Notes under the pieces: generated by a model
The model's input: only the letters and a program-made list of their open reading frames with translations
What the model was told of the DNA's origin: nothing
Databases searched by the model: none
Origin: Nanobdellota archaeon
GTDB taxonomy: Archaea > Nanobdellota > Nanobdellia > Pacearchaeales > GW2011-AR1
Reading direction: 5' to 3'
DNA: 48,283 nt
NCBI GenBank assembly: GCA_030648285.1
Contig: JAUSIC010000003.1
Span: 1 to 48,283, forward strand
In this document: one piece after another, positions 1-48,283 of the stretch
Layout of the letters: every line of letters begins with the position of its first letter
How positions within the stretch are numbered: position 1 is the stretch's first letter
Program-made: the position numbers and the translations under genes

Positions 1-54
1 CCAGAAGAAATAAAAAAAGTAAAGAAGACAAAGAAGAAGGGGGCTAGTGAGTAA
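1..54 (+). CDS. rps3: 3' end of a gene, probably ribosomal protein uS3 (partial)
   Basis: Frame 1 reads PEEIKKVKKTKKKGASE* (TAA 52-54); identity inferred only from position before rpl29. Confidence 0.6.
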   Translation, partial: PEEIKKVKKTKKKGASE

Positions 55-66
55 TAACGAAATAAC

Positions 67-243
67 ATGGCAAAATTAAAATCAAAAGATATTCAAAAAA
101 TGAGTAAACAAGAAAAGGAAAAGAAATTAAAAGAACTTAAAATGGAATTAGTGAAGTCAAAAGCAGGTTCTGCAAAAGGCGGAAGTTCAAGGACAAAGGA
201 AATTAAAAAAATTATTGCAAGAATCATCACGCTCAACAAATAA
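67..243 (+). CDS. rpl29: 50S ribosomal protein uL29 (58 aa; absent from ORF track)
   Basis: Manual translation MAKLKSKDIQKMSKQEKEKKLKELKMELVK...EIKKIIARIITLNK*; L29 C-terminal IARI motif and synteny. Confidence 0.92.
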   Translation: MAKLKSKDIQKMSKQEKEKKLKELKMELVKSKAGSAKGGSSRTKEIKKIIARIITLNK

Positions 244-540
244 ATGGAAATATGTCCAAAATGTGGCTTGCCAATGCAGGCCTGTGTTTGTGAACAAATC
301 ACAAAGGGTTCACAAAGGATAAAGGTAACGCTCGATAAGAAGCGTTATGGGAAAATCGTAACTGTCGTAACAGGGTTTGACAGCAGCATTGACGTACAGA
401 AAATCGCCAAGTCTCTGAAAAATGAGCTTGCTTGCGGTGGAACGTCAAAGAACAACGAAGTTGAGCTGCAAGGAGATCACTCGAAGAAAATTCGAGCAAT
501 CCTGGTTAAACTCGGGTTCAACGAAGAATCTATAGATTAA
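244..540 (+). CDS. sui1: Translation initiation factor aIF1/SUI1
   Basis: N-terminal CPKCGLP..C.C, KKRYGKIVT, LACGGT, ELQGDH motifs. Confidence 0.95.
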   Translation: MEICPKCGLPMQACVCEQITKGSQRIKVTLDKKRYGKIVTVVTGFDSSIDVQKIAKSLKNELACGGTSKNNEVELQGDHSKKIRAILVKLGFNEESID

Positions 541-585
541 CCCAACTTATATTCAAAAACACAGAAGAGGAGAAACAGAAAGAAA

Positions 586-957
586 ATGAAAAAAACAGAA
601 ACAAAAGTAGAAGAAAAAGGAAAGAAAATCTTAGTTGGAACTCTTGAGGACTGCCATGACAAAAATTGTCACATTCACGGAAACCTGAAAACTCGTGGAA
701 GAACATTTGAAGGAACAGTTACAAAAAAATTTCCACACAGAATTACAATTGAATTTGAAAGAATGATTTACTCAAGAAAATATGAAAGATACTACAAATC
801 AAAAACAAAACTTCATGCAAAACTTACAAAATGCATGGAAAAATATATTGATGTTGGAGATTTGATAAAAATACAGGAAACACGTCCGTTGAGCAAGATT
901 ATTCATTTTGTTGTTATAGACAAAATAAAAAGCAAGGAGGAAGTTCATAGAAAATGA
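586..957 (+). CDS. rps17: 30S ribosomal protein uS17
   Basis: C.DKNC..HG.L..RGR, KYERY, ETRPLSK motifs. Confidence 0.96.
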   Translation: MKKTETKVEEKGKKILVGTLEDCHDKNCHIHGNLKTRGRTFEGTVTKKFPHRITIEFERMIYSRKYERYYKSKTKLHAKLTKCMEKYIDVGDLIKIQETRPLSKIIHFVVIDKIKSKEEVHRK

Positions 958-974
958 GCGCTAATTTCAAATGA
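954..974 (+). other. 6-codon bridging mini-ORF MSANFK* linking rps17 and rpl14
   Basis: ATGA overlap with rps17 stop (954-957) and ATGA overlap with rpl14 start (971-974); AAATGA at both ends. Confidence 0.5.
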
Positions 975-1372
975 AAGCAATATCAGCAAGAGCAACAAAC
1001 GCATTGAACTTAGGAACAATAGTTGTAATCGCAGATAACAGCGGAGGAAGAATTGGAAGAATAGTCTCTGTAAAGAGAGCAAAAGGAACAAAAGGAAGAC
1101 AAGTGTCAGCGAAAATAGCAGACTGGGTAAAAGTTAGCGTAAGAAAGGGAATACCAGACATGAAAGGAAAAGTCTTTGATGCTGTTGTTATAAGACAAAG
1201 ACAAGCTTATAGAAGACTGACTGGAGAAAGAGTTGCTTTTGAAGACAATGCTGTTGCAATACTCAAGGATGAAAAAGGAAATCCAAAGGGAACACAAATT
1301 AAAGGACCTGTTGCAAGGGAAGTAATGGAAAGATGGAGTTCTGTAGCTAAACTTGCATCAGTTGTATATTAA
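971..1372 (+). CDS. rpl14: 50S ribosomal protein uL14
   Basis: ADNSG, AVVIRQR, FEDNAVAI, PKGTQIKGPVAREV motifs. Confidence 0.97.
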   Translation: MKAISARATNALNLGTIVVIADNSGGRIGRIVSVKRAKGTKGRQVSAKIADWVKVSVRKGIPDMKGKVFDAVVIRQRQAYRRLTGERVAFEDNAVAILKDEKGNPKGTQIKGPVAREVMERWSSVAKLASVVY

Positions 1373-1373
1373 A

Positions 1374-1826
1374 ATGAACAAGAAATTTTCAAAACATTGG
1401 AAGTCAAGCAGAAAACCAAGAAAACAAAGAAAGTACATAGCAAAAGCTCCGATTCATATAAAGAGAAAAATGCTTCATGTTCAGTTGTCAAAAGAATTAA
1501 GAAAAAAGTATGGAATAAGGAATATAACAATAAACAAAGGAGACACTGTAAAAGTCATGAAAGGGAAATTCAAGAAAAAACAAGGAAAAGTAACAGAAGT
1601 GAATACAAAAAGACTAAGAATATTTGTTGAAGGAGTTCAAGTAAGAAAACAGGATGGAAGCAAAGCAAATGTTTTCATAAGACCTGCGAACTTGCAAATT
1701 GTTGAATTAAATCTTGAGAAGAAAAGAAGCAAGATTGAAAGAATGAAAAAAGAAACCAAAGAAAAAGTAAAAGAAGAAAAAACAGAAAGCAAAGTTAAAG
1801 AAAAAATCACGGAGGAAAAGAAATAA
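1374..1826 (+). CDS. rpl24: 50S ribosomal protein uL24
   Basis: PRKQRKY..AP.H, KGDTVKVMKGKFK KOW motif; start moved to ATG 1374 (TAAAATG junction). Confidence 0.95.
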   Translation: MNKKFSKHWKSSRKPRKQRKYIAKAPIHIKRKMLHVQLSKELRKKYGIRNITINKGDTVKVMKGKFKKKQGKVTEVNTKRLRIFVEGVQVRKQDGSKANVFIRPANLQIVELNLEKKRSKIERMKKETKEKVKEEKTESKVKEKITEEKK

Positions 1827-1876
1827 TGACAGAACTAAAGTTCAGCACAAATAAAAATTCGGGAGAATTTTCATAA
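1826..1876 (+). mobile_element. Start-codon repeat element copy 1 (mini-ORF MTELKFSTNKNSGEFS*)
   Basis: TAATG overlaps at both ends; flanking 9-nt direct repeat ATAATGACA; 3' half matches copy 6a except 2 loop bases; hairpin AAAATTC-GGGA-GAATTTT. Mobility is inferred. Confidence 0.75.
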
Positions 1877-2517
1877 TGACACACTTGAAAAGACAGCAAT
1901 CACCAAAGAGCTGGCCTGTTGTAAGAAAAGGAACAAAATACTTAGTAAAACCCAAATCAAATGGAATTCCAATGCTTATAATTTTAAGAGACATGCTTGA
2001 AGTTGCACAGAACAGAAAAGAAGTAAAGAGGGCAATCAACATGAAAAATATTCTATTGAATCAAAAACAAGTGAAAGATGAAAAAAACAGCGCTGTTTTA
2101 TTTGATACAATAAGTGTTATTCCTACAAAGAAGAATTACAGGATAACTTTCTCTGAAAAAGGAAGATTTCAGCTTGATGAAATAAAAGAAAATGAAACAA
2201 ACAACAAGATAGCAAAAATAATCAACAAGAAAATGCTCAAAGGAAAGAAAACGCAAATTAATCTTAGCGATGGAAGAAATTTCTTGTCTGACTTGAAATG
2301 CAATGTAAATGATTCTGTATTAGTAAATCTAAAAGAAAAGAAAATAGAAAAATGCATTCCATTAAAAGAAAAATCAAACATCTTTGTATTTGAAGGAAAA
2401 CACGTTGGAAAACAAGGAATAATTGAAAAGATAATTCCAGAACAAAAAATGGTTGAAGCAGATGTTAAAGGAAATAAAATTCAGGTTTTAATTAAACAAC
2501 TTATGGTAATAGAATAA
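1876..2517 (+). CDS. rps4e: 30S ribosomal protein eS4
   Basis: HLKR..PKSWPV.RK, LRDML, QINLSDGRN, GKHVG motifs. Confidence 0.95.
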   Translation: MTHLKRQQSPKSWPVVRKGTKYLVKPKSNGIPMLIILRDMLEVAQNRKEVKRAINMKNILLNQKQVKDEKNSAVLFDTISVIPTKKNYRITFSEKGRFQLDEIKENETNNKIAKIINKKMLKGKKTQINLSDGRNFLSDLKCNVNDSVLVNLKEKKIEKCIPLKEKSNIFVFEGKHVGKQGIIEKIIPEQKMVEADVKGNKIQVLIKQLMVIE

Positions 2518-2518
2518 A

Positions 2519-3013
2519 ATGTCAAACATAATGAGAACAATAAAAATCGAGAAGGTTGTTTTAGGAATAGGTGCAACAGGAGACAATCTTGAGAAAGGAA
2601 TAAAACTTCTTGAATTAATAACAGAGAGAAAAGCTTCAAGAAGAACTTCTGCCAAGAGAATTCCTTCTTTAGGAGTAAGGCCTAAATTGCAAGTAGGAGC
2701 AATTGTTACAATAAGAAAAGAACCTGAGAAGATATTAAAGAGAATGCTTTCTGCAATTGATAATAGATTAAAAACAAAACAAATGAGCGAAAATAATTTT
2801 TCATTCGGAATAAAAGAATATATTGAAATTCCTGGAATGGAATTCCAAAGAGATATTGGAATCATGGGGCTTGACGTAACAGTAGTATTCAAAAGAACAG
2901 GAAGAAGAGTAAAATTAAGAAAAGTCAAAACAGGAAAAGTTCCAAAAAGACAAGTAATAACAAAAGAAGAAATAATTAAATTCATGGAGGACAACTTTCA
3001 GACAAAGTTCTAA
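2519..3013 (+). CDS. rpl5: 50S ribosomal protein uL5
   Basis: MR.IKIEKVV, NFSFGIKEYIEIPG, IGIMGLDV motifs. Confidence 0.97.
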   Translation: MSNIMRTIKIEKVVLGIGATGDNLEKGIKLLELITERKASRRTSAKRIPSLGVRPKLQVGAIVTIRKEPEKILKRMLSAIDNRLKTKQMSENNFSFGIKEYIEIPGMEFQRDIGIMGLDVTVVFKRTGRRVKLRKVKTGKVPKRQVITKEEIIKFMEDNFQTKF

Positions 3014-3014
3014 A

Positions 3015-3245
3015 ATGACAGCAAGCGATTGGAAAAAAGTATTAAAACAGATTGAAAACAAACCTGTAAAAAGGGACAAATTTACTAAACATAACAAGCC
3101 AAAGCAAAGAACAACAGGAATTGCAATGAAAAAATGCGAAAGATGTGGAAGATTTGGCGCTCATATCAGTTCATATGGATTAAACTTATGCCGACACTGC
3201 TTCAGGGAAACTGCAGTAGAAATCGGTTTCAAAAAATACAACTAA
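3015..3245 (+). CDS. rps14: 30S ribosomal protein uS14 (zinc-binding, N-terminally extended)
   Basis: CERCG...YGLNLCRHCFRE.A..IGFKKY. Confidence 0.96.
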   Translation: MTASDWKKVLKQIENKPVKRDKFTKHNKPKQRTTGIAMKKCERCGRFGAHISSYGLNLCRHCFRETAVEIGFKKYN

Positions 3246-3246
3246 A

Positions 3247-3303
3247 ATGTCAACTCCATTCCACAATTTCAAATTAAATAAAATGATGACAGCAAAATTG
3301 TAA
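3247..3303 (+). other. Bridging mini-ORF MSTPFHNFKLNKMMTAKL* between rps14 and rps8; possible degenerate element copy
   Basis: Open frame fills the whole gap; flanked by 9-nt direct repeat TAAAATGTC (3243-3251, 3301-3309); CCACAATTTCAAATT resembles core CCACAAATACAAAAT. Confidence 0.55.
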
Positions 3304-3304
3304 A

Positions 3305-3685
3305 ATGTCGCAAGATATTGTTTCGGACGCATTAAACATGATAAGAAATGCCAAAAGGGCAAGAAGAGATAGTGTGAAAATCAATAGAATATCAAATCTC
3401 TTAATCGAAGTTCTGAAAATAATGAAAGAGAAAGAAGCAATAAAGAAATACAAGATTGACAGCAAGGAAAAATCAATAGAAGTAACATTCGGAGATTTCA
3501 CAGAATGCAGAGCAATAAAGCCAAGATTCACTGCAGACAAAACTCAAATTGAAAAATACAGAAGAAGATATCTTCCTGCAAGAAACTTAGGAACAATAAT
3601 CATTTCAACAAATAAAGGATTAATGACTCACGAAGAGGCATTTGCAGAAGGAATTGGAGGAATCCTTGTTGCGTATTTTTATTAA
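3305..3685 (+). CDS. rps8: 30S ribosomal protein uS8
   Basis: D.VSDALNMIRNA, AIKPRF, YLPARNLG.IIISTNKGLMTH motifs. Confidence 0.97.
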   Translation: MSQDIVSDALNMIRNAKRARRDSVKINRISNLLIEVLKIMKEKEAIKKYKIDSKEKSIEVTFGDFTECRAIKPRFTADKTQIEKYRRRYLPARNLGTIIISTNKGLMTHEEAFAEGIGGILVAYFY

Positions 3686-3686
3686 A

Positions 3687-3944
3687 ATGAACGAAAAACC
3701 AAGAATAGAAAACAGAGTATCTGGATTAGGAAGAGCAGTAATATTTGGAGGAATTGCTATTCTTTATAGTAATCTTCTTTCTAATAATTTATTGGGGAAT
3801 AGTCTTAAAACTATTATGGATGCTGGATGTGCAATAGTAGCTACTGATGGTATCGGAGATTTAGTTACTGGACAAAATCATTATTTATCTTCAAGATTAA
3901 TTAAACATCTTAATGAAAGGAGAAATTTGAAATATTTAATATAA
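3687..3944 (+). CDS. Orphan small, probably membrane-associated protein (85 aa) inserted between rps8 and rpl6
   Basis: ATG 3687 one base after rps8 stop; stop one base before rpl6 ATG; Gly/Ala-rich hydrophobic segments; no family recognised. Confidence 0.7.
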   Translation: MNEKPRIENRVSGLGRAVIFGGIAILYSNLLSNNLLGNSLKTIMDAGCAIVATDGIGDLVTGQNHYLSSRLIKHLNERRNLKYLI

Positions 3945-3945
3945 C

Positions 3946-4488
3946 ATGAAAAAAGATTTATCGCAAACAATTGAAATTCCAGAAGGAGTGGAAGCGAACA
4001 TAGACGGAAGTTCAATCACTGTAAAGGGAAGCAAAGGAGAAAACAAAAGGACATTCAATGTCACAAATCTTTCTTTTGAGAAAAAAGGAAATAAAATAGT
4101 TGTTGGAAACAAAAAAGCAACAAAAAAAGACAAAAGAATGATGAACACAATTGCAGCACATGTCAAGAACATGATAAAAGGAGTTCAGGAAAAATTTGAA
4201 TACAAATTAAAAGTGTGCTTCAGCCATTTCCCAATCACAGTTGAATTAAAAGGAAATGAAGGAATAATAAAAAATTTCTTGGGAGAAAAAACACCAAGAA
4301 AAATGAAAATCAAAGAAGGTGCAGAAGTGAAAGTGGACAAAGATATAATCACAATAACCTCAACAGACAAGGAGATAGCAGGAAAAGTTGCAGCTGATTT
4401 TGAAAGAGCAACATGGATAAGAATGAGAGATAGAAGAATTTTCCAAGATGGCATTTTCATAACAAGTAAAGCAGGAGAAGATATCTGA
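3946..4488 (+). CDS. rpl6: 50S ribosomal protein uL6
   Basis: IEIPEGV, SHFPI, NFLGEK, RDRRIFQDGIFI motifs. Confidence 0.97.
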   Translation: MKKDLSQTIEIPEGVEANIDGSSITVKGSKGENKRTFNVTNLSFEKKGNKIVVGNKKATKKDKRMMNTIAAHVKNMIKGVQEKFEYKLKVCFSHFPITVELKGNEGIIKNFLGEKTPRKMKIKEGAEVKVDKDIITITSTDKEIAGKVAADFERATWIRMRDRRIFQDGIFITSKAGEDI

Positions 4489-4964
4489 TGTCTAAAGAAT
4501 TTTTGAAGCGTGGTTGGAAGAGATATTCAAGACTAGGAAGAAAAAGAAAAAAAATAAGAGTATGGAGAAGAGCAGCAGGAAGACAAAACAAGATGAGAGA
4601 AAGAAAAAGAGGATACACAAACATAGTCAGCATTGGTTATGGAAGAGAAAAATCAGGAAGAGGAAAAGTTCAAGACAAAGTTCCTGTAATGGTTCACAAT
4701 CTTAAAGAATTAGCAAAAGTAAAGAAAACTGAAATAGTAATAATCGCAAACGTTGGAAAAAAGAAAAAAATGGAAATAGCAAAAAAAGCAAATGAAATGA
4801 AATTAGATGTTCAAAACTTAAACGTAAAAAGATTTTTGAAGAAAGCAGAAAGAAAAGCGAAACAGATAGGAAATCTGAAAAACGGACAAGCCGTTTTAAA
4901 GAAAGAAGTTAAAAAGGAAGAAAAAAAGACAGAAGTAAAGACTAAGGAGGAAAAGAAAAAATGA
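4488..4964 (+). CDS. rpl32e: 50S ribosomal protein eL32 with Lys/Glu-rich tail
   Basis: WRRAAGRQNKMR, SIGYG, VHNLKEL, VGKKKK motifs; synteny. Confidence 0.92.
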   Translation: MSKEFLKRGWKRYSRLGRKRKKIRVWRRAAGRQNKMRERKRGYTNIVSIGYGREKSGRGKVQDKVPVMVHNLKELAKVKKTEIVIIANVGKKKKMEIAKKANEMKLDVQNLNVKRFLKKAERKAKQIGNLKNGQAVLKKEVKKEEKKTEVKTKEEKKK

Positions 4965-5365
4965 ACCTCACAAAGAAAAAAGAATTAGCAAAGAAGACTT
5001 TGAAAGTTGGAAAAGACAGAATTGCATTCGTTGATGCAAGATTAGATGAAATCAAAGAAGCAATAACAAGACAAGATATTCTTGATTTAGTGAACGAAGG
5101 AGCAATCATAGTAAAACCTGTAAAAGGAAGACTGAAAAAAACAAAGAAAAAATCAAGAAGTGTTGGAAACATAAGAAAGAAACCAAATGTGAGGAAGAAA
5201 ACCTATGTAATACTTGTAAGAAAACAAAGAAGTTATGTAGCAGAATTAAAAAGACAAAAAGAAATAACAAATGAAGAATTTAAAATGCTCAGAAGAAAAA
5301 TAAGAAACAAAGATTTCAGAAATAAAGCTCACTTAAGAGAATATAGCCAGGAGATGAAAAAATGA
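4961..5365 (+). CDS. rpl19e: 50S ribosomal protein eL19
   Basis: LKVGKDRI, EAITRQDI.DLV.EGAI, FRNKAHL motifs. Confidence 0.94.
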   Translation: MNLTKKKELAKKTLKVGKDRIAFVDARLDEIKEAITRQDILDLVNEGAIIVKPVKGRLKKTKKKSRSVGNIRKKPNVRKKTYVILVRKQRSYVAELKRQKEITNEEFKMLRRKIRNKDFRNKAHLREYSQEMKK

Positions 5366-5865
5366 CTAGAATGAGAAAAGTACCAAAGAGAAGAAGACAA
5401 GAAGGAAAAACAGATTATGCAAAAAGAATGAAATTGCTTAAAGGCAATTCTCCAAGAATAATCTTCAGAAGAACAAACAGATACATAATCAGCCAATATG
5501 TAACAAGCAAAGAAGCTCAAGACAAGATAGTTTTCGGAACAAGTTCAAAAGAATTATTGAAACATGGATGGCCGAAAGAAGCATCAGGAAGCTTGAAATC
5601 ATTAACAGCATCTTACTTTACAGGATTTTTAGCAGGAAAGAAAATACTAAAAGAAAAATTAAAAGCTCCAATTCTCGACTTTGGTATGAATCTTGTTCTT
5701 CACAAATCAAGAGAATTTGCATTCATAAAAGGACTTGTTGATTCTGGTGTTAAAATAAAAACAGAAGAAAAAGCCTTTCCTGAAGAATCAAGAATAAAAG
5801 GAGAACACATGAAGAATAAAGTTCCATTCGCAAAAATTAAAGAAAATATAGAAGGAGAAAAATAA
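5362..5865 (+). CDS. rpl18: 50S ribosomal protein uL18
   Basis: RRRQEGKTDY.KR.KLL, RRTNRYII.Q, SKEL..HGW, RIKGEH motifs. Confidence 0.96.
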   Translation: MTRMRKVPKRRRQEGKTDYAKRMKLLKGNSPRIIFRRTNRYIISQYVTSKEAQDKIVFGTSSKELLKHGWPKEASGSLKSLTASYFTGFLAGKKILKEKLKAPILDFGMNLVLHKSREFAFIKGLVDSGVKIKTEEKAFPEESRIKGEHMKNKVPFAKIKENIEGEK

Positions 5866-5866
5866 A

Positions 5867-5971
5867 ATGACAGAAATAGGAAATTTCACTGCAGACAAGA
5901 AGTCAGCCGTTCGTTCGTCAAAGCCGAGCGACAGCACAAATACAAAATCGGCATGGAGGTATTTTGCATAA
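5867..5971 (+). mobile_element. Start-codon repeat element copy 2 (mini-ORF MTEIGNFTADKKSAVRSSKPSDSTNTKSAWRYFA*)
   Basis: 5866-5942 identical (77 nt) to reverse complement of 28584-28660; 5940-5974 identical (35 nt) to 10126-10160; carries GGAGGT and ends in TAATG overlapping rps5. Mobility is inferred. Confidence 0.8.
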
Positions 5972-6732
5972 TGGCAGAAGAAAAAACAGAAGAACAAATC
6001 AGCCAGGAAATGCTGGAAAAAGAACTTGAAAAAGAAATAATAGAAAAACAAGTAGTAGAAAGAAGCAAAGAAGAAATGGAGAGGGATGACAAGATTGCTT
6101 CTTGGGTTCCAAAAACAAAACTTGGAAGAGAAGTAAAAGAAGGAAAAATCAAAAAAATAGATGAAATTCTTGATGCTAAGCAAAAAATCTTAGAAGAACA
6201 AATTGTTGAAAAATTGCTTAATCTAAAATCAGATTTAATTTCAATTGGGCAATCAAAAGGAAAATTCGGTGGAGGAAAAAGAAGAGCCTGGAGACAAACT
6301 CAAAGAAAAACAAAAGAAGGGAATGTTCCGACTTTCTCAACAATGGCTGTTGTAGGAGATGGAAATGGGCATGTAGGAGTAGGCATGGGAGAAGCAAAAG
6401 AAACTCTTCCTGCAAGAGACAAAGCAATAAGAAAAGCAAAAATAAATATTATAAAAATTATCAGAGGATGCTCAAGTTTTGATTGCAATTGTTCTGAACC
6501 TCACACAATTCCATTTCAAGTAGAAGGAAAATCAGGAAGTGTAAGAATAACCTTGATTCCAGCACCTCAAGGAACAGGATTAGTTATCGGAAATGAATTG
6601 AAAAAAGTATTAAAACTCGCAGGAATTAAAGATGTATATAGCAAGACATTTGGAAGCATTAGAACAACTTTTAATTTTGTTCAAGCTTGCATGGATGCCT
6701 TGAAGAAAACAAACCCAATTTATAGAAAATGA
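5971..6732 (+). CDS. rps5: 30S ribosomal protein uS5
   Basis: WVPKTKLG..VKEG, AVVGDGNGHVGVG, PAPQGTGL, LAGIKDV motifs; start set at 5971 because the MEVFCI prefix derives from the repeat. Confidence 0.96.
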   Translation: MAEEKTEEQISQEMLEKELEKEIIEKQVVERSKEEMERDDKIASWVPKTKLGREVKEGKIKKIDEILDAKQKILEEQIVEKLLNLKSDLISIGQSKGKFGGGKRRAWRQTQRKTKEGNVPTFSTMAVVGDGNGHVGVGMGEAKETLPARDKAIRKAKINIIKIIRGCSSFDCNCSEPHTIPFQVEGKSGSVRITLIPAPQGTGLVIGNELKKVLKLAGIKDVYSKTFGSIRTTFNFVQACMDALKKTNPIYRK

Positions 6733-7013
6733 AAAGTGCAACAGAGATTAAACAAGTAAGAAATTTAGAAGATTTAAGAGAAATACATGTAGATGATGCT
6801 GTTGAAGTTCCAACAATAGAAGCAAGAGGAATTGTTTATGGTTTTGATAAATTGTATGGATGGATGGACTTAATAGAAGATTGGGGTAATGGGTTATTAC
6901 AAGTGATGTATGTATTTAACAGAGATGAGATAATATTAAACAGCAGTACACTATTAAAAAAAGATGTTGAAAAATATGAAGCTAAATTAAGAGAAGTGGG
7001 GGTTATCAAATGA
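6729..7013 (+). CDS. Orphan acidic protein (94 aa) inserted between rps5 and rpl30
   Basis: ATGA overlaps with both neighbours; no family recognised. Confidence 0.72.
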   Translation: MKSATEIKQVRNLEDLREIHVDDAVEVPTIEARGIVYGFDKLYGWMDLIEDWGNGLLQVMYVFNRDEIILNSSTLLKKDVEKYEAKLREVGVIK

Positions 7014-7351
7014 TAGCAATAATAAGAATAACAGGGCAAATCAATCTTAGTGAGAACATAAAAGAAACTTTCCAAAGATTAAATCTAAAGAAAAAATATA
7101 CATGCATTGTTATTGAAGAAATGAATGATGTGCAAAAAGGAATGCTTAAAAAAATCAAAGACTTTGTTGCATACGGAGAATTAAACAAAGAAACTTATGA
7201 CAAGTTAGTTGAAAAAAGAGGACAAAAAGAAAAAAATATTTTCAGATTGCATCCTGCAAGAGGGGGAATCAATACAAAGAAAGCTTTTCCTAAAGGAGTT
7301 TTAGGAAATCACAAGCAAGAAATAAATAAATTAGTGGAGAGAATGCTCTAA
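7010..7351 (+). CDS. rpl30: 50S ribosomal protein uL30
   Basis: IAIIRI.G, GMLKKIKDFVAYGE, FRLHPARGG, INKLVERM motifs. Confidence 0.95.
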   Translation: MIAIIRITGQINLSENIKETFQRLNLKKKYTCIVIEEMNDVQKGMLKKIKDFVAYGELNKETYDKLVEKRGQKEKNIFRLHPARGGINTKKAFPKGVLGNHKQEINKLVERML

Positions 7352-7788
7352 TGATAAAAACACACAAACGAACAAAACAAAGCAGAAGGCACGGACAAGG
7401 AATGGGAAGTCATGGTAGAGGAGCAAGAAAAAAGGGAAAAGGAAAAGGACATCAAGGAGGAAAAGGAATGTCTGGAACAGGAAAAAGAGCAGGGCAAAAA
7501 GTAACATTAATGACTTCACTTTATGGGCATGGATATTTCGGAAAACAGGGAATAACAAGCAAAGGAACAGAAAGAGACAAGAGAGATAGAATAAACTTAA
7601 GAGATATTGAGAAACATCTTGACAAATATGGAAAAAAATCAGGAGACAAATGGGAAGTTGAATTAAAAGGATACAAGATTTTAGGAGAAGGAGAAGTAAC
7701 CAGTAAATTAATAATAAAGGCAAAAGAGGCTTCGAAATCAGCAATTGACAAAGTCAAAAGCGCTGGTGGAGAAATCATACTGAAATAA
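7351..7788 (+). CDS. rpl15: 50S ribosomal protein uL15
   Basis: HGRGARKKG.G.GH.GG.G..G, YFGKQG, KILGEG, ASKSA..KV..AGG motifs. Confidence 0.96.
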   Translation: MIKTHKRTKQSRRHGQGMGSHGRGARKKGKGKGHQGGKGMSGTGKRAGQKVTLMTSLYGHGYFGKQGITSKGTERDKRDRINLRDIEKHLDKYGKKSGDKWEVELKGYKILGEGEVTSKLIIKAKEASKSAIDKVKSAGGEIILK

Positions 7789-7794
7789 AATAAA

Positions 7795-9243
7795 ATGGTA
7801 GATTTGAAGAAAATTTTTGGATTAATTCCAGAAGTTAGTTCACCAGAAGAGAAAAAATTAAGCTTTAATGTAAAGCTCAAATGGACACTGATTGTTCTGG
7901 GTGCATTTTTTATTCTTGCAAACATTTCTCTTTTTGGATTATCAAACAATGCTCTTGAAAGATTCAAATATTTAGCTATTATTTTAGGAACTGATTTTGG
8001 TAGCATTATTTCCTTAGGTATTGGTCCAATAGTAATGGCTTCTGTAATTCTGCAGTTATTAACAGGAGTTGGAATAATAAAAATAGATTTAACAACAGAA
8101 GAAGGGAAAAAATTCTTCCAAGGCTTGCAGAAACTCTTGGTTTTCGCTTTCATAATTTTTGAAGCATTGGTTTATGTATTGATGAACGGGCTTCAGGCAA
8201 TGCCTGGTTTAGAAGTAATAGTAATTGTGCAATTAATCTTAGGAGGCATTGCAATTTTCTACATGGATGATATAATGACTAAATGGGGATTTGGTTCGGG
8301 AGTTAGCTTGTTCATTGCTGCAGGAGTTGCTTGGAGATTATTTGCTACATTATTCCAGTTCATAGATGCACAAGGGAAAAATTGCCTGCTCAGTTTTGGC
8401 AGTACAATGTGTTCTGGAAAAGTGTTTGTCTTAATCCAGTCAATAAGCGTTCTCAGAGACAGCACTGAATTTGCAGTTGCATTAGGAGCAATTCTCGTAA
8501 CTATCGGAATTTTCCTTTTGGTTGTTTTTGTGCAATCTCTAAAAGTTGAAGTTCCTTTGTCTTATGGAAGATTAAGAGGATACGCTGTCAAATGGCCACT
8601 TGCATTTTTATACGCGAGCAACATGCCTGTTATCTTAACAGCAGCATTAATTGCAAATATTCAGTTGTTTGGAGGAATGATTGATAACGCTGCTTCTGCT
8701 TGTGTCCAAGGAGCATGCACTGGTGCTGCAAAAGTTGCATCCTTTTTCGGTGGTTTCTTAGGACATTTCAATCCAAGCGGAGAAGCAGTATCTGGATTAG
8801 CATTTTGGATGGGAAACAGAAATCTTCTTGAATTAATCTTGAGAGGAGCATTTATTCCGGCTTATATTCTTCAAGGATTGACACACATATTATTTTTTGT
8901 TGTCTTGGCAACAGTATTTTCTGTCTTTTGGGTAAAAACTTCACAAATGGATTCAAAAGCTCAAGCACACAAAATTGCTGCATCTGGATTGCAAGTGGCA
9001 GGTTTCAGGCAGGATGAGAGAATATTGGAAAATATCCTTGACAGATACATAATGCCTTTGACAATAATGGGCGGAATTGCGATAGGATTATTAGCTGCAC
9101 TTACAGATGTTTTAGGTGCATTAGTTTCAGGAACAGCAATTCTTTTAGGAGTAATGATTATGTACCAATTCTATCAAAACATTGCACAACAGCATCAGGT
9201 TGATATGAACCCTGCATTCAGAAAGTTTATGGGTGCTGCATAG
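7795..9243 (+). CDS. secY: Preprotein translocase subunit SecY
   Basis: LGIGPIVMAS.ILQLL, KWGFGSGVSLFIAAG, YASNMPVIL, GFRQD motifs; multiple TM helices. Confidence 0.98.
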   Translation: MVDLKKIFGLIPEVSSPEEKKLSFNVKLKWTLIVLGAFFILANISLFGLSNNALERFKYLAIILGTDFGSIISLGIGPIVMASVILQLLTGVGIIKIDLTTEEGKKFFQGLQKLLVFAFIIFEALVYVLMNGLQAMPGLEVIVIVQLILGGIAIFYMDDIMTKWGFGSGVSLFIAAGVAWRLFATLFQFIDAQGKNCLLSFGSTMCSGKVFVLIQSISVLRDSTEFAVALGAILVTIGIFLLVVFVQSLKVEVPLSYGRLRGYAVKWPLAFLYASNMPVILTAALIANIQLFGGMIDNAASACVQGACTGAAKVASFFGGFLGHFNPSGEAVSGLAFWMGNRNLLELILRGAFIPAYILQGLTHILFFVVLATVFSVFWVKTSQMDSKAQAHKIAASGLQVAGFRQDERILENILDRYIMPLTIMGGIAIGLLAALTDVLGALVSGTAILLGVMIMYQFYQNIAQQHQVDMNPAFRKFMGAA

Positions 9244-9273
9244 TTTTAAAAGACGATTTTAACTTAAACAAAA

Positions 9274-9882
9274 ATGGTAGACGAACAAGATAAAATGACA
9301 GGCATTATCCCAAATAAGGGTTCAATAAGCCATGAAGACAAGAAAGGAAGCATGCTGCCAATTGTAATTATCATGTTTATCTCTTTATTTATTGCATTTG
9401 CATGGGATAAATTTCCTGTTATAAAAAATTCTGTTCATGCTGTTTTAAATCCAACTGCAGGGGCATTATTAAAATTGAATATTCCTGGAGGATTAGAAAT
9501 TGGAATGATTATTATTGTTTTCCTGATTACCTTAATATCAACTTTAGTGCAGAAATTTGCTACAGACCAGAATGCATTAAGAGAATTAAAGAAAGAACAG
9601 AAAATTCTTAATGAAGAAATGAAAAAATATAAAGAACATCCTGAAAAAGTTGCAGAGCTTTCAAAAAAGCAAATGGAATTTATTCCAAAAACAATGAAAT
9701 TGACAAGCCGTTCAATGCTTTACACAGGTGTTCCATTTATTTTATTCTTTAGGTGGTTTAGCGATGTTTTTACTGCAATGGGAAATCCTAAATTCTTTGG
9801 CATAATGGGATGGTTCTTGTTCTACTTCATATTCACGATTGTGTTCTCTGCTATATTGAAGAAAGTAATGAAGGTTGTTTAA
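9274..9882 (+). CDS. DUF106 / EMC3-TMCO1 (Oxa1 superfamily) membrane insertase-like protein
   Basis: TM helix, coiled coil (LRELKKEQK...), P.ILFFRW and W...Y motifs; usual position downstream of secY. Confidence 0.88.
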   Translation: MVDEQDKMTGIIPNKGSISHEDKKGSMLPIVIIMFISLFIAFAWDKFPVIKNSVHAVLNPTAGALLKLNIPGGLEIGMIIIVFLITLISTLVQKFATDQNALRELKKEQKILNEEMKKYKEHPEKVAELSKKQMEFIPKTMKLTSRSMLYTGVPFILFFRWFSDVFTAMGNPKFFGIMGWFLFYFIFTIVFSAILKKVMKVV

Positions 9883-10021
9883 CTACTCCGAAACTAACTT
9901 TGTCAAGTTTCTTCGAAAGAAATAATTAAGGTGTATAACTTTAACGCCGAGTTTGACTAAAACGATTGTCATCAACTTAAATATCTACAAAAGGCTTCAA
10001 TTATTCTATTAACCCTCTCTA

Positions 10022-10036
10022 GGGTGGGCGGGTGGG
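10022..10036 (+). other. Canonical G-quadruplex motif GGGTGGGCGGGTGGG
   Basis: Four G3 tracts with single-nucleotide loops in an intergenic region; overlaps hairpin ACCCT-CTCT-AGGGT (10012-10025). Confidence 0.75.
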
Positions 10037-10050
10037 ATTAAGACAATAAA

Positions 10051-10058
10051 TTTAAAAG
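10051..10058 (+). promoter_or_regulatory. Putative TATA box for the element copy 3 / pfdA transcript
   Basis: TTTAAAAG 21 nt before ATG 10080, same spacing as other promoters in the window. Confidence 0.6.
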
Positions 10059-10079
10059 CCAAAATATAATTCATTTTAT

Positions 10080-10157
10080 ATGAAAAATAGGAAATTTTCC
10101 AATGTCCTCAGCATGAAACCTGCAGATACAAAATCGGCATGGAGGTATTTTGCATAA
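10080..10157 (+). mobile_element. Start-codon repeat element copy 3 (mini-ORF MKNRKFSNVLSMKPADTKSAWRYFA*)
   Basis: Shares AAATAGGAAATTT, CTGCAGA and the 35-nt 3' end with copy 2; terminal inverted repeat TATGAAAAATA / TATTTTGCATA (10 of 11); TAATG overlap with pfdA. Mobility is inferred. Confidence 0.8.
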
Positions 10158-10558
10158 TGGAAGAACCTAATGAACAAGAAAAACAAGAACTAATGATGAA
10201 ACTAGGATTTTTCGAACAGCAAATAAGACAAATTCAGCAACAAATTCAGGCAATTGAACAAGGAATTGTTGAAATGACTTCATTAAATTCAGGACTTGAA
10301 GAATTACAAGGCAAAAAAGATGCAGAAATTCTTGCTCCAATTGGAAGAGGAATTTATGCTAAAGCAAAGTTACTTTCAGAAGAATTGATTGTCAATGTTG
10401 GAAGCAATAATCTTGTGACAAAAGGAATTTCTGAAACAAGAAAACTCATTGAAAGCCAGATTCAAAAACTAGAAGAAATCAAAGTTGAAATGAATAATAA
10501 TCTTGAGAATTTAGGAAAAGAAATTGAAAGTGTAATGGGTGAAAAGCACGAACATTAA
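10157..10558 (+). CDS. pfdA: Prefoldin subunit alpha
   Basis: Two coiled coils around EILAPIGRGIY...LIVNVGSN beta-hairpins; start set at 10157. Confidence 0.93.
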   Translation: MEEPNEQEKQELMMKLGFFEQQIRQIQQQIQAIEQGIVEMTSLNSGLEELQGKKDAEILAPIGRGIYAKAKLLSEELIVNVGSNNLVTKGISETRKLIESQIQKLEEIKVEMNNNLENLGKEIESVMGEKHEH

Positions 10559-11361
10559 CTAACTTTTTTCACAAACCTATCATAACTCAATGCCCCGAAT
10601 TCAGTAACTATCTTTTTAATATATTTTTTATCCACAAACTCAAACGCGGGATTTTTTATTTTGATATGGTTAGGCGCTTTATCCCAGATTTCATTTAATT
10701 CTCTTTGTTCAAAGGGAATTCTCTTTTTTGTGAATTTCCAAGAATCAGCAATAATGTAAACAGGAGTTTTGTTTATTTTTGCCAATTGAGCAATAACCCC
10801 GCTTCCAACCTTGTTTATTATTCCTTCTCTTAACAAAGCATCTGAACCTAAAAATATTTTATTTGCTTTTCTCATTCCTTGCTTTCCCGATAATGCAATT
10901 CCAATAGCAGAATCAACAAACATTGTAACTTTTATGTTTGCATTTTTCAATTGCTTTGCTGTTTTTCTTCCCTGATACAAAGGGCGAGTTTCTGTATTGT
11001 AAACTTGAAATTTTTTTCCTTTTCTTTTAGCATAAATTAAAGCATTGATAACATTTGTCGAATGGCAATGAGTAAAAATAATATCATCTGTTTTTATTAA
11101 TTTTAAAATAACTTTGTTTATTTCTGTTTGACTATAATCAAAATGCTTTTTTATATCTGAAGAAGGAAAATCTTCTGCTAAATTTACAACTTTTTCGAGC
11201 ATTGGTTCTGTTTCTCTTAAAGAAATAAGTTTTCTCTTTGATTCTTTTGTTGGAATTAAAGAATAAGCATACAATGCTGCTTTTGCAATATTTCTTGCTC
11301 CTTGAATTTTAACTTCTTTTATATCTCTCGCAATTTTGTTGAAAACTTGCTGTTTTGACAT
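10555..11361 (-). CDS. Ribose-1,5-bisphosphate isomerase / eIF2B-alpha-like family protein
   Basis: IQGA..IA, THCHS, ETRPLYQG, GSD, NKVGS, NPAFE motifs. Confidence 0.88.
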   Translation of the reverse strand: MSKQQVFNKIARDIKEVKIQGARNIAKAALYAYSLIPTKESKRKLISLRETEPMLEKVVNLAEDFPSSDIKKHFDYSQTEINKVILKLIKTDDIIFTHCHSTNVINALIYAKRKGKKFQVYNTETRPLYQGRKTAKQLKNANIKVTMFVDSAIGIALSGKQGMRKANKIFLGSDALLREGIINKVGSGVIAQLAKINKTPVYIIADSWKFTKKRIPFEQRELNEIWDKAPNHIKIKNPAFEFVDKKYIKKIVTEFGALSYDRFVKKVS

Positions 11362-11416
11362 CTCTTTTTGATAAGAAGTTCTAAATGTTTAAAAAACCTC
11401 TTCTTCTTTATACTAT

Positions 11417-12274
11417 ATGCTTGAGTCGTTAGTGAATCCAAAAAGAGTTGAGAAAGGTTCTTGGAAAATGTTCTTTATAGGTTTACTTTATGGTTCATTA
11501 TCTCTTCTTTTAGTTCATTGGTTTTTTTCAAGAGATGCTGTTTTATCAAAATTTTCAGGAATGATTGTTGTTCTTTTTTGTGTGATGTTTTCTCTTCCTT
11601 TCATATATTATGTTATTAAAAAAGAAGAAAAACAGGATGAACAAATTGAAGGAGTGTTGCATGTCTGGAAAGCCCATAGCGATGCTATTTTTGCATTCAT
11701 GTGGCTGTTTTTAGGTTTTTTAATCGCATTTTCATTCTGGTATATATTACTGCAAAATACAAGTCTGTTCAATGCTCAACTGGAAACTTATTGCATGATT
11801 AACAGCCCAGGAGGAATTGAAAATTGTGTTGCAAAATATTCAGATATACAAGGAATGATGTCAGGAGCTTCTACAAGTGTAGTTAATTTTTTATCAATAA
11901 TAGAAAATAATATCTATGTTATGATTTTTACTCTTTTGTTATCATTAATCTTTGGGGCAGGTGCAATTTTTGTTTTGGCTTGGAATGCAAGTGTTATTGC
12001 TTCTGCTATTGGGGTATTCACAAGATATCACCTGGCTCAGGTTCCAATAGGACTCTTAAGATACATGATACACGGAGTTCCTGAAATTGCTGCTTACTTT
12101 GTAACAGCTCTTGCAGGAGGAATCTTGGGAACAGGAATAATAAGGCATGGAATAAAGGACAAAAGGTTCTTGCATATAATTGAGAATGTCACAATTCTGC
12201 TGTTTATTTCTTTGGCTCTTTTGGTTATTGCAGGGTTGATGGAAGTCTATTTAACACCATTGTTCTTCAAATAA
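11417..12274 (+). CDS. SpoIIM-like (DUF95) integral membrane protein
   Basis: I.ENN, WNASVI, HGVPEI.AY, AG.MEVYLTP motifs; multiple TM helices. Confidence 0.85.
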   Translation: MLESLVNPKRVEKGSWKMFFIGLLYGSLSLLLVHWFFSRDAVLSKFSGMIVVLFCVMFSLPFIYYVIKKEEKQDEQIEGVLHVWKAHSDAIFAFMWLFLGFLIAFSFWYILLQNTSLFNAQLETYCMINSPGGIENCVAKYSDIQGMMSGASTSVVNFLSIIENNIYVMIFTLLLSLIFGAGAIFVLAWNASVIASAIGVFTRYHLAQVPIGLLRYMIHGVPEIAAYFVTALAGGILGTGIIRHGIKDKRFLHIIENVTILLFISLALLVIAGLMEVYLTPLFFK

Positions 12275-12313
12275 ACAATATTTAAAAATGGTTTATTGCT
12301 GATTAAATTACAT

Positions 12314-15100
12314 ATGGAAGAAATAAAAGAGAATGTTTTAACTCCTGATTTTTCTGGAGTATCAGATGAACTAGCAGACAGAAAGAAGAAACTTCTTGGT
12401 TTTTTGAAGAAAAAAGGACAATGGATTTATTATGCAATACTTGCATTCATAATTTTTATTGCAACTTTTGTAAGAACAAGAAATATCTCTAAATTAAAAG
12501 ACATAACAACAGGAACTTGGACATTAGGACCTGATTTAGACCCTTTCTTATTCCTGAGATGGGCAAAATATATAGCCCAGCATGGAAGCTTGTTTATTTT
12601 GGACAAGTTAAGGTCTGTTCCTTTGGCAGATATTTGTGTTGGTATACAGTGTAATCCTGTAAATACTTCAGGAGACATGAAACTACTATCTTACATGATA
12701 GTTTGGGTCTGGAAATTTTTATCTATTTTCAAAGAAGCAAGTGTAACTTATGCTGCTATAATCTTTCCTGTAATCATGTTCGTTTTGACAATAATCGCAT
12801 TTTTCCTTTTTGCAAGAAAAGTTTTCTACAAGATGGATGTAAAATCAAGAAATATCATTGCCTTGATATCAACTGCATTTTTCGCTGTAGTTCCTTCTTT
12901 ACTACCAAGAACAATCGCAGGAATACCTGAAAAAGAATCTGCTGCGTTCTTCTTCATTTTTCTCAGCTTTTACTTTTTCCTTGAAGCATTCACTTCTGAA
13001 AAATTAAGAGGAAAACTCATCTTTGGAATTCTTTCAGGAATAACTACAGGACTGCTTGCGCTCATATGGGGAGGAGCAGGGTTTGTCTTTCTCACTATAC
13101 CTGCTGCAGTTTTGTTCGCTTTTCTTCTTGGAAAAATTGATACTCATAAATTTTATTCTTATGGGCTATGGGTTTTAAGCTTTACATTAATCATGATTCC
13201 CTCTTCAACAAGATATGCCCTTGAAAATTTATTGACTTCAACTTCAACAGCTGTAACTTATCTATTATTTTTAGTTCTTGGAGTTGACATCCTCATATTC
13301 AAAAAGAAAATCTTTAAACTCAATGAAAAGATAAAAATAAAACTTCCACAACAGATTATTTCTCTGATTATTTCTTTTGTTTTAATAGCAATTTTAGGAA
13401 GCCTTGCTTTTGGAATATCTTTTATTCCGCATCAGGTTCAGGATGTCATAAGCCAGACAATACATCCATTAGACCAGACAAGATTCAGTGTTACTGTAGC
13501 AGAAAATAAACAGCCTTCTTTTGTCGGCGACTGGAAAGACAGTTTCGGGCCTGTTATATGGAATATTCCTTTATTTTTCTGGCTCTTTTTTATTGGTTCT
13601 ATTTTCTTATTTGCTAATCTTATAGAAAAATTAGAAAAGAAAGAAAGAATAATTTTGACAATAGCTTATACTATCTTCTTAGCAGGATTAATATTCAGCA
13701 AATATTCTCCTTCAGGAGTATTAAACGGAGAAAGCACCACGAGTTTAATTGTTTATTTTGGAGGAGTGCTGGTTTTCCTTATTAGTTTTGGATATTTCTA
13801 CATTAAGAGATATAAAGAAAGCAAATTATCTGCATTTAAGGAATTTGAATTTTCATATTTGATTTATTTTATTGTATTAACCATGGCAATAATGGCAGCA
13901 AGAGGAGCAGTCAGACTTATAATGGTTTTAGGAGCAATAAGTCCGCTTGCTATTGGCTTTTTAGTTTACAAAACTTCAAAAGACTATTTCAAGCAAAAAG
14001 ACAATGTTAAAAAATTCGCAATAGCAGTAATTGCATTAATCATAATAATCGCTGCTGTTTTTACTCTATGGACATATTATAGGGCTGACAGAGCTACTGG
14101 AGAGAATTTTGCTCCTGGCCCATACCAATGGCAATGGCAAAAAGCAATGGCTTGGGTGAGAGAAAATACATCAGTCAATGCTGTATTTGCTCATTGGTGG
14201 GATTATGGTTATTGGGTTCAAAGCATTGGAGAGAGAGCAACAATCGTAGATGGAGGTAATAGTGTAGGATATTGGAATCATTTAATGGGAAGGTATGTGC
14301 TTGCAGGAAATAATGAAAAAGATTCTTTAGATTTTCTTTATGCACATAATGCAACGCATTTACTCATAGACTCTTCTGAAATTGGAAAATATACTGCATT
14401 TTCCAGCATTGGCTCTGATGGAGATTATGATAAAATGTCTTGGATTCCTGAAATCCTGATGGATGAAAAACAAATAGTAGAGAAAAATAATGAAACCATG
14501 TATGTTTATATAATCCCCGGAGGAGGTACTGCAACAGACGAAGATATTCTCTGGAGTGAAAATGGAAAAGATATATTGCTTCCTGGAAGAAGCTCTTACC
14601 TAATTGGAGTAATCTTAAGCAAAAGTTCAGATAATAGGATATCCCAGCCTACTGGTGTTTTTGTATATAATAATCAACAATACAGGATTCCTTTCAGATA
14701 TGTTTATATCAAGGGAAATCTCAACGATTTCAATTCAGGATTAGATGCAGGAATATTCCTATACCCTAGGATAGAAACTACTTCAACAGGAATAAAGCAA
14801 AATGGGATAGGAGCAGGGTTTTATTTAAGCCCAAGAACAATTCACTCCAGCATTGCCCAGTTATATTTATTTGAGCAAAAATCAGATTATTTCAAAATAG
14901 CACATGTGGAAAGCAATGCTATTGTGAGTGATTTAAAAAGTAATGGATTTTATGAGGGAGAATTTTTATATTACCAAGGATTCCAAGGACCAATAAAGAT
15001 ATGGGCAATAACATATCCTTCAGATATAAAATTAAAGCAAGAATATTTAAATATAAATTATCCGAAAGAATTTCAAACAACAGATCCTGCTAGATACTAA
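12314..15100 (+). CDS. aglB: Oligosaccharyltransferase AglB (STT3 family)
   Basis: DLDP, RT.AG..EKE, TVAEN, WWDYG and DGG motifs; multi-TM N-terminal domain; ATG 12314 preferred over TTG 12296. Confidence 0.96.
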   Translation: MEEIKENVLTPDFSGVSDELADRKKKLLGFLKKKGQWIYYAILAFIIFIATFVRTRNISKLKDITTGTWTLGPDLDPFLFLRWAKYIAQHGSLFILDKLRSVPLADICVGIQCNPVNTSGDMKLLSYMIVWVWKFLSIFKEASVTYAAIIFPVIMFVLTIIAFFLFARKVFYKMDVKSRNIIALISTAFFAVVPSLLPRTIAGIPEKESAAFFFIFLSFYFFLEAFTSEKLRGKLIFGILSGITTGLLALIWGGAGFVFLTIPAAVLFAFLLGKIDTHKFYSYGLWVLSFTLIMIPSSTRYALENLLTSTSTAVTYLLFLVLGVDILIFKKKIFKLNEKIKIKLPQQIISLIISFVLIAILGSLAFGISFIPHQVQDVISQTIHPLDQTRFSVTVAENKQPSFVGDWKDSFGPVIWNIPLFFWLFFIGSIFLFANLIEKLEKKERIILTIAYTIFLAGLIFSKYSPSGVLNGESTTSLIVYFGGVLVFLISFGYFYIKRYKESKLSAFKEFEFSYLIYFIVLTMAIMAARGAVRLIMVLGAISPLAIGFLVYKTSKDYFKQKDNVKKFAIAVIALIIIIAAVFTLWTYYRADRATGENFAPGPYQWQWQKAMAWVRENTSVNAVFAHWWDYGYWVQSIGERATIVDGGNSVGYWNHLMGRYVLAGNNEKDSLDFLYAHNATHLLIDSSEIGKYTAFSSIGSDGDYDKMSWIPEILMDEKQIVEKNNETMYVYIIPGGGTATDEDILWSENGKDILLPGRSSYLIGVILSKSSDNRISQPTGVFVYNNQQYRIPFRYVYIKGNLNDFNSGLDAGIFLYPRIETTSTGIKQNGIGAGFYLSPRTIHSSIAQLYLFEQKSDYFKIAHVESNAIVSDLKSNGFYEGEFLYYQGFQGPIKIWAITYPSDIKLKQEYLNINYPKEFQTTDPARY

Positions 15101-15101
15101 A

Positions 15102-15158
15102 ATGAGCAAACAGGAAATTTGCCACAAATACAAAATAGATAAGAGGTATTTTGCATAA
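15102..15158 (+). mobile_element. Start-codon repeat element copy 4 (mini-ORF MSKQEICHKYKIDKRYFA*)
   Basis: Core motifs AGGAAATTT, CACAAATACAAAAT and GAGGTATTTTGCATAATG; begins 1 nt after aglB stop and ends in TAATG overlap. Mobility is inferred. Confidence 0.8.
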
Positions 15159-16150
15159 TGGAAATTATACTGGTAATTCCCCTTCTTCTAAGCTTTTTAA
15201 TGGCTTTATTTTTAATGCCGTTTTGGATTAAAAAAGCTAAAGAGATTGGGCTTGTATGGGAAGATATGAACAAGCCAGAACATCCAAAGAATGTTGCTGG
15301 TTCTGGAGGGGTTGCAGTATTTTTAGCATTTATACTAGGAGTTTTAACATATATTGCCATAAAGACATTTTACTTCAAATCAAAAGATAATCTAATAGAA
15401 ATTTTTGCTTCTTTGAGTGTTATCTTGGTAATTTCATTTATTGGAATTTTAGATGATTTGTTAGGATGGAGAAAAGGAGGATTATCTGCAAAATCAAGAC
15501 TGGCTTTGTTATTGTTTGCATCTATTCCTTTGATTGTAATAAATGCAGGAGAATCAAATATATTTGGAAATGTAGAATTAGGATTGATATATCCTCTGGT
15601 TTTTATCCCTCTCGGAATAATTGGAGCATCAGCAACCTTTAATTTCTTAGCAGGTTATAATGGATTGGAAACAAGCCAGGGAATATTGATATTATCCAGT
15701 CTTTCATTAATAACATTTACAACAGGAGAAAAATGGCTTTCAATAATTATTTTATGCATGGTTGCTTCTTTAATTCCTTTTTATCTTTTTAATAAATATC
15801 CTGCAAAAGTTTTTCCAGGGAATATAATTACCTATTCTGTAGGAGGTTTAATTGCAATGATAGCTATACTTGGAAATTTGGAAAAAATTGCTATCTTCTT
15901 TTTCATCCCCTATATCTTAGAAACAATCCTGAAAGTTAGAGGAAAATTAAAAAAACAAAGTTTTGCAAGGGTAAATCCTGACGGAAGTTTGGAAGTGCCT
16001 TATGAAAAAATTTATGGGTTGGAACATTTGGCAATATTTATTTTAAAAAAGGTAAAAAAGAAGGTTTATGAGAAAGATGTTGTTTATCTCATAAATGGGT
16101 TTCAGATATTTATAATAATATTAGGAATGATATTATTCTGGAGACCTTAA
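15158..16150 (+). CDS. MraY/GPT (AglH-like) polyprenyl-phosphate HexNAc-1-phosphate transferase
   Basis: DMNKP, GILDD, NFLAGYNGLE, NKYPAKVFPG motifs; adjacent to aglB. Confidence 0.9.
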   Translation: MEIILVIPLLLSFLMALFLMPFWIKKAKEIGLVWEDMNKPEHPKNVAGSGGVAVFLAFILGVLTYIAIKTFYFKSKDNLIEIFASLSVILVISFIGILDDLLGWRKGGLSAKSRLALLLFASIPLIVINAGESNIFGNVELGLIYPLVFIPLGIIGASATFNFLAGYNGLETSQGILILSSLSLITFTTGEKWLSIIILCMVASLIPFYLFNKYPAKVFPGNIITYSVGGLIAMIAILGNLEKIAIFFFIPYILETILKVRGKLKKQSFARVNPDGSLEVPYEKIYGLEHLAIFILKKVKKKVYEKDVVYLINGFQIFIIILGMILFWRP

Positions 16151-16152
16151 TA

Positions 16153-16356
16153 ATGAGCAAACAAGAAATTAAATTCGCGACCTCACTAATATGGATTAAA
16201 CGTGAAATCGCTCACCACAAATACAAAATCGACAGGAGTGAATGGAAACGAACAGGAAGTTCATTTCACGCTCTTTTTCAAAAAGTGAATGACAAGAAAG
16301 AAACATTATTTTTAGGAAAAAATAACGAAGAAAAATATCGGAGGTATTTTGCATAA
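16153..16356 (+). mobile_element. Start-codon repeat element copy 5, expanded form (67-codon ORF MSKQEI...HKYKID...RYFA*)
   Basis: Same three core blocks as copy 4 separated by hairpin-rich inserts; TAATGA at both ends. Mobility is inferred. Confidence 0.78.
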
Positions 16357-17297
16357 TGAAAATTAGAAAACTTTTGCCTATAATAGGAATTTTAATCTTT
16401 CTGTACATTTTAATAAGATTAGATATAAGAAAAGTCTTATTAGAAATCAGCCAGGCAAAAGTAAATTTTCTGTTAATTGCTGTATTATTCATTTTCATTT
16501 CCTTTTTAACAGAAACATTAAAATGGTTTTCAATAGCAAGAGTGCAAAAAACTAATATTCCTTTTTTTAAGGCAGTAAAAGTAAATCTAATCAGTTCTTT
16601 TTATGGATTCATAACTCCTTCAAAAGTGGGGGGGGTAATACGTGCAAAATATTTGAAAGAATACAACAACAATGTCGGAAAAGGAGTTGGAAATTTTATA
16701 TTGGACAAGGTTTTGGATGTATGTTCCTTAGTGTTTTTAGCAATATTATTTTCTTTTGTGTTTAGAGAGTTTCTTCCAATTAATTTTTTCTATTACTCAA
16801 TTGCCCTGCTTTCATTGATGATAATATTTCTATTCATCTTTTTTGATATGAGGAAGAGCAGATTTTTTCTAAAGATAGTCTATAAAAGATTCATTCCAAA
16901 GAGATGGAAAGAAAGAGCAAGAAAAGAATTTTATTCTTTCTATGAAGATATGCCTAAAAAAAGATATTTTTTCCTATTTTTTCTCTTAAACATTCTTAAT
17001 TGGATTGTCTTATATTCTATAAGCTTTTTTATTGGAAAATCTATTGGAATAAACCTCTCTTTCTTTTATTTCTTAGCAATTCTTCCAATAGCTACTTTAG
17101 TTGCACAGATACCAATAACAATCTCTGGATTAGGTACAAGAGAGGCAATCTTAATCACTTTATTCGGATTAGTGGGAATTGATAAAACAAAAGTATTTTC
17201 AATGTCCATGATAAATCTGTTCATAGGAGCTGTTATTCCTTCTGCAGTAGGTTGGATTTTAAGTCTGAAAAACAATAAAAATTATAAACAAACCTAA
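16356..17297 (+). CDS. Lysylphosphatidylglycerol synthase TM-domain / flippase-like membrane protein (UPF0104)
   Basis: KW, TPSKVGG..RA, DKVLD, PITISGLGTRE motifs. Confidence 0.88.
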   Translation: MKIRKLLPIIGILIFLYILIRLDIRKVLLEISQAKVNFLLIAVLFIFISFLTETLKWFSIARVQKTNIPFFKAVKVNLISSFYGFITPSKVGGVIRAKYLKEYNNNVGKGVGNFILDKVLDVCSLVFLAILFSFVFREFLPINFFYYSIALLSLMIIFLFIFFDMRKSRFFLKIVYKRFIPKRWKERARKEFYSFYEDMPKKRYFFLFFLLNILNWIVLYSISFFIGKSIGINLSFFYFLAILPIATLVAQIPITISGLGTREAILITLFGLVGIDKTKVFSMSMINLFIGAVIPSAVGWILSLKNNKNYKQT

Positions 17298-17309
17298 TAT
17301 TGCCAATTT

Positions 17310-18758
17310 ATGAAAATTTTTATAGGATATCCTCCTACAGAATCAAAAAAAGGTATTGCACTTCTTTCGCAAAACAGGCAATTTCAATGGTTCAGCAATG
17401 CCTCTTATTTATTTCCTGTAATACTTGCATCTGCAGCGACTATTTTAAAAAAGAATCATGAAGTTCAATGGATAGACTGTGTTGCTGAAAAAATATCAAA
17501 AGAGGAATTTTTTGAAAAGATAGAAAAAGAAAAGCCAGACTTGTTTGTTTTTGAAACAAAAACACCTGTAATAAAACAGCATTGGAAATTGATTGATGAA
17601 CTAAAAGAAAAATTTCCAAAAATGAATATTGCAATTCTTGGAGACCATGTTACATCTTTTCCAAAAGAAAGTATGGAGAACTCAAAAGTTGACTTTGTTC
17701 TAAAAGGAGGAGATTATGATTTCTTACTAGATGAGCTTGTTGAGTCTATTGGGAAAAATAAAAATTTTCCAGAAGGAGTAATGTACAGAGATGGTAAAAA
17801 AATTATTGACACAGGAGATTTTCAATTGAAGCATAACCTTGATGATGCTGGTTTTATTGACAGGGAATTGACAAAATGGAGACTTTATCAAAAAGAATAC
17901 AACATAAGCAGAGAGCCTTATTTTTACATAATGTCTGGAAGAGACTGCTGGTGGGGGAAATGCAAATTCTGTTCCTGGCCAAGGCTTTACCCAAGATTTA
18001 GAGTAAGAAGCGTGGAAAATGTCCTTGATGAAATAGAAATGCTGATAAAAAATTACAACACAAGAGAGATATTTGATGATTCTGGAACACTTGCCACTGG
18101 AAAATGGCTGAAAGATTTGTGCAATGGATTAATTGAAAGAGGGTATAACAAGAAAATAAAATATTCATGCAATATGAGGTTTGGAGCTTTAGAGCAGGAA
18201 GATTATAATCTAATGAAAAAAGCAGGATTTAGATTATTAAAATTTGGCTTGGAAAGCGCTAATCAAGAAACACTAGACAGACTGAACAAAGGAATAAAAG
18301 TAGAAGATATTCTTGAAGGATGCAAGAGGGCTAAAAAAGCAGGCTTGACAGTTCATTTAACAATGATTGTTGGTTATCCTTGGGAAACAAAAGAAGATGC
18401 ATTAAAGACATTTAAACTCGCAAAAATGCTTATGCAAACAGGCAAGGCTGATTTACTTCAGGCAACAGTTCTAATTCCTTATCCAGGAACACCATTATGG
18501 AAAGAAGCAGTTGAAAATGACTGGTTCTTGTTTGACAAAGAAGATTACGAGAGATATGACATGAGAGAGCCTGTCTTAAAGACAAAAGACTCTGATGCCA
18601 AGGAGATTGCAGCTATCTGTGAAAAAATTTATACTATATTTCTCACTCCTAATTATATATTTCAGAGACTTATCAGGATAAGAACAATAGATGATTTAAA
18701 ATTAAACATACGAGGAGTAAAGGCTGTCTTTGGTCATTTGAATGATTTCAAGAGGTAA
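17310..18758 (+). CDS. B12-binding radical SAM protein
   Basis: N-terminal cobalamin-binding-like domain (LGDHVT, GGDYD); GRDCWWGKCKFC; FGLES; MIVGYPWET. Confidence 0.9.
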   Translation: MKIFIGYPPTESKKGIALLSQNRQFQWFSNASYLFPVILASAATILKKNHEVQWIDCVAEKISKEEFFEKIEKEKPDLFVFETKTPVIKQHWKLIDELKEKFPKMNIAILGDHVTSFPKESMENSKVDFVLKGGDYDFLLDELVESIGKNKNFPEGVMYRDGKKIIDTGDFQLKHNLDDAGFIDRELTKWRLYQKEYNISREPYFYIMSGRDCWWGKCKFCSWPRLYPRFRVRSVENVLDEIEMLIKNYNTREIFDDSGTLATGKWLKDLCNGLIERGYNKKIKYSCNMRFGALEQEDYNLMKKAGFRLLKFGLESANQETLDRLNKGIKVEDILEGCKRAKKAGLTVHLTMIVGYPWETKEDALKTFKLAKMLMQTGKADLLQATVLIPYPGTPLWKEAVENDWFLFDKEDYERYDMREPVLKTKDSDAKEIAAICEKIYTIFLTPNYIFQRLIRIRTIDDLKLNIRGVKAVFGHLNDFKR

Positions 18759-18801
18759 AAATAATATAAATGCTTAAAAAAAGAAAAAGTTGAATAAAAA
18801 C

Positions 18802-19677
18802 ATGAAAAAAGGAATATTTGTTAAGTTATCTGGATATGGTGAAGATTCTTGGAGTTCTGAATTTGAATTTGCTAAGAAATTAGATTGTGATTGTGTGGAA
18901 TTTGTTTTAGATTATCCTTTACTTGGACCTTCAACATATGATGAAAAAACTCTTGAAAGAATAAAGGGAATGGCTGGAGATTTGGAGATAATAGTTCATC
19001 TCATGCCTCATAGATATCTTACACCAAATAAGTACGATCAAGTTCCAGAACTTAAAGGAAAAACATTTGATTTGGCTTCACTAGATTCACAAGTTAGAAG
19101 ATTCAGCATACAAGAGGTTGAAAAAAGTTTTGTCATGGCTAAGCAATTAGGAGCAAGAATTGTTACTATTCATGGAGGATTTTGCAGAAATCAAAATCAG
19201 TACCAAAAAAACCTTGATGCCTTGAGAACTTCTTTAGAAGAATTAAATAAATATGCTAATGGTGTAAAATTATGCTTGGAAAATATGCCTGTAATGGACC
19301 ATTTCGGAAATAAGGTTGAAGAAATTCCAAAATCTCCTGAAGATTTAAATTTACTCACAGAAAATTTAGAGAATGTTGGTATTACTCTTGATACAGGACA
19401 TGCTAATACAATAATGCAACCAGAGAGATTTTTTGATAAATTAAAGAAAGTTTGGAATATACATGTTCATGACAATGGGGGAGATAGAGATAATCACTTG
19501 ATATTGGGAGAGGGGAATATTGACTTTGTTTATCTTATTGAGTTATTAAAAGAAAGAAATTATGAAGGCTATTTTAATCTTGAACTTGATATAAATTGGG
19601 ACGAATCAAAAGTAAAGGTAAGTCCGTCAAGAGAACAGAGAGGGGCTTCATGGAAGTATATTCAAGGATTATTATAA
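18802..19677 (+). CDS. Sugar-phosphate isomerase/epimerase (xylose isomerase-like TIM barrel)
   Basis: TIHGG, LENMP, LDTGHA, HVHDN..DNHL..GEG.ID, NLE metal ligands; ATG 18802 preferred. Confidence 0.88.
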   Translation: MKKGIFVKLSGYGEDSWSSEFEFAKKLDCDCVEFVLDYPLLGPSTYDEKTLERIKGMAGDLEIIVHLMPHRYLTPNKYDQVPELKGKTFDLASLDSQVRRFSIQEVEKSFVMAKQLGARIVTIHGGFCRNQNQYQKNLDALRTSLEELNKYANGVKLCLENMPVMDHFGNKVEEIPKSPEDLNLLTENLENVGITLDTGHANTIMQPERFFDKLKKVWNIHVHDNGGDRDNHLILGEGNIDFVYLIELLKERNYEGYFNLELDINWDESKVKVSPSREQRGASWKYIQGLL

Positions 19678-19684
19678 TTTATTC

Positions 19685-19924
19685 TTACCAAACATCAATA
19701 TTCTGAATAATACCTCCAAGAATAACACCTGGTTCTACTGCTGCTCCTAATAATGCTCCTGTAGCAATACATTGCCCAAAAGAATAATCTTTTGTAAAAA
19801 GAGAATATATTGCTCCTCCGATTGCTCCAAGAGTTGTGCTTCCTAAAGTTAAACCATAAACTACTCCTAACTCTTTTATATTATTCCAGCCAGATTTTCT
19901 TTCAAGCCCTGATGTTTTTTCCAT
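19685..19924 (-). CDS. Small orphan membrane protein (glycine-zipper-like)
   Basis: 79 aa with Gly-rich hydrophobic helices (LGAIGGAIY, TGALLGAAV); fills the gap between neighbours. Confidence 0.6.
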   Translation of the reverse strand: MEKTSGLERKSGWNNIKELGVVYGLTLGSTTLGAIGGAIYSLFTKDYSFGQCIATGALLGAAVEPGVILGGIIQNIDVW

Positions 19925-19948
19925 AGCCTTAACATTTATGTTATCTTT

Positions 19949-20722
19949 TTAAATATTTAGATAACTCTCAATCGTCTTGAAATCATAACCTTTAGCTTTG
20001 CAGAACTGAATATATTTTTCAAGTTTGTTTAATAGTTTTTGACTGTGCTTTGCTTTCATGAAAAAAGGAATTTGTGCATTTGTCAAATCAGCAAACTCCC
20101 ATGGATGAAAAATTAACATCGTATAATCTGAAGAAAGAGAATTTATTTTTGTGAAAATTTTTGAATACAAAAAGGGGAAATTCTTGAAGGTGAGCCATTC
20201 GAGAGGAAGACGTATTATTGGAAGCGCTGAAAGAGGAAATTCTGTTATATTTCCAATTCTATTCGGCTTTCTTTTCTTAAACAAATTAATATATCTTCCA
20301 GGAATAAAAGTAGGATTGACAGAAGAATCATAAGAAAAACCGAAATCAGAAAGAGAAGAAATATCTTTTATTTCAAATCTTGGTGCTCTGAAACCATGAA
20401 CTTGTTTTTTAATAATTTTCTCAATTTCCTGTTTTGCCAGCGGAATTCTTGACAAATCCTTAAAATAAGAATCAGAATGAACATAACCATGACAGGCAAT
20501 TTCATGCTTTTTTGAAATATCTTTTATCAAAGAAGGATAATGTTTTGCAAAATTCGATGTCGTAAAAAAAGTTGCCTTGATATTATATTTAGATAGTAAT
20601 CCTAGTATTAACAAAAGTCCTTGCTTGGAAGTTTCAAATTGTTCTTGTTCACTGATTTCTCCACTAAACTCTAAAGGAGCATCAAATTCTTCCAAATCAA
20701 AAGTAAGCAATACCTGTTTCAT
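19949..20722 (-). CDS. Polysaccharide deacetylase family protein
   Basis: TFDLEE, KATFF, EIACHG..H, GFRAP, YDSS, FHPWE motifs. Confidence 0.92.
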   Translation of the reverse strand: MKQVLLTFDLEEFDAPLEFSGEISEQEQFETSKQGLLLILGLLSKYNIKATFFTTSNFAKHYPSLIKDISKKHEIACHGYVHSDSYFKDLSRIPLAKQEIEKIIKKQVHGFRAPRFEIKDISSLSDFGFSYDSSVNPTFIPGRYINLFKKRKPNRIGNITEFPLSALPIIRLPLEWLTFKNFPFLYSKIFTKINSLSSDYTMLIFHPWEFADLTNAQIPFFMKAKHSQKLLNKLEKYIQFCKAKGYDFKTIESYLNI

Positions 20723-21408
20723 TTTAAAAATCTTAAAATAAAGAGCCTTTTAAGCATTCCTGGAAGAATCCTCAACTTAACTGTGCTATAATCAGATTCT
20801 TTTGGTATTAGAAAGTATTCTTTTATCCTGAATTTTTTCTGCTGAATTCTATACAAAAGCTCTATATCAAATTCAAAGCCAGTGCATATAAAATTTTTCT
20901 CTAGGCTATCCCATACATACCTGTTCATGAATTTTGCTCCTGCCTGAGTGTCTGAAAGATAAATCCTGAAAAGAATTTTTGAGACAAGTGCATTACTAAT
21001 TGAGAAAAATCTCCTGCTCGTAGAAGTTTGATATTTCATGCTTCTGTGCTTGAATTTTGTCCCTATAACAATGTCTGCATCCTCAAGAAAATTTATCATT
21101 TTTAATATTTCTTCTAATTGAAAGGGATTATCTGCATCTAAAAAACCAATTATGCTATTTTCTGCCTGATTAAAACCTTTTACTAATGCGTTCCCTTTTC
21201 CTCTTTCAGGAACATTGATAATTTTTAAAGGGTATCTTGATTTTAAAGAATTGCATATTTCAAAAGTTTTATCTTTGCAGGCATTGCAAACAATGATAAA
21301 TTCAAGTTTTTTAAAATGCTTTGAAAAAACATTAAAATATTCTAAGATAGATTTTTCTATTGATCTTTCAGCATTATGGGCAGGTATTACAAGAGAGAGA
21401 CTCCTCAT
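20719..21408 (-). CDS. GT2 glycosyltransferase (dolichyl-phosphate sugar synthase-like)
   Basis: VIPAHN, GKG.A, FLDAD, DTQAGAK, FEFDIELL motifs. Confidence 0.92.
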   Translation of the reverse strand: MRSLSLVIPAHNAERSIEKSILEYFNVFSKHFKKLEFIIVCNACKDKTFEICNSLKSRYPLKIINVPERGKGNALVKGFNQAENSIIGFLDADNPFQLEEILKMINFLEDADIVIGTKFKHRSMKYQTSTSRRFFSISNALVSKILFRIYLSDTQAGAKFMNRYVWDSLEKNFICTGFEFDIELLYRIQQKKFRIKEYFLIPKESDYSTVKLRILPGMLKRLFILRFLK

Positions 21409-21497
21409 AAAGTCTTTTATTCCGGTTCATTTATAAAAATAGTTATGGTAGTTTAATATATAGAAATCTTTTTTAACCGAAAATTCTAACCCCGAAT

Positions 21498-22634
21498 ATG
21501 CTTTATACAGTTTCTAAAATAGCAGATAAAAAGATACAAGAGGATATTGAAATTATAAAGAAAATCATTCTTGGCAAATTAAACCCAAGAGCAATAGTTC
21601 TATTTGGGGGTTTTGGACATGGAGGAGGAAGTTTTAAGATTCTTAACAAAAAAATTATTCCTCTGAATGATTATGACATCTACATAATTATGAATAATAA
21701 GATTAATGATCCAATCTTAGAAGAGTTAGGAAAAGAATGCTCAAAAGCGCTTGGCAGAGGAGGAATGGAAATTGTTGAAAAATTCCAAGATACTTATGAT
21801 GAAGATAAATTCTTTCATGTGGATTTGCATTCTCTGGAATATAAAAAGTTGGAAAAATTATATCCTACCCAAAGAAGCTTTGATTTGAAAACGAGTCTTG
21901 TTATTTGGGGAGATAAAAATGTGCTTGATAAGATTCCCCAAATAAAAATATCAAAGTCAGATGCCATACGCTTGTTATTCAATAAACTTAATCATTTTGC
22001 TATTGCAGAAGGGAATTCAAATATAATAAAATCCATATATGCTGTTAAGGGGCTGACTGATTTATGTTCTAGCCTGCTAATCTTTTATGACAAGTATGAT
22101 TCAAAATATCAAGAAAGGGAGAAAAATTTTCAGGAATTAAATGTTCCTGACAGGTTGAAAAAACTTGTTTCAGAAGCAACCAAATCAAAGCTTTTTTATG
22201 GCTATTCTATAAAAAATGTTGAAAGGTTTTTTTTAGAATCCAAAAAATGGGTGGAATGGACACTAAAAAAGATATTAAGAGAATATCTTAAAATAGACTC
22301 AGAAGACTGGAAAGTCATATGCAGAAAAATGTATCAAAAACTTCCTTATATTTATTTTAATGATTATCTGAAAAGCAAGTATCTCTTTTTAGGACAGTAT
22401 TACCTAAATATTATGTTTTTTGTTTCTGGATTAAGAAAAAGAAAATTTTTAATTAAAAGCTTAATGAGATGGAGAGATGCTGGCTTGATAATAGGAACTG
22501 CAATGATACTCTATTCTTTCGAAGAAGAGAATGAAGCAGAAAGATACATTAAAAAAATAACAAACAGCAGAAAATCACTAAAAAAGAGAATTTTAGAGTT
22601 ATATTCTATATATTATCTGCAAAAATTGATATAA
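21498..22634 (+). CDS. Pol-beta-like nucleotidyltransferase domain protein
   Basis: IVLFGGFGHGGG...NDYDIY resembles hG[GS]..D.D; helical C-terminal region. Confidence 0.7.
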   Translation: MLYTVSKIADKKIQEDIEIIKKIILGKLNPRAIVLFGGFGHGGGSFKILNKKIIPLNDYDIYIIMNNKINDPILEELGKECSKALGRGGMEIVEKFQDTYDEDKFFHVDLHSLEYKKLEKLYPTQRSFDLKTSLVIWGDKNVLDKIPQIKISKSDAIRLLFNKLNHFAIAEGNSNIIKSIYAVKGLTDLCSSLLIFYDKYDSKYQEREKNFQELNVPDRLKKLVSEATKSKLFYGYSIKNVERFFLESKKWVEWTLKKILREYLKIDSEDWKVICRKMYQKLPYIYFNDYLKSKYLFLGQYYLNIMFFVSGLRKRKFLIKSLMRWRDAGLIIGTAMILYSFEEENEAERYIKKITNSRKSLKKRILELYSIYYLQKLI

Positions 22635-22676
22635 AATCATAAAAATCTTTATTAATCCTCTAATTGATAACCCCCT

Positions 22677-24116
22677 ATGAAACTAGTTTTAATTGAACCT
22701 AACATCCAAGGATACGCACTAATGCCCACAATGTCTCTGGCAATACTAAAATCATACATAAATGAGAAAAGCAGGCATAATGCAAGAGTAATAGACTTGA
22801 TATTTCATAAAAAAAATTGGAAAGAATATTTAAGCGAACAGATAAAAGAATTAAAACCTGATTTAATAGGAATGTCTGTTTTAAGCTTCAATTATCTAGC
22901 TGCTTTGGAAATTGCCAAGTTCATAAAGGAAAAATTTGGAACAAAGATAATATTCGGGGGCGTGCACGTAATTCTTTCTCCAGAAGAGGTTATAGAAAAT
23001 AAAGATGTGGATATAATCTGCACAGGAGAAGGAGAAGAAGTATTAAAGAATCTTTTGGATAAAAAACTAAATTGCAAAGATGTGAAAGGGATATGGTATA
23101 AAAAAGAAGAAAAAATAATCAAAAATCAAAAAATAAAACTGATAGAAAACTTGGACAGTATTCCGTTTCCAGATTGGAGTGATTTTGACTTAAAAAAATA
23201 TTTTTTGATAAGCGGAAACAATCTTCCGATAATGGGTTCTCGCGGATGTCCTTACCAATGCACGTACTGCAGTAATCATGCATTAAGAGAAAATTTGATT
23301 GGAAAATATGTAAGATTCAGAAGCGTGGACAACATAATAGAAGAAATAGAATTGAGAATAAAGCAATACCACAACAAGGGATTCAAATATCTATTTTTTT
23401 ATGATGATACTTTCATAATGTACAGAGATTTTGTCTTAGAATTTTGCAGGAAATTCAAAGAAAAAGGGTTTCATAAAAAAATAAAATGGAACGTGAATGT
23501 AAGGGCAAATCTCGTTACAGATGAAATAATAAAAGCAATGAAAGATGCAGGATGCTATGAAGTAAGAATGGGAGTTGAAGCAGGAAATGATTACATAAGA
23601 AATGAAATCTATAAGAGAAATATGTCTGAAAAGCAAATTTTTGATGCTATTAAAATAATTAAAAAATATGGGTTGCAACTAAGACTGCAGTTCATAATTG
23701 GCGCTCCTTATGAGAACCTTGATATGATGAATGAAAGCTTTGAAATGGCAAAAAAATCAGAAGCAGATTATGTCTTGTTTCCTGTCTTAATTCCTCTTCC
23801 TTCGACAAAAATGAAGGAACTTTGCGAAGAAGAAGGAGTCATTGAAAGAAAGAAATTCAAAAGTTCGCATGAAATGTTCACTAATCCTGTTGTAAGAACA
23901 AAATTTGTGTCAAGAAAAGAAATCAAAAATTTTGTCAATAAAATAAGAATGTACCAGGTTAAAAAATATTTTTTAGAAGGATTAAAGTTAAGAGGCTTAA
24001 TCTTTGTAAAAGATTCCTTGATTTTTTTTGTCTATTACAAGAGAAAATATGATTTGGAAATAGATAACATTTTCCGTTTTACAATAAATAAATACAAGCT
24101 TGAGGATTTAAAATGA
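22677..24116 (+). CDS. B12-binding radical SAM protein
   Basis: GGVH, GEGE, SRGCPYQCTYC, DDTF, MGVEAG motifs. Confidence 0.93.
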   Translation: MKLVLIEPNIQGYALMPTMSLAILKSYINEKSRHNARVIDLIFHKKNWKEYLSEQIKELKPDLIGMSVLSFNYLAALEIAKFIKEKFGTKIIFGGVHVILSPEEVIENKDVDIICTGEGEEVLKNLLDKKLNCKDVKGIWYKKEEKIIKNQKIKLIENLDSIPFPDWSDFDLKKYFLISGNNLPIMGSRGCPYQCTYCSNHALRENLIGKYVRFRSVDNIIEEIELRIKQYHNKGFKYLFFYDDTFIMYRDFVLEFCRKFKEKGFHKKIKWNVNVRANLVTDEIIKAMKDAGCYEVRMGVEAGNDYIRNEIYKRNMSEKQIFDAIKIIKKYGLQLRLQFIIGAPYENLDMMNESFEMAKKSEADYVLFPVLIPLPSTKMKELCEEEGVIERKKFKSSHEMFTNPVVRTKFVSRKEIKNFVNKIRMYQVKKYFLEGLKLRGLIFVKDSLIFFVYYKRKYDLEIDNIFRFTINKYKLEDLK

Positions 24117-25513
24117 GTCAATTAAAAGTTCTATTAATTCAACCAAATTACAGAAGAATCTATGCATACGCAAAAAACAAAGAGATTACTCCTATTTTTC
24201 CTCCATTTGGACTTGCTTATATCGCAGCAGTATTGAAAAAAAATAATATTCCTGTTAAGATATTAGAATCAAATGTTTTTGATTTAAATCATGAACAGAT
24301 AAAAAAGGAAATTGAGGAGTATAATCCCAATATTGTTGGAATTACTTCTACAACTTCAATGATTGAAGAAGCTCATGAAATCGCCCTGCTTTGTGACGAG
24401 AAAATAAAAGTAATAATAGGGGGAGTTCATGCAAGTTCTCTTCCAGAAGAAACACTGGAAAAATTCGAGAGATTTGATTTTTTAGTAAGGGGAGAAGGAG
24501 AATTTGCAATGCTGGAACTTGTTCAAAAGAAACCCTTGGAGAAAATAAAAGGGTTATCTTACAGAAAAAATGGGAAAATAAAACATAATGCTCCAAGAGA
24601 ATTAAACAATCAACTCGATGAACTCCCTTTCCCTTCGAGAGAACTTTTGCCAATGGATAAATATTTCAGCGCAGGAGCAAAACAAACACCAAGCGATTAC
24701 ATACTCAGCTCGAGAGGATGCCCTTACCAATGCATTTTTTGTGCAGACCATCTTGTCCATGGAAGAAAATTTAGGTTTAGAAGCCCTGAAAATATAATTA
24801 AAGAAGTCGAGGAACTCCATAAAAGAGGGGTGAAAGACTGGGATTTTATCGATGATAATTTCACTTTAATTAATGAAAGAGTTGAAAAATTCTGCGATTT
24901 GATGATACAAAAAGGACTAAATAAAAAAATGAGCTGGAGATGTGCAAATGGAATAAGAGTTGACAGGATAACTCTTGAATTATTGAAAAAAATGAAAGAA
25001 GCAGGCTGTTACATGGTTTCTCTTGGAATAGAATCTGGAAATGAAGAAATTCTAAGAAATATGAAGAAAGACATTAATCTAGAAAAAGTTAGAATGGCTG
25101 TTAAATGGTGCAATGAAGTCGGAATTGAAACAAGAGGGTTATTCATGTTTGGTAATCTCGGGGAAAATGAAAAAACAATGCAAGACACAATAGATTTCGC
25201 AAAAAGCCTTAATTTAGATACAGCATCCTTTCATATAACAATTCCTTTTCCAAATACAGAATATTGGAACATTGTAAAAAAAGAAGGAGAAATATATCCA
25301 AAGAATTATAGGGATTATATTGCATATGGAAACGTTATCTTCAAGCACGGAGAACTGAATGAAAAAACATTATTAAAAATGCAAACGAAAGCATTCAAGG
25401 AATTTTATTTCAGGCCAAAAATAGTTTTCAAGGCTTTGAAAAGCATGAATTCTCTTAGAAAAATAAAAGTTTACTTTAATGCAGGAATTGCTTTTCTTGG
25501 AATAAATAAATGA
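24113..25513 (+). CDS. B12-binding radical SAM protein
   Basis: PPFGLAYIAA, GGVHAS, GEGE, SRGCPYQCIFC, DDNF, GIESG motifs. Confidence 0.94.
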   Translation: MSQLKVLLIQPNYRRIYAYAKNKEITPIFPPFGLAYIAAVLKKNNIPVKILESNVFDLNHEQIKKEIEEYNPNIVGITSTTSMIEEAHEIALLCDEKIKVIIGGVHASSLPEETLEKFERFDFLVRGEGEFAMLELVQKKPLEKIKGLSYRKNGKIKHNAPRELNNQLDELPFPSRELLPMDKYFSAGAKQTPSDYILSSRGCPYQCIFCADHLVHGRKFRFRSPENIIKEVEELHKRGVKDWDFIDDNFTLINERVEKFCDLMIQKGLNKKMSWRCANGIRVDRITLELLKKMKEAGCYMVSLGIESGNEEILRNMKKDINLEKVRMAVKWCNEVGIETRGLFMFGNLGENEKTMQDTIDFAKSLNLDTASFHITIPFPNTEYWNIVKKEGEIYPKNYRDYIAYGNVIFKHGELNEKTLLKMQTKAFKEFYFRPKIVFKALKSMNSLRKIKVYFNAGIAFLGINK

Positions 25514-26409
25514 TAAAAATAATCATGATAGACGCATTCAAAGAAGAATATCTAAACTATGCCCCTTATCTTTCTTCATTGACAAAAAAATATCAATGGG
25601 GAGAATTAAAAATGCCAATTGGACATTGGGGAGGAGTAGAAGTATTCTTTCATGGAAAATCTGACAAGCTTGCTCTTTTTCAAAAAAAAGAGAAATCTTC
25701 ATTAAAATGGACTAAAAAATTTGCTTGGCTCGAGAAATTATTCGGAAGAACAGCTATTGATGCCTTGATAAATTTTCCAAGGTTTATCTTAGGTTATGAA
25801 TTATTCAAAACAGGAAAAGTTCCAATTAACCAATTAGGGAAATTTGATTTTTGTGTTAAAGAACCATTATACTCTTCAAAAGAGATAGAATTTGAATATA
25901 TTGGAGATTTAGACAATGTAGCACATAGATATGGGACAAAAAGCCAGCGGACAATCGACACAATAAAAAAAGTTGATGAAAAAATATCCAAAGAGGATTT
26001 TGATATAATATTTTCAGACCATGGAATGATTGATGTTAAAAAAACAATCAATGTTCCTTTAAGTGAGAATTGCTTTATTGATTCAGACATGGCAAGATAC
26101 TGGGGAAATGAAGAGGAATTAAATGAGATAAAAAAGAGACTTCCAATGAAAGATGGAAAGATAATTGACTGGAAAGATAAATCTTATGGAGATCTGATTT
26201 TTATTGTCAAGCCAGGAATTTTAATCTTGCCTAATTATTGGCAAGGAAAACAACCTGCAAAGGCTATGCATGGTTATTATGGAGATAATAAAGAACTAAA
26301 TGGGATTTACATAATAAAAAAACAAGGAAACAGGAAAAATTTGGGGGTAGAAGAATTGCATGAGATATTGAATAAAATGAAGGAGGAAGAGAAAATTGGA
26401 AGAAAATAA
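25510..26409 (+). CDS. Alkaline phosphatase superfamily / nucleotide pyrophosphatase-phosphodiesterase-like protein
   Basis: IDA, LD..AH.YG, SDHGM, MHGY metal-ligand motifs. Confidence 0.85.
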   Translation: MIKIIMIDAFKEEYLNYAPYLSSLTKKYQWGELKMPIGHWGGVEVFFHGKSDKLALFQKKEKSSLKWTKKFAWLEKLFGRTAIDALINFPRFILGYELFKTGKVPINQLGKFDFCVKEPLYSSKEIEFEYIGDLDNVAHRYGTKSQRTIDTIKKVDEKISKEDFDIIFSDHGMIDVKKTINVPLSENCFIDSDMARYWGNEEELNEIKKRLPMKDGKIIDWKDKSYGDLIFIVKPGILILPNYWQGKQPAKAMHGYYGDNKELNGIYIIKKQGNRKNLGVEELHEILNKMKEEEKIGRK

Positions 26410-26932
26410 ACTAGAAGACACTTATGAAGATAAAAATCTTTTAACAAGATTTTACTTCAGAACAAAGGTTTGGTTAGCAGTAAGAACTGCAAAATTAAAA
26501 AAAGAAGATATTATATTAGACTTTGGATGCGGAGGAGGGTGGCTGGAAAAGAAACTCAAGGGTTATCAAATATATGGATATGATATTAATCCTAAGAAAA
26601 CATTTATCAAAGATTATAAAACAATCAAACCCAATAAGATTTTTGTTCTGGACGTATTTGAGCATATTCCAACAGAAGAAATCAAAAAAATAGTTGAGAA
26701 TTTTAAAAAATTAAATAATAATTTTATATTAATTGTTTCTGTTCCTACTGAAAATTTAGCTTCAAGAAAAATAAGAAAATTCGTAGGCAAGCCAGAAGTT
26801 CCAAAAGAACACATCACAAAATATCAAGAGATAACTAAAATTTTAAAAGATAATTTTATTATAAAAAAGAGAATTAATTTTTTCACAATTAGCCATATTT
26901 TAATATTTAGTTATAATTCGCTTGATATATGA
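26396..26932 (+). CDS. Class I SAM-dependent methyltransferase
   Basis: ILDFGCGGG, GYD, DVFEHI motifs; TTG start preceded by GGAGG. Confidence 0.88.
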   Translation: MEENKLEDTYEDKNLLTRFYFRTKVWLAVRTAKLKKEDIILDFGCGGGWLEKKLKGYQIYGYDINPKKTFIKDYKTIKPNKIFVLDVFEHIPTEEIKKIVENFKKLNNNFILIVSVPTENLASRKIRKFVGKPEVPKEHITKYQEITKILKDNFIIKKRINFFTISHILIFSYNSLDI

Positions 26933-28511
26933 CTAAAATTGGTTGATTGTCCTGTTGATAACCCTGAACAGGAAACCATGTATCATTATGAACCATTGGA
27001 TAATTTACCATCCAATCATCATGTTTCTGAAATATTGACAAAATTAAAAACTTTGGTTTTTCTTTATTTACAAATTCATCAAAGCTTGTTTCATTGAAAT
27101 AATCCCCGCTATGACTTTCTGGATTTTTAAATCCGTCATCAAATGTTCCTGTTCTTCTTTCGGAATAATAAGAAATCTGTGGGAAGCTCTGGGTTATAAT
27201 TGTATCATCAATATTTGAATGCTGTTTTATCCATTCTCCTGCAAGTTTAAGTTCATAATAAGAACTCTTTTTACTTTCTGTTAGCTGATAACCCCAAACT
27301 AAATTAGGTATAAGACTAGCAACTAGAATAATTAAAATCAAAATAGCAATAACTTTTTTATTTATCTTCAGATGCTTTTCTACTAGTTTTCCTAATTCAA
27401 AAAGAGGAATCGCAGCAATCATAAACAAGAAGGGATGCTGCATTAAGGTATATCTCTGCTGAGCAGTCGGATCCATTTGCATATAGCCTAATACCAAAAG
27501 AGGAAGAGCTATCCAGAGAAAAACAAATAACTTGCTTTGAATTGTCTTGTTTTTGAATATCTTGTCAAATCCTAAAAAAAGATCTGCAAAGAAATAAACA
27601 GCACCGATTATAAACAATATGAATATCGGAAGAGTCAGATTATATGGCAAATCCAAGAAGTAAATAGGCCAGTTTACAACAGAAGTTCTCGCTACTGGTG
27701 CAGCTGCTGTCTTGATAATACCCAAGTCATAAGAGAGTATATCTATCAGAGGATTTCCAAAATGCTTTGCATAAACAATAAAATGAGGCACTAAGGCTAA
27801 GGCAAATATTAAAAGAGTAATCCACAAAGATTTATTTTTTAGAAACTTAAACTTTTCTTTAATAAAAGCAAGTACGAAAAACATTGGAAGAACCATTAGG
27901 TTCTGCATTCTGATTAAAACAGATACAGCAAGGAAAAGTCCAGACAAGTACAGATATTTTTTTCCCTTTTCCATTTCATATCCTTTCCAAAAAAGAAACA
28001 AAGTCAAAAGAATAAAAAAAGTAGAAGGTATATCTGTCATTGTTCTTCCTGTGAAGAAAAAAGCAACCCATGAAAAAGTAAGTCCTATTGCTGTGAATAA
28101 GGCATATTTTTTATTGAACATGTCCCTGACTAAAAAATAAGAAACTGCGATAATTCCTGTTGAAAACAAAACTTCTGAAAATCTTATTCCAACTTCCCCT
28201 AATCCAATCTTAAAAAATAAGGCTCCAAATAATGGCCACAAAGCTCCTCTTCTGTAATACCACAAATCAGTCATATTACCAACACCTGCCCATAATTTAG
28301 CAGTAGACATGTATTCTGCACCATCAAACCACATTGCCTGGTCTTTTGTTATAAAAAAGACTACAACCCTAATAACAAATGCTAAAATTAAAACTCCAAT
28401 AAATGCCTTATCATAATTATCTTGAACCCAAGAAAATAGTTTTGTTTTTATTGTCTTTTTTCTTTCTTCAATAATTTTTTCTTCTGATTTAATTGCTATT
28501 ATTTCTTCCAT
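26907..28511 (-). CDS. GT-C fold membrane glycosyltransferase (PMT/ArnT-like)
   Basis: WFDGAEY loop after TM1, TDIP, RY, many TM helices, C-terminal GEWIKQH domain. Confidence 0.85.
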   Translation of the reverse strand: MEEIIAIKSEEKIIEERKKTIKTKLFSWVQDNYDKAFIGVLILAFVIRVVVFFITKDQAMWFDGAEYMSTAKLWAGVGNMTDLWYYRRGALWPLFGALFFKIGLGEVGIRFSEVLFSTGIIAVSYFLVRDMFNKKYALFTAIGLTFSWVAFFFTGRTMTDIPSTFFILLTLFLFWKGYEMEKGKKYLYLSGLFLAVSVLIRMQNLMVLPMFFVLAFIKEKFKFLKNKSLWITLLIFALALVPHFIVYAKHFGNPLIDILSYDLGIIKTAAAPVARTSVVNWPIYFLDLPYNLTLPIFILFIIGAVYFFADLFLGFDKIFKNKTIQSKLFVFLWIALPLLVLGYMQMDPTAQQRYTLMQHPFLFMIAAIPLFELGKLVEKHLKINKKVIAILILIILVASLIPNLVWGYQLTESKKSSYYELKLAGEWIKQHSNIDDTIITQSFPQISYYSERRTGTFDDGFKNPESHSGDYFNETSFDEFVNKEKPKFLILSIFQKHDDWMVNYPMVHNDTWFPVQGYQQDNQPILVIYQANYN

Positions 28512-28561
28512 TACATAAAATCTCCTATTTTATGTTTGTGGCAAATCTCCTGTTTGCTCAT
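28511..28561 (-). mobile_element. Start-codon repeat element copy 6b (mini-ORF MSKQEICHKHKIGDFM*)
   Basis: 5' part nearly identical to copy 4; perfect 9-bp hairpin ACATAAAAT-AGGAG-ATTTTATGT; TAATG at both ends. Mobility is inferred. Confidence 0.8.
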
Positions 28562-28659
28562 TATGAAAATTCTTCTGAATTTTTATTTGTGCTGTCGCTC
28601 GGCTTTGACGAACGAACGGCTGACTTCTTGTCTGCAGTGAAATTTCCTATTTCTGTCAT
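28561..28659 (-). mobile_element. Start-codon repeat element copy 6a (mini-ORF MTEIGNFTADKKSAVRSSKPSDSTNKNSEEFS*)
   Basis: 5' part identical to copy 2, 3' end like copy 1; TAATG-coupled to copy 6b. Mobility is inferred. Confidence 0.8.
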
Positions 28660-28686
28660 TATATGATTTGTTATATTGATTATTTT

Positions 28687-29163
28687 TTAATCGTTTTTTA
28701 TCTTCTTAATTATGTCTGTTGTAGAATTAACTTTATCGCTGGTGAATGCTATTTTTCCGCCATAGCTTTCAACAACTCTTCTTTCTTCCTGATTGCATGT
28801 ATCTATGTTATATTCTCCTCCTTTGACATACACATCTGGCTTGAGAGACTGAATATGGCCAACAGGACTCTGCTCATCATAAATTAAGATAAAATCAACA
28901 GAACTTAAAGCAGAGAGTATTTCTGCTCTTTCTCTTTGGGGTATTTTCGGCCTGTCTGGCCCTTTAACTGCCTTGACAGAAGAATCTGAATTTAAGCCGA
29001 CAATCAAAAAATCCCCTTTCTCTTTAGACTCATTCAAGTGCCTTATATGCCCTACATGAAGTATATCAAAGCACCCATTTGTCCAAATTATTGTTTTTCC
29101 CTGCTTTTTCAACTGAGGAACAATAATCAGCAATTCCTCATAAGTCTTTATTTTATCAGACAT
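28687..29163 (-). CDS. RfaE/HldE domain II-like sugar-phosphate nucleotidyltransferase
   Basis: TNGCFDILHVGH, VGLNSDSSV..KGPDRP, PDVYVKGG.Y, STT motifs. Confidence 0.92.
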   Translation of the reverse strand: MSDKIKTYEELLIIVPQLKKQGKTIIWTNGCFDILHVGHIRHLNESKEKGDFLIVGLNSDSSVKAVKGPDRPKIPQRERAEILSALSSVDFILIYDEQSPVGHIQSLKPDVYVKGGEYNIDTCNQEERRVVESYGGKIAFTSDKVNSTTDIIKKIKND

Positions 29164-29194
29164 TTAACTAAAAATAATAAGCCTTTTAAAAAAG

Positions 29195-30166
29195 TTATTG
29201 TGATAGAGCATTTAAAACCTCCTCAGCAGATATGCTTTTTGTAAGCTCTTCAGAGTACAAATCCTGCTTCTCTGGAAAAAAGTCATAAAGTTTTGGTGAA
29301 ACTATTTTTTTTAATGTTCCATATCCTTCAATTTCATCAGGAGAAGTACAGAAAAACAAGCCTATTGTTGGTTTTTTTAATGCAAGAGAAATGTGCAGTG
29401 AAACACTATCTGGACAAACAATCTCATCGCATAAACTTATTAAAGAAATTAGCTCTCTAAGAGAGCAATTCAAATCATGCGTATAAATTTTTATCCCTTG
29501 CTCTTTTAATTCTTCAATTAATTCTTCATACTTACCTTTTTCATCAGGTCCTCCAAGCAACAAAACTTCCTTATTTATTTTTCTAATAAATTCTTTTGTG
29601 TTTTCAAAATTCCAAACTTTTGAAGGCCATTTTGGAGAAGAACCTGCATAGATTCCGATTAGTTTTTTTTGAGTAAGATTATTATCTCTCAAGAATTTTT
29701 CAGCGTAATCTTTTTCCTTATCAGTTAAAACAATTACAGGCAATTCCTTAGAATAGGGTAATTCTGCTGCATCAAACATCATTTCTTGATATGTTCTTTT
29801 ATTTGTCTTTTTTAGATTATCATCAAATAAGGTATTTAGATAATATTCTGCAGAGAGATTAAATGCAACAGGATAACCATTTTCATTATAAAAACCAAAT
29901 TTTTTTTCTGCATTAATTTCTTTTGCTATTCTTGTAGCTTCTTCATCAACATCAAAATTATATAGGATGTCAAAAAATTCTCTGGGATAATTAAAAATTG
30001 AAAATACCCTCTGAACATGAGGATTTGCTTCAAATATTTGCATATTATGCTCTTTTGTTATCCAAGTTATCTCTGAATCAGGATATTTTTTCCTAACTGC
30101 CTGAGCTATTGGAAGAGTTCTTATGACATCTCCAGACGCACCTAATTTGATTATCAGTACCTTCAT
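29195..30166 (-). CDS. GT9 (heptosyltransferase-like) glycosyltransferase
   Basis: IKLGASGDVIRT.P, NPHV, WPSKVW, LLGGPDE, DS...HI..AL motifs. Confidence 0.9.
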   Translation of the reverse strand: MKVLIIKLGASGDVIRTLPIAQAVRKKYPDSEITWITKEHNMQIFEANPHVQRVFSIFNYPREFFDILYNFDVDEEATRIAKEINAEKKFGFYNENGYPVAFNLSAEYYLNTLFDDNLKKTNKRTYQEMMFDAAELPYSKELPVIVLTDKEKDYAEKFLRDNNLTQKKLIGIYAGSSPKWPSKVWNFENTKEFIRKINKEVLLLGGPDEKGKYEELIEELKEQGIKIYTHDLNCSLRELISLISLCDEIVCPDSVSLHISLALKKPTIGLFFCTSPDEIEGYGTLKKIVSPKLYDFFPEKQDLYSEELTKSISAEEVLNALSQ

Positions 30167-30186
30167 GAATTTTTATATAGAAAACC

Positions 30187-30194
30187 TTATATAA
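30187..30194. promoter_or_regulatory. Palindromic TATA box TTATATAA, putative bidirectional promoter
   Basis: 20 nt from ATG 30166 (-) and 20 nt from ATG 30215 (+). Confidence 0.65.
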
Positions 30195-30214
30195 AGATTA
30201 TGAAAGAAAAATAT

Positions 30215-30634
30215 ATGAAAGTTTACATAGCAGGAAAATTGTGCAATGAAGATGAAAGAAAATTCTTGGAAAAACTTGCAAAATTAGCAGAAGAATTAGG
30301 ATTTGAGACATTTCTTCCCCACAGAGAGATAGGATTAGCTAAAAATATATATGATGTTGAGAAAATATTTAATGGAGATATAATAAACGGATTTAAGGAT
30401 GTTTCTTTGGTTATTGCAGACTTGAATGGATTGCATATTGGTTCAGGAACTGCATGGGAATTAGGATATGCCTATGCAAAAGGAATTCCTGTAATAGGAA
30501 TCAAAGAAGACGAGCCAATAGAAAATGCATTGGATAGTTTAAGTGCAATAATAATTCATTCTACAAAGATAGTAAATTCTTTAGAAGAATTGAAAAAGGA
30601 ATTAGAAAGGTTTAAAATTAATCAAGAGGCTTAG
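30215..30634 (+). CDS. Nucleoside 2-deoxyribosyltransferase family protein
   Basis: MKVYIAG start, FLPH, GTAWELGYAYA.GIPV motifs. Confidence 0.9.
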   Translation: MKVYIAGKLCNEDERKFLEKLAKLAEELGFETFLPHREIGLAKNIYDVEKIFNGDIINGFKDVSLVIADLNGLHIGSGTAWELGYAYAKGIPVIGIKEDEPIENALDSLSAIIIHSTKIVNSLEELKKELERFKINQEA

Positions 30635-31520
30635 TCGATTGTATTTCTGTTTCTCTCCAGCCATCAGAATAATTTGTTTTTTGTTTTATATCCTCGAAGG
30701 CTTTTTTATAGATGCTGTATCTTGCTTTTAACAATTCTGTTGTCCAGCCAAATTCCTTCATTTTTTTTGAGTATAACAAGGAATGAAAAAGACCATATTT
30801 TATCTCATTGAAAAAAGATTTTGTTCTTGGCATTTCTGGAAATAATTTGTTCAGATTTTCATGCCCTTTTATATTTCTTATTTTTTGATTCTCCCAGTCT
30901 TTGATATTGTCTGGATTTTTCACAAAAACTTCCACATCAGGAAGATATTTTATTTTATATCCTTTTTTCCAGAAAAGATAAGGAATAACAGAATCTTCTG
31001 AAGCGTCTATAGGAAAATCAACAATAACTCCCTTTCGAATTGCAAACAAATATCCTGAACATTCAAAGAACTTTTCTTTTTGCGATAACTTCTTTCTCAC
31101 TTTATCAGCCCCTGAAAAAAGAAGATGAGACCAGTATCCAAATTTTGTATCTCTGGAATCCACTGAAACAGGCTTTCCTGTTATGCATCCTATTTTTGAA
31201 TCTTGAAATGCATCTGAAATTTCCTTAACTGTATTTTGAGAAACATAGACATCTCCATCTGTAAGAATAAAAATATCTTTCTCTGTGCCAGGAAATTCCT
31301 GAAATAAAAGATTTAATGCATAAGATTTTCCTTCTCCTGGATCAAGAAAAAAATTAAACCTCTTGTCGTCTATATTCTCTTTTAAAAATTTCTCAACTTC
31401 TTCAAAAGGGTCAACAACAAACACCCTCAAATCTTCATCTTTATATTGCTCTAAAAAAACATTAACAGCTCTCAAAGTAGAAACAGGTTCTTTATACGAA
31501 GTGATAATAACATCTATCAT
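30618..31520 (-). CDS. GT2 glycosyltransferase
   Basis: VIITSYKE, GKS.ALN, LTDGD, SG.LFAIR, SED motifs. Confidence 0.9.
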   Translation of the reverse strand: MIDVIITSYKEPVSTLRAVNVFLEQYKDEDLRVFVVDPFEEVEKFLKENIDDKRFNFFLDPGEGKSYALNLLFQEFPGTEKDIFILTDGDVYVSQNTVKEISDAFQDSKIGCITGKPVSVDSRDTKFGYWSHLLFSGADKVRKKLSQKEKFFECSGYLFAIRKGVIVDFPIDASEDSVIPYLFWKKGYKIKYLPDVEVFVKNPDNIKDWENQKIRNIKGHENLNKLFPEMPRTKSFFNEIKYGLFHSLLYSKKMKEFGWTTELLKARYSIYKKAFEDIKQKTNYSDGWRETEIQSTKPLD

Positions 31521-31521
31521 T

Positions 31522-31719
31522 TTAATTTAAAGACTCAAAAGGGTAGTCTTCTGGCCTTATTAGAACAATTGTTTCTTCTTTTGCGTTTTTTGCCAGAATC
31601 CTTACTTTTCTTTTTCCCTGTTTCCCCATGTCTGAAATTTCAAATTCATGTATAAAATATTCTTGGCTAGCTATTAAGATTTTATCTCCTTTTTTTAACT
31701 CTGATGCTGGTTTTCTCAT
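31522..31719 (-). CDS. Short aIF5A/EF-P N-terminal-domain-like protein (65 aa)
   Basis: ASELKKGD.ILI...SDMGKQGKRKVRI.A aligns by eye with the aIF5A pattern L..G.YI.I...SK.GKHG.AK.RI. Confidence 0.7.
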   Translation of the reverse strand: MRKPASELKKGDKILIASQEYFIHEFEISDMGKQGKRKVRILAKNAKEETIVLIRPEDYPFESLN

Positions 31720-31741
31720 TGATTATTTCTGATAAAACAAA

Positions 31742-31749
31742 TTTATAAA
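31742..31749. promoter_or_regulatory. Palindromic TATA box TTTATAAA, putative bidirectional promoter
   Basis: 22 nt from ATG 31719 (-) and 21 nt from ATG 31771 (+). Confidence 0.65.
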
Positions 31750-31770
31750 GATTGTTAAAATTTAAAAGGG

Positions 31771-32481
31771 ATGAAAAATGCGATAATACTCTGTTCAGGA
31801 GGATTAGACAGTGTTGTTACTTCTCATTATGTAAGAGAAAAACTAGGATATGAGAAAATTATTATCCTGTTCTTTAATTATAATCAAAAGAGCCTCATAA
31901 AAGAAAGAAAATCCTCAAAAAAATGCGCAAAAGACATTAAAGCCAAATTCAGTGAAATTGATTTAAGATTATTATTTTCACATATAAATAAAAGTGTTAG
32001 AATAAAAAAAATAAAAAGAAAAGAACTGAAAAACAGTTCTAAAGAATCAGAAAAACTTTATGTTCCTTGTAGAAATACTTTGTTTTTAGTTTATTCTCTT
32101 GCTTTGGCAGAATCTCTGTATAAAGATAAGAAAGAAATTTATGATATTTTTACTGGATTTAAAAATGAAGGAAAAGAATCTTATCCAGATACAACTCCTG
32201 AATTTGTTGAGGAGATGAACAAGCTAAGCAAAATTAGCTGTTATAAACCTTTTAAGATTAATGCTCCTTTAATAAGAAAAGATAAAGAAGATATCATAAA
32301 ATTAGGAATAAATTTAGGAGTGAATCTTAAAGATACATTTAGCTGTTATAATAGTTTAAATGGAAAACATTGCGGATATTGCTTGGCGTGCAGATTAAGG
32401 CAAGAGGGATTTTATTGGGCAAATGTCAAGGATCCTACAATTTACAAAGAAAAACTGAAAGATTTTCGAACAGCCGAATAA
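31771..32481 (+). CDS. queC: 7-cyano-7-deazaguanine synthase QueC
   Basis: SGGLDS, YVPCRN, YPD..PEF, TFSCY, HCGYCLAC..R motifs. Confidence 0.93.
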   Translation: MKNAIILCSGGLDSVVTSHYVREKLGYEKIIILFFNYNQKSLIKERKSSKKCAKDIKAKFSEIDLRLLFSHINKSVRIKKIKRKELKNSSKESEKLYVPCRNTLFLVYSLALAESLYKDKKEIYDIFTGFKNEGKESYPDTTPEFVEEMNKLSKISCYKPFKINAPLIRKDKEDIIKLGINLGVNLKDTFSCYNSLNGKHCGYCLACRLRQEGFYWANVKDPTIYKEKLKDFRTAE

Positions 32482-34017
32482 TTATACCCTATACCTTGTT
32501 TTGTCATACCAAACTTTGAATGAAATTGGCAAAGAGCGATACATTGGTTTTATTATCTTTTCTCTTGTTAAATCTGAAATTGATACTGCATAGAGTGAGA
32601 AATAAGACATCAGGGGATTTTTCAGATTTTTTCTGATTCTTTTTTCTTTTAAGAGATAATTCAAAAGAAAATTAGGCATGAACCCGTATCTTTTTTCTGT
32701 CACAGAACCTCTCATCAAATTCAAAATTAGATTAAGATAAATGTTTCTTTTTTTCAACAAGATATGCTTGCTTCTATCCCAATAATTCAATTGATAAGCT
32801 GCATCTTTTTCAGTCTTGATTATTCCTTCTCTCCTTGCTCTTACATCTAATTTTGAACCTGGAAAAAATACAAGATTGTTGACAGACAAATAATATGGTT
32901 TTGGAAGTTTCCTAAGAAGCTTTATTAGATTTAAAATATGCTCTGGTTTTTCATAAGGATTGCAAGTTATTACATCATACATGATTGCCAATTTGTTTTT
33001 ATATTTATTAATTATTTTTGCTGCATTCAAGACATGATTATCTGTCTGATTCCTATGATAAATCTCAAGGTTAGTTTTTTCGCTTCCTTGTATTCCAACA
33101 ATAATATCTGTGCAGCCTGCATCTACTAGCAATTTTATTTTTTCTTCTGACACAGTATGCGGATCTGCAAGGCATTTGAATCTCATATTAACTTTCTCTT
33201 TGTAAAGCTTGCAGAATTTTTTTATGTCTTCTATAGGGCGGAGAGAAAAAGTATCATCTCTTATATCAAAATAACCCAGAGAAGGAAATTTATTTTTTAA
33301 GTACAAAACACCCTCTATTATGTATTCTGGAGAATGCCATCTCAGGACTTTCTTTCTTTTTCCTTCATAAAGTTGGTTGAATAAGCTATTTGAACAATAA
33401 TCACAACCATAAGGACAGCCTCTTCCTGTTAGGAAAAATATCTGCCCTCCCAAATCTCTTTCTCTGAATTTTATTATTTTTCTTTTTTCTAAAATAAAAT
33501 GGTCTTCAATATCATAATCTGGAAGAGGAAGAGAATCCAGATTGTCTATCAAATTTCTTACTGGATTTTTTATTATTTTTCCTGCTTTTTTTATCCAGAG
33601 GTTTTTTATCTTATCAAAACTTTTTTTCTTTTCAATTGCATTAACCAAATCAATGATTGCATCTTCTCCTTCACCTACGCAGACAATATCTGCATGCCTT
33701 ATGCATTCTTCAGGAGAGATTGTTGCATGAACTCCTCCATAGACTATTGGAATGTTCGTATTTTTTTTCAAAAAAGAAATTAATCTTGAAGCCCTATGTG
33801 CTGTAGAAGCATAGGAGTTTATTCCAATTAGTTTACTTTCTCTGCACAGATTTAATAATTGAATTAATTCTTCTCTTGAATAATTTTTAGAATAATCTTC
33901 ACTTAGAGTCATAAAAACGATTTTTACTTTATGTCCTTGTTTTTTTAAAACAGAGGAAATTGTCCTTATTCCTTGGTCAGAAGGATATGTTGATGTAGAA
34001 ATGAGAGTTACTTGCAT
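32482..34017 (-). CDS. B12-binding radical SAM protein
   Basis: GGVHAT, GEGE, GRGCPYGCDYC, DDTF motifs. Confidence 0.92.
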   Translation of the reverse strand: MQVTLISTSTYPSDQGIRTISSVLKKQGHKVKIVFMTLSEDYSKNYSREELIQLLNLCRESKLIGINSYASTAHRASRLISFLKKNTNIPIVYGGVHATISPEECIRHADIVCVGEGEDAIIDLVNAIEKKKSFDKIKNLWIKKAGKIIKNPVRNLIDNLDSLPLPDYDIEDHFILEKRKIIKFRERDLGGQIFFLTGRGCPYGCDYCSNSLFNQLYEGKRKKVLRWHSPEYIIEGVLYLKNKFPSLGYFDIRDDTFSLRPIEDIKKFCKLYKEKVNMRFKCLADPHTVSEEKIKLLVDAGCTDIIVGIQGSEKTNLEIYHRNQTDNHVLNAAKIINKYKNKLAIMYDVITCNPYEKPEHILNLIKLLRKLPKPYYLSVNNLVFFPGSKLDVRARREGIIKTEKDAAYQLNYWDRSKHILLKKRNIYLNLILNLMRGSVTEKRYGFMPNFLLNYLLKEKRIRKNLKNPLMSYFSLYAVSISDLTREKIIKPMYRSLPISFKVWYDKTRYRV

Positions 34018-34107
34018 AAAACGAGCAAAATAGATGTTCTTTTTAAATTTTTATTCATTTACAGGAACACGGAAATCTTTTAAAAACCATACTCAATGGC
34101 TATTTTG

Positions 34108-35991
34108 ATGAAAGCACTCATACTTGCAGGGGGCAGAGGCAAAAGATTAGATGATTGGACTGAAAACAAGAATAAAAGCATGATTAAACTTTTTGAAAAA
34201 CCAATCATAGAGTATAACCTTGAACATGCAATAGAAGCAGGAGTCAAAGAGATAATCATAGTTATTGGTTATAAAGGAGAAGAAATAAAAAGAGCTTTTG
34301 GAAAAGAATACAAGGGAATTCCAATAAAGTATATTCTTCAGAAAGAGCAGAGAGGAGTAATACATGCAATAGAATGTGCAAGACACACAATAGGAGATTC
34401 TGATTTTTTGCTGATGCTCGCAGATGAAATTGTTCCTGAATCAAAAATAAAAGAGATGGCTAAAAAATTCAGGAAAGAAAATTTATTTGCTATATGTGGA
34501 ATAATAAATGAAAAACAGACAGCAAGCATAGGCAAAACTTATTCTGCAATGGTCAATGAAAAAAACAGGGTGTTTAGACTGATTGAAAAACCAAAAGTAG
34601 TAATCAACAAGATAAAAGGAACAGGACACTGCATTCTCAAGAATGACATGCTTAACTACCTTGAGAGAACTCCTATCAATGCAAACAGAGGAGAAAGAGA
34701 ATTAGTTGACTGGATTCAAGTGGCTGTTGATGATGGAAAAGAAGTTTATGTTTATCCAATAAGTAGAATTGGATATGTAAATGTAAATACAAAAGAAGAT
34801 TATGATTTAGCAAAAGAACTTTTAAGAAAATCAAATCCAAAAGTTTTGATTGTTCATACACAGATGAAATTCTTAGGAGGGGCAGAATTATTGATAGTTG
34901 AATTATGCAACTGGCTTACAAAGAATGGAGTAAAAAATGATATTCTAGCATTATCCAAATCAAAAGAAGTTGAAAACTCTCTTATTGATACAGAGATAAT
35001 AATTCCCAAACATAACATTAATTTGCAACCTCCTGGATTCAAAAATACAGGAGAAGTTATACAATTCATTAAAATTTACAGAAAGAAACTGAAAAAAATA
35101 TTAAAAAATTATGATGTAATTAATTTTCATAATTTTCCTGTTACCTGGACTCTTTTTCCAAGAAAAAAACCTTGTGTCTGGATGCTGAATGAACCTCCAA
35201 ATTTATGGAGCAAGCCAAATGCAGGATTATTGCTAAAAACACTAAACAAAACAAGAAACTGGCTTGATAAATTCATAATCAAGAAGAGTGTAGATATAAT
35301 CTGCACTGCTGATGAATTCAATAAGACAAGAGCAGAAAAAAGATACAAAAAAAGTTCAAGGATAATATATTACGGAGTTAATCATGATTTTTTTTCTAAA
35401 GGAAAAGCTGAAAGAGCAATTAAAAAATTCAACTTGAAGAATAATTTTGTTGTTCTCCAATCAGGAATGATTATTGATACTAAAAACCAGTTGGAGAGTG
35501 TCAAAACAATAAAAAAAGTAAAAGAAAGTATTCCAAATGTTCTTTTATTGTTAGCAGGAAAGGTTGCTGATGAAAAATACAAAAAAATAATTGAGGATTA
35601 TATCAAAGAAAATAATTTAGAAAAAAATGTTTTATTCACAGGAAATTTATCAAGAGAAGAATTGAGAGACTTATACAAAGCAAGTGATGTTGGCTTGTTC
35701 CCTGTTGGAAAACAAGGAGGATGGTTGGCTCCATTTGAAATGCTTTGTTCTGGAAATCCTGTTATTGTTTCAGAAGAGATGGGTGCTGCTTCTTTGATAA
35801 AAAATTTCAATCTAGGGGTTGTTACAAAAGATTATGCAAGTTCCTTGCTAGAGGTTCATAAAAACAAGAAGGATTATGTGAAACAAGCAAAAGAGGCTTC
35901 ATTATTCATAAAAAAGAATTTATCTTGGAAAATATTTACAGATAAAATGATTAAAGCTTATAAGGATGCACTGGGAAAGGAAAAATATTAA
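34108..35991 (+). CDS. Sugar-1-phosphate nucleotidyltransferase fused to GT4 glycosyltransferase
   Basis: N-terminal LAGGRGKRL...K and EKP motifs; C-terminal GGAE, GV, KNQ, FTG, E...G.PVI GT-B motifs; ATG 34108 fits TATA spacing. Confidence 0.9.
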   Translation: MKALILAGGRGKRLDDWTENKNKSMIKLFEKPIIEYNLEHAIEAGVKEIIIVIGYKGEEIKRAFGKEYKGIPIKYILQKEQRGVIHAIECARHTIGDSDFLLMLADEIVPESKIKEMAKKFRKENLFAICGIINEKQTASIGKTYSAMVNEKNRVFRLIEKPKVVINKIKGTGHCILKNDMLNYLERTPINANRGERELVDWIQVAVDDGKEVYVYPISRIGYVNVNTKEDYDLAKELLRKSNPKVLIVHTQMKFLGGAELLIVELCNWLTKNGVKNDILALSKSKEVENSLIDTEIIIPKHNINLQPPGFKNTGEVIQFIKIYRKKLKKILKNYDVINFHNFPVTWTLFPRKKPCVWMLNEPPNLWSKPNAGLLLKTLNKTRNWLDKFIIKKSVDIICTADEFNKTRAEKRYKKSSRIIYYGVNHDFFSKGKAERAIKKFNLKNNFVVLQSGMIIDTKNQLESVKTIKKVKESIPNVLLLLAGKVADEKYKKIIEDYIKENNLEKNVLFTGNLSREELRDLYKASDVGLFPVGKQGGWLAPFEMLCSGNPVIVSEEMGAASLIKNFNLGVVTKDYASSLLEVHKNKKDYVKQAKEASLFIKKNLSWKIFTDKMIKAYKDALGKEKY

Positions 35992-36147
35992 TTACTCTTT
36001 TAACTTTGCTACTCCTAACCTTAATCTTATTGCTTCTGAGATGAATTCAGCTCTTGAACGATAACCCTCTTTTGACTTTTCCATATATTTATCTATCATT
36101 TTAGCTAAATCTTCTGTAATAGAGATATTAACATATCTTACTCTCAT
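35992..36147 (-). CDS. Ribbon-helix-helix (CopG/NikR-like) transcription regulator (51 aa)
   Basis: MRVRYVNISITEDLAKMIDKY...GYRSRAEFISEAIR; start reassigned to 36147. Confidence 0.88.
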   Translation of the reverse strand: MRVRYVNISITEDLAKMIDKYMEKSKEGYRSRAEFISEAIRLRLGVAKLKE

Positions 36148-36182
36148 CAAGTACAGGTAGTGGAAAGATTTATTAACTTTTT

Positions 36183-36200
36183 TCACGCACATATGCGTGA
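36183..36200. promoter_or_regulatory. Inverted repeat TCACGCA-N4-TGCGTGA, candidate operator
   Basis: Perfect 7-bp arms next to TATA-like TTTATTAA (36169-36176) between the RHH gene and a divergent methyltransferase. Confidence 0.6.
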
Positions 36201-36868
36201 TGAATAGAGTGCTAAGAGGAAAATTTGTAACCCTAAAACATTTTATAATGAAAATTTTGAATATTTTTGAGTATGAGATTCTATCTAATTTAAATGGATA
36301 TAAAATAAGAAAATTGCACAGACCTTCTTTGATGTTTGTCAAAGAAAAATTAGGCAAGGATTTAGTAGTTGCAGAAGTCGGTGTGTGGAAAGGGGAAAAT
36401 GCAGAAGATATGTTAAAATACCTTCCCATAAAAAAAATTTATTTAATTGACCCTTGGGACTTGGATGTTGAAGAGGGAGCAAAAAATATAGAAAATTTAA
36501 CAGATAACATTAATGAAGAAGAGATGAGACAGGCAGAAAGAGAGACAATAAAGAGAATGTCTAAGTTTAAAGATAAAGTAGTAATCATAAGAAAATCATC
36601 TACAGAAGCACTAAAAGATATTAAGGACAAATTGGATTTTGTTTATATGGATATATTTGGTGCTAGGAAAGATAAGGGAATAAGAAAAGAAATAGAAAAT
36701 TATTATAAAAAATTAAAAAAAGGAGGGATAATTGCAGGAGACGATATTGATAATGGAAAGTCTGGAAGTTTGGGTAATGGCGTTCCAAATGCAGTCTCGA
36801 GATTTGCAACAGAGAACAATTTAGATTTGTTTATCAATAAAAGAGACTGGTGGTGTATTAAAAAATAG
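36200..36868 (+). CDS. Class I SAM-dependent methyltransferase (Methyltransf_24-like)
   Basis: AEVGVWKG, LIDPW, LDFVYMD, LKKGGIIAGDD motifs; start uncertain (36197, 36200 or 36248). Confidence 0.85.
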   Translation: MNRVLRGKFVTLKHFIMKILNIFEYEILSNLNGYKIRKLHRPSLMFVKEKLGKDLVVAEVGVWKGENAEDMLKYLPIKKIYLIDPWDLDVEEGAKNIENLTDNINEEEMRQAERETIKRMSKFKDKVVIIRKSSTEALKDIKDKLDFVYMDIFGARKDKGIRKEIENYYKKLKKGGIIAGDDIDNGKSGSLGNGVPNAVSRFATENNLDLFINKRDWWCIKK

Positions 36869-37988
36869 GGTTTCTCAATTCATAAGCAGGACAATGACTA
36901 CAGGCAGGAGAAAACTTGTTCTGCCTTATTGCTTTTCTCATTGCCTTGTATCTTGGAGAATACCAGATTTCTCTGAATGGTTTTTCCAAAGCGTTTCCTA
37001 AAGATAATTTCTTTTGCCAGTCTCTCTGATTGTCTTCATTCTGGGCACAGCAAGGAGTAACATGTCCTGTGACAAAAATAAACGGCATGATATATTCCTT
37101 GCAATTATTTATTGAAGGTTTTCTTTCTAATCCTTCTGAATCCTGCTTTGCAGCCATGTTAACTGTGACTGGAATTTTATATTTTTGTGCTCTTTCTCTG
37201 ACCATGCGAACATATGATTCATCTATTTCTACTGCATATTTTTCTGCTTCTTTGTAATTATGCAACATAGGAGTTATTAGAACTTCTCCAATATCTGTAT
37301 TAAGAGAATGAATAAAATCTAAAAATTGTAAAACTTCCTCTTTAGAATCCTTTGTTATAATGTAATGGAAACTCAAAATTGGGAACCTTGCTTTCATTTG
37401 TTTCTTAATTTGAACAAATTTTCTTATATTTTTTTCAATCAACTCATAATTGCTTCCACGACAAACTTTTTCAAAGCTTTTTTTTGTAGCCCCATAAGTA
37501 GAAATGAACTGGAAATCAGGGCCAATCTTAATTAATTCTTTTATTTCCTTGTCATCTTTAAAATGAGCAAAATGGTCAAAGACTTCTATTATTGTTCCTT
37601 TTGATTTTGCATAAGCCATCATCTTATGATAATCTTTGTTGAGATAAGAACTTCCTATTCCTGTTAATCCAAGCCACTTTGGTTTTCCATAACCATCAAA
37701 TATTTTTTTGAATTGTTCAAAAGTTATATTTTTAGAAGGTTCTTTCCAATAACTATGCTCACAGCAGACGCATTTGAAGTTGCAGACAGTTGTTGGTTCT
37801 ATTTCCAAGAAAGGAGGAAACAAATCAATTCCTAATTTAGGCAAGAATTTGTTCAAAAGAAAAGATGCTGTTTTCCTGTTCCACCATAAAGGATAAACCC
37901 AGAACATATTGTAAATTTCCCTGAACCTGCCTGCCAATATGAAGTTAGAAAATAATCTCAGTTTATGAGAAAGAGACATTGTTGGCAT
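36858..37988 (-). CDS. Radical SAM protein with SPASM/twitch domain
   Basis: EPTTVCNFKCVCC; C-terminal C...G.VTPCC...LGN..IW..C..C. Confidence 0.9.
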   Translation of the reverse strand: MPTMSLSHKLRLFSNFILAGRFREIYNMFWVYPLWWNRKTASFLLNKFLPKLGIDLFPPFLEIEPTTVCNFKCVCCEHSYWKEPSKNITFEQFKKIFDGYGKPKWLGLTGIGSSYLNKDYHKMMAYAKSKGTIIEVFDHFAHFKDDKEIKELIKIGPDFQFISTYGATKKSFEKVCRGSNYELIEKNIRKFVQIKKQMKARFPILSFHYIITKDSKEEVLQFLDFIHSLNTDIGEVLITPMLHNYKEAEKYAVEIDESYVRMVRERAQKYKIPVTVNMAAKQDSEGLERKPSINNCKEYIMPFIFVTGHVTPCCAQNEDNQRDWQKKLSLGNALEKPFREIWYSPRYKAMRKAIRQNKFSPACSHCPAYELRNPIF

Positions 37989-38019
37989 TTGTGGAAAAGA
38001 TAAAACCGATTTATAAAGA

Positions 38020-38826
38020 TTATTCTAAATAATGATTATCTTTCAAAGTTCTTACAAAATTCGTTGTTGAATCATAAATTGGACCATAGAATCTATTTAA
38101 TTCATCTAATTCTCCCACAACTCTTTCAACATATCTATGAGGAATAGCAAAATGATGTGCTTCTACTCCATGAATTCTTTGATTTTGTATATCTTTCTTT
38201 ACTTCTGATTCAAACTCGATTACTTCTTCTAAACTTCTTTCAACATGAAATCTAGATAAATCATCAAAAAATCCAAAACTGAATAATGGCTGAGGAATTT
38301 TTCCTGCTTTCATGAATGGAAAAATACCAAGAGCAATACCATTTCCTGGAAATTGCCTAAAATTCTCTAAACCTGTTTCTTGCTGCAGTTCTAATGCTGC
38401 TGTTACTGAAGGATGCTGTCCATAAATACCCATACCTGCTGCAGCTGCTTGAAATGCAAAGGGGGTAGAAACATCTTTTCCTCTCATGTGAAATAAAAAA
38501 CTCTTTGTTTTTGGATCATAACAGTTTACTAACACTCCTGTAATAGGGCCTACAAAATCAGGATATTCTGCTAAAACTTTTGCAGAAGGGTATAATTTTG
38601 GAACTTCATACAAAACAACATTTCCTGTTGTAGCTCTGTCAATCTCAAAGATTCCTTGTTGTAGATGAGAACCTTTCCCTACCGCTCCTGTAGAAATCAT
38701 CTCTTTATTTATTTCATACCATAACTGTGTAGACAAGGGAGGCATATTAGGACATATTGTAATAGAAAAATTATCTTTAACTGTTCCACAGAATTCCAAC
38801 ATGTCTTGTTCTGTTTGAATCTTCAT
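38020..38826 (-). CDS. Nudix-fold-like protein with degenerate Nudix box
   Basis: FLFHMRG...AAGMGIYGQHPSVTAALELQQETGL resembles GX5EX7REUXEEXGU. Confidence 0.55.
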   Translation of the reverse strand: MKIQTEQDMLEFCGTVKDNFSITICPNMPPLSTQLWYEINKEMISTGAVGKGSHLQQGIFEIDRATTGNVVLYEVPKLYPSAKVLAEYPDFVGPITGVLVNCYDPKTKSFLFHMRGKDVSTPFAFQAAAAGMGIYGQHPSVTAALELQQETGLENFRQFPGNGIALGIFPFMKAGKIPQPLFSFGFFDDLSRFHVERSLEEVIEFESEVKKDIQNQRIHGVEAHHFAIPHRYVERVVGELDELNRFYGPIYDSTTNFVRTLKDNHYLE

Positions 38827-38926
38827 AAAATTTCATATAAAAATTACTTAAAAAGATATCTGTCTTTTATTATATAAGTGATAATATTACATAAATTCTT
38901 TTAAACTTAAATCATGATTATTTTTT

Positions 38927-39970
38927 ATGCCAAAGGTCTTAGTTACAGGAGGATGCGGTTTTTTAGGAAGTCATATCTGTGAATTATTCAAAAAAAGAGG
39001 ATGGGATGTTATTGCTTATGATAACATGACTACTTATGAATTCAAGAAAAATGCTTACATGAAACCAGAATCAAGATATCACAACCAGAGATTATTAGAA
39101 GACCTTGGTGTGAAAGTTGTAATTGAAGATGTGAGAGACAAAGAGACTCTGTTTCTATGGACAGAAGGGTGTGATTACATTTGCCATACTGCTGCTCAGC
39201 CAACAATGACTTTAAGCTGGGAAGAACCAGAAAGAGATTTTACAACTAATGTTATAGGAACATTCAATGTTTTGGAAGCTGCAAGAAAGTTTAACATTCC
39301 TGTAGTTTCTTGTAATTCAATTCATTGCTATGGGCCAGATAAAATTAATTCTGAAATAACTGAAAGAGAAACAAGATTTGTCAGAGAACCTGTTGCAATT
39401 GATGAAAATGAACCCTTATTGCAAGGGGTTGTGACTCCTCTGCACGCATCAAAAACTTCTGCTGAAAATTACATAAGGTGCTACATAGACACATTCAAAT
39501 TAAAGGCAGCAAGCTTCAGACTTACTGGAATTTATGGTCCTAATCAGTTCGGTGGAGAAGACCATGGATGGGTTGCGAATTTTGCTATTCGTAATATTTT
39601 AGAAATGCCTTTGACAATTTTTGGAGCAGGAAAACAATTAAGAGATATTTTATATGCGACAGATGTCGCAGAAGCTTTTTGGTGTTTTTACCAGAATCCT
39701 GTTTCAGGAATTTACAATATCGGCGGAGGAGGAAAAACCATGATTTCTTTATTGGAGTGCATTGAACTAATTGAAAAAATAACAGGAAAAAAATCAGATT
39801 TAAGATTCGGCAAAGACAGATTTGGAGACTTGAGGTATTATGTTTCAGATATCTCAAAAGCAAAAAAATATCTAAAATGGGAACCAAAAGTCATGCCTGA
39901 AGAAGGCATTCAAAAATTGATAGACTGGATTAAGAAGAATGAGAATTTGTTCATTAAAAATCTCAATTAA
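38927..39970 (+). CDS. NAD-dependent epimerase/dehydratase (CDP-tyvelose epimerase-like extended SDR)
   Basis: TGGCGFLG, HTAAQ, YGPNQFGGEDHGWV, G.GKQLRD motifs. Confidence 0.9.
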   Translation: MPKVLVTGGCGFLGSHICELFKKRGWDVIAYDNMTTYEFKKNAYMKPESRYHNQRLLEDLGVKVVIEDVRDKETLFLWTEGCDYICHTAAQPTMTLSWEEPERDFTTNVIGTFNVLEAARKFNIPVVSCNSIHCYGPDKINSEITERETRFVREPVAIDENEPLLQGVVTPLHASKTSAENYIRCYIDTFKLKAASFRLTGIYGPNQFGGEDHGWVANFAIRNILEMPLTIFGAGKQLRDILYATDVAEAFWCFYQNPVSGIYNIGGGGKTMISLLECIELIEKITGKKSDLRFGKDRFGDLRYYVSDISKAKKYLKWEPKVMPEEGIQKLIDWIKKNENLFIKNLN

Positions 39971-40001
39971 TTTTATAAATTGAAGAATTACTTAGAAAAT
40001 T

Positions 40002-41528
40002 ATGAAAAAGAATAAAATACTGTTCTTGAAGGCAAGAACAGGTATGGATGACCCTTCTCCTCCTATGTCATTTAGTTTTCTTGGACGCATTGCAGAAGAA
40101 GAAGGTTTTGAAGTTCTTGTTGAAAATTTAAATGCGCAGTATAATGAAAAGACAAACGAAGATATTGTGGAATTGATAAAAAAAGAAGAACCGACAATTG
40201 TGGGAGTTCATATCTTCACTAATGCTGCAAAGTATTCTTATGAATTAATGAAAAAAATTAAGCCTTATTGCAAATTATTGATTGTTGGGGGTCCACACCC
40301 GACAATATGTCCTGAAGAAACACTTGAAATGGGAGCAGACGTTGCCTTTGTTGGAGAAGCAGAAATTTCGTTCAGAAAATTCTTAAAAAATATAAAGGGC
40401 AACAAAAGCCTGAAAAATTTAAAGGGAATTGTATTTCAAGATAATAAAAAGATAATAAAAACAGGAAAAGAAGAAGTAATTTTTGATTTGGACAAAATTC
40501 CAATACCAGATAAAAGGTTTAACAGAAAATCTGATTATATAAAAATAAAAGATGAGATAAATAATTTTGGGCAGATTTTATCCACAAGGGGATGTCCTGG
40601 GAGATGCACATATTGTTTTTCTCTGTTCAGCAAATGTTACAGATATATGTCTGCTCAGAAAGTTTTTGAGGAGATAATGGATTTGAAAAAGACTTATGGA
40701 ATAAACTTCATTAACTTTATTGATGATGCATTTACAATCAACAAGGAAAGGCTTATTGAACTCTGTGATTTGCTCATGGGTAAAAACATTGAATGGTCTT
40801 GTGCAACAAGGGTTGATTTTCTTAATAAAGAATTAATAATTAAAATGGGAAAAGCAGGTTGCAAAATGATAAACTTCGGAGTTGAAAGCGCGCTTCCAGA
40901 GACATTATTGAAAATGAAAAAAACAGCCAATCCAAAATGGTATGTTGAGCACACAGATAATCTTTTAAAATGGTGTTATGAAGAAAAAATAAGAGTTGCT
41001 GTGAATATTTTAACTGGATTTCCCTGGGAAACAGCAGAAGGCATGAAAGAAATGCAAAAATACATCAATAAAACAAAAAAATATGTGACTTCTGGATTTT
41101 ATGGGGGAATTCTTCAACCACAGCCAGGCACAGAGATGTATACAGAATATGCAAAAGAATATGGTTTTGAAAAATGGTGGCTTCAAAAAAGATCTATATT
41201 CAAAGATGATTACAGGCCTTTTTTCATGGCATATTATCACCAATATTGGGATCATCTTCAAAATAATTTTTTCAATTTTGATAAAGACAAATTCAGGGAA
41301 ATAGACAAGCTTTACAAACTAATGGGGAAATGGAACCTCTACATTTTTACCAAGAGAAGATTTAAGAATCCATTCATAATTCAATTTATTTATCAGGGGT
41401 TATTTCTTTTAAGCAATATTTCAATAATACTATACAAATTATCTCCAAGATTAGAAAAAAGAATACTAGAGAGAATTAAAAAATTTGGTTACAAGTTTAA
41501 GTTTAGAAAAGGAAGTGAAGAATTATGA
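40002..41528 (+). CDS. B12-binding radical SAM protein
   Basis: GGPHPT, GEAE, TRGCPGRCTYC, DDAF, FGVES, GFPWET motifs. Confidence 0.93.
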   Translation: MKKNKILFLKARTGMDDPSPPMSFSFLGRIAEEEGFEVLVENLNAQYNEKTNEDIVELIKKEEPTIVGVHIFTNAAKYSYELMKKIKPYCKLLIVGGPHPTICPEETLEMGADVAFVGEAEISFRKFLKNIKGNKSLKNLKGIVFQDNKKIIKTGKEEVIFDLDKIPIPDKRFNRKSDYIKIKDEINNFGQILSTRGCPGRCTYCFSLFSKCYRYMSAQKVFEEIMDLKKTYGINFINFIDDAFTINKERLIELCDLLMGKNIEWSCATRVDFLNKELIIKMGKAGCKMINFGVESALPETLLKMKKTANPKWYVEHTDNLLKWCYEEKIRVAVNILTGFPWETAEGMKEMQKYINKTKKYVTSGFYGGILQPQPGTEMYTEYAKEYGFEKWWLQKRSIFKDDYRPFFMAYYHQYWDHLQNNFFNFDKDKFREIDKLYKLMGKWNLYIFTKRRFKNPFIIQFIYQGLFLLSNISIILYKLSPRLEKRILERIKKFGYKFKFRKGSEEL

Positions 41529-42907
41529 CAAGATTAGTTTTAGTCAATGCTGGGAAAAATTATGAATATGGGGTTCATGAACCAATAAACTTGCTATGTC
41601 TAGCAGCTTACGCAAAAAAATTTGGGCATGAGGTCTTCATAGCAGACCAGCTTGCAGGAGAAAATGTTTTCAGAAAAATAAAAAAACTTAACCCTGATTT
41701 TGTAGGGATAACAGGAACAACTGCAGTCATAACTGATGCATACGAAATAGCAGACTGGTGCAGAAAAGAAAAATATAAAGTAATCTTGGGCGGAGTACAT
41801 GTCAGTGTCATGCCTGAAGAAGCATTAAGACATGGAGATTTTGTTGTTGCAGGAGAAGGAGAAGATGCATTAATAAAAATACTTGAAGGAAAAGCAAAAA
41901 AAGGCATTGTAACAGGAAAAGTAATAGAAGATTTAGATTCTTTGCCTAAGATTGACAGGAGCATGATAAATATGAGATACTATCAAGCAGGAAAAGATAG
42001 AAATCCTGGCTCTCATCTTCATTTTGTTCCCTCAAATACAAAACTCAATTCAATGCTCTCAACAAGAGGTTGCCCTTATAATTGCATTTTTTGCCATAAC
42101 AGCTGGAGAGGGCTTAGAGTTAGAATAAATTCTGCTAAACATATAATAGAAGAAATGAAAGATTTGAAAGAAAAATATGGAACAGAAGCAATTTTTTTCA
42201 TGGACGATGATTTGCTATTTAATAAAAAAAGGGTTTACGAGTTCTGTGAATTATACAAGAAAGAAAAACTCAATATAATCTGGGGTTGCTCTGCAAGCGT
42301 GAATTCAGTTGATGAAGAGATTTTAAGAGCCATAAAAGAGATAAATTGCAAGCAGATAATGTTCGGGCTTGAATCTGGAAATGAAAGAATCTTAAAAATG
42401 TTAAAAAATGGGATTGCAACAATAGAAAAAAACAAAAGTGCAATTCTCCTTGCAAAAAAAGTAGGGATATTTGCTACAGGAAATTTCATGATAGGAAATC
42501 CTACTGAAACAGAAGTAGAAGTTATGGATTCAAAGAGGTTTATTATAGAAAATGACTTGGAAGGATTTGGAGTAACTATATCCACACCATTACCGGGGAC
42601 AAAGTTATGGGACATGTTTAAAGAACAAGGAGCAATTCCTAAAGATATAGACTGGAGAAAGTTCAATACAAATAAATTAACATTCAATTTAAGCAAAATA
42701 TCAAATGAAAGATTAGACGAACTATGGAGGGAATTCTTGAACCTTACTCTTGAAAGAAATGCACAAACCTCCCCAAAAAGATTATTAAAAGTTGCATTAA
42801 AACATCCTGACAAAGCAATCAGAAGATTCATCTATAATCCTAAATCTGTATTAGTTCTGGTAAAAAAGATGTTTAAACAAAAGTATGAAAAAAATAAAAA
42901 TAATTGA
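41525..42907 (+). CDS. B12-binding radical SAM protein
   Basis: GGVH, GEGE, TRGCPYNCIFC, FGLESG, FMIGNPTET motifs. Confidence 0.93.
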   Translation: MTRLVLVNAGKNYEYGVHEPINLLCLAAYAKKFGHEVFIADQLAGENVFRKIKKLNPDFVGITGTTAVITDAYEIADWCRKEKYKVILGGVHVSVMPEEALRHGDFVVAGEGEDALIKILEGKAKKGIVTGKVIEDLDSLPKIDRSMINMRYYQAGKDRNPGSHLHFVPSNTKLNSMLSTRGCPYNCIFCHNSWRGLRVRINSAKHIIEEMKDLKEKYGTEAIFFMDDDLLFNKKRVYEFCELYKKEKLNIIWGCSASVNSVDEEILRAIKEINCKQIMFGLESGNERILKMLKNGIATIEKNKSAILLAKKVGIFATGNFMIGNPTETEVEVMDSKRFIIENDLEGFGVTISTPLPGTKLWDMFKEQGAIPKDIDWRKFNTNKLTFNLSKISNERLDELWREFLNLTLERNAQTSPKRLLKVALKHPDKAIRRFIYNPKSVLVLVKKMFKQKYEKNKNN

Positions 42908-44066
42908 AATTTCTCATTCTTCTGAGTCTTATTCTTTAGGAGAAGGTGAAAAAGAACTGAAAAAACTTGTCATAAATGACTGGCCTGCAAGAGTTTCTAA
43001 ACAAATAAAGAAATTTTATCCTGAAATTGAAGTTGAATGCTGGGCTCCTGAAAAGATATACAAGGAAGAAAAGAGATTCCAAGAATTTGGAGTATTATTC
43101 AAGTTTTTTCCAACTACTTTTGCTTTGAGATATGCAATGGATTTTTCAATTCCAATGATAAAGGAACTAAAAAAAGAAGTTGAGAAAAGCAAAAAAGAAA
43201 ATTACAAATTAATTATTCATTTCCACGAGATTCATAACATTCATGGTTTAACAATAGCTACATTGTTCAAGAATGAAAATGTGATTGTCCAGCATCATGG
43301 GGGAAGCAATCCAATGAAGCATCTCAAGGGAGCAAGAATGAAAAAATTTCTTTTTCCTTTATTACTTTTTGGACAATTATGGGAAAACAAGGTTTTGAAG
43401 AATATAAAATATTATTACACTCTAAGCGATTATGAGAAGATATATTTGAAAAAAACAGCTCCAAATTCAAGGCTGAAATTTCAAACAATGGGTATTGAAG
43501 AAGAATATTTTAAAAATACAGACAAAAAGGTTGCAAGAATAAAATTGAAATTGCCTAAAGATAAAAAAATAATTCTTTTCATAGGAAAAGTTGACAGGAT
43601 AAAAGGAATGGATTTATTATTAGAGGCTATGAAAGATTTGAGAGACATAGAATTGAAAATAATTGGATTCGGACCTCAAGAACCAATATTCAAAAAATAT
43701 GTGAAAGAAAATAATTTAGATAATGTGGAATTTTTAGGCGGTGTTTTTGGAGAAAAGAAAATGTTATATCTAAGCAGTGCTGATGCTTTTGTCCTTCCTT
43801 CAAGAAGAGAAGGAGCACCTGTTACTGTAATGGAAGCATTATCAAGAAATACTCCTGTTGTTGTAAGCGATGTTGGAGGGGTTAAGCTAATGATAGAGAA
43901 CAACAGAGAAGGAATAATAATAAGACAGAACAATGTGAAAGACATTGTAAATGCATTAAGAAAAATTTTAAGATGGAAAAAGAAAAATGTGAGGCAATAT
44001 GCAAGAAAATATGAATGGAAAAAAATAATTGATGAAACTGTAAGAGATTACAATGAAATTAAATAA
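42885..44066 (+). CDS. GT4 glycosyltransferase
   Basis: FIGK....KG, FVLPSRREG.P...MEA...PVV.SDVGG motifs. Confidence 0.93.
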   Translation: MKKIKIIEISHSSESYSLGEGEKELKKLVINDWPARVSKQIKKFYPEIEVECWAPEKIYKEEKRFQEFGVLFKFFPTTFALRYAMDFSIPMIKELKKEVEKSKKENYKLIIHFHEIHNIHGLTIATLFKNENVIVQHHGGSNPMKHLKGARMKKFLFPLLLFGQLWENKVLKNIKYYYTLSDYEKIYLKKTAPNSRLKFQTMGIEEEYFKNTDKKVARIKLKLPKDKKIILFIGKVDRIKGMDLLLEAMKDLRDIELKIIGFGPQEPIFKKYVKENNLDNVEFLGGVFGEKKMLYLSSADAFVLPSRREGAPVTVMEALSRNTPVVVSDVGGVKLMIENNREGIIIRQNNVKDIVNALRKILRWKKKNVRQYARKYEWKKIIDETVRDYNEIK

Positions 44067-45171
44067 AATCTATGTCATCCCCGTAACAATCCAAAGCATC
44101 ATGAAGTATTTCATAACCTGGTTCTCTGTTAATGATGCCTTTTATATGAAGATTTTTAGCATCATTTGTGCAATGGTGCTTGCAATTTTCTTCTGGATTG
44201 AAATTTTTGAACTTTCCTGCTGCTTCTGGACTAAACCATAATTCTTTGAAGGATTTATCTTTTATTGAACCAAGAATTCCTGTTTCAGAATATGCTTTGT
44301 CATGGCAAAAGTAAACATTGCAATCAGCACCAATTACAGGAACAGTCTGCATGATGTAACATTTCTGATAACATCTCTGAGGAACACTTGCTCCTGAAAA
44401 ATCTCCTGCATAGGTATCATGAACAGCAAATTTATCTGAATGAAAATCTCTTTTAGCTCTTTCAATCTGTTCTAAAACAGTTTCTTTTATTGGCTCATGA
44501 TATTTTTTGAAATCCTGGTTCCACATAGGAGTTATTTTAATGTGATTAACCCCTAAATCCCTGAAATATTTTACAGAGTCATAAACTTGAGATGCATTTT
44601 CTAACTGAACAACAAAATTTATTCCGAACTCACATCCTTGTCTTTTTATCTTTGCAAATTCTCTGATATTTTTTTCTAATTCATAAAACCAGCTTTCTGG
44701 TCTTTTTCTTATTAGTGAAAAAGTTTTAGAATCACACGAGTTTGCAGATATTCTCACCCAATTAGCTTGTGAAAGTATTTTTGCTTTTTCTCCCTCTAAT
44801 GCCTGCCCATTCGTGATAATTGAAAGACCAATTCCATACTCCAGTGTTTTTTTCATAGCTTCTTCTATATAAGGATAAATTAGCGGTTCTCCTCCTCCTG
44901 AAAAAGTAATTGCCTTTACTCCCATTTCTTTAAAGTCCTTTAAAATTTCCAGAATTTTTTCCCTTGGAATTTCAGAAGTTCTGTTCAATAAACTTCTGAC
45001 ATCAGTATCTCCTGTTTCAGGATCATAAGAACAAAAACTACAACGATGATTGCATATATTTGTCGGCTTGAATCTAATGTAAATAGGAGCAATTATTTTT
45101 CCCTCTTTTAATGCTTTTAATTTTTTAGGATGCAGAACTATCTTTAATCCACCATACCTCTGAGCAATCAT
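44059..45171 (-). CDS. Radical SAM protein with C-terminal auxiliary-cluster domain
   Basis: PTNICNHRCSFC, SGGGEP, ITNG; C-terminal Cys cluster; ATG 45171 lies 21 nt from TTTATAAA (45193-45200). Confidence 0.9.
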   Translation of the reverse strand: MIAQRYGGLKIVLHPKKLKALKEGKIIAPIYIRFKPTNICNHRCSFCSYDPETGDTDVRSLLNRTSEIPREKILEILKDFKEMGVKAITFSGGGEPLIYPYIEEAMKKTLEYGIGLSIITNGQALEGEKAKILSQANWVRISANSCDSKTFSLIRKRPESWFYELEKNIREFAKIKRQGCEFGINFVVQLENASQVYDSVKYFRDLGVNHIKITPMWNQDFKKYHEPIKETVLEQIERAKRDFHSDKFAVHDTYAGDFSGASVPQRCYQKCYIMQTVPVIGADCNVYFCHDKAYSETGILGSIKDKSFKELWFSPEAAGKFKNFNPEENCKHHCTNDAKNLHIKGIINREPGYEILHDALDCYGDDIDFI

Positions 45172-45282
45172 GATTATTGCAGAAAAAAATTGTTTATAAA
45201 GATTATGCAATTAAATACCATAAAAAAGAGTTGTTTTTCTATAAATAAATGCTTATAAATTCAACAGGAATTTAAATTGAAA

Positions 45283-46785
45283 ATGAGAATACATATTCTT
45301 GGTTCTGATGGCTTTGTAGGAAAAAGATTAATGGTGTTTTTTTCAGGAATTGCAGAAACAAGAGGATATTCTCTTTCTGACTGCGATTTATTAAGTCTGG
45401 AATCAGTTTCCAACTTGCCGAAATTTACAGAGCAAGACGTAGTGATAATGGTTTCTTCAATAACCAGATTGAAAGAAAATTCTCTTGAATCAATGGAAAA
45501 AAATATTCTGATGGCAGATAATATATCTAAATTCATAAAAGAAAACCCTCCTGGTTATTTTGTTTTTCTAAGCACAATAGATGTTTATGGTGCTAACCCT
45601 CAAATTCCAGTAAAAGAAACTAATTTTCCCAATCCAAGCGATTATTATTCATTGTCTAAATTAGCCAGTGAATTTTTACTAAGAAAAGTATGCGCGGAAA
45701 AAGATATTCCTCTGTTAATCTTAAGATTGTCTGGTTTATACGGAAAAGGAGATGAAGGAAAAAGCACGATAAACAAGTTATTTGAATCTGCTGTTAGAGA
45801 TAGAAAAATAACTATTATTGGAGATGGAAGTGATACACGGGACTTTGTTTATGTTGAAGATGTCTGCAAATTAATATGGAATGGAATCTTGCAAAAAAAA
45901 GATTCTTTAGTAAATGTCGCAACAGGAGAAAGTTATTCTATAAATGAAATTGTTAACTTGTTAAGACAATATCTCTCTTACGGAATTTCTATAGAGTACA
46001 AAGAAGAATCTGGGCAGAAAAGAGCCAAAGAACTGCGTTTTGACAATTCTTTGTTGAAAAAAAACTTTCCTTGGTTTGAATTTACTAACTTGAAAAATGG
46101 CTTAAAATTATATTTTGAAACACCAAGATTGACAGAAATAAATTTAATGGAGAGATACCCTCAATCAAAAAGAAATCCTGATGAAAGGGCTTTAGAAAAA
46201 ACAGAAGAAGATAGAAAGATTGCCAGAGAATTCGGAAAAGAATTTTTTGATGGAGACAGGAAACATGGTTATGGAGGATATAGTTATCATCCAAGGTTTT
46301 GGACAGATGTTGTTCAAGACATAATCAAGCATTATAAATTAACAGAGGAAAGCAGTCTGCTCGATGTGGGGTGTGGAAAAGGATTTATGTTATATGATTT
46401 TAAAAAAGCTCTTCCTGGGATGAAAATAAGAGGGATAGATATTTCCAGATATGCTGTTGAAAATGGGAAAGAAGAAATAAAAGAATTTCTTAATGTCGGA
46501 AATGCTAAATATTTGGGAGAATTCAAGGACAAAGAGTTTGATTTGGTAATCTCCACGACCACAATCCATAATCTTCCTAGAGAAGAATGCAAACAAGCAG
46601 TCAGGGAAATACAAAGAGTTGGAAAAAATGCGTTTGTTACAGTAGATGCCTGGAGGAATGAAGAAGAAAGAAAAAGAATGGAAGCGTGGAATCTAACTGC
46701 ATTAACATATATGCATGTTGATGATTGGAAAAAATTTTTTGAAGAATGTGGATATACTGGAGATTGCTATTGGTTTACTCCTTAG
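45283..46785 (+). CDS. NAD-dependent epimerase/reductase fused to class I methyltransferase
   Basis: GSDGFVG, YSLSK, RDFVYVED in the N-terminal half; FFDGDRKHGYGGY, LLDVGCGKG in the C-terminal half. Confidence 0.88.
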   Translation: MRIHILGSDGFVGKRLMVFFSGIAETRGYSLSDCDLLSLESVSNLPKFTEQDVVIMVSSITRLKENSLESMEKNILMADNISKFIKENPPGYFVFLSTIDVYGANPQIPVKETNFPNPSDYYSLSKLASEFLLRKVCAEKDIPLLILRLSGLYGKGDEGKSTINKLFESAVRDRKITIIGDGSDTRDFVYVEDVCKLIWNGILQKKDSLVNVATGESYSINEIVNLLRQYLSYGISIEYKEESGQKRAKELRFDNSLLKKNFPWFEFTNLKNGLKLYFETPRLTEINLMERYPQSKRNPDERALEKTEEDRKIAREFGKEFFDGDRKHGYGGYSYHPRFWTDVVQDIIKHYKLTEESSLLDVGCGKGFMLYDFKKALPGMKIRGIDISRYAVENGKEEIKEFLNVGNAKYLGEFKDKEFDLVISTTTIHNLPREECKQAVREIQRVGKNAFVTVDAWRNEEERKRMEAWNLTALTYMHVDDWKKFFEECGYTGDCYWFTP

Positions 46786-46876
46786 TGCATCTCTCTTTCA
46801 CAATCTTTTTAAAGAGTTTTTGGATTTTGAATAAGTATCTATAAGTTTATAAATAAACTTACTAGATTAAAATAAA

Positions 46877-47503
46877 ATGGAGAACATGACAAAAGAAGAG
46901 CTGATAAAATTTGAGGGAGAAATAAACGATTTGTGGGAACAGGCAAAGATTCCGTATCCTGTTCACTTTTGCGGAGGTAATGAGGAACAGCTTATTGAAA
47001 TATTCAAAGAAATAAAACCTGAAGATTATGTATTTTCAACTCATCGTGCACATTATCATGCTCTTTTAAAAGGAATTTCTCCTGAAAAATTAAAGGAAAT
47101 AATAATGCGTGGAGACAGCATGCATATTTTCAGCAAAGAATTCAACTTTTTTACATCTGCTATTGTCTGTGGTGTTCCTTCTATTGCAGTAGGAACAGCT
47201 CTTGCATTAAAGAAAAAAAATAGTAAAAAGCACGTGTGGTGTTTCATAGGAGATGGAGCAGAAGATGAAGGGCATTTTTATGAAGCAGCAAGATATGTTG
47301 AAGGGCATAATTTGCCTTGCACATTTATCATAGAAGACAATAATCGTTCTGTAGAAACTCCAAAAGAAGTTAGATATGGAAAATCTGAGATAAAATGGCC
47401 AAATTGTGTAAGAAGATATTACTACAAATCCAATTACCCTCATGTTGGAACAGAAAAATGGGTTAATTTTGGAAATACTAAAGCAGGAGGTTCAAGTTTT
47501 TAA
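46877..47503 (+). CDS. TPP-dependent dehydrogenase E1 alpha-like subunit (short)
   Basis: STHRAHYH, SMH, GDGA...EDNN TPP-binding motif. Confidence 0.9.
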   Translation: MENMTKEELIKFEGEINDLWEQAKIPYPVHFCGGNEEQLIEIFKEIKPEDYVFSTHRAHYHALLKGISPEKLKEIIMRGDSMHIFSKEFNFFTSAIVCGVPSIAVGTALALKKKNSKKHVWCFIGDGAEDEGHFYEAARYVEGHNLPCTFIIEDNNRSVETPKEVRYGKSEIKWPNCVRRYYYKSNYPHVGTEKWVNFGNTKAGGSSF

Positions 47504-48036
47504 TGAAATACAAAGAAGCTGTCAAGAAATCAATGGAAATGTTAGCTGGAGAAAATAATACCCTTTTCTTAGGTTATAATATCTGCTTTGGTTCAAAAGG
47601 ATACGGAACAATGACAGATATTCCTGATGAAAAGAAAATAGAAACTCCTTTAGCAGAGAATTTGATGATAGGACTTGCTATGGGCATGTCTTTAGAAGGA
47701 TATCATCCAATAATCTTCTTTGAGAGACATGATTTCATGCTAATTGCTCTTGATGGCATAGTCAATCATCTAGACAAGATTGAGAGCATGTCAAAAGGAG
47801 AATTTCATATGCCTGTGATTATAAGAGCAGTGATTGGTTCAACAGCTCCTTTAAATCCAGGACCACAACACACCCAGGATTTCACAGAAGCTTTCAAGAA
47901 AATGATTAAATTTCCTATCTATGAACCAAAAACTCCCAAGGAAATAATAGAATGTTACGAGAAAGCAAAAAATTCACATACACCTGTAATGATTATAGAA
48001 AAAAAAGATTTGTATGAATTTGAAGATGGGAATTGA
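47503..48036 (+). CDS. E1 beta / transketolase pyrimidine-binding subunit (lacks C-terminal domain)
   Basis: ETPLAEN..G.A.G, PVIIR, GPQHTQ, PVMIIE motifs; TAATG-coupled to the alpha subunit. Confidence 0.88.
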   Translation: MKYKEAVKKSMEMLAGENNTLFLGYNICFGSKGYGTMTDIPDEKKIETPLAENLMIGLAMGMSLEGYHPIIFFERHDFMLIALDGIVNHLDKIESMSKGEFHMPVIIRAVIGSTAPLNPGPQHTQDFTEAFKKMIKFPIYEPKTPKEIIECYEKAKNSHTPVMIIEKKDLYEFEDGN

Positions 48037-48283
48037 TATATCAAACCATAAATTAATGTATCACCCAAAAAGGGTTTATGAATGGAATGAAAAGGGAGAT
48101 TGTTATCCGATATATGTAGAAATAGGACTTACTAATTTATGCAACCATAAATGTATTTTTTGTGCTTTAGATTTTTTGAAGCACGAAGGAAATTTCATAG
48201 ACAGAGAAGTAATGTTAAAAGCTTTGAAAGAAATGGGTGAAAAAGGAGTTAAATCAATAATGTTTGCTGGAGAAGGAGAATCT
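48014..48283 (+). CDS. Radical SAM protein (5' part; runs off the window end)
   Basis: Manual translation MNLKMGIDISNHKLMYHP...EIGLTNLCNHKCIFC...FAGEGE; start 48014 or 48026. Confidence 0.88.
   Translation, partial: MNLKMGIDISNHKLMYHPKRVYEWNEKGDCYPIYVEIGLTNLCNHKCIFCALDFLKHEGNFIDREVMLKALKEMGEKGVKSIMFAGEGES

What the first reader, a model, noticed from the sequence alone, without database searches (positions are those of the whole stretch)
1826..28659. Dispersed repeat family at start codons that relays translation through its own mini-ORF
Seen: seven related 51-204 nt segments (1826-1876, 5867-5971, 10080-10157, 15102-15158, 16153-16356, and 28561-28659 plus 28511-28561 on the minus strand) sit directly before unrelated genes (rps4e, rps5, pfdA, AglH-like, flippase-like, GT-C). 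Each begins with ATGA at the position where the host start codon would be expected, either coupled to the upstream stop or about 21-23 nt after a TATA-like box. Each is stop-free and ends in TAATG, whose ATG starts the next ORF. They share blocks (AGGAAATTT, CACAAATA[C/A]AAA, GAGGTATTTTGCATAATG) with exact matches of 77 and 35 nt between distant loci. Inference: a non-autonomous element that targets start codons and avoids polarity by handing ribosomes on through termination-reinitiation, which would let it sit inside an essential ribosomal operon. It would be a translational analogue of intron/intein harmlessness. I do not know of a described family like this.
Basis: partly seen in the sequence, partly recalled or inferred. 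Interest (0 to 1): 0.93.

Follow-up and report, generated by a model that had tools for sequence, protein, structure and literature searches.

The report
Start-codon hairpin repeats with relay mini-ORF
A small DPANN archaeon carries about 45 copies of a tiny mobile DNA element that sits only on gene start codons, even inside essential ribosomal operons, and seems to stay harmless by being translated as a short reading frame that ends exactly on the gene's new start codon.

Summary
The whole genome (0.62 Mb, 84.7% complete) holds about 45.

Of 42 copies with a clear 5' ATG:
- 21 abut or overlap the stop codon of an upstream gene.
- 11 have a TATA-like box at -27 to -30, the position used by native leaderless genes.

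The element is mobile. Six junctions show clean filled/empty pairs against related metagenome contigs, and each insertion duplicates the ATG. Sixty other genera of the family have 0-2 copies each, against 40 model hits here. A separately reached genome (G041) has about 10 copies of one subtype.

Anatomy:
- A weak 5' hairpin.
- A 3' hairpin supported by covariation, with GGAGG(T) in its loop. This is complementary to the 16S rRNA tail.
- A terminal TAATG.

Lengths fall in 13 classes, all 2 mod 3. The frame is open in 37 of 42 copies, including 21 of 21 operon-internal copies. This indirectly supports a termination-reinitiation relay, probably helped by the element's own Shine-Dalgarno.

No transposase with matching ends was found, so how it moves is unknown. 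The closest described things are the Neisseria REP2 and Borrelia IR repeats, which carry an RBS and ATG. Those have no relay mini-ORF and are not described at start codons inside operons.

Verdict: real, unusual, and a new variant of small dispersed repeats.

The parts
1826..1878 (+). Copy 1, 53 nt, of the subtype with 3' hairpin ATAAAAATTC/GAATTTTCAT. It lies between the L24 stop (TAATG overlap) and the S4e start. Mini-ORF of 16 codons.
   Evidence: The site is empty in 13 of 13 other genera, in L050 and in contigs of runs X2/X3.
5867..5973 (+). Copy 2, 107 nt, the canonical form plus a 45-nt internal module. It lies between the L18 stop and the S5 start. Mini-ORF of 34 codons.
   Evidence: The site is empty in the other-genus junctions printed, in L046 and in a contig of run X6. 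Different variants fill it in L051 and in G041.
10080..10159 (+). Copy 3, 80 nt, at the prefoldin gene start. A TATA-like hexamer starts 29 nt upstream of its first ATG. Mini-ORF of 25 codons.
   Evidence: Contigs of X2/X3 bridge 10070->10172 without it.
15102..15160 (+). Copy 4, the canonical 59-nt form, between the STT3/AglB stop and the GT4 start. 5' hairpin 15106-15110/15118-15122, 3' hairpin arms 15128-15136/15148-15156, GAGGT at 15143-15147, TAATG at 15156-15160.
16153..16358 (+). Copy 5, the 206-nt long form with extra hairpin modules. It lies between the GT4 stop and the start of the LPG_synthase_TM-like gene. Mini-ORF of 67 codons, while the other two frames carry 4 and 6 stops.
   Evidence: The peptide has no Pfam family and no homologues outside the element family.
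28559..28659 (-). Copy 6, 101 nt, first of a tandem pair. Its terminal ATG is the first ATG of copy 7.
   Evidence: chain of 32 codons -> TAATG -> 16 codons -> TAATG -> host of 534 codons
28509..28561 (-). Copy 7, 53 nt, of the subtype with 3' hairpin ACATAAAAT/ATTTTATGT and AGGAG in the loop. It precedes the PMT_2 (GT-C) gene at 26907-28511.
   Evidence: z = -2.74

Best explanation
This is a family of very small (53-206 nt) non-autonomous mobile elements in one lineage of DPANN Nanoarchaeota. Relatives' records are titled Woesearchaeota, Pacearchaeota or Nanoarchaeota. Every surviving copy lies in sense orientation exactly on a gene's start codon and is bounded by two ATGs. The old start position, still fed by the upstream gene's stop codon or by a leaderless promoter, now opens a short frame of variable sequence with no stops. 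That frame ends in TAATG on a new ATG that starts the host gene. The element also places GGAGG(T), complementary to the 16S rRNA tail, in the loop of a conserved hairpin about 11 nt before that ATG. Ribosomes that start at the old site are therefore released exactly on the new start codon (termination-reinitiation), with help from the element's own Shine-Dalgarno, and host expression and operon coupling survive. Shown: the anatomy, the contexts, mobility through filled and empty sites, hairpin covariation and frame maintenance. Inferred: that the mini-ORF is translated and relays ribosomes. Unknown: the enzyme or process that inserts the element.
For: Context. Of 42 copies with a defined 5' ATG, 21 have an upstream ORF of at least 60 codons ending from 9 nt before that ATG to the TGA of its ATGA (5 use that TGA). 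Another 11 have a TATA-like hexamer at -27 to -30. Native genes show a sharp TATA peak at -27 to -29. Of 36 copies with an intact canonical 3' block, 31 open an ORF of at least 50 codons, against a 24% background for TAATG sites (P = 5e-15).
Mobility. Clean filled/empty pairs exist at six junctions, each duplicating the ATG. Contigs from three other runs bridge the three copies in the laid stretch (1826, 5867, 10080) without the element. The S4e and S5 junctions are empty in the other genera examined. The covariance model finds 40 hits here, against 1-2 hits in 3 of 60 other genera and none in the other 57.
Structure. In the 3' helix, 88.7% of cells are paired, 4 of 9 pairs show compensatory changes, and 0 of 500 shuffles reach this.
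Shine-Dalgarno. The 16S rRNA ends in ...GGATCACCTCCT.
Frame. 42 of 52 unique standard copies are open and end in TAATG. Length classes 53, 56, 59, 62, 80, 101, 107, 110, 113, 119, 122, 161 and 206 are all 2 mod 3. The relay is intact in 21 of 21 operon-internal copies and 16 of 21 others (Fisher P = 0.048). The peptide sequence is not conserved.
Literature. Coupling in archaea and bacteria is reported to need an overlap, and a gap of about 20 nt abolishes it (PMC10666635, abstract; PMC6728339, abstract).
Against: There is no RNA or ribosome data, so translation of the mini-ORF is not observed. The element's own Shine-Dalgarno could explain host expression without any relay. Five copies tolerate a broken mini-ORF, three of them with a stop at codon 4. 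Copies are 90-100% alike, so an open frame is partly inherited and not independently selected. The Fisher test is borderline, and two of the broken copies lie upstream of paralogous genes. Hairpin energies are weak (z -0.7 to -3.1), and 6 of 30 distinct 5' blocks do not fold. The spacing from GGAG to ATG (12 nt) is at the long end of the native range. No transposase with matching ends was found.
Confidence: 0.6

Rival explanations
1. Portable ribosome-binding site only. The element matters because it supplies GGAGG(T) plus ATG. The mini-ORF is a passive by-product of a recent common origin, and host genes are translated by de novo Shine-Dalgarno-led initiation without any relay.
For: GGAGGT is complementary to the 16S rRNA tail and sits in the hairpin loop in all three 3' subtypes. 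Five copies with a broken mini-ORF still precede intact genes. Copies are near-identical.
Against: Thirteen length classes, made of different 5' blocks, linkers and inserted modules, all keep the frame. The 67-codon forms are open while the other frames carry 4-6 stops. The chain is intact in 21 of 21 operon-internal copies. An untranslated gap of 50-200 nt would be expected to break coupling (PMC10666635, abstract).
Confidence: 0.25
2. Co-opted regulatory leader, like Neisseria REP2. The repeats are kept because a protein or RNA binds the hairpins and co-regulates the genes behind them. The family marks a regulon and is not merely a tolerated parasite.
For: Hosts are rich in growth genes. They include nine ribosomal proteins (S4e, S5, L10e/L16, S13, S3Ae, L1, S3, S27a, S9), an RNA polymerase subunit, proteasome alpha, SecD/SecF, the PolD small subunit and RuBisCO. 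REP2 repeats precede co-regulated genes (PMC3184786, passages). The same junctions (S5, S14, S3 starts) are occupied in different genera.
Against: Hosts also include glycosyltransferases, a methyltransferase, a helicase and orphan ORFs. Occupancy differs between close relatives at 80-95% DNA identity. Most genera of the family lack the element. The spacing between the 3' hairpin arms varies from 4 nt to more than 100 nt, which argues against a fixed double-stranded operator.
Confidence: 0.15
3. No dedicated transposase. The element spreads by template switching or recombination at microhomology, because both its borders mimic a generic gene start (A-rich sequence, ATG, then a purine).
For: The flanking direct repeats vary in length: ATG, ATGA, ATGACA, ATGACAG and ATGGCAGAAC. 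By reading, the inserted internal modules are also flanked by short repeats (GGAG...GGAG, CA...CA). Hosts starting with ATG[AG]CAG are enriched, 6 of about 50 against 12 of 495 (P = 0.0013). No transposase was found in this genome.
Against: Three of those six hosts carry the other 5' type, ATGAGC..., so the extended homology does not match the resident copy. A burst to about 45 near-identical copies and conserved terminal hairpins look more like enzyme-driven mobility. The genome is only 84.7% complete.
Confidence: 0.3
4. A hairpin element mobilised in trans by an IS200/IS605-type (HUH Y1) transposase. It would insert 3' of ATG as single-stranded DNA and end in its own AATG cleavage site.
For: Hairpins lie at both ends, and no clear terminal inverted repeats are seen. 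The left flank is (A)ATG and the right end is TAATG. G041, another genome with about 10 copies, encodes two Y1 transposases.
Against: There is no Y1 transposase in this genome or in four other element-bearing genomes. The sequence next to the G041 transposase genes carries unrelated G+C-richer hairpins and gives no significant model hit (best E = 0.012, 19.8 bits). A 3-nt target would be unusually short for that family (recalled).
Confidence: 0.15

Closest known systems
Neisseria REP2 repeats (also called CREN) and Borrelia plasmid IR sequences, as described in Delihas 2011, PMC3184786 (passages read)
   Same: They are multi-copy repeats without terminal inverted repeats. They have two internal stem-loops, lie immediately upstream of ORFs, and carry a ribosome-binding site and the ATG that starts the downstream gene. 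Their origin and means of spread are unknown.
   Different: They are bacterial and are described as carrying their own promoter. No mini-ORF, no stop/start overlap and no placement inside operons on the previous start codon is described for them. The present family uses the host's promoter or the upstream gene's ribosomes. Sequence relatedness was not tested.
Rickettsia palindromic elements and other small repeats with ORFs fused in frame to host genes (cited in PMC3184786, passage)
   Same: They are small mobile repeats tolerated in coding contexts because they keep a reading frame open.
   Different: Those become part of the host protein. Here the frame is a separate mini-ORF that stops on the host's start codon, so the host protein is unchanged.
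IS200/IS605-derived hairpin elements and REP sequences (features recalled, not taken from a call)
   Same: They are short elements with hairpins and no clear inverted termini, inserted in a strand-specific way next to a short fixed sequence.
   Different: No cognate Y1 transposase was found here. The Y1 genes in G041 have unrelated neighbouring sequence. Those elements are not known to be start-codon specific or translated.
Natural overlapping gene pairs coupled by termination-reinitiation (PMC6728339 and PMC10666635, abstracts)
   Same: They have the same stop/start geometry, a -1 overlap (TAATG or TGATG) downstream and a -4 overlap (ATGA), a -1 overlap or a few nt upstream. A Shine-Dalgarno often lies before the restart codon.
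   Different: There the upstream partner is a real gene. Here it is a mobile filler of 16-67 codons with no conserved peptide.
E. coli mRNAs with a 5'-terminal AUG ahead of a Shine-Dalgarno-led gene (PMC4965119, seen only in a search listing and abstract start)
   Same: They have the same transcript layout as the promoter-proximal copies: a 5'-terminal AUG, then a Shine-Dalgarno, then the gene's AUG.
   Different: They are not repeats and not mobile.

Membership tests
Classical MITE (inverted-repeat type, cut down from a DDE insertion sequence) | Terminal inverted repeats at both ends | tested here: inconclusive
   No clear inverted termini. By reading, only a roughly 9-nt imperfect likeness exists between some 5' ends (ATGAAAAAT) and the reverse complement of ATTTTGCAT. 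No formal test was run.
Classical MITE (inverted-repeat type, cut down from a DDE insertion sequence) | Target-site duplication of fixed length | tested here: inconclusive
   ATG is present on both sides in 6 of 6 clean filled/empty pairs. This fits a 3-bp duplication but equally fits an element that carries its own ATG. Longer flanking repeats occur in some copies.
Classical MITE (inverted-repeat type, cut down from a DDE insertion sequence) | A related autonomous element with a DDE transposase | tested here: not met
   PF01609 and PF00665 give no match in the genome, which is 84.7% complete.
IS200/IS605-type hairpin element or REP | Hairpins near both ends | tested here: met
   The 3' helix has covariation. 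The 5' hairpin forms in 24 of 30 distinct blocks, with at least 8 different stems by my count, but it is weak.
IS200/IS605-type hairpin element or REP | A cognate Y1 (HUH) transposase whose own ends match | tested here: not met
   None in G000. There are two in G041, but the sequence next to them is unrelated to the element.
REP2 / Borrelia IR type (repeats that bring an RBS and ATG) | Carries a ribosome-binding site and the ATG of the downstream gene, and lies directly upstream of ORFs | tested here: met
   GGAGGT matches the 16S rRNA tail. The terminal ATG opens an ORF of at least 50 codons in 31 of 36 copies. Orthologue alignments place the host N-terminus at that ATG.
REP2 / Borrelia IR type (repeats that bring an RBS and ATG) | Two internal stem-loops and no inverted termini | tested here: met
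REP2 / Borrelia IR type (repeats that bring an RBS and ATG) | Carries its own promoter | tested here: not met
   The TATA-like box lies in host DNA 27-30 nt upstream of the element's first ATG in 11 copies, and 21 copies are operon-internal.
REP2 / Borrelia IR type (repeats that bring an RBS and ATG) | Sequence homology to REP2 or IR | not tested
   No REP2 or IR sequence was available from a tool. They come from a different domain of life.
Any curated RNA family (Rfam 15) | A match at the gathering score or at E <= 1 | tested here: not met
   No match in the whole window at gathering scores or in 15000-16500 at E <= 1.
Termination-reinitiation coupled pair | Stop and start overlap or lie within a few nt | tested here: met
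   Of the 42 copies, 37 end in a chain of -1 or -4 overlaps, one of them with a +2 gap.
Termination-reinitiation coupled pair | Downstream translation depends on upstream translation | not testable with these tools
   This needs reporters or ribosome profiling.

The most novel reading that the evidence does not exclude
A previously undescribed class of selfish element that integrates specifically at start codons, duplicating the ATG. It neutralises itself at the level of translation: it turns the old start into a disposable mini-ORF that hands ribosomes to the host gene through a stop/start overlap plus its own Shine-Dalgarno. This lets it colonise essential, tightly coupled operons and leaderless promoters in ultra-compact DPANN genomes. 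It would be a translational counterpart of introns and inteins, and might sometimes be co-opted as a portable translation start.
Probability: 0.4. Interest if true: 0.9.

Novelty: new variant of a known kind. Interest (0 to 1): 0.78.

Why it matters
If the relay works as inferred, it shows a third way for selfish DNA to be harmless inside genes. Splicing acts at the RNA level (introns) and at the protein level (inteins). This would be a hand-over at the translation level.

It would explain how repeats can multiply to about 70 copies per Mb in a 0.6-0.7 Mb genome that has almost no non-coding DNA, even inside the ribosomal protein operon.

It also gives a natural, compact (53-62 nt) test object for termination-reinitiation and for the switch from leaderless to Shine-Dalgarno-led initiation in archaea.

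The filled and empty sites are a ready-made marker for strain tracking in DPANN populations.

The precise ATG...ATG junctions also pose an open question: what machinery recognises a start codon in DNA?

Tried and rejected
- Known RNA family: no Rfam match.
- Real small protein: the 67-aa and 34-aa peptides have no Pfam family. Only 6 short homologues were found, all short (42-82 aa); I take them for mini-ORFs of the same family, but checked none of them. The peptide sequence differs between subtypes.
- C/D-box sRNA: considered by eye and rejected, because there are no box D or C' motifs. No tool was used.
- Transposases in G000: Y1, DDE_Tnp_1 and rve gave no match. The TnpB zinc-ribbon model gave only 20.2 bits, below its cut-off. 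One tyrosine recombinase is present (I read it as XerA-like from recall). One reverse transcriptase is present, which belongs to a diversity-generating retroelement.
- Y1 transposases in G041: present, but their neighbouring sequence is unrelated to the element. This gives no support to that hypothesis.
- Viral contigs: two pattern scans found nothing.
- Species-representative genomes: an exact composite pattern found nothing.
- The motif GCAAATCAAAGATTTTCA, seen in the operon spacers of three relatives (L061, L065, L090), is not a repeat family in those genomes. There was one exact hit each in G042 and G043, and the rest were at control level.
- Single-sequence folding is not convincing on its own (z -0.7 to -3.1; 5' blocks P mostly 0.02-0.2). 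I rely on covariation instead.
- The MAFFT alignment A1 does not put the 5' hairpins in register, so the 5' hairpin could not be tested with the count of structure pairs.
- RNA evidence: no RNA holder was listed among the sequencing runs. Only assembled contigs could be laid, so expression, transcript starts and ribosome positions are untested.
- Literature searches for a described equivalent. None describes a start-codon-specific repeat with a relay ORF. A MITE census (PMC11602168, passages read) notes one Woesearchaeal genome with 105 MITEs per Mb and has no occurrence of 'start codon'.

Full report
WHAT IS THERE

The seven segments are exactly as described. Translated from their first ATG they give MTELKFSTNKNSGEFS*, MTEIGNFTADKKSAVRSSKPSDSTNTKSAWRYFA*, MKNRKFSNVLSMKPADTKSAWRYFA*, MSKQEICHKYKIDKRYFA*, a 67-residue form, MTEIGNFTADKKSAVRSSKPSDSTNKNSEEFS* and MSKQEICHKHKIGDFM*. 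Each ends in TAATG, and that ATG opens the host gene.

Pfam confirms the neighbouring genes:
- L24 | copy 1 | S4e
- L18 | copy 2 | S5
- copy 3 | prefoldin
- STT3/AglB | copy 4 | GT4
- GT4 | copy 5 | LPG_synthase_TM-like
- copies 6 and 7 | PMT_2

The window is contig C5 of a 621,814-base assembly in 25 contigs, with about 31% G+C and 84.68% completeness. Relatives found with SecY are records titled Candidatus Woesearchaeota, Pacearchaeota or Nanoarchaeota archaeon. The DPANN guess is therefore right.

GENOME-WIDE CATALOGUE

BLAST, an nhmmer profile and a covariance model find about 45 loci. The covariance model gives 40 hits at E <= 0.001.

The family is modular. It has:
- one of several 5' blocks: ATGACAGAAATAGGAAATTTCAG, ATGACAGAACTAACGTTCAG, ATGAGCAAACAGGAAATTTGC or ATGAAAAATAGGAAATTTTCC;
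- then CACAAATACAAAAT;
- then a variable linker;
- then GAGGTATTTTGCATAATG.

Two alternative 3' ends exist...ATAAAAATTC-RGGA-GAATTTTCATAATG and ...ACATAAAAT-AGGAG-ATTTTATGTAATG. Long forms carry extra hairpin modules, placed between the 5' block and the core or inside the 3' loop.

Of 36 copies with an intact canonical 3' block, the outcomes are:
- 31 open an ORF of at least 50 codons.
- 2 lead into a tandem or partial second copy.
- 1 runs off a contig end.
- 2 do not open a long ORF.

The background for TAATG sites is 24% (binomial P = 5e-15). Every copy is in sense orientation to the gene behind it.

The host genes are diverse:
- nine ribosomal proteins;
- RuBisCO large subunit, proteasome alpha, SecD and SecF;
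- RNA polymerase subunit L, PolD small subunit, prefoldin;
- a PilB-like ATPase, Nre, a helicase, a methyltransferase and a metallo-beta-lactamase-fold protein;
- glycosyltransferases and orphan ORFs.

WHERE THE FIRST ATG SITS

Native genes of this genome are overwhelmingly leaderless. Among 495 long ORFs, TATA-like hexamers start at -27, -28 and -29 from the ATG 99, 77 and 110 times. At -25, -26, -30 and -31 they start 4, 9, 16 and 6 times.

For 42 copies with a defined 5' ATG:
- 21 have an upstream ORF of at least 60 codons ending from 9 nt before that ATG to the TGA of its ATGA. Five of these use that TGA, and three use a TAATG overlap.
- 11 have a TATA-like hexamer at -27 to -30.
- 10 are 'other'. 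Four of these have a TATA-like box at about -40 to -44, and one lies directly after a tRNA-like 3' end.

The element's first ATG therefore occupies exactly the place of a native start codon.

MOBILITY

An exact composite pattern found 17 metagenome contigs. They are syntenic with this genome at 65-95% DNA identity and hold 23 profile hits, often at other junctions.

Clean filled/empty pairs:

| Junction | Filled | Empty |
|---|---|---|
| L5/S14 | L049 | G000 |
| L32e/L19e | L050 and L051 | G000 |
| L19e/L18 | L044 | G000 |
| L18/S5 | G000 | L046 |
| L24/S4e | G000 | L050 |
| a junction on C7 | L043 | G000 |

In all six pairs the filled allele reads ATG-element-ATG where the empty allele has one ATG. 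In L046 that codon is TTG.

Further evidence:
- Contigs of runs X2 and X3 bridge 1788->1888 and 10070->10172 without the element. A contig of run X6 bridges 5847->5970.
- The L24/S4e junction is empty in all 13 other-genus loci printed. For L18/S5, the other-genus loci whose junction lies in the printed stretch show the L18 stop running straight into the S5 start with no element. For some of the 12 loci the start was only extrapolated, so the junction cannot be read.
- In 80 SecY loci of other species, a profile of the element hit only L089 (twice), plus one weak hit at E = 0.12 in L096.
- Across 60 other genera of the family, the covariance model hits 3 genomes with 1-2 copies each, against 40 hits here.
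- The genome behind L089 (G041) has about 10 copies of one subtype, including copies at the S5, S14 and S3 starts.

The S5 start is thus filled by three different variants (G000, L051, G041) and is empty elsewhere. This means either repeated use of favoured sites or gain, loss and turnover.

One copy that no longer precedes a gene (C15:48781) has lost its terminal ATG and carries an early stop.

STRUCTURE

The arms ATACAAAAT and ATTTTGCAT pair. On 47 distinct short copies from G000, the metagenome contigs and G041:
- 88.7% of cells are paired, against 35-62% when the partner is slid by 1-3 columns.
- 4 of 9 pairs have changes on both sides (C-G / A-U / U-A, U-A / C-G, A-U / U-A, and U-A / A-U / C-G).
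- 0 of 500 shuffles reach the observed values for four of the five measures; for the number of further pair types, 40 of 500 do.
- One A.C mismatch is conserved in 46 of 47 copies.

The distance between the arms ranges from 4 nt to more than 100 nt. This points to an intramolecular hairpin in RNA or single-stranded DNA, not a double-stranded operator.

The loop always holds GGAG. The 16S rRNA ends in ...GGATCACCTCCT, so GGAGGT is a full Shine-Dalgarno core. It lies 10-12 nt before the ATG, within but at the long end of the native spacing.

A 5' hairpin forms in 24 of 30 distinct 5' blocks. I count at least eight different stems: GAAAT/ATTTC, GAAAC/GTTTC, GAAC/GTTC, GACG/CGTC, GCAAA/TTTGC, CAAAC/GTTTG, GAAAA/TTTTC and CTGAAAAT/ATTTTCAG. 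It is weak, and 6 blocks do not fold. Single-sequence z-scores range from -0.7 to -3.1.

THE MINI-ORF

Among 52 unique copies with ATG at both ends, 42 have a stop-free frame 0 ending in TAATG. Frame 1 always contains stops.

Thirteen length classes (53, 56, 59, 62, 80, 101, 107, 110, 113, 119, 122, 161 and 206 nt) are all 2 mod 3. They are built from 5' blocks of 20, 21 or 23 nt, linkers of 7 or 8 nt and inserts of 45-147 nt. The exceptions (60, 63, 121 and 165 nt) are mostly the copies with internal stops.

The 67-codon forms are open while the other two frames carry 4-6 stops each.

Following the chain from the first ATG:
- 21 of 21 operon-internal copies end by a -1 or -4 overlap on the host ATG. 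This includes two tandem or compound cases.
- 16 of 21 other copies do so.
- Fisher two-sided P = 0.048. Two of the five broken copies lie upstream of paralogous genes, so they are not independent.

The peptides differ completely between subtypes. The frame matters, not the product.

HOW IT MOST LIKELY WORKS

After insertion the old start site is still served, either by the upstream gene's terminating ribosomes or by leaderless initiation at the 5' end of the transcript. Without a stop, those ribosomes would run out of frame over the host's start. With an early stop, they would leave a gap of 50-200 nt.

Published reporter work in an archaeon and a bacterium found that coupling needs an overlap, and that a gap of about 20 nt nearly abolishes it (PMC10666635, abstract; PMC6728339, abstract). 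An insert that is itself an ORF with overlaps at both ends keeps the chain intact. Its Shine-Dalgarno can hold the terminating ribosome or recruit a new one. The A after the first ATG also preserves ATGA overlaps with upstream genes (5 cases).

These steps are inferred from sequence. Nothing here shows translation.

WHAT MOVES IT

This is unknown. G000 has no Y1, DDE_Tnp_1 or rve transposase, and no TnpB above the cut-off. Its reverse transcriptase sits next to an 85-nt repeat pair, 86% identical, whose differences mostly change T on the + strand, which is A on the coding strand. That is a diversity-generating retroelement. G041 has two Y1 transposases, but the sequence beside them does not resemble the element. 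Viral contigs hold no copy.

Variable-length flanking repeats, and an excess of hosts starting ATG[AG]CAG (6 of about 50 against 12 of 495, P = 0.0013), keep a microhomology or template-switch route open.

COMPARISON AND NOVELTY

The nearest described things are the Neisseria REP2 and Borrelia IR repeats. They have no inverted termini, two stem-loops, a promoter, an RBS and an ATG, and lie directly upstream of genes. Their origin is unexplained (PMC3184786, passages).

The present family shares the RBS plus ATG and the stem-loops. It differs in four ways:
- It is archaeal.
- It lacks its own promoter.
- It sits on the previous start codon, including inside operons.
- It carries a frame-maintained mini-ORF with stop/start overlap.

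My literature searches found no description of such an element. A MITE census mentions a Woesearchaeal genome that is dense in MITEs, but its tables were not readable. I file the family as a new variant of small dispersed repeats. If the relay is confirmed, a real chance remains that it deserves a class of its own.

CAVEATS

- The genomes are incomplete metagenome bins.
- Copies are related by descent, so the counts are not independent trials.
- The 5' hairpin and the relay rest on indirect evidence.
- Targeting and selection are not separated.

Noticed in passing
window 6729-7013 and 3687-3944 (+): Two orphan ORFs (94 and 85 aa) sit exactly at the L30 and L6 start codons of the ribosomal operon. 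Neither has a Pfam family or a second copy in the genome. The first has ATGA overlaps at both ends. Contigs of related organisms (runs X2/X3) pass from 6731 straight to 7008, and from 3685 to 3969 with only 28 other letters. Both ORFs are therefore lineage-specific insertions at start codons, with the same geometry as the repeat but unrelated sequence.
   Followed up: partly
G000 contig C16:46340-49945 (locus L057): A diversity-generating retroelement. It has a 334-aa reverse transcriptase (RVT_1, E = 5.5e-19). It also has an 85-nt repeat pair, 86% identical (L057:2342-2426 and 2676-2760), whose differences mostly change T on the + strand, which is A on the coding strand. The second repeat lies at the 3' end of a 205-aa gene.
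   Followed up: partly
whole genome G000: There is a very sharp promoter-to-start geometry. TATA-like hexamers start at -27, -28 and -29 from the ATG 99, 77 and 110 times among 495 long ORFs. GGAG within 3-14 nt of the ATG is rare. The organism appears to use mostly leaderless transcripts.
   Followed up: partly
host gene starts, G000 and loci L046, L049: Genes that carry the element start with ATG[AG]CAG more often than other genes: 6 of about 50 against 12 of 495 (P = 0.0013). This echoes the element's own ATGACAG start, but three of the six carry the ATGAGC type of element. This is unexplained.
   Followed up: partly
window 5889-5933; G000 C14:10212-10321; C6:13477-13594 and others: The inserted internal modules are themselves small hairpin units shared between copies. 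Short direct repeats flank them (CA...CA, GGAG...GGAG). The 45-nt module in copies 2 and 6 has 56% G+C by my count, in a 31% G+C genome. Orthologous copies at the S5 start in G000 and L051 differ only by which module they carry.
   Followed up: partly
G000 C12:10130-10223: One copy begins a few bases after what reads as a tRNA 3' end (...GGGTTCGAATCCCGATCGGCGCA). It may therefore be transcribed together with the tRNA. No tRNA scan was run.
   Followed up: no
loci L061, L065, L090 (other genera), in the spacer about 0.9 kb upstream of secY: A spacer of 50-90 nt is shared between these loci. It reads like a degenerate mini-ORF element (ATGA..AAGCAAATCAAAGATTTTCA...AGGAG..ATG). It is single-copy in those genomes and may be an old, fixed relative of the family.
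   Followed up: partly
G041 C19:11522-11884 and C31:9493-9840 (loci L212, L213): Two IS200-like Y1 transposase genes with G+C-richer hairpins beside them lie in the other genome that has a burst of the repeat. No link to the repeat was found.
   Followed up: partly
G000 C6:13592-14884: A RuBisCO large-subunit gene (both Pfam domains) carries a long form of the element on its start codon.
   Followed up: no

Follow-up and report, generated by a model that had tools for sequence, protein, structure and literature searches.

The locus described here raises a simple question: why should a short reading frame stay open when the peptide it encodes does not stay the same? Our window, the whole 48,283-nt stretch of DNA that was analysed, contains seven copies of a repeat. 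Each starts with ATG, has a stop-free interior and ends in TAATG, in which the final A of the TAA is the A of the ATG that follows. We confirmed for all seven the frame lengths of 51, 105, 78, 57, 204, 99 and 51 nt given by an earlier sequence-only reading, as well as its observation that the same DNA is translated differently: AGGAAATTT is read as G-N-F in copy 2 (MTEIGNF), R-K-F in copy 3 (MKNRKF) and Q-E-I in copy 4 (MSKQEI), and CACAAATACAAAAT as (S)TNTK in copy 2 and HKYK in copies 4 and 5.

[quoted passage not shown] Its site is empty in the related contig L032 and in one contig of run X2. Copy 2 (5867-5971, +, 105 nt) lies between an ORF ending at 5865 and the S5 gene, whose ATG is at 5971. 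Its left hairpin pairs GAAAT (5873-5877) with ATTTC (5883-5887), its right hairpin pairs ATACAAAAT (5940-5948) with ATTTTGCAT (5961-5969), and a GGAGG is found at 5955-5959. It also carries an in-frame, G+C-rich and hairpin-forming insert of 45 nt (5887-5931, +), which is common to copies 2 and 6 and has zero stop triplets in all three frames; contigs that skip the insert were found, with flanks so short that they possibly come from other copies. The copy 2 site is occupied by another internal variant in L033, and a contig of run X8 shows the empty junction (TATAATG). Copy 3 (10080-10157, +, 78 nt) precedes a prefoldin-type gene with its ATG at 10157, and a TATA-like TTTAAA (10051-10056) is placed 29 nt upstream of the mini-ORF ATG. 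Its site is empty in contigs of runs X2 and X3, which connect 10070 to 10172 via 18 different letters.

Copy 4 (15102-15158, +, 57 nt, encoding MSKQEICHKYKIDKRYFA before its stop) begins one base after the stop of an STT3/AglB-like gene and overlaps the ATG of a glycosyltransferase-4 gene (15158-16150); its right hairpin arms are at 15128-15137 and 15147-15156, and its site is empty in L023 (TATTAAATGGAAATT). Copy 5 (16153-16356, +, 204 nt), ahead of an LPG_synthase_TM-type gene (16356-17297), is of the copy 4 type with three hairpin-forming inserts of about 45, 60 and 45 nt, each in frame, and its site is empty in L023 and L024. The last two copies form a tandem pair on the minus strand: the TAATG of copy 6 (28561-28659, 99 nt) provides the ATG of copy 7 (28511-28561, 51 nt), and copy 7 in turn runs into the start codon of a PMT_2-type glycosyltransferase gene (26907-28511, minus strand), which overlaps its TAA. 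The right hairpin of copy 7 (28513-28521 and 28527-28535) is a perfect 9 bp.

Within the window the exact 16-mer GGTATTTTGCATAATG occurs 4 times; in a search allowing up to 3 mismatches 1.11 matches are expected, and 4 were reached in 1 of 100 shuffles. With up to 2 mismatches CACAAATACAAAAT is found 9 times, against 1.9 expected. AGGAAATTT matches 11 times in the window, only 4 times within a copy. Shuffling the interiors gave probabilities of an open frame of 0.26, 0.12, 0.16, 0.21, 0.002, 0.11 and 0.26 for copies 1 to 7, with a product of 10^-7.2. The agreement in frame is real, but the chance of (1/3)^7 that had been attached to it overstates the independence of copies that share descent.

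A genome-wide census of length modulo three and of stop depletion against controls had been proposed, and we find that both patterns extend beyond the window; the opposite outcome, many copies out of frame or stopped, did not appear. There are 46 candidates that have a homologous head, directly adjoin a gene start and point the same way as the gene. Matches to a covariance model range from none to 39 per genome across genera, with 39 in this 0.62 Mb genome. The element has a core of 51-60 nt and reaches 204 nt with nested hairpin inserts. In this genome 39 of the 45 listed copies are open and in frame with the TAA of TAATG. In-frame and open copies make up 24 of 25 in related metagenome contigs and 14 of 17 in G197, a genome of another genus, and 4 of 5 copies in other genera are intact. 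When genome and related contigs are pooled, 58 of 59 unique in-frame copies are open, compared with 9.9 expected from shuffles. Stop triplets occur in the relay frame of only 1 of these 59 copies, against 50 and 41 copies for the other two frames, and the distinct stop contexts number 1 against 41 and 29. Shared descent means that such counts overstate the independent events; distinct length architectures, of which 21 of 27 are in frame, are a fairer count than single copies. Every large insert (units of 21-60 nt) is a multiple of three. One gene (MGKR..QARGKGSSTYRV) has a copy ahead of it in two genera, of 51 and 48 nt, both open, which points to maintenance over a long time.

The copy list was built on conserved heads and tails and therefore under-samples decayed copies. 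Four more copies were recognised beyond the list of 46, two of them by chance only. Seven recognised copies in this genome are not intact relays. Three of these (C2:19300, C6:12067 and C7(-):4119) belong to a single paralogous lineage, in which codon 4 is a stop and the frame is shifted, but a new ATG..TAATG frame of 7 codons exists. Two more, C16:27207 and C16:54270, do not keep the frame, C7(-):1097 lacks the head and is interrupted by an in-frame TAG, and C15:48783 is a decayed copy without a gene behind it. The genes behind the three paralogous and the two out-of-frame copies are still open, so an open relay cannot be strictly necessary. The element's own GGAG(G) could allow independent initiation at the host gene. 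In the G197 copy L098 the stop is lost and the element is fused as an N-terminal extension.

While the frame stays open, the sequence of the mini-ORF peptide, as predicted by translation, is not conserved. The third phase of CACAAATACAAAAT (AQIQN) is used at C16:50655 in this genome and predominates in another genus. The three phases of the central motif are represented by 44, 15 and 5 unique sequences. Seven architecture classes depart from the default 3' phase, and in every one of them the shift of the 5' half is offset by a length change in the 3' half, although we estimate only about 8 independent 5' frame shifts, 3-4 of them compensated. The amino acids encoded by the 7-nt spacer are hypervariable, and a 60-nt insert in the C9 copy is read in a second frame, ending in ATGA.

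The surroundings of the element bear on why openness would matter. In 660 crude genes TATA-like hexamers most often start 29, 28 or 27 nt before the first ATG (129, 84 and 48 starts). For the head ATG of the element such hexamers likewise peak at -29 (15 starts in -32 to -27), and no TTTAWA/TTATAW hexamer is found within 45 nt of the main ATG in 46 copies. In 22 of the 46 copies the upstream gene ends close by, with the head ATG placed -7 to +8 nt from that end. The terminal sequence of the element is GGAG(G)-N11-TAATG, and its GGAG(G), 15-16 nt upstream of the main ATG, is retained in every tail subtype. The 60 nt upstream of 655 genes contain a GGAGG in only 36 cases, with a peak at -17 to -14 that matches its placement in the element, and the 3' end of the 16S rRNA retains CCTCC. 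Judged from these features, the host genome is predicted to start translation almost only on leaderless mRNAs or by coupling. Both hairpins of the element are kept through compensatory changes, and their folding is weak (z-scores of -0.5 to -0.8 against shuffles).

The sites of copies 1, 4 and 5, filled in this genome, are empty in congeneric contigs, and copies 1, 2 and 3 are absent from contigs of other runs. Conversely, the junctions at window positions 3013, 4961 and 17310 are empty here and filled in relatives, where the element is inserted precisely at the ATG. Of 23 mapped metagenome copies, 7 are on 4 sites filled in this genome, and at least 9 distinct sites of this genome are cleanly empty. 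Besides copies 6 and 7, tandem pairs are found at C15:21549/21599 and in L037 and L038. We found no terminal inverted repeats in the element and no target duplication beyond ATG/AATG (permutation p = 0.089). Elements derived from IS200/IS605 that are associated with palindromes, and REP/RAYT systems, have subterminal hairpins and a strand-specific orientation. Our element shares these properties; its presence or absence likewise seems precise, with no long target duplications, and a short (A)ATG is constant at its left flank and right end. However, its geometry is far more compact, and the profiles Y1_Tnp, DDE_Tnp_1 and OrfB_IS605 have no match in this genome (85% complete) or in four or five other carriers, so a Y1 transposase or TnpB-type gene was not found in them. 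With no transposase, no terminal inverted repeats and no longer duplication, it is from presence and absence only that we infer that the element is mobile, and recombination or gene conversion between gene starts could give the same pattern.

Several other explanations have to be weighed. The mini-ORFs might encode a family of functional micropeptides of 17-70 aa upstream of many genes, as the retained ATG start, open frame and stop and the common C-terminal (R)YFA would suggest, and a few longer versions are annotated by gene callers as hypothetical proteins. We regard this as very improbable. Different subfamilies use three phases of the same DNA, spacer codons are free to vary, inserts of 7-49 codons are tolerated, and the common C-terminus is accounted for by the conserved DNA from GGAGG to TAATG. 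The 67-aa product of copy 5 has no Pfam match, and a search of 5.8 billion proteins gave no more than 6 matches, itself among them. Scarcely any weight can be given to an internal promoter cassette, in which the A-rich central motif would be a TATA box about 28 nt upstream of the main ATG and give a leaderless host mRNA. The centre of AAATACAAAAT does lie about 28 nt ahead of the main ATG, which is the distance used by the promoters of this genome, but the canonical TATA boxes are 29 nt before the head ATG, with none near the main ATG. The filled allele of the 17310 site keeps the TATA-to-ATG distance for the head ATG, and the frame constraint would be left unexplained.

A shared cis-regulatory 5' leader, bound as RNA or DNA by a regulator and defining a regulon, would make the open frame incidental. 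Conserved blocks flanking a hypervariable loop, two covarying hairpins, a palindromic right arm pair and the location immediately upstream of start codons fit such a leader. We nevertheless find it quite improbable, because it gives no reason for stops to avoid one frame or for indels to compensate in frame, and because the half-sites can be separated by inserts of 45-150 nt, no function is shared by the downstream genes, close relatives differ in presence or absence, and no Rfam family matches. An unlikely reading, though one with more in its favour, is that the element is a domesticated and beneficial translation module rather than a tolerated selfish insert, bringing the only SD-type site (GGAGG) and a relay ORF to genes of high or coordinated expression, with hairpins that act in the mRNA on stability or on controlled access to the start codon. 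The retained GGAG(G) in a genome otherwise without SD enrichment, the CCTCC of the 16S rRNA and the compensated hairpins would be expected, and many carriers are housekeeping genes (8 ribosomal proteins, RuBisCO large chain, proteasome alpha, SecD/F, prefoldin and an Rpb11-like RNA polymerase subunit), with a copy before the same ribosomal-type gene kept in two genera. Against it, turnover between congeners is fast and genes function with or without the element, at the nine or more sites of relatives that are empty here as at the three window sites empty on one side. Copy number varies from none upwards among genera, the carrier genes are functionally unrelated, and a decayed copy without a gene behind it exists.

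The repeat family, its exact position at the ATG, the filled and empty sites, the frame and stop statistics, the promoter geometry and the hairpin covariation, all observed in the sequence, are best read as a short, non-autonomous mobile repeat with two hairpins that would insert exactly at start codons, oriented with the gene. We think it likely that this is a MIRU-like mobile mini-cistron, kept open so that ribosomes from a leaderless or coupled ATG can pass to the host gene. The original ATG of the host would become the first codon of the inserted mini-cistron, either 29 nt behind a TATA box, implying a leaderless mRNA, or 0-3 nt behind an upstream stop, and the stop of the mini-cistron would overlap a rebuilt host ATG in TAATG. 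The displaced gene would then be accessible only to a ribosome that has translated the whole insert and restarts at TAATG, through termination-reinitiation, melting of the start-adjacent hairpin, or both. Openness would matter because the host appears to initiate almost only leaderless or by coupling. Frame-shifted or stopped copies would silence the gene behind them and be lost; openness would be preserved in this way, and the peptide would be left to drift, even from one frame to another. The earlier proposal of selection on ribosome delivery to the TAATG, rather than on a leader peptide, gains support from the open frames and drifting peptides; translation of the mini-ORF, the restart and the hand-over as the selective reason are what these patterns suggest.

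Other known systems share parts of this arrangement. Rickettsia palindromic elements (RPEs) insert in frame within genes. Like them, our element is a palindromic repeat that survives in a gene-dense genome by keeping frames open, and the fused copy L098 is comparable; in contrast, RPEs lie inside genes and are part of the protein, whereas the archaeal element is a separate cistron ahead of the gene. RPEs are listed in a table of PMC3184786. Coupled overlapping genes, as far as the 2019 and 2023 work is described in the text of PMC12548453, show -1 (TAATG) and -4 (ATGA) overlaps with a coupling that weakens with distance, and coupling at the overlap is presumably how a ribosome would pass from mini-ORF to gene. 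Both partners there are real, non-mobile protein genes, but here the upstream partner is a repeat with a free peptide. The short 'delivery' uORFs and engineered bicistronic designs covered in the same text are single-locus or man-made, unlike this natural self-propagating family, which has about 50 copies in a single genome.

[quoted passage not shown] The present host is an archaeon with a 0.6 Mb genome, and a sequence relationship is not expected. MIRUs were reportedly described by Supply et al. 1997. In the portions of PMC12548453 and PMC3184786 that deal with them, they are mobile and insert at start codons with a coupled ORF. They are also short repeats (40-100 bp) with some 40-50 copies per genome, which lie where genes meet or at start codons, run in the same direction as the gene and contain a small ORF that overlaps the stop and start of its neighbours. 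Filled as well as empty sites occur, and short direct repeats, internal inverted repeats and copies in tandem are seen too. Their host is similar as well in having many leaderless mRNAs, to judge from the title of Shell et al. 2015 cited in PMC12548453. In the same portions the MIRU overlap is ATGA (-4), whereas here it is TAATG (-1), and the use of all three frames of the same DNA by subfamilies, as in the archaeal element, is not described there for MIRUs. The archaeal element is also distinct in its high A+T content, its two short hairpins and its GGAGG, a kind of site that the genome otherwise lacks. Among the genomes searched it is confined to one family of small-genome archaea, where it would represent a variant of the MIRU-like precedent in archaea.

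The seven window copies of the repeat (c1 to c7) are mini-ORFs, each in front of a gene. On the forward strand these are c1 (1826-1876, 51 nt) before the S4e gene, c2 (5867-5971, 105 nt) before the S5 gene, c3 (10080-10157, 78 nt) before a prefoldin subunit gene, c4 (15102-15158, 57 nt) before a family-4 glycosyltransferase gene and c5 (16153-16356, 204 nt) before the gene of an LPG_synthase_TM protein. On the reverse strand c6 (28561-28659, 99 nt) stands in tandem with c7 (28511-28561, 51 nt), which precedes a PMT_2 glycosyltransferase gene. Tracing the frames bore out the lengths, open frames and TAATG ends that a sequence-only reading had described: every copy runs from an ATG, uninterrupted by any stop, to a TAA that shares its last A with the ATG of the next gene. 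The downstream genes are mutually unrelated. It was also correct that shared motifs are read in differing frames, as AGGAAATTT is translated as GNF in c2, RKF in c3 and QEI in c4, and CACAAATACAAAAT as TNTK in c2 and HKYK in c4 and c5.

The window is one whole contig of the source genome (G000; 621,814 bp in 25 contigs, 31.6% G+C, 85% complete), a host that is archaeal by gene content (S4e, S3Ae, Nre, a PolD small-subunit-like protein, proteasome alpha). Motif and profile searches of this genome gave 46 candidates with a recognisable head ATG, the element's own first ATG; one, on another contig (C11:14331), is dubious. Four further copies lie outside this list (C7(-):1097, C2:17405-17513, one on C9 and C15:48783), and a covariance model built on 25 copies has 39 matches in G000. 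A genome-wide census of -1 overlaps counted internal Met codons and was too noisy, so that it was used only to find two missed copies. All listed copies directly precede an ATG-initiated open frame and are co-oriented with the gene. The repeat core is 51-60 nt long. At its 5' end are ATG(A) and a left hairpin, which is short (GAAAT-AGGAA-ATTTC, for instance); then come CACAAATACAAAAT, a 7-nt spacer that is hypervariable, GGAGG and finally TATTTTGCATA-ATG. In the right hairpin ATACAAAAT is paired with ATTTTGCAT, and the loop holds the spacer and GGAGG. Subfamilies are distinguished by small indels, GGAG is present in all subtypes, and some copies have nested inserts of 21-60 nt, each hairpin-forming. 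Many carriers are housekeeping genes, and ribosomal-protein genes account for 8 of ~44 carriers by plain count. Among the other carriers is a RuBisCO large-chain gene with both Pfam domains (C6:13592-14884), behind a copy with a hairpin insert. A SecD/SecF-type gene follows the copy at C12:10160-10223, which begins 6 nt past the apparent 3' end of a tRNA gene (GGGTTCGAATCCCGATCGGCGCA); the neighbouring second SecD/SecF-type gene also carries a copy.

The sequence-only reading had proposed collecting the genomic copies and comparing length modulo three and stop depletion with shuffled controls, and the collection passed this comparison. With the head ATG assigned by homology and not by frame, it is in frame with the TAA of TAATG in 39 of 45 G000 copies, and 24 of 25 metagenome copies, from 17 related contigs, are in frame and open. 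Pooling gives 70 copies with 66 unique sequences, 59 of which are in frame. Among these 59, the relay frame, running from head ATG to TAA, contains an internal stop triplet in 1 copy, against 50 and 41 copies for the other two frames; counted as distinct stop contexts the figures are 1, 41 and 29. The sole relay-frame stop is an artefact of definition, a TAA at C16:23813 that lies two bases before the ATG. Open frames number 58, compared to 9.9 expected when interiors are shuffled, and for c1 to c7 the product of the open-frame probabilities in shuffles is 10^-7.2. Of the unique sequences, 44 read the central motif in phase 1, 15 in phase 2 and 5 in phase 0. In-frame length architectures make up 21 of 27, and a non-default 3' length phase is found only in a frame-restoring combination (7 of 7 architecture classes). 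The 59 copies share descent and hence are not 59 independent trials; we estimate the independent events at a few dozen stop-creating changes and ~8 frame shifts at the 5' side, 3-4 of these compensated. The depletion of stops remains far beyond chance after allowing for shared descent. For the same reason the (1/3)^7 of the sequence-only reading should not be quoted. Its reading that selection acts on ribosome delivery to TAATG rather than on the peptide sequence is supported by the stop counts and the use of three phases, as far as sequence analysis reaches.

Seven recognised G000 copies are not intact relays. Three of them (C2:19300, C6:12067 and C7(-):4119) belong to one paralogous lineage with a common promoter and gene family; they have a stop at codon 4 and a frame shift, though from an additional ATG a frame of 7 codons runs to a TAATG. 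The copies at C16:27207 and C16:54270 are out of frame, the one at C7(-):1097 is without its head and contains a TAG in frame, and the one at C15:48783 is decayed, with no gene behind it. The copy at C12(-):37680 seems broken at first sight but has one 30-codon frame that runs through a partial second copy and ends in TAATG. The metagenome copy on contig L027 is frame-shifted, and its head frame stops 8 nt beyond the main ATG, which is the host gene's ATG rebuilt in TAATG. Two other G000 copies are unusual. A degenerate copy on C9 (-), at ~23250-23370, has a 123-nt ORF ending in ATGA (-4 overlap) and not in TAATG; its 60-nt hairpin insert is read in a frame that no other copy uses for it, and its ATG has a TTTAAA 29 nt upstream. 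The most diverged copy, C25:10074-10135, has a head (ATGGTTGAAACAGG...) that agrees with its own host gene at 11 of the 12 bases following the ATG, a feature of no other copy. This copy may be old, may be a source copy or may stem from a duplicated gene start.

The rules of initiation in G000 give these frames a context. Across 660 crudely called genes, the starts of TATA-like hexamers relative to the first ATG number 129 at -29, 84 at -28 and 48 at -27, and this sharp peak implies that mRNAs are as a rule leaderless. From one ORF to the next, the most frequent spacings are +1 (TAA-A-ATG, n=52) and -4 (ATGA, n=45). A Shine-Dalgarno signal is nearly absent, though the 16S rRNA retains CCTCC: in the 60-nt upstream regions of 655 genes GGAGG is found just 36 times, with a peak at -17 to -14 that equals its placement in the element. 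In the element copies, the peak of TATA-like hexamers lies 29 nt before the head ATG, with none inside 45 nt of the main ATG, and in 22 of 46 copies the head ATG lies -7 to +8 nt from the end of the upstream gene. From this geometry and abutment it follows that the head ATG occupies the normal place of the start codon and that the host gene is displaced 51-204 nt downstream. A promoter inside the element, serving the host gene directly, is contradicted by the same geometry. We suggest that a ribosome would load at the 5'-terminal or coupled AUG and would reach the host gene only by translating up to TAATG. Both coupling models set out in PMC12548453, reinitiation and the unfolding of structure at the next start, need translation up to the junction. 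That review attributes transcriptional polarity in archaea to FttA, and uninterrupted translation through the element would also avoid such polarity. Taken together, frame statistics and promoter geometry argue that the downstream gene is probably translated by coupling to the element ORF.

Comparison with related populations shows both filled and empty sites. An exact-pattern search found the element in none of 40 relatives and in no stretch of a species-representative collection; in metagenomes it returned 17 contigs, which are syntenic with G000 at 73-96% identity in the longer alignments, mostly 78-93%. Among the sites filled in G000, that of c4 is empty in contig L023, which reads TATTAAATGGAAATT in the junction alignment, that of c5 is empty in L023 and L024, and that of c1 is empty in L032. 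Conversely, junctions empty in G000 are filled at 3013 (in L031), at 4961 (in L032 and L033) and at 17310 (in L023 and L024), where the filled allele keeps the TATA-to-ATG distance for the head ATG. The L18/S5 site is filled in both G000 and a relative, with different nested inserts. Mapping succeeded for 23 of the 25 metagenome copies: seven of these belong to four sites that are also filled in G000, and no fewer than nine separate sites are cleanly empty in G000. Contigs from other sequencing runs are without c1, c2 (junction TATAATG) and c3, and one has a long copy before SecY that is absent in G000. Tandem pairs of copies occur. When filled and empty alleles are aligned, the insertion point lies exactly at the ATG, and duplication is limited to ATG/AATG. 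Identity between heads and gene starts is not above that of permuted pairs (p = 0.089), which gives no sign of a general longer target duplication, with the C25 copy as an exception.

Two further observations concern contigs of related populations. In the c5 gene the empty alleles of L023 and L024 have no ATG at the aligned place (TAA AAA AAA ATA AGG/AAA AAA TTT TTG CC...), and in G000 the ATG of this gene (window 16356) is supplied by the element's TAATG. The gene may owe its canonical start to the element, or ATA or TTG may serve as the start in the relatives. The other observation concerns three places (6729-7013, 3642-3944 and 3252-3311): in two runs (X2 and X3), contigs of related populations skip 276 nt at 6731-7008, a 94-aa ORF between S5 and L30, and 58 nt at 3252-3311, and have 28 other letters in place of 283 nt at 3685-3969. 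The ribosomal-protein cluster of G000 therefore has extra small ORFs or segments.

The exact-pattern nulls had suggested a genus-specific element, an idea we dropped when the covariance model detected the repeat in 10 of 95 further genomes from this taxonomic family, with 1-17 per genome. None was found in 45 genomes from eight other families of the order. At five loci from other genera, four frames are open from ATG to TAATG, and in two genera the same gene is preceded by a copy, of 51 and 48 nt, both open. The model has 17 matches in G197, a carrier genome from a different genus: 14 are intact relays, two are not intact, and one, having lost its stop, is fused in frame with the ORF behind it. 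The fused copy (L098; G197:C3:610543-610865) has lost TAATG and reads into the downstream ORF, and its element sequence apparently became an N-terminal extension. The dominant subfamily in G197 reads the central motif as AQIQN, a phase that is rare in G000, which means that all three phases have a successful lineage that uses them.

Both hairpins show signs of conservation in structure. RNAalifold recovered the right hairpin with 6 pairs, 3 of them with compensatory double changes. The left hairpin keeps a fixed place with at least nine different stems (GAAAT/ATTTC, GCAAA/TTTGC, GAAC/GTTC, GAAAA/TTTTC, GAAAC/GTTTC, GACG/CGTC, GGAA/TTCC, GAGA/TCTC and CTGAAAAT/ATTTTCAG), and its mean stem is 4.8 bp compared to 3.2 bp in shuffles. 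Folding energies are no better than those of shuffles (z-scores of -0.5 to -0.8, not significant), and for this reason the case for the hairpins is one of covariation. They may act in DNA, in mobility, or in RNA. Rfam 15 gave no match reaching the gathering score across the whole window, and a search of 15050-16420 gave two matches at chance level (E ~1), both outside the copies. A C/D-box sRNA, a riboswitch and a programmed frameshift at TAATG were dropped by eye: C/D boxes are lacking, the main ATG is the start in empty alleles, and the extension is absent from orthologues.

Several rival explanations were weighed. A family of functional micropeptides would explain why the frames stay open, but it is contradicted by the reading of the same DNA in three phases and by the freely varying spacer; moreover, the 34-aa and 67-aa products have no Pfam family, and there are only six database matches, the query included. 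A regulatory leader peptide or attenuation-type uORF was rejected on similar grounds, with no conserved peptide or diagnostic regulatory codons, three phases and a hypervariable spacer. The element might also be the shared leader of a regulon. Against this stand the constraint on the frame, the lack of relation among carrier genes, the presence/absence polymorphism and the absence of any match to an Rfam family. Less probably, the element may be a domesticated and beneficial module, for which the retention of GGAG in all subtypes and the many housekeeping carriers speak, and this is not exclusive of a mobile mini-cistron.

As for the kind of mobile element, the lack of terminal inverted repeats, where a repeat search of three regions found only the internal arms of the right hairpin, sets it apart from a classical MITE. 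Its subterminal hairpins conserved in structure resemble those of IS200/IS605-type palindrome-associated elements and REP-RAYT systems, but no Y1 (HUH) transposase or TnpB was found in the carriers searched. In genomes that are 85-95% complete, Y1 transposase (PF01797) had no match in G000 and five other carriers, and OrfB_IS605 (PF01385) none in G000 and four carriers; Cas12f1-like_TNB (PF07282) gave one sub-threshold match of 20 bits in a 75-aa frame, and no DDE_Tnp_1 gene was found in the 85% complete G000. The closest likeness is to the mycobacterial interspersed repetitive unit (MIRU). PMC12548453 describes MIRU as mobile and inserting at start codons, with the internal ORF then coupled (-4) to the gene. 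This review and PMC3184786 put MIRU at ~40-50 copies, each 40-100 bp long, with sites that may be filled or empty, direct repeats of four nucleotides and internal inverted repeats. Our element is likewise short, has tens of copies and is co-oriented at start codons or gene junctions; the stop of its ORF overlaps the downstream start, its start often abuts the upstream stop, and related genomes have empty and filled sites. It differs in its archaeal host, -1 overlap and A+T-rich sequence, MIRU being compared here by description and not by sequence. The element works like MIRU, and because of these three differences we do not file it as MIRU by descent. Literature listings showed no description of such an archaeal element.

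We regard a mobile, MIRU-like mini-cistron as the probable overall explanation. A bolder and rather improbable version is a start-codon-homing module with an unrecognised mover, either an off-chromosome, hairpin-recognising single-strand enzyme or an RNA/cDNA route, that is also the main maker of Shine-Dalgarno-led, relay-translated genes and of N-terminal extensions in these leaderless archaea. If that were true, the element would be a driver of the evolution of translation initiation and not a passenger.

The element has practical consequences. In many copies, spacers like ..CATGGAGG.. create an additional ATG that lies 18 nt ahead of the main one and shares the frame of the host gene (MEVFCIM...), and ORF finders lengthen such genes by 6 codons, for instance S5 as 5953-6732. 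Since several copies offer this in-frame ATG ahead of the true start, gene callers are likely to place starts wrongly. Filled and empty sites are usable as strain markers, and the element is a ready-made bicistronic expression cassette that could be tried in archaeal hosts.

The element extends the MIRU principle, by which a repeat persists in gene-dense DNA as a coupled mini-cistron, from actinobacteria to archaea with 0.6 Mb genomes. As leaderless initiation is the rule in these archaea, this suggests convergent evolution under the same constraint. The family is also a natural experiment on what is required for passing a ribosome along an mRNA. Kept across dozens of copies are an ATG, an open frame in any phase and of 15-70 codons, GGAG and a stop overlapping the next ATG, and nothing else. 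In this way the element separates the act of translating from the peptide that is made, more cleanly than single uORFs do.

Follow-up and report, generated by a model that had tools for sequence, protein, structure and literature searches.

Two stacked start-codon cassettes ahead of a glycosyltransferase gene in a Nanobdellota archaeon, probably belonging to one family of small insertion elements that are not autonomous

Small non-autonomous repeats such as the Correia/NEMIS, RUP and ERIC sequences and the Rickettsia palindromic elements form hairpins, are present in many copies, are co-transcribed and are tolerated because they preserve expression. Sub-terminal hairpins are also a feature of the IS200/IS605-derived PATEs and of integron cassettes, which insert in a strand- and orientation-specific manner beside a short fixed sequence, and regeneration of the target at the 3' end would allow arrays to form. 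The mycobacterial MIRUs occur in tandem, as exploited in MIRU-VNTR typing. In the review PMC12548453, which summarises the work on MIRUs (Supply et al., 1997), their 3' junction is given with an overlap of -4 (NTGA), whereas the archaeal units described here end with an overlap of -1 (TAATG). The review also mentions an engineered design in which a “short ORF delivers a ribosome” and refers to termination-reinitiation where stop and start codons of archaeal or bacterial genes overlap (Huber et al., 2019, PMC6728339; Huber et al., 2023, PMC10666635). A full-text literature search, which included a Nanobdellota preprint and covered main texts, returned no description of such elements in archaea. 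Judged by analogy, MIRUs appear to be the closest published counterpart, and the resemblance would be a functional one.

The window, by which we mean the whole stretch of 48,283 nucleotides that was analyzed, carries two units head to tail on the minus strand, 6a (101 nt, 28659-28559) and 6b (53 nt, 28561-28509). Both span from an ATG to a TAATG, and the final ATG is the start of a gene for a PMT_2 (GT-C) glycosyltransferase. An earlier note on this DNA had described two elements in tandem in the order ATG-6a-TAATG-6b-TAATG-gene, and the coordinates and overlaps on the minus strand confirm this arrangement. We consider it probable that 6a and 6b belong, as distinct units, to a small non-autonomous insertion-cassette family with a translation relay, that members of this family stack and that 6a is a composite. 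The locus comprises the following features:

28683-28690, minus strand: TATA-like box TTAAAAAA, read from the sequence.
28559-28659, minus strand: element 6a, 101 nt with a 32-codon mini-ORF, defined by ORF reading, alignment and module typing.
28595-28639, minus strand: M1, a nested hairpin module of 45 nt (15 codons) within 6a, defined by alignment with M1-less copies (length difference 45, divisible by three).
28566-28583, minus strand: 3' hairpin of 6a, from the fold and a comparison with other B tails.
28509-28561, minus strand: element 6b, 53 nt with a 16-codon mini-ORF, an H2 head and a C-type tail, from ORF reading, typing and a covariance-model match (E 2e-5).
28513-28535, minus strand: 3' hairpin of 6b, whose 9-bp stem is perfect and whose loop contains AGGAG, from the fold and helix covariation across tail types.
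26907-28511, minus strand: host gene, a 534-aa PMT_2 / GT-C-type glycosyltransferase (Pfam PF13231, E 4.5e-16).
28687-29163, minus strand: upstream gene, cytidylyltransferase-like (Pfam PF01467).

Element 6a opens with its ATG at 28659-28657 and is made up of an H1a head (28640-28659), M1 with a predicted stem at 28614-28594, the core and a B-type tail, and its TAA (28563-28561) overlaps the ATG of 6b (28561-28559). The TAA of 6b (28513-28511) overlaps the ATG at 28511-28509, the start codon of the PMT_2 gene, and the 3' hairpin of 6b ends 1 nt before the TAATG. In the 3' hairpin of 6a the loop reads AGAA instead of the GGA or GGGA of other B-type tails, so the Shine-Dalgarno-like motif seems to be weakened in this unit. 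For the whole 167-nt leader a fold of -31.1 kcal/mol is predicted (z = -3.67). The upstream cytidylyltransferase-like gene has its stop 27 nt ahead of the 6a ATG, and the TATA-like box, to which the earlier note had already pointed, starts at -31 relative to this ATG, which makes it a plausible one given that the genome-wide peak of such motifs is sharp at -29/-28 from start codons. In the relative G020, the only one that has the gene, a PMT_2 homologue (49% identical) follows a nucleotidyltransferase gene at a distance of 24 nt with no element between, and no allele of the 6a/6b locus with zero copies or one copy was seen in the Logan contigs.

The earlier note had also considered that the tandem or the chimera might be a misassembly of repeats. 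Collapse or mis-joining of repeat copies is an extremely improbable explanation, as the Logan contigs of run X1, which is possibly the source sample and in that case represents a second assembler and not second data, give the same path at a depth of 10.2-11.2, like the unique flanks. One contig (27900-28587) runs from the gene through the whole of 6b and across the junction into 6a for 27 nt, a 96-nt unitig (28565-28660) spans tail, core, M1 and head with 0 differences, and a further contig (28631-29300) also reproduces the path. An artefact would agree with the repeat bin 28558-28604, in which the summed depth is 193 and contigs break, and with a joint that “goes back 107” in one contig (side 34) and is absent from the source-genome assembly, but tandems of unlike units also occur at two other loci of the source genome and on an independent metagenome contig. 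Another joint in X1 skips 45 and corresponds to an M1-less form. Only small parts of the locus are found in the runs X2, X3 and X4, mostly as 6b-like or tail-B-like units in other contexts.

The family comprises 42 headed copies in the source genome (G000; 622 kb, 84.7% complete, DPANN-type), whose gene content with S4e, L19e, prefoldin and AglB-type genes is that of an archaeal host. The tail motifs occur 41 times genome-wide, and the units range in size from about 50 to 200 nt. The other copies in the window are:

1826-1878, plus strand: copy 1, H1b head and B tail, between the genes for ribosomal proteins L24 and S4e (ORF reading, Pfam, typing).
5867-5973, plus strand: copy 2, H1a head, M1 and A tail, between the genes for ribosomal proteins L18 and S5; the 77-nt twin of 6a (alignment, Pfam, typing).
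10080-10159, plus strand: copy 3, H3-type head and A tail, preceding a prefoldin gene (ORF reading, Pfam).
15102-15160, plus strand: copy 4, H2 head and A tail, between an AglB/STT3-like gene and a GT4 gene (ORF reading, Pfam, typing).
16153-16358, plus strand: copy 5, at 206 nt one of the long forms, its mini-ORF comprising 67 codons, preceding an LPG-synthase-like gene (alignment, typing).

A cassette sits exactly between the original start signals and the gene, and its first ATG replaces the start codon of the gene. In the source-genome copies the head ATG is always at the position expected of a normal start codon, with a TATA box at the spacing typical of leaderless starts or with the upstream gene's stop directly adjoining. 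A TATA-like box at -31 to -26 from the head ATG is present in 13 of the 42 copies (in copy 3 such a box lies at -29), and in 22 of them the head ATG abuts or overlaps an upstream stop (-8 to +7). Most heads begin with ATGA, which preserves NTGA overlaps with the upstream gene. The last five bases, TAATG, close the mini-ORF and supply the new gene start; one in-phase open copy has TGATG at this place. What follows downstream is an ORF of at least 50 codons in 37/42 copies and another element in 3, and the units precede genes of unrelated kinds, which encode ribosomal proteins, prefoldin, glycosyltransferases and a radical-SAM protein.

The likeness to MIRUs lies in the short repeat placed exactly at start codons of unrelated genes, including positions inside operons, in the small ORF inside the repeat, which overlaps a flanking stop at one end and a flanking start at the other, and in presence or absence at orthologous sites (four filled versus empty, one with one versus two units). 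It is a likeness by description, and the units, which have an archaeal host, are not filed as MIRU members. Unlike MIRUs, they form two hairpins, the 3' one of which bears a ribosome-binding motif in its loop, many of them occupy start codons of the leaderless type with a TATA box immediately upstream, and their tandems consist of unlike units with reassorted heads, tails and nested in-frame hairpin modules.

The frame from the head ATG to the TAA is in phase and open in 37/42 source-genome copies and in 17/17 copies from metagenomes, counts which overstate the number of independent events as the copies are related by descent. Five of the 42 copies are out of phase or closed and still lie ahead of ORFs, so an open frame is not strictly required. 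Five nested hairpin modules of 45, 48, 60, 42 and 45 nt are all open, and the fact that their lengths are all multiples of three argues for selection on read-through translation; that nested modules keep the reading frame open is reminiscent of the Rickettsia palindromic elements. Furthermore, one core is read in two frames under different heads, with a 1-nt loop difference that restores the phase, and the three tail types encode unrelated C-termini. From these patterns we infer that selection acts on the frame and its translation and not on the peptide.

With respect to structure, a cassette has a hairpin on either side of a conserved single-stranded core: the 5' one is weak, and the 3' one, just before the TAATG, displays a GGAG-type Shine-Dalgarno-like motif in its loop. 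In the 3' helix 88.9% of the cells are paired, again counted over copies of common descent, compared with at most 63.9% in slid controls. The 3' helix covaries: across three tail types both sides changed in 4/9 pairs, and none of 500 shuffles (0/500) was as high. The 5' stem was predicted in 37/40 copies but is weak (median z -1.5), and 3/40 copies are without it. The open mini-ORF of each unit, the hairpins with GGAG in the 3' loop and the in-frame nested modules are absent from the earlier note.

It is highly improbable that the mini-ORFs are real small-protein genes and the repeats a paralogous peptide family. The open frames and the long forms with mini-ORFs of up to 67-71 codons would fit such a family, but a peptide would hardly be maintained by one DNA core that is read in two frames and by tails that change the C-terminus even as compensatory changes preserve the RNA helix. 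The 67-aa product of copy 5, a unit that carries several nested hairpin modules along with its H2 head and A tail, has no Pfam match.

For the leader mini-ORF, delivery of a ribosome seems to be the only plausible role. In the translation relay that we propose, ribosomes would begin at the old start signals, translate the mini-ORF, stop at the TAA and restart one base back at the ATG, aided by the built-in ribosome-binding motif. At the locus studied here this would be a two-step relay from 32 codons via 16 codons to the glycosyltransferase. An insertion would then cost the host gene little, because read-through is followed by restart. The TAATG overlap and the ribosome-binding motif inside the leader ORF are in line with known termination-reinitiation coupling; in contrast to known translational coupling, the proposed relay would be carried by a repeated DNA unit that comes and goes and could be chained in two steps. 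If the relay is true, MIRUs have a counterpart among archaea in this family, which also amounts to a natural experiment on how translation starts, in which one cassette serves leaderless (TATA) as well as coupled (operon) starts, can be chained and tolerates in-frame hairpin inserts. Archaeal re-initiation after very short ORFs and the contribution of the loop motif would thereby become testable.

Comparison with relatives shows sites that differ in occupancy. Related contigs with 82-95% nucleotide identity in the flanks carry a unit at four start codons, namely those of a radical-SAM gene and of S14, L19e and L18, while the same four sites are empty in the window (3015, 4961, 5362 and 17310) with clean ATG-to-ATG junctions. 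In addition, the related metagenome contig L019 has two units at a site where the source-genome contig C15 (23291) holds one. Presence or absence and one versus two copies at orthologous start codons indicate that the units come and go, and that they stack. This bears on the possibility that the units are not mobile at all and represent the conserved regulatory 5' leader of a regulon, be it an attenuator, an undescribed riboswitch or a leader that binds a protein or an RNA, with the tandem as a doubled module. The conserved two-hairpin architecture with a ribosome-binding motif in the loop and the same position before start codons throughout would be expected of such a leader, but between orthologues in relatives at about 90% identity the unit is gained or lost with clean junctions, it serves genes that have nothing in common and no Rfam match was obtained at gathering score in the whole window. 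A covariance-model search found the unit in only 2/60 other relatives, once each. We therefore regard a regulatory leader as very unlikely, and later co-option of mobile units for regulation may still have taken place. A preceding search of 40 relatives with an exact, fixed-length pattern found the source genome only and the fixed pattern gave 0 loci in the genome contig collection; this pattern was too rigid and was replaced by the covariance model.

The source genome contains three tandem arrays, namely 6a/6b, C15 21493-21601 and C12 around 2605, all of unlike units. Together with the two-versus-one site of L019 they imply that an element's own ATG or TAATG can receive another unit, and in this respect the stacking postulated in the earlier note was borne out. 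We propose that the stack was formed because the ATG of a resident cassette is a landing site as good as any start codon. Local duplication of one unit with subsequent divergence or conversion seems an unlikely origin of the tandem: both stacked units of L019 carry the same head variant, as expected after a duplication, but 6a and 6b differ in head, tail and length, as do the units of the other two arrays, and with 6a and 6b unlike throughout, duplication and divergence would have to rewrite nearly every position.

Regarding the make-up of 6a, the earlier note had claimed identity with copy 2 over 77 nt including one flank base and a 3' end from copy 1. Both statements hold. Element 6a and copy 5867-5973 are identical at 77/77 nt, of which 76 belong to the element and one to the flank, as far as the core common to both; beyond it they diverge. 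The 3' 37 nt of 6a differ from copy 1826-1878 by 2 mismatches; a repeat search reports an 88-nt inverted pair with 97% identity. Among the 40 short copies none has an identical twin and the nearest-neighbour identity is at most 0.97, a background against which the 77/77 block gives moderate support to the recent copying assumed before. Tails A and B are each found with head H1a and with head H1b, and the presence of all four combinations demonstrates that modules in this family were reassorted. The M1-bearing head likewise occurs with tail A and with tail B. Element 6a would thus be a composite of an M1-carrying head as in copy 5867, joined near the shared core to a different tail type.

The assumption that modules recombine at the core is supported in part: modules may have been exchanged close to the shared core, or M1 may have inserted more than once at one spot, two routes to 6a that the data do not separate. 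Independent insertion of M1 into two elements, the counterpart of local duplication for the chimera and equally unlikely, agrees with the behaviour of M1 as an insert of its own, since the nested modules including M1 have 2-4 nt of repeated sequence at their borders, a unit of this head and tail that lacks M1 is located at C9 22704 and the joint that skips 45 was found in X1. However, M1 is present in two source-genome copies only, 45/45 identical and inside the 77/77 block, whereas other copies are at least 3% different, and one recent transfer fits these data at least equally well. The stacked chimeric locus suggests that the family is still being reshuffled, and such loci could serve as strain-typing markers for uncultured DPANN populations.

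At clean junctions only the ATG is repeated at both ends, and a few copies share more with the host gene, up to 12 nt (C25). As a side result, microhomology-guided insertion is at most a lead, as 3 copies share at least 3 nt between the head and the host-gene start, which is not above shuffled pairings (3278/5000). Neither terminal inverted repeats, looked for in the family alignment, nor a fixed target duplication beyond the ATG were seen, and in this the units may differ from MITE-type repeats. They also differ in that no cognate transposase was found in the source genome and that their start-codon specificity is near absolute. Hairpins are sub-terminal at both ends of the units (at the 3' end by covariation, at the 5' end by weak prediction) as in the IS200/IS605-type PATEs. 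With these and with integron cassettes the units also share a position of fixed strand and orientation beside a short constant sequence and a target restored at the 3' end. However, a Y1 (HUH) transposase (PF01797) gave 0 matches in the source genome, as did DDE_Tnp_1 (PF01609); at 84.7% completeness of this genome a transposase partner may be unassembled. The TnpB-ribbon (PF07282) has one match of 20.2 bits, below the cut-off, and the other mobility candidates are one DGR-type reverse transcriptase and one tyrosine recombinase (PF00589, contig C19). The units are scattered instead of forming one array, show no attC/attI-like organisation and carry no cargo gene, in which they appear to differ from integron cassettes.

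It is conceivable, though rather doubtful, that start codons as such, whether leaderless, coupled or cassette-supplied, are the integration target of a dedicated machinery, and that with exchangeable in-frame hairpin modules and ribosome relays about 6% of the genes, which formerly had leaderless or coupled starts, now depend on re-initiation assisted by a Shine-Dalgarno motif. In that case a selfish element would be rewiring the mode of translation initiation genome-wide. A TATA-like motif at -31 to -26 precedes 258/657 genes of the source genome compared with 47 in a control window, and a GGAG/GAGG motif is found upstream of only 101/657 crude gene calls. About 40 of these 101 motifs are supplied by cassettes, so that in such genomes, if the relay exists, gene callers and simple motif counts would get start sites and modes of initiation wrong.

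On the minus strand of the window two small inserts, 6a and 6b, are stacked between a cytidylyltransferase-like gene and a glycosyltransferase gene, and each of them runs from an ATG to a TAATG.

Features of the 6a/6b locus
29163-28687, minus strand: cytidylyltransferase-like gene (PF01467)
28690-28683, minus strand: A/T-rich box TTAAAAAA, which contains the stop of the cytidylyltransferase-like gene
Between this gene and 6a, minus strand: spacer of 27 nt
28659-28559, minus strand: unit 6a, 101 nt in length, with its ATG at 28659-28657 and a TAA (28563-28561) that overlaps the next ATG (28561-28559)
28561-28509, minus strand: unit 6b, 53 nt in length, with its ATG at 28561-28559 and a TAA (28513-28511) that overlaps the next ATG (28511-28509)
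From ATG 28511-28509, minus strand: PMT_2 (GT-C-type) glycosyltransferase gene, 534 aa (PF13231, E 4.5e-16)

Unit 6a and the copy at 5867-5973 are identical over 77 nt, a single base of flank followed by the head, a 45-nt insert and the core; both part ways 3' of the core, and the 3'-terminal 37 nt of 6a match the copy at 1826-1878 with 2 mismatches. The minus-strand reading, the coordinates and both matches had been described correctly in the earlier note. The A/T-rich box begins at -31 from 6a, near the TATA peak of the genome and not on it. In a relative from another genus (G020), a 49%-identical glycosyltransferase gene lies 24 nt after a nucleotidyltransferase gene with no unit between them, a junction that may be taken as a distant and hence weak "empty site" for this locus.

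The concern that tandem and chimera could be a misassembly of repeats was addressed using the Logan contigs of the sequencing run X1, possibly the source sample itself; Logan therefore represents another assembler, applied to what may be the same data, and not independent data. Three contigs retrace the path through 6a and 6b at a depth of 10.2-11.2, equal to that of the unique flanks: one of 9044 nt covers 27900-28587, an exact 96-nt unitig covers 28565-28660 and one of 6387 nt covers 28631-29300. The summed depth of 193 in the repeat bin at 6a/6b arises because other copies of the family pile up there. One further Logan contig of X1 links 28664 back to 28558 and thus goes back 107 (depth 9.7, shorter side 34 nt), an arrangement not found in the genome containing the window.

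This genome (621,814 bp in 25 contigs, 31% G+C, 84.7% completeness, with the window as one entire contig) is archaeal in gene content, including S4e, L19e, L18/L5e, prefoldin and AglB/STT3-like genes, and it contains 41 occurrences of the units' tail motifs. A catalogue that allows slightly wider tails and requires a recognisable head contains 42 copies, and a covariance model derived from the 40 short copies gave 43 matches in this genome; two further genera of the family, G012 and G042, had a single match apiece, and the remaining 58 relatives searched had none. Both outside matches are single 50-nt units with an open mini-ORF to TAATG (G012 C14 11773-11823 and G042 C20 39722-39772), and one of them precedes a gene whose product, by eye, starts like ribosomal protein L2. 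The build is modular, with four heads (H1a, H1b, H2, H3) that each have their own small stem, a conserved core, three tails (A, B, C) and five nested modules (M1-M5).

The head ATG of the units occupies the normal place of a start codon. In 22 of the 42 copies it adjoins or overlaps the upstream gene's stop (-8 to +7, ATGA and TAATG overlaps included), and a TATA-like motif begins -31 to -26 from it in 13; an ORF of at least 50 codons follows 37 copies and another unit follows three. Across the genome, the distance of TATA-like motifs from start codons peaks sharply at -29/-28; at -31 to -26 such a motif precedes 258 of 657 crude gene calls, compared with 47 in a control window. Going by what is established about archaeal promoters, spacing of this kind implies leaderless mRNAs, which would place the TATA-class copies in a leaderless context. 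GGAG or GAGG is present upstream of only 101 of the 657 genes, and roughly 40 of these motifs are provided by the units. One unit of the 6b type (H2 head, C-like tail; C12 10171-10223, plus strand) lies 5 nt past the 3' end of a putative tRNA gene.

A scan of metagenome contigs revealed 17 loci at about 12 distinct sites, with flanks 82-95% identical to the genome. Relatives carry ATG-unit-TAATG where the window has a single ATG at four start codons, those of S14, L19e, L18 and a radical-SAM gene (3015, 4961, 5362 and 17310). At the S5/L30 junction the relative L011 has a unit and lacks a 94-aa ORF of the window (6729-7013, plus strand) that overlaps both genes with ATGA at each end and has no Pfam match. 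The number of units can also differ, as the site at C15 23291 has one unit in the genome and two in L019.

From the head ATG to the TAA of TAATG the reading frame is open and in phase in 37 of 42 genomic and 17 of 17 metagenome copies. Heads of the H1 and H2 types read the common core in different frames, with the phase regained through a 1-nt difference in the 3' loop, and tails A, B and C encode unrelated C-termini. Since the core is read in two frames and the C-termini are unrelated, the peptide itself is not what is conserved. The nested modules (45, 48, 60, 42 and 45 nt) are all multiples of three, open and predicted to form hairpins; by length alone, the chance of five out of five multiples of three is (1/3)^5, about 0.004. 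In our reading, the open frames and module lengths reflect selection for translation all the way to the TAATG. The remaining five copies, out of phase or closed, still precede ORFs, so this requirement is not absolute, and here the built-in ribosome-binding motif may suffice.

This motif (GGAG/GGAGG) lies in the loop of a 3' helix of 9 pairs that ends 1-2 bases ahead of TAATG. Over 40 copies 88.9% of cells pair, compared with at most 63.9% in slid controls, and both sides changed in 4 of 9 pairs; none of 500 shuffles was as high, with the caveat that three tail types underlie the covariation. At the 5' end the stem is short and weak; folding predicts it in 37 of 40 copies with a median z of -1.5, and its sequence varies by head type with pairing maintained. 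At the orthologous site filled in both L012/L013 and the genome (C11 13863), the 5' stem sequence is wholly different and still pairs, which points to compensatory change. For the 167-nt leader of the 6a/6b locus a fold of -31.1 kcal/mol (z = -3.67) is predicted, holding both 3' hairpins and the stem in M1. The loop motif of 6a is weakened (AGAA), which in this single case would fit a unit no longer driving a real gene.

The genome contains two tandem arrays besides 6a/6b (H1a+M1+B, then H2+C), and every array consists of unlike units. On contig C15 (21493-21601) H3+A is followed by H2 with a short A tail ending TGATG, and on C12 around 2605 H1a+A is followed by a truncated unit still ending TAATG. 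If every start codon can be hit, including both ATGs of resident units, about 45 units landing at random among roughly 660-750 start codons would give, by a rough estimate, n²/G = about 3 stacks, and therefore no special stacking preference is needed. H1a and H1b are each joined to A and B tails, and the M1-bearing head occurs with either tail. As all four combinations exist, the modules have been reassorted as the earlier note proposed; exchange near the core, its suggested route, is only one possibility, the other being that M1 inserted more than once at a single position. The 77/77 identity exceeds the nearest-neighbour identity among the 40 short copies (median 0.94, maximum 0.97, no identical twins) and thus supports a comparatively recent transfer or gene conversion between 6a and the copy at 5867-5973, as had been suspected; on the whole, the earlier inferences were largely borne out.

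The closest described kind of element are the MIRUs, whose internal ORF is coupled to the gene with a -4 spacing, probably minimising the effect on expression, according to the review PMC12548453, which cites Supply et al. (1997). We class the present units as MIRU-like start-codon cassettes. They differ from MIRUs as they belong to another domain of life, have a TAATG junction (-1 versus -4), two hairpins with a ribosome-binding motif in the loop and a predicted leaderless context, form heterotypic stacks and are modular with nested hairpins in frame. Full-text literature searches and passages of a Nanobdellota preprint yielded no description of such elements in archaea. With these units, both re-initiation in archaea and the dispersal of ribosome-binding sites through a mobile element become open to direct testing.

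Concerning movement, Y1 transposase and DDE_Tnp_1 families had no match in the 84.7% complete genome; the candidates in it are a single TnpB-ribbon match below threshold, a reverse transcriptase and a tyrosine recombinase. The precision of insertion is unlikely to be due to selection alone: crude gene calls leave about 15% of the genome non-coding, but almost every copy ends exactly on a start codon. A headless unit at C7 26212 (about 26150-26300, minus strand), with only an A tail and then a 7-codon ORF, has on either side a near-duplicate, roughly 45 nt in length, of the upstream gene's end, suggestive of a long target duplication or of an insertion that failed. At C25 10076-10135 (plus strand) head and host gene agree in their first 12 nt, and 10 nt are common to the head and the first codons of the host gene at C15 15312. 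Overall, identity between head and host gene beyond the ATG is not above chance, and a copy-choice or microhomology process would be a lead from such cases. Where heads start with ATGG in place of ATGA (among them C25 10076, C15 15312, C9 22704 and C15 12263), the host gene does so too in 4 of 5 cases, compared with about 26% of genes genome-wide, and the boundary between unit and gene may fall a few bases into the gene.
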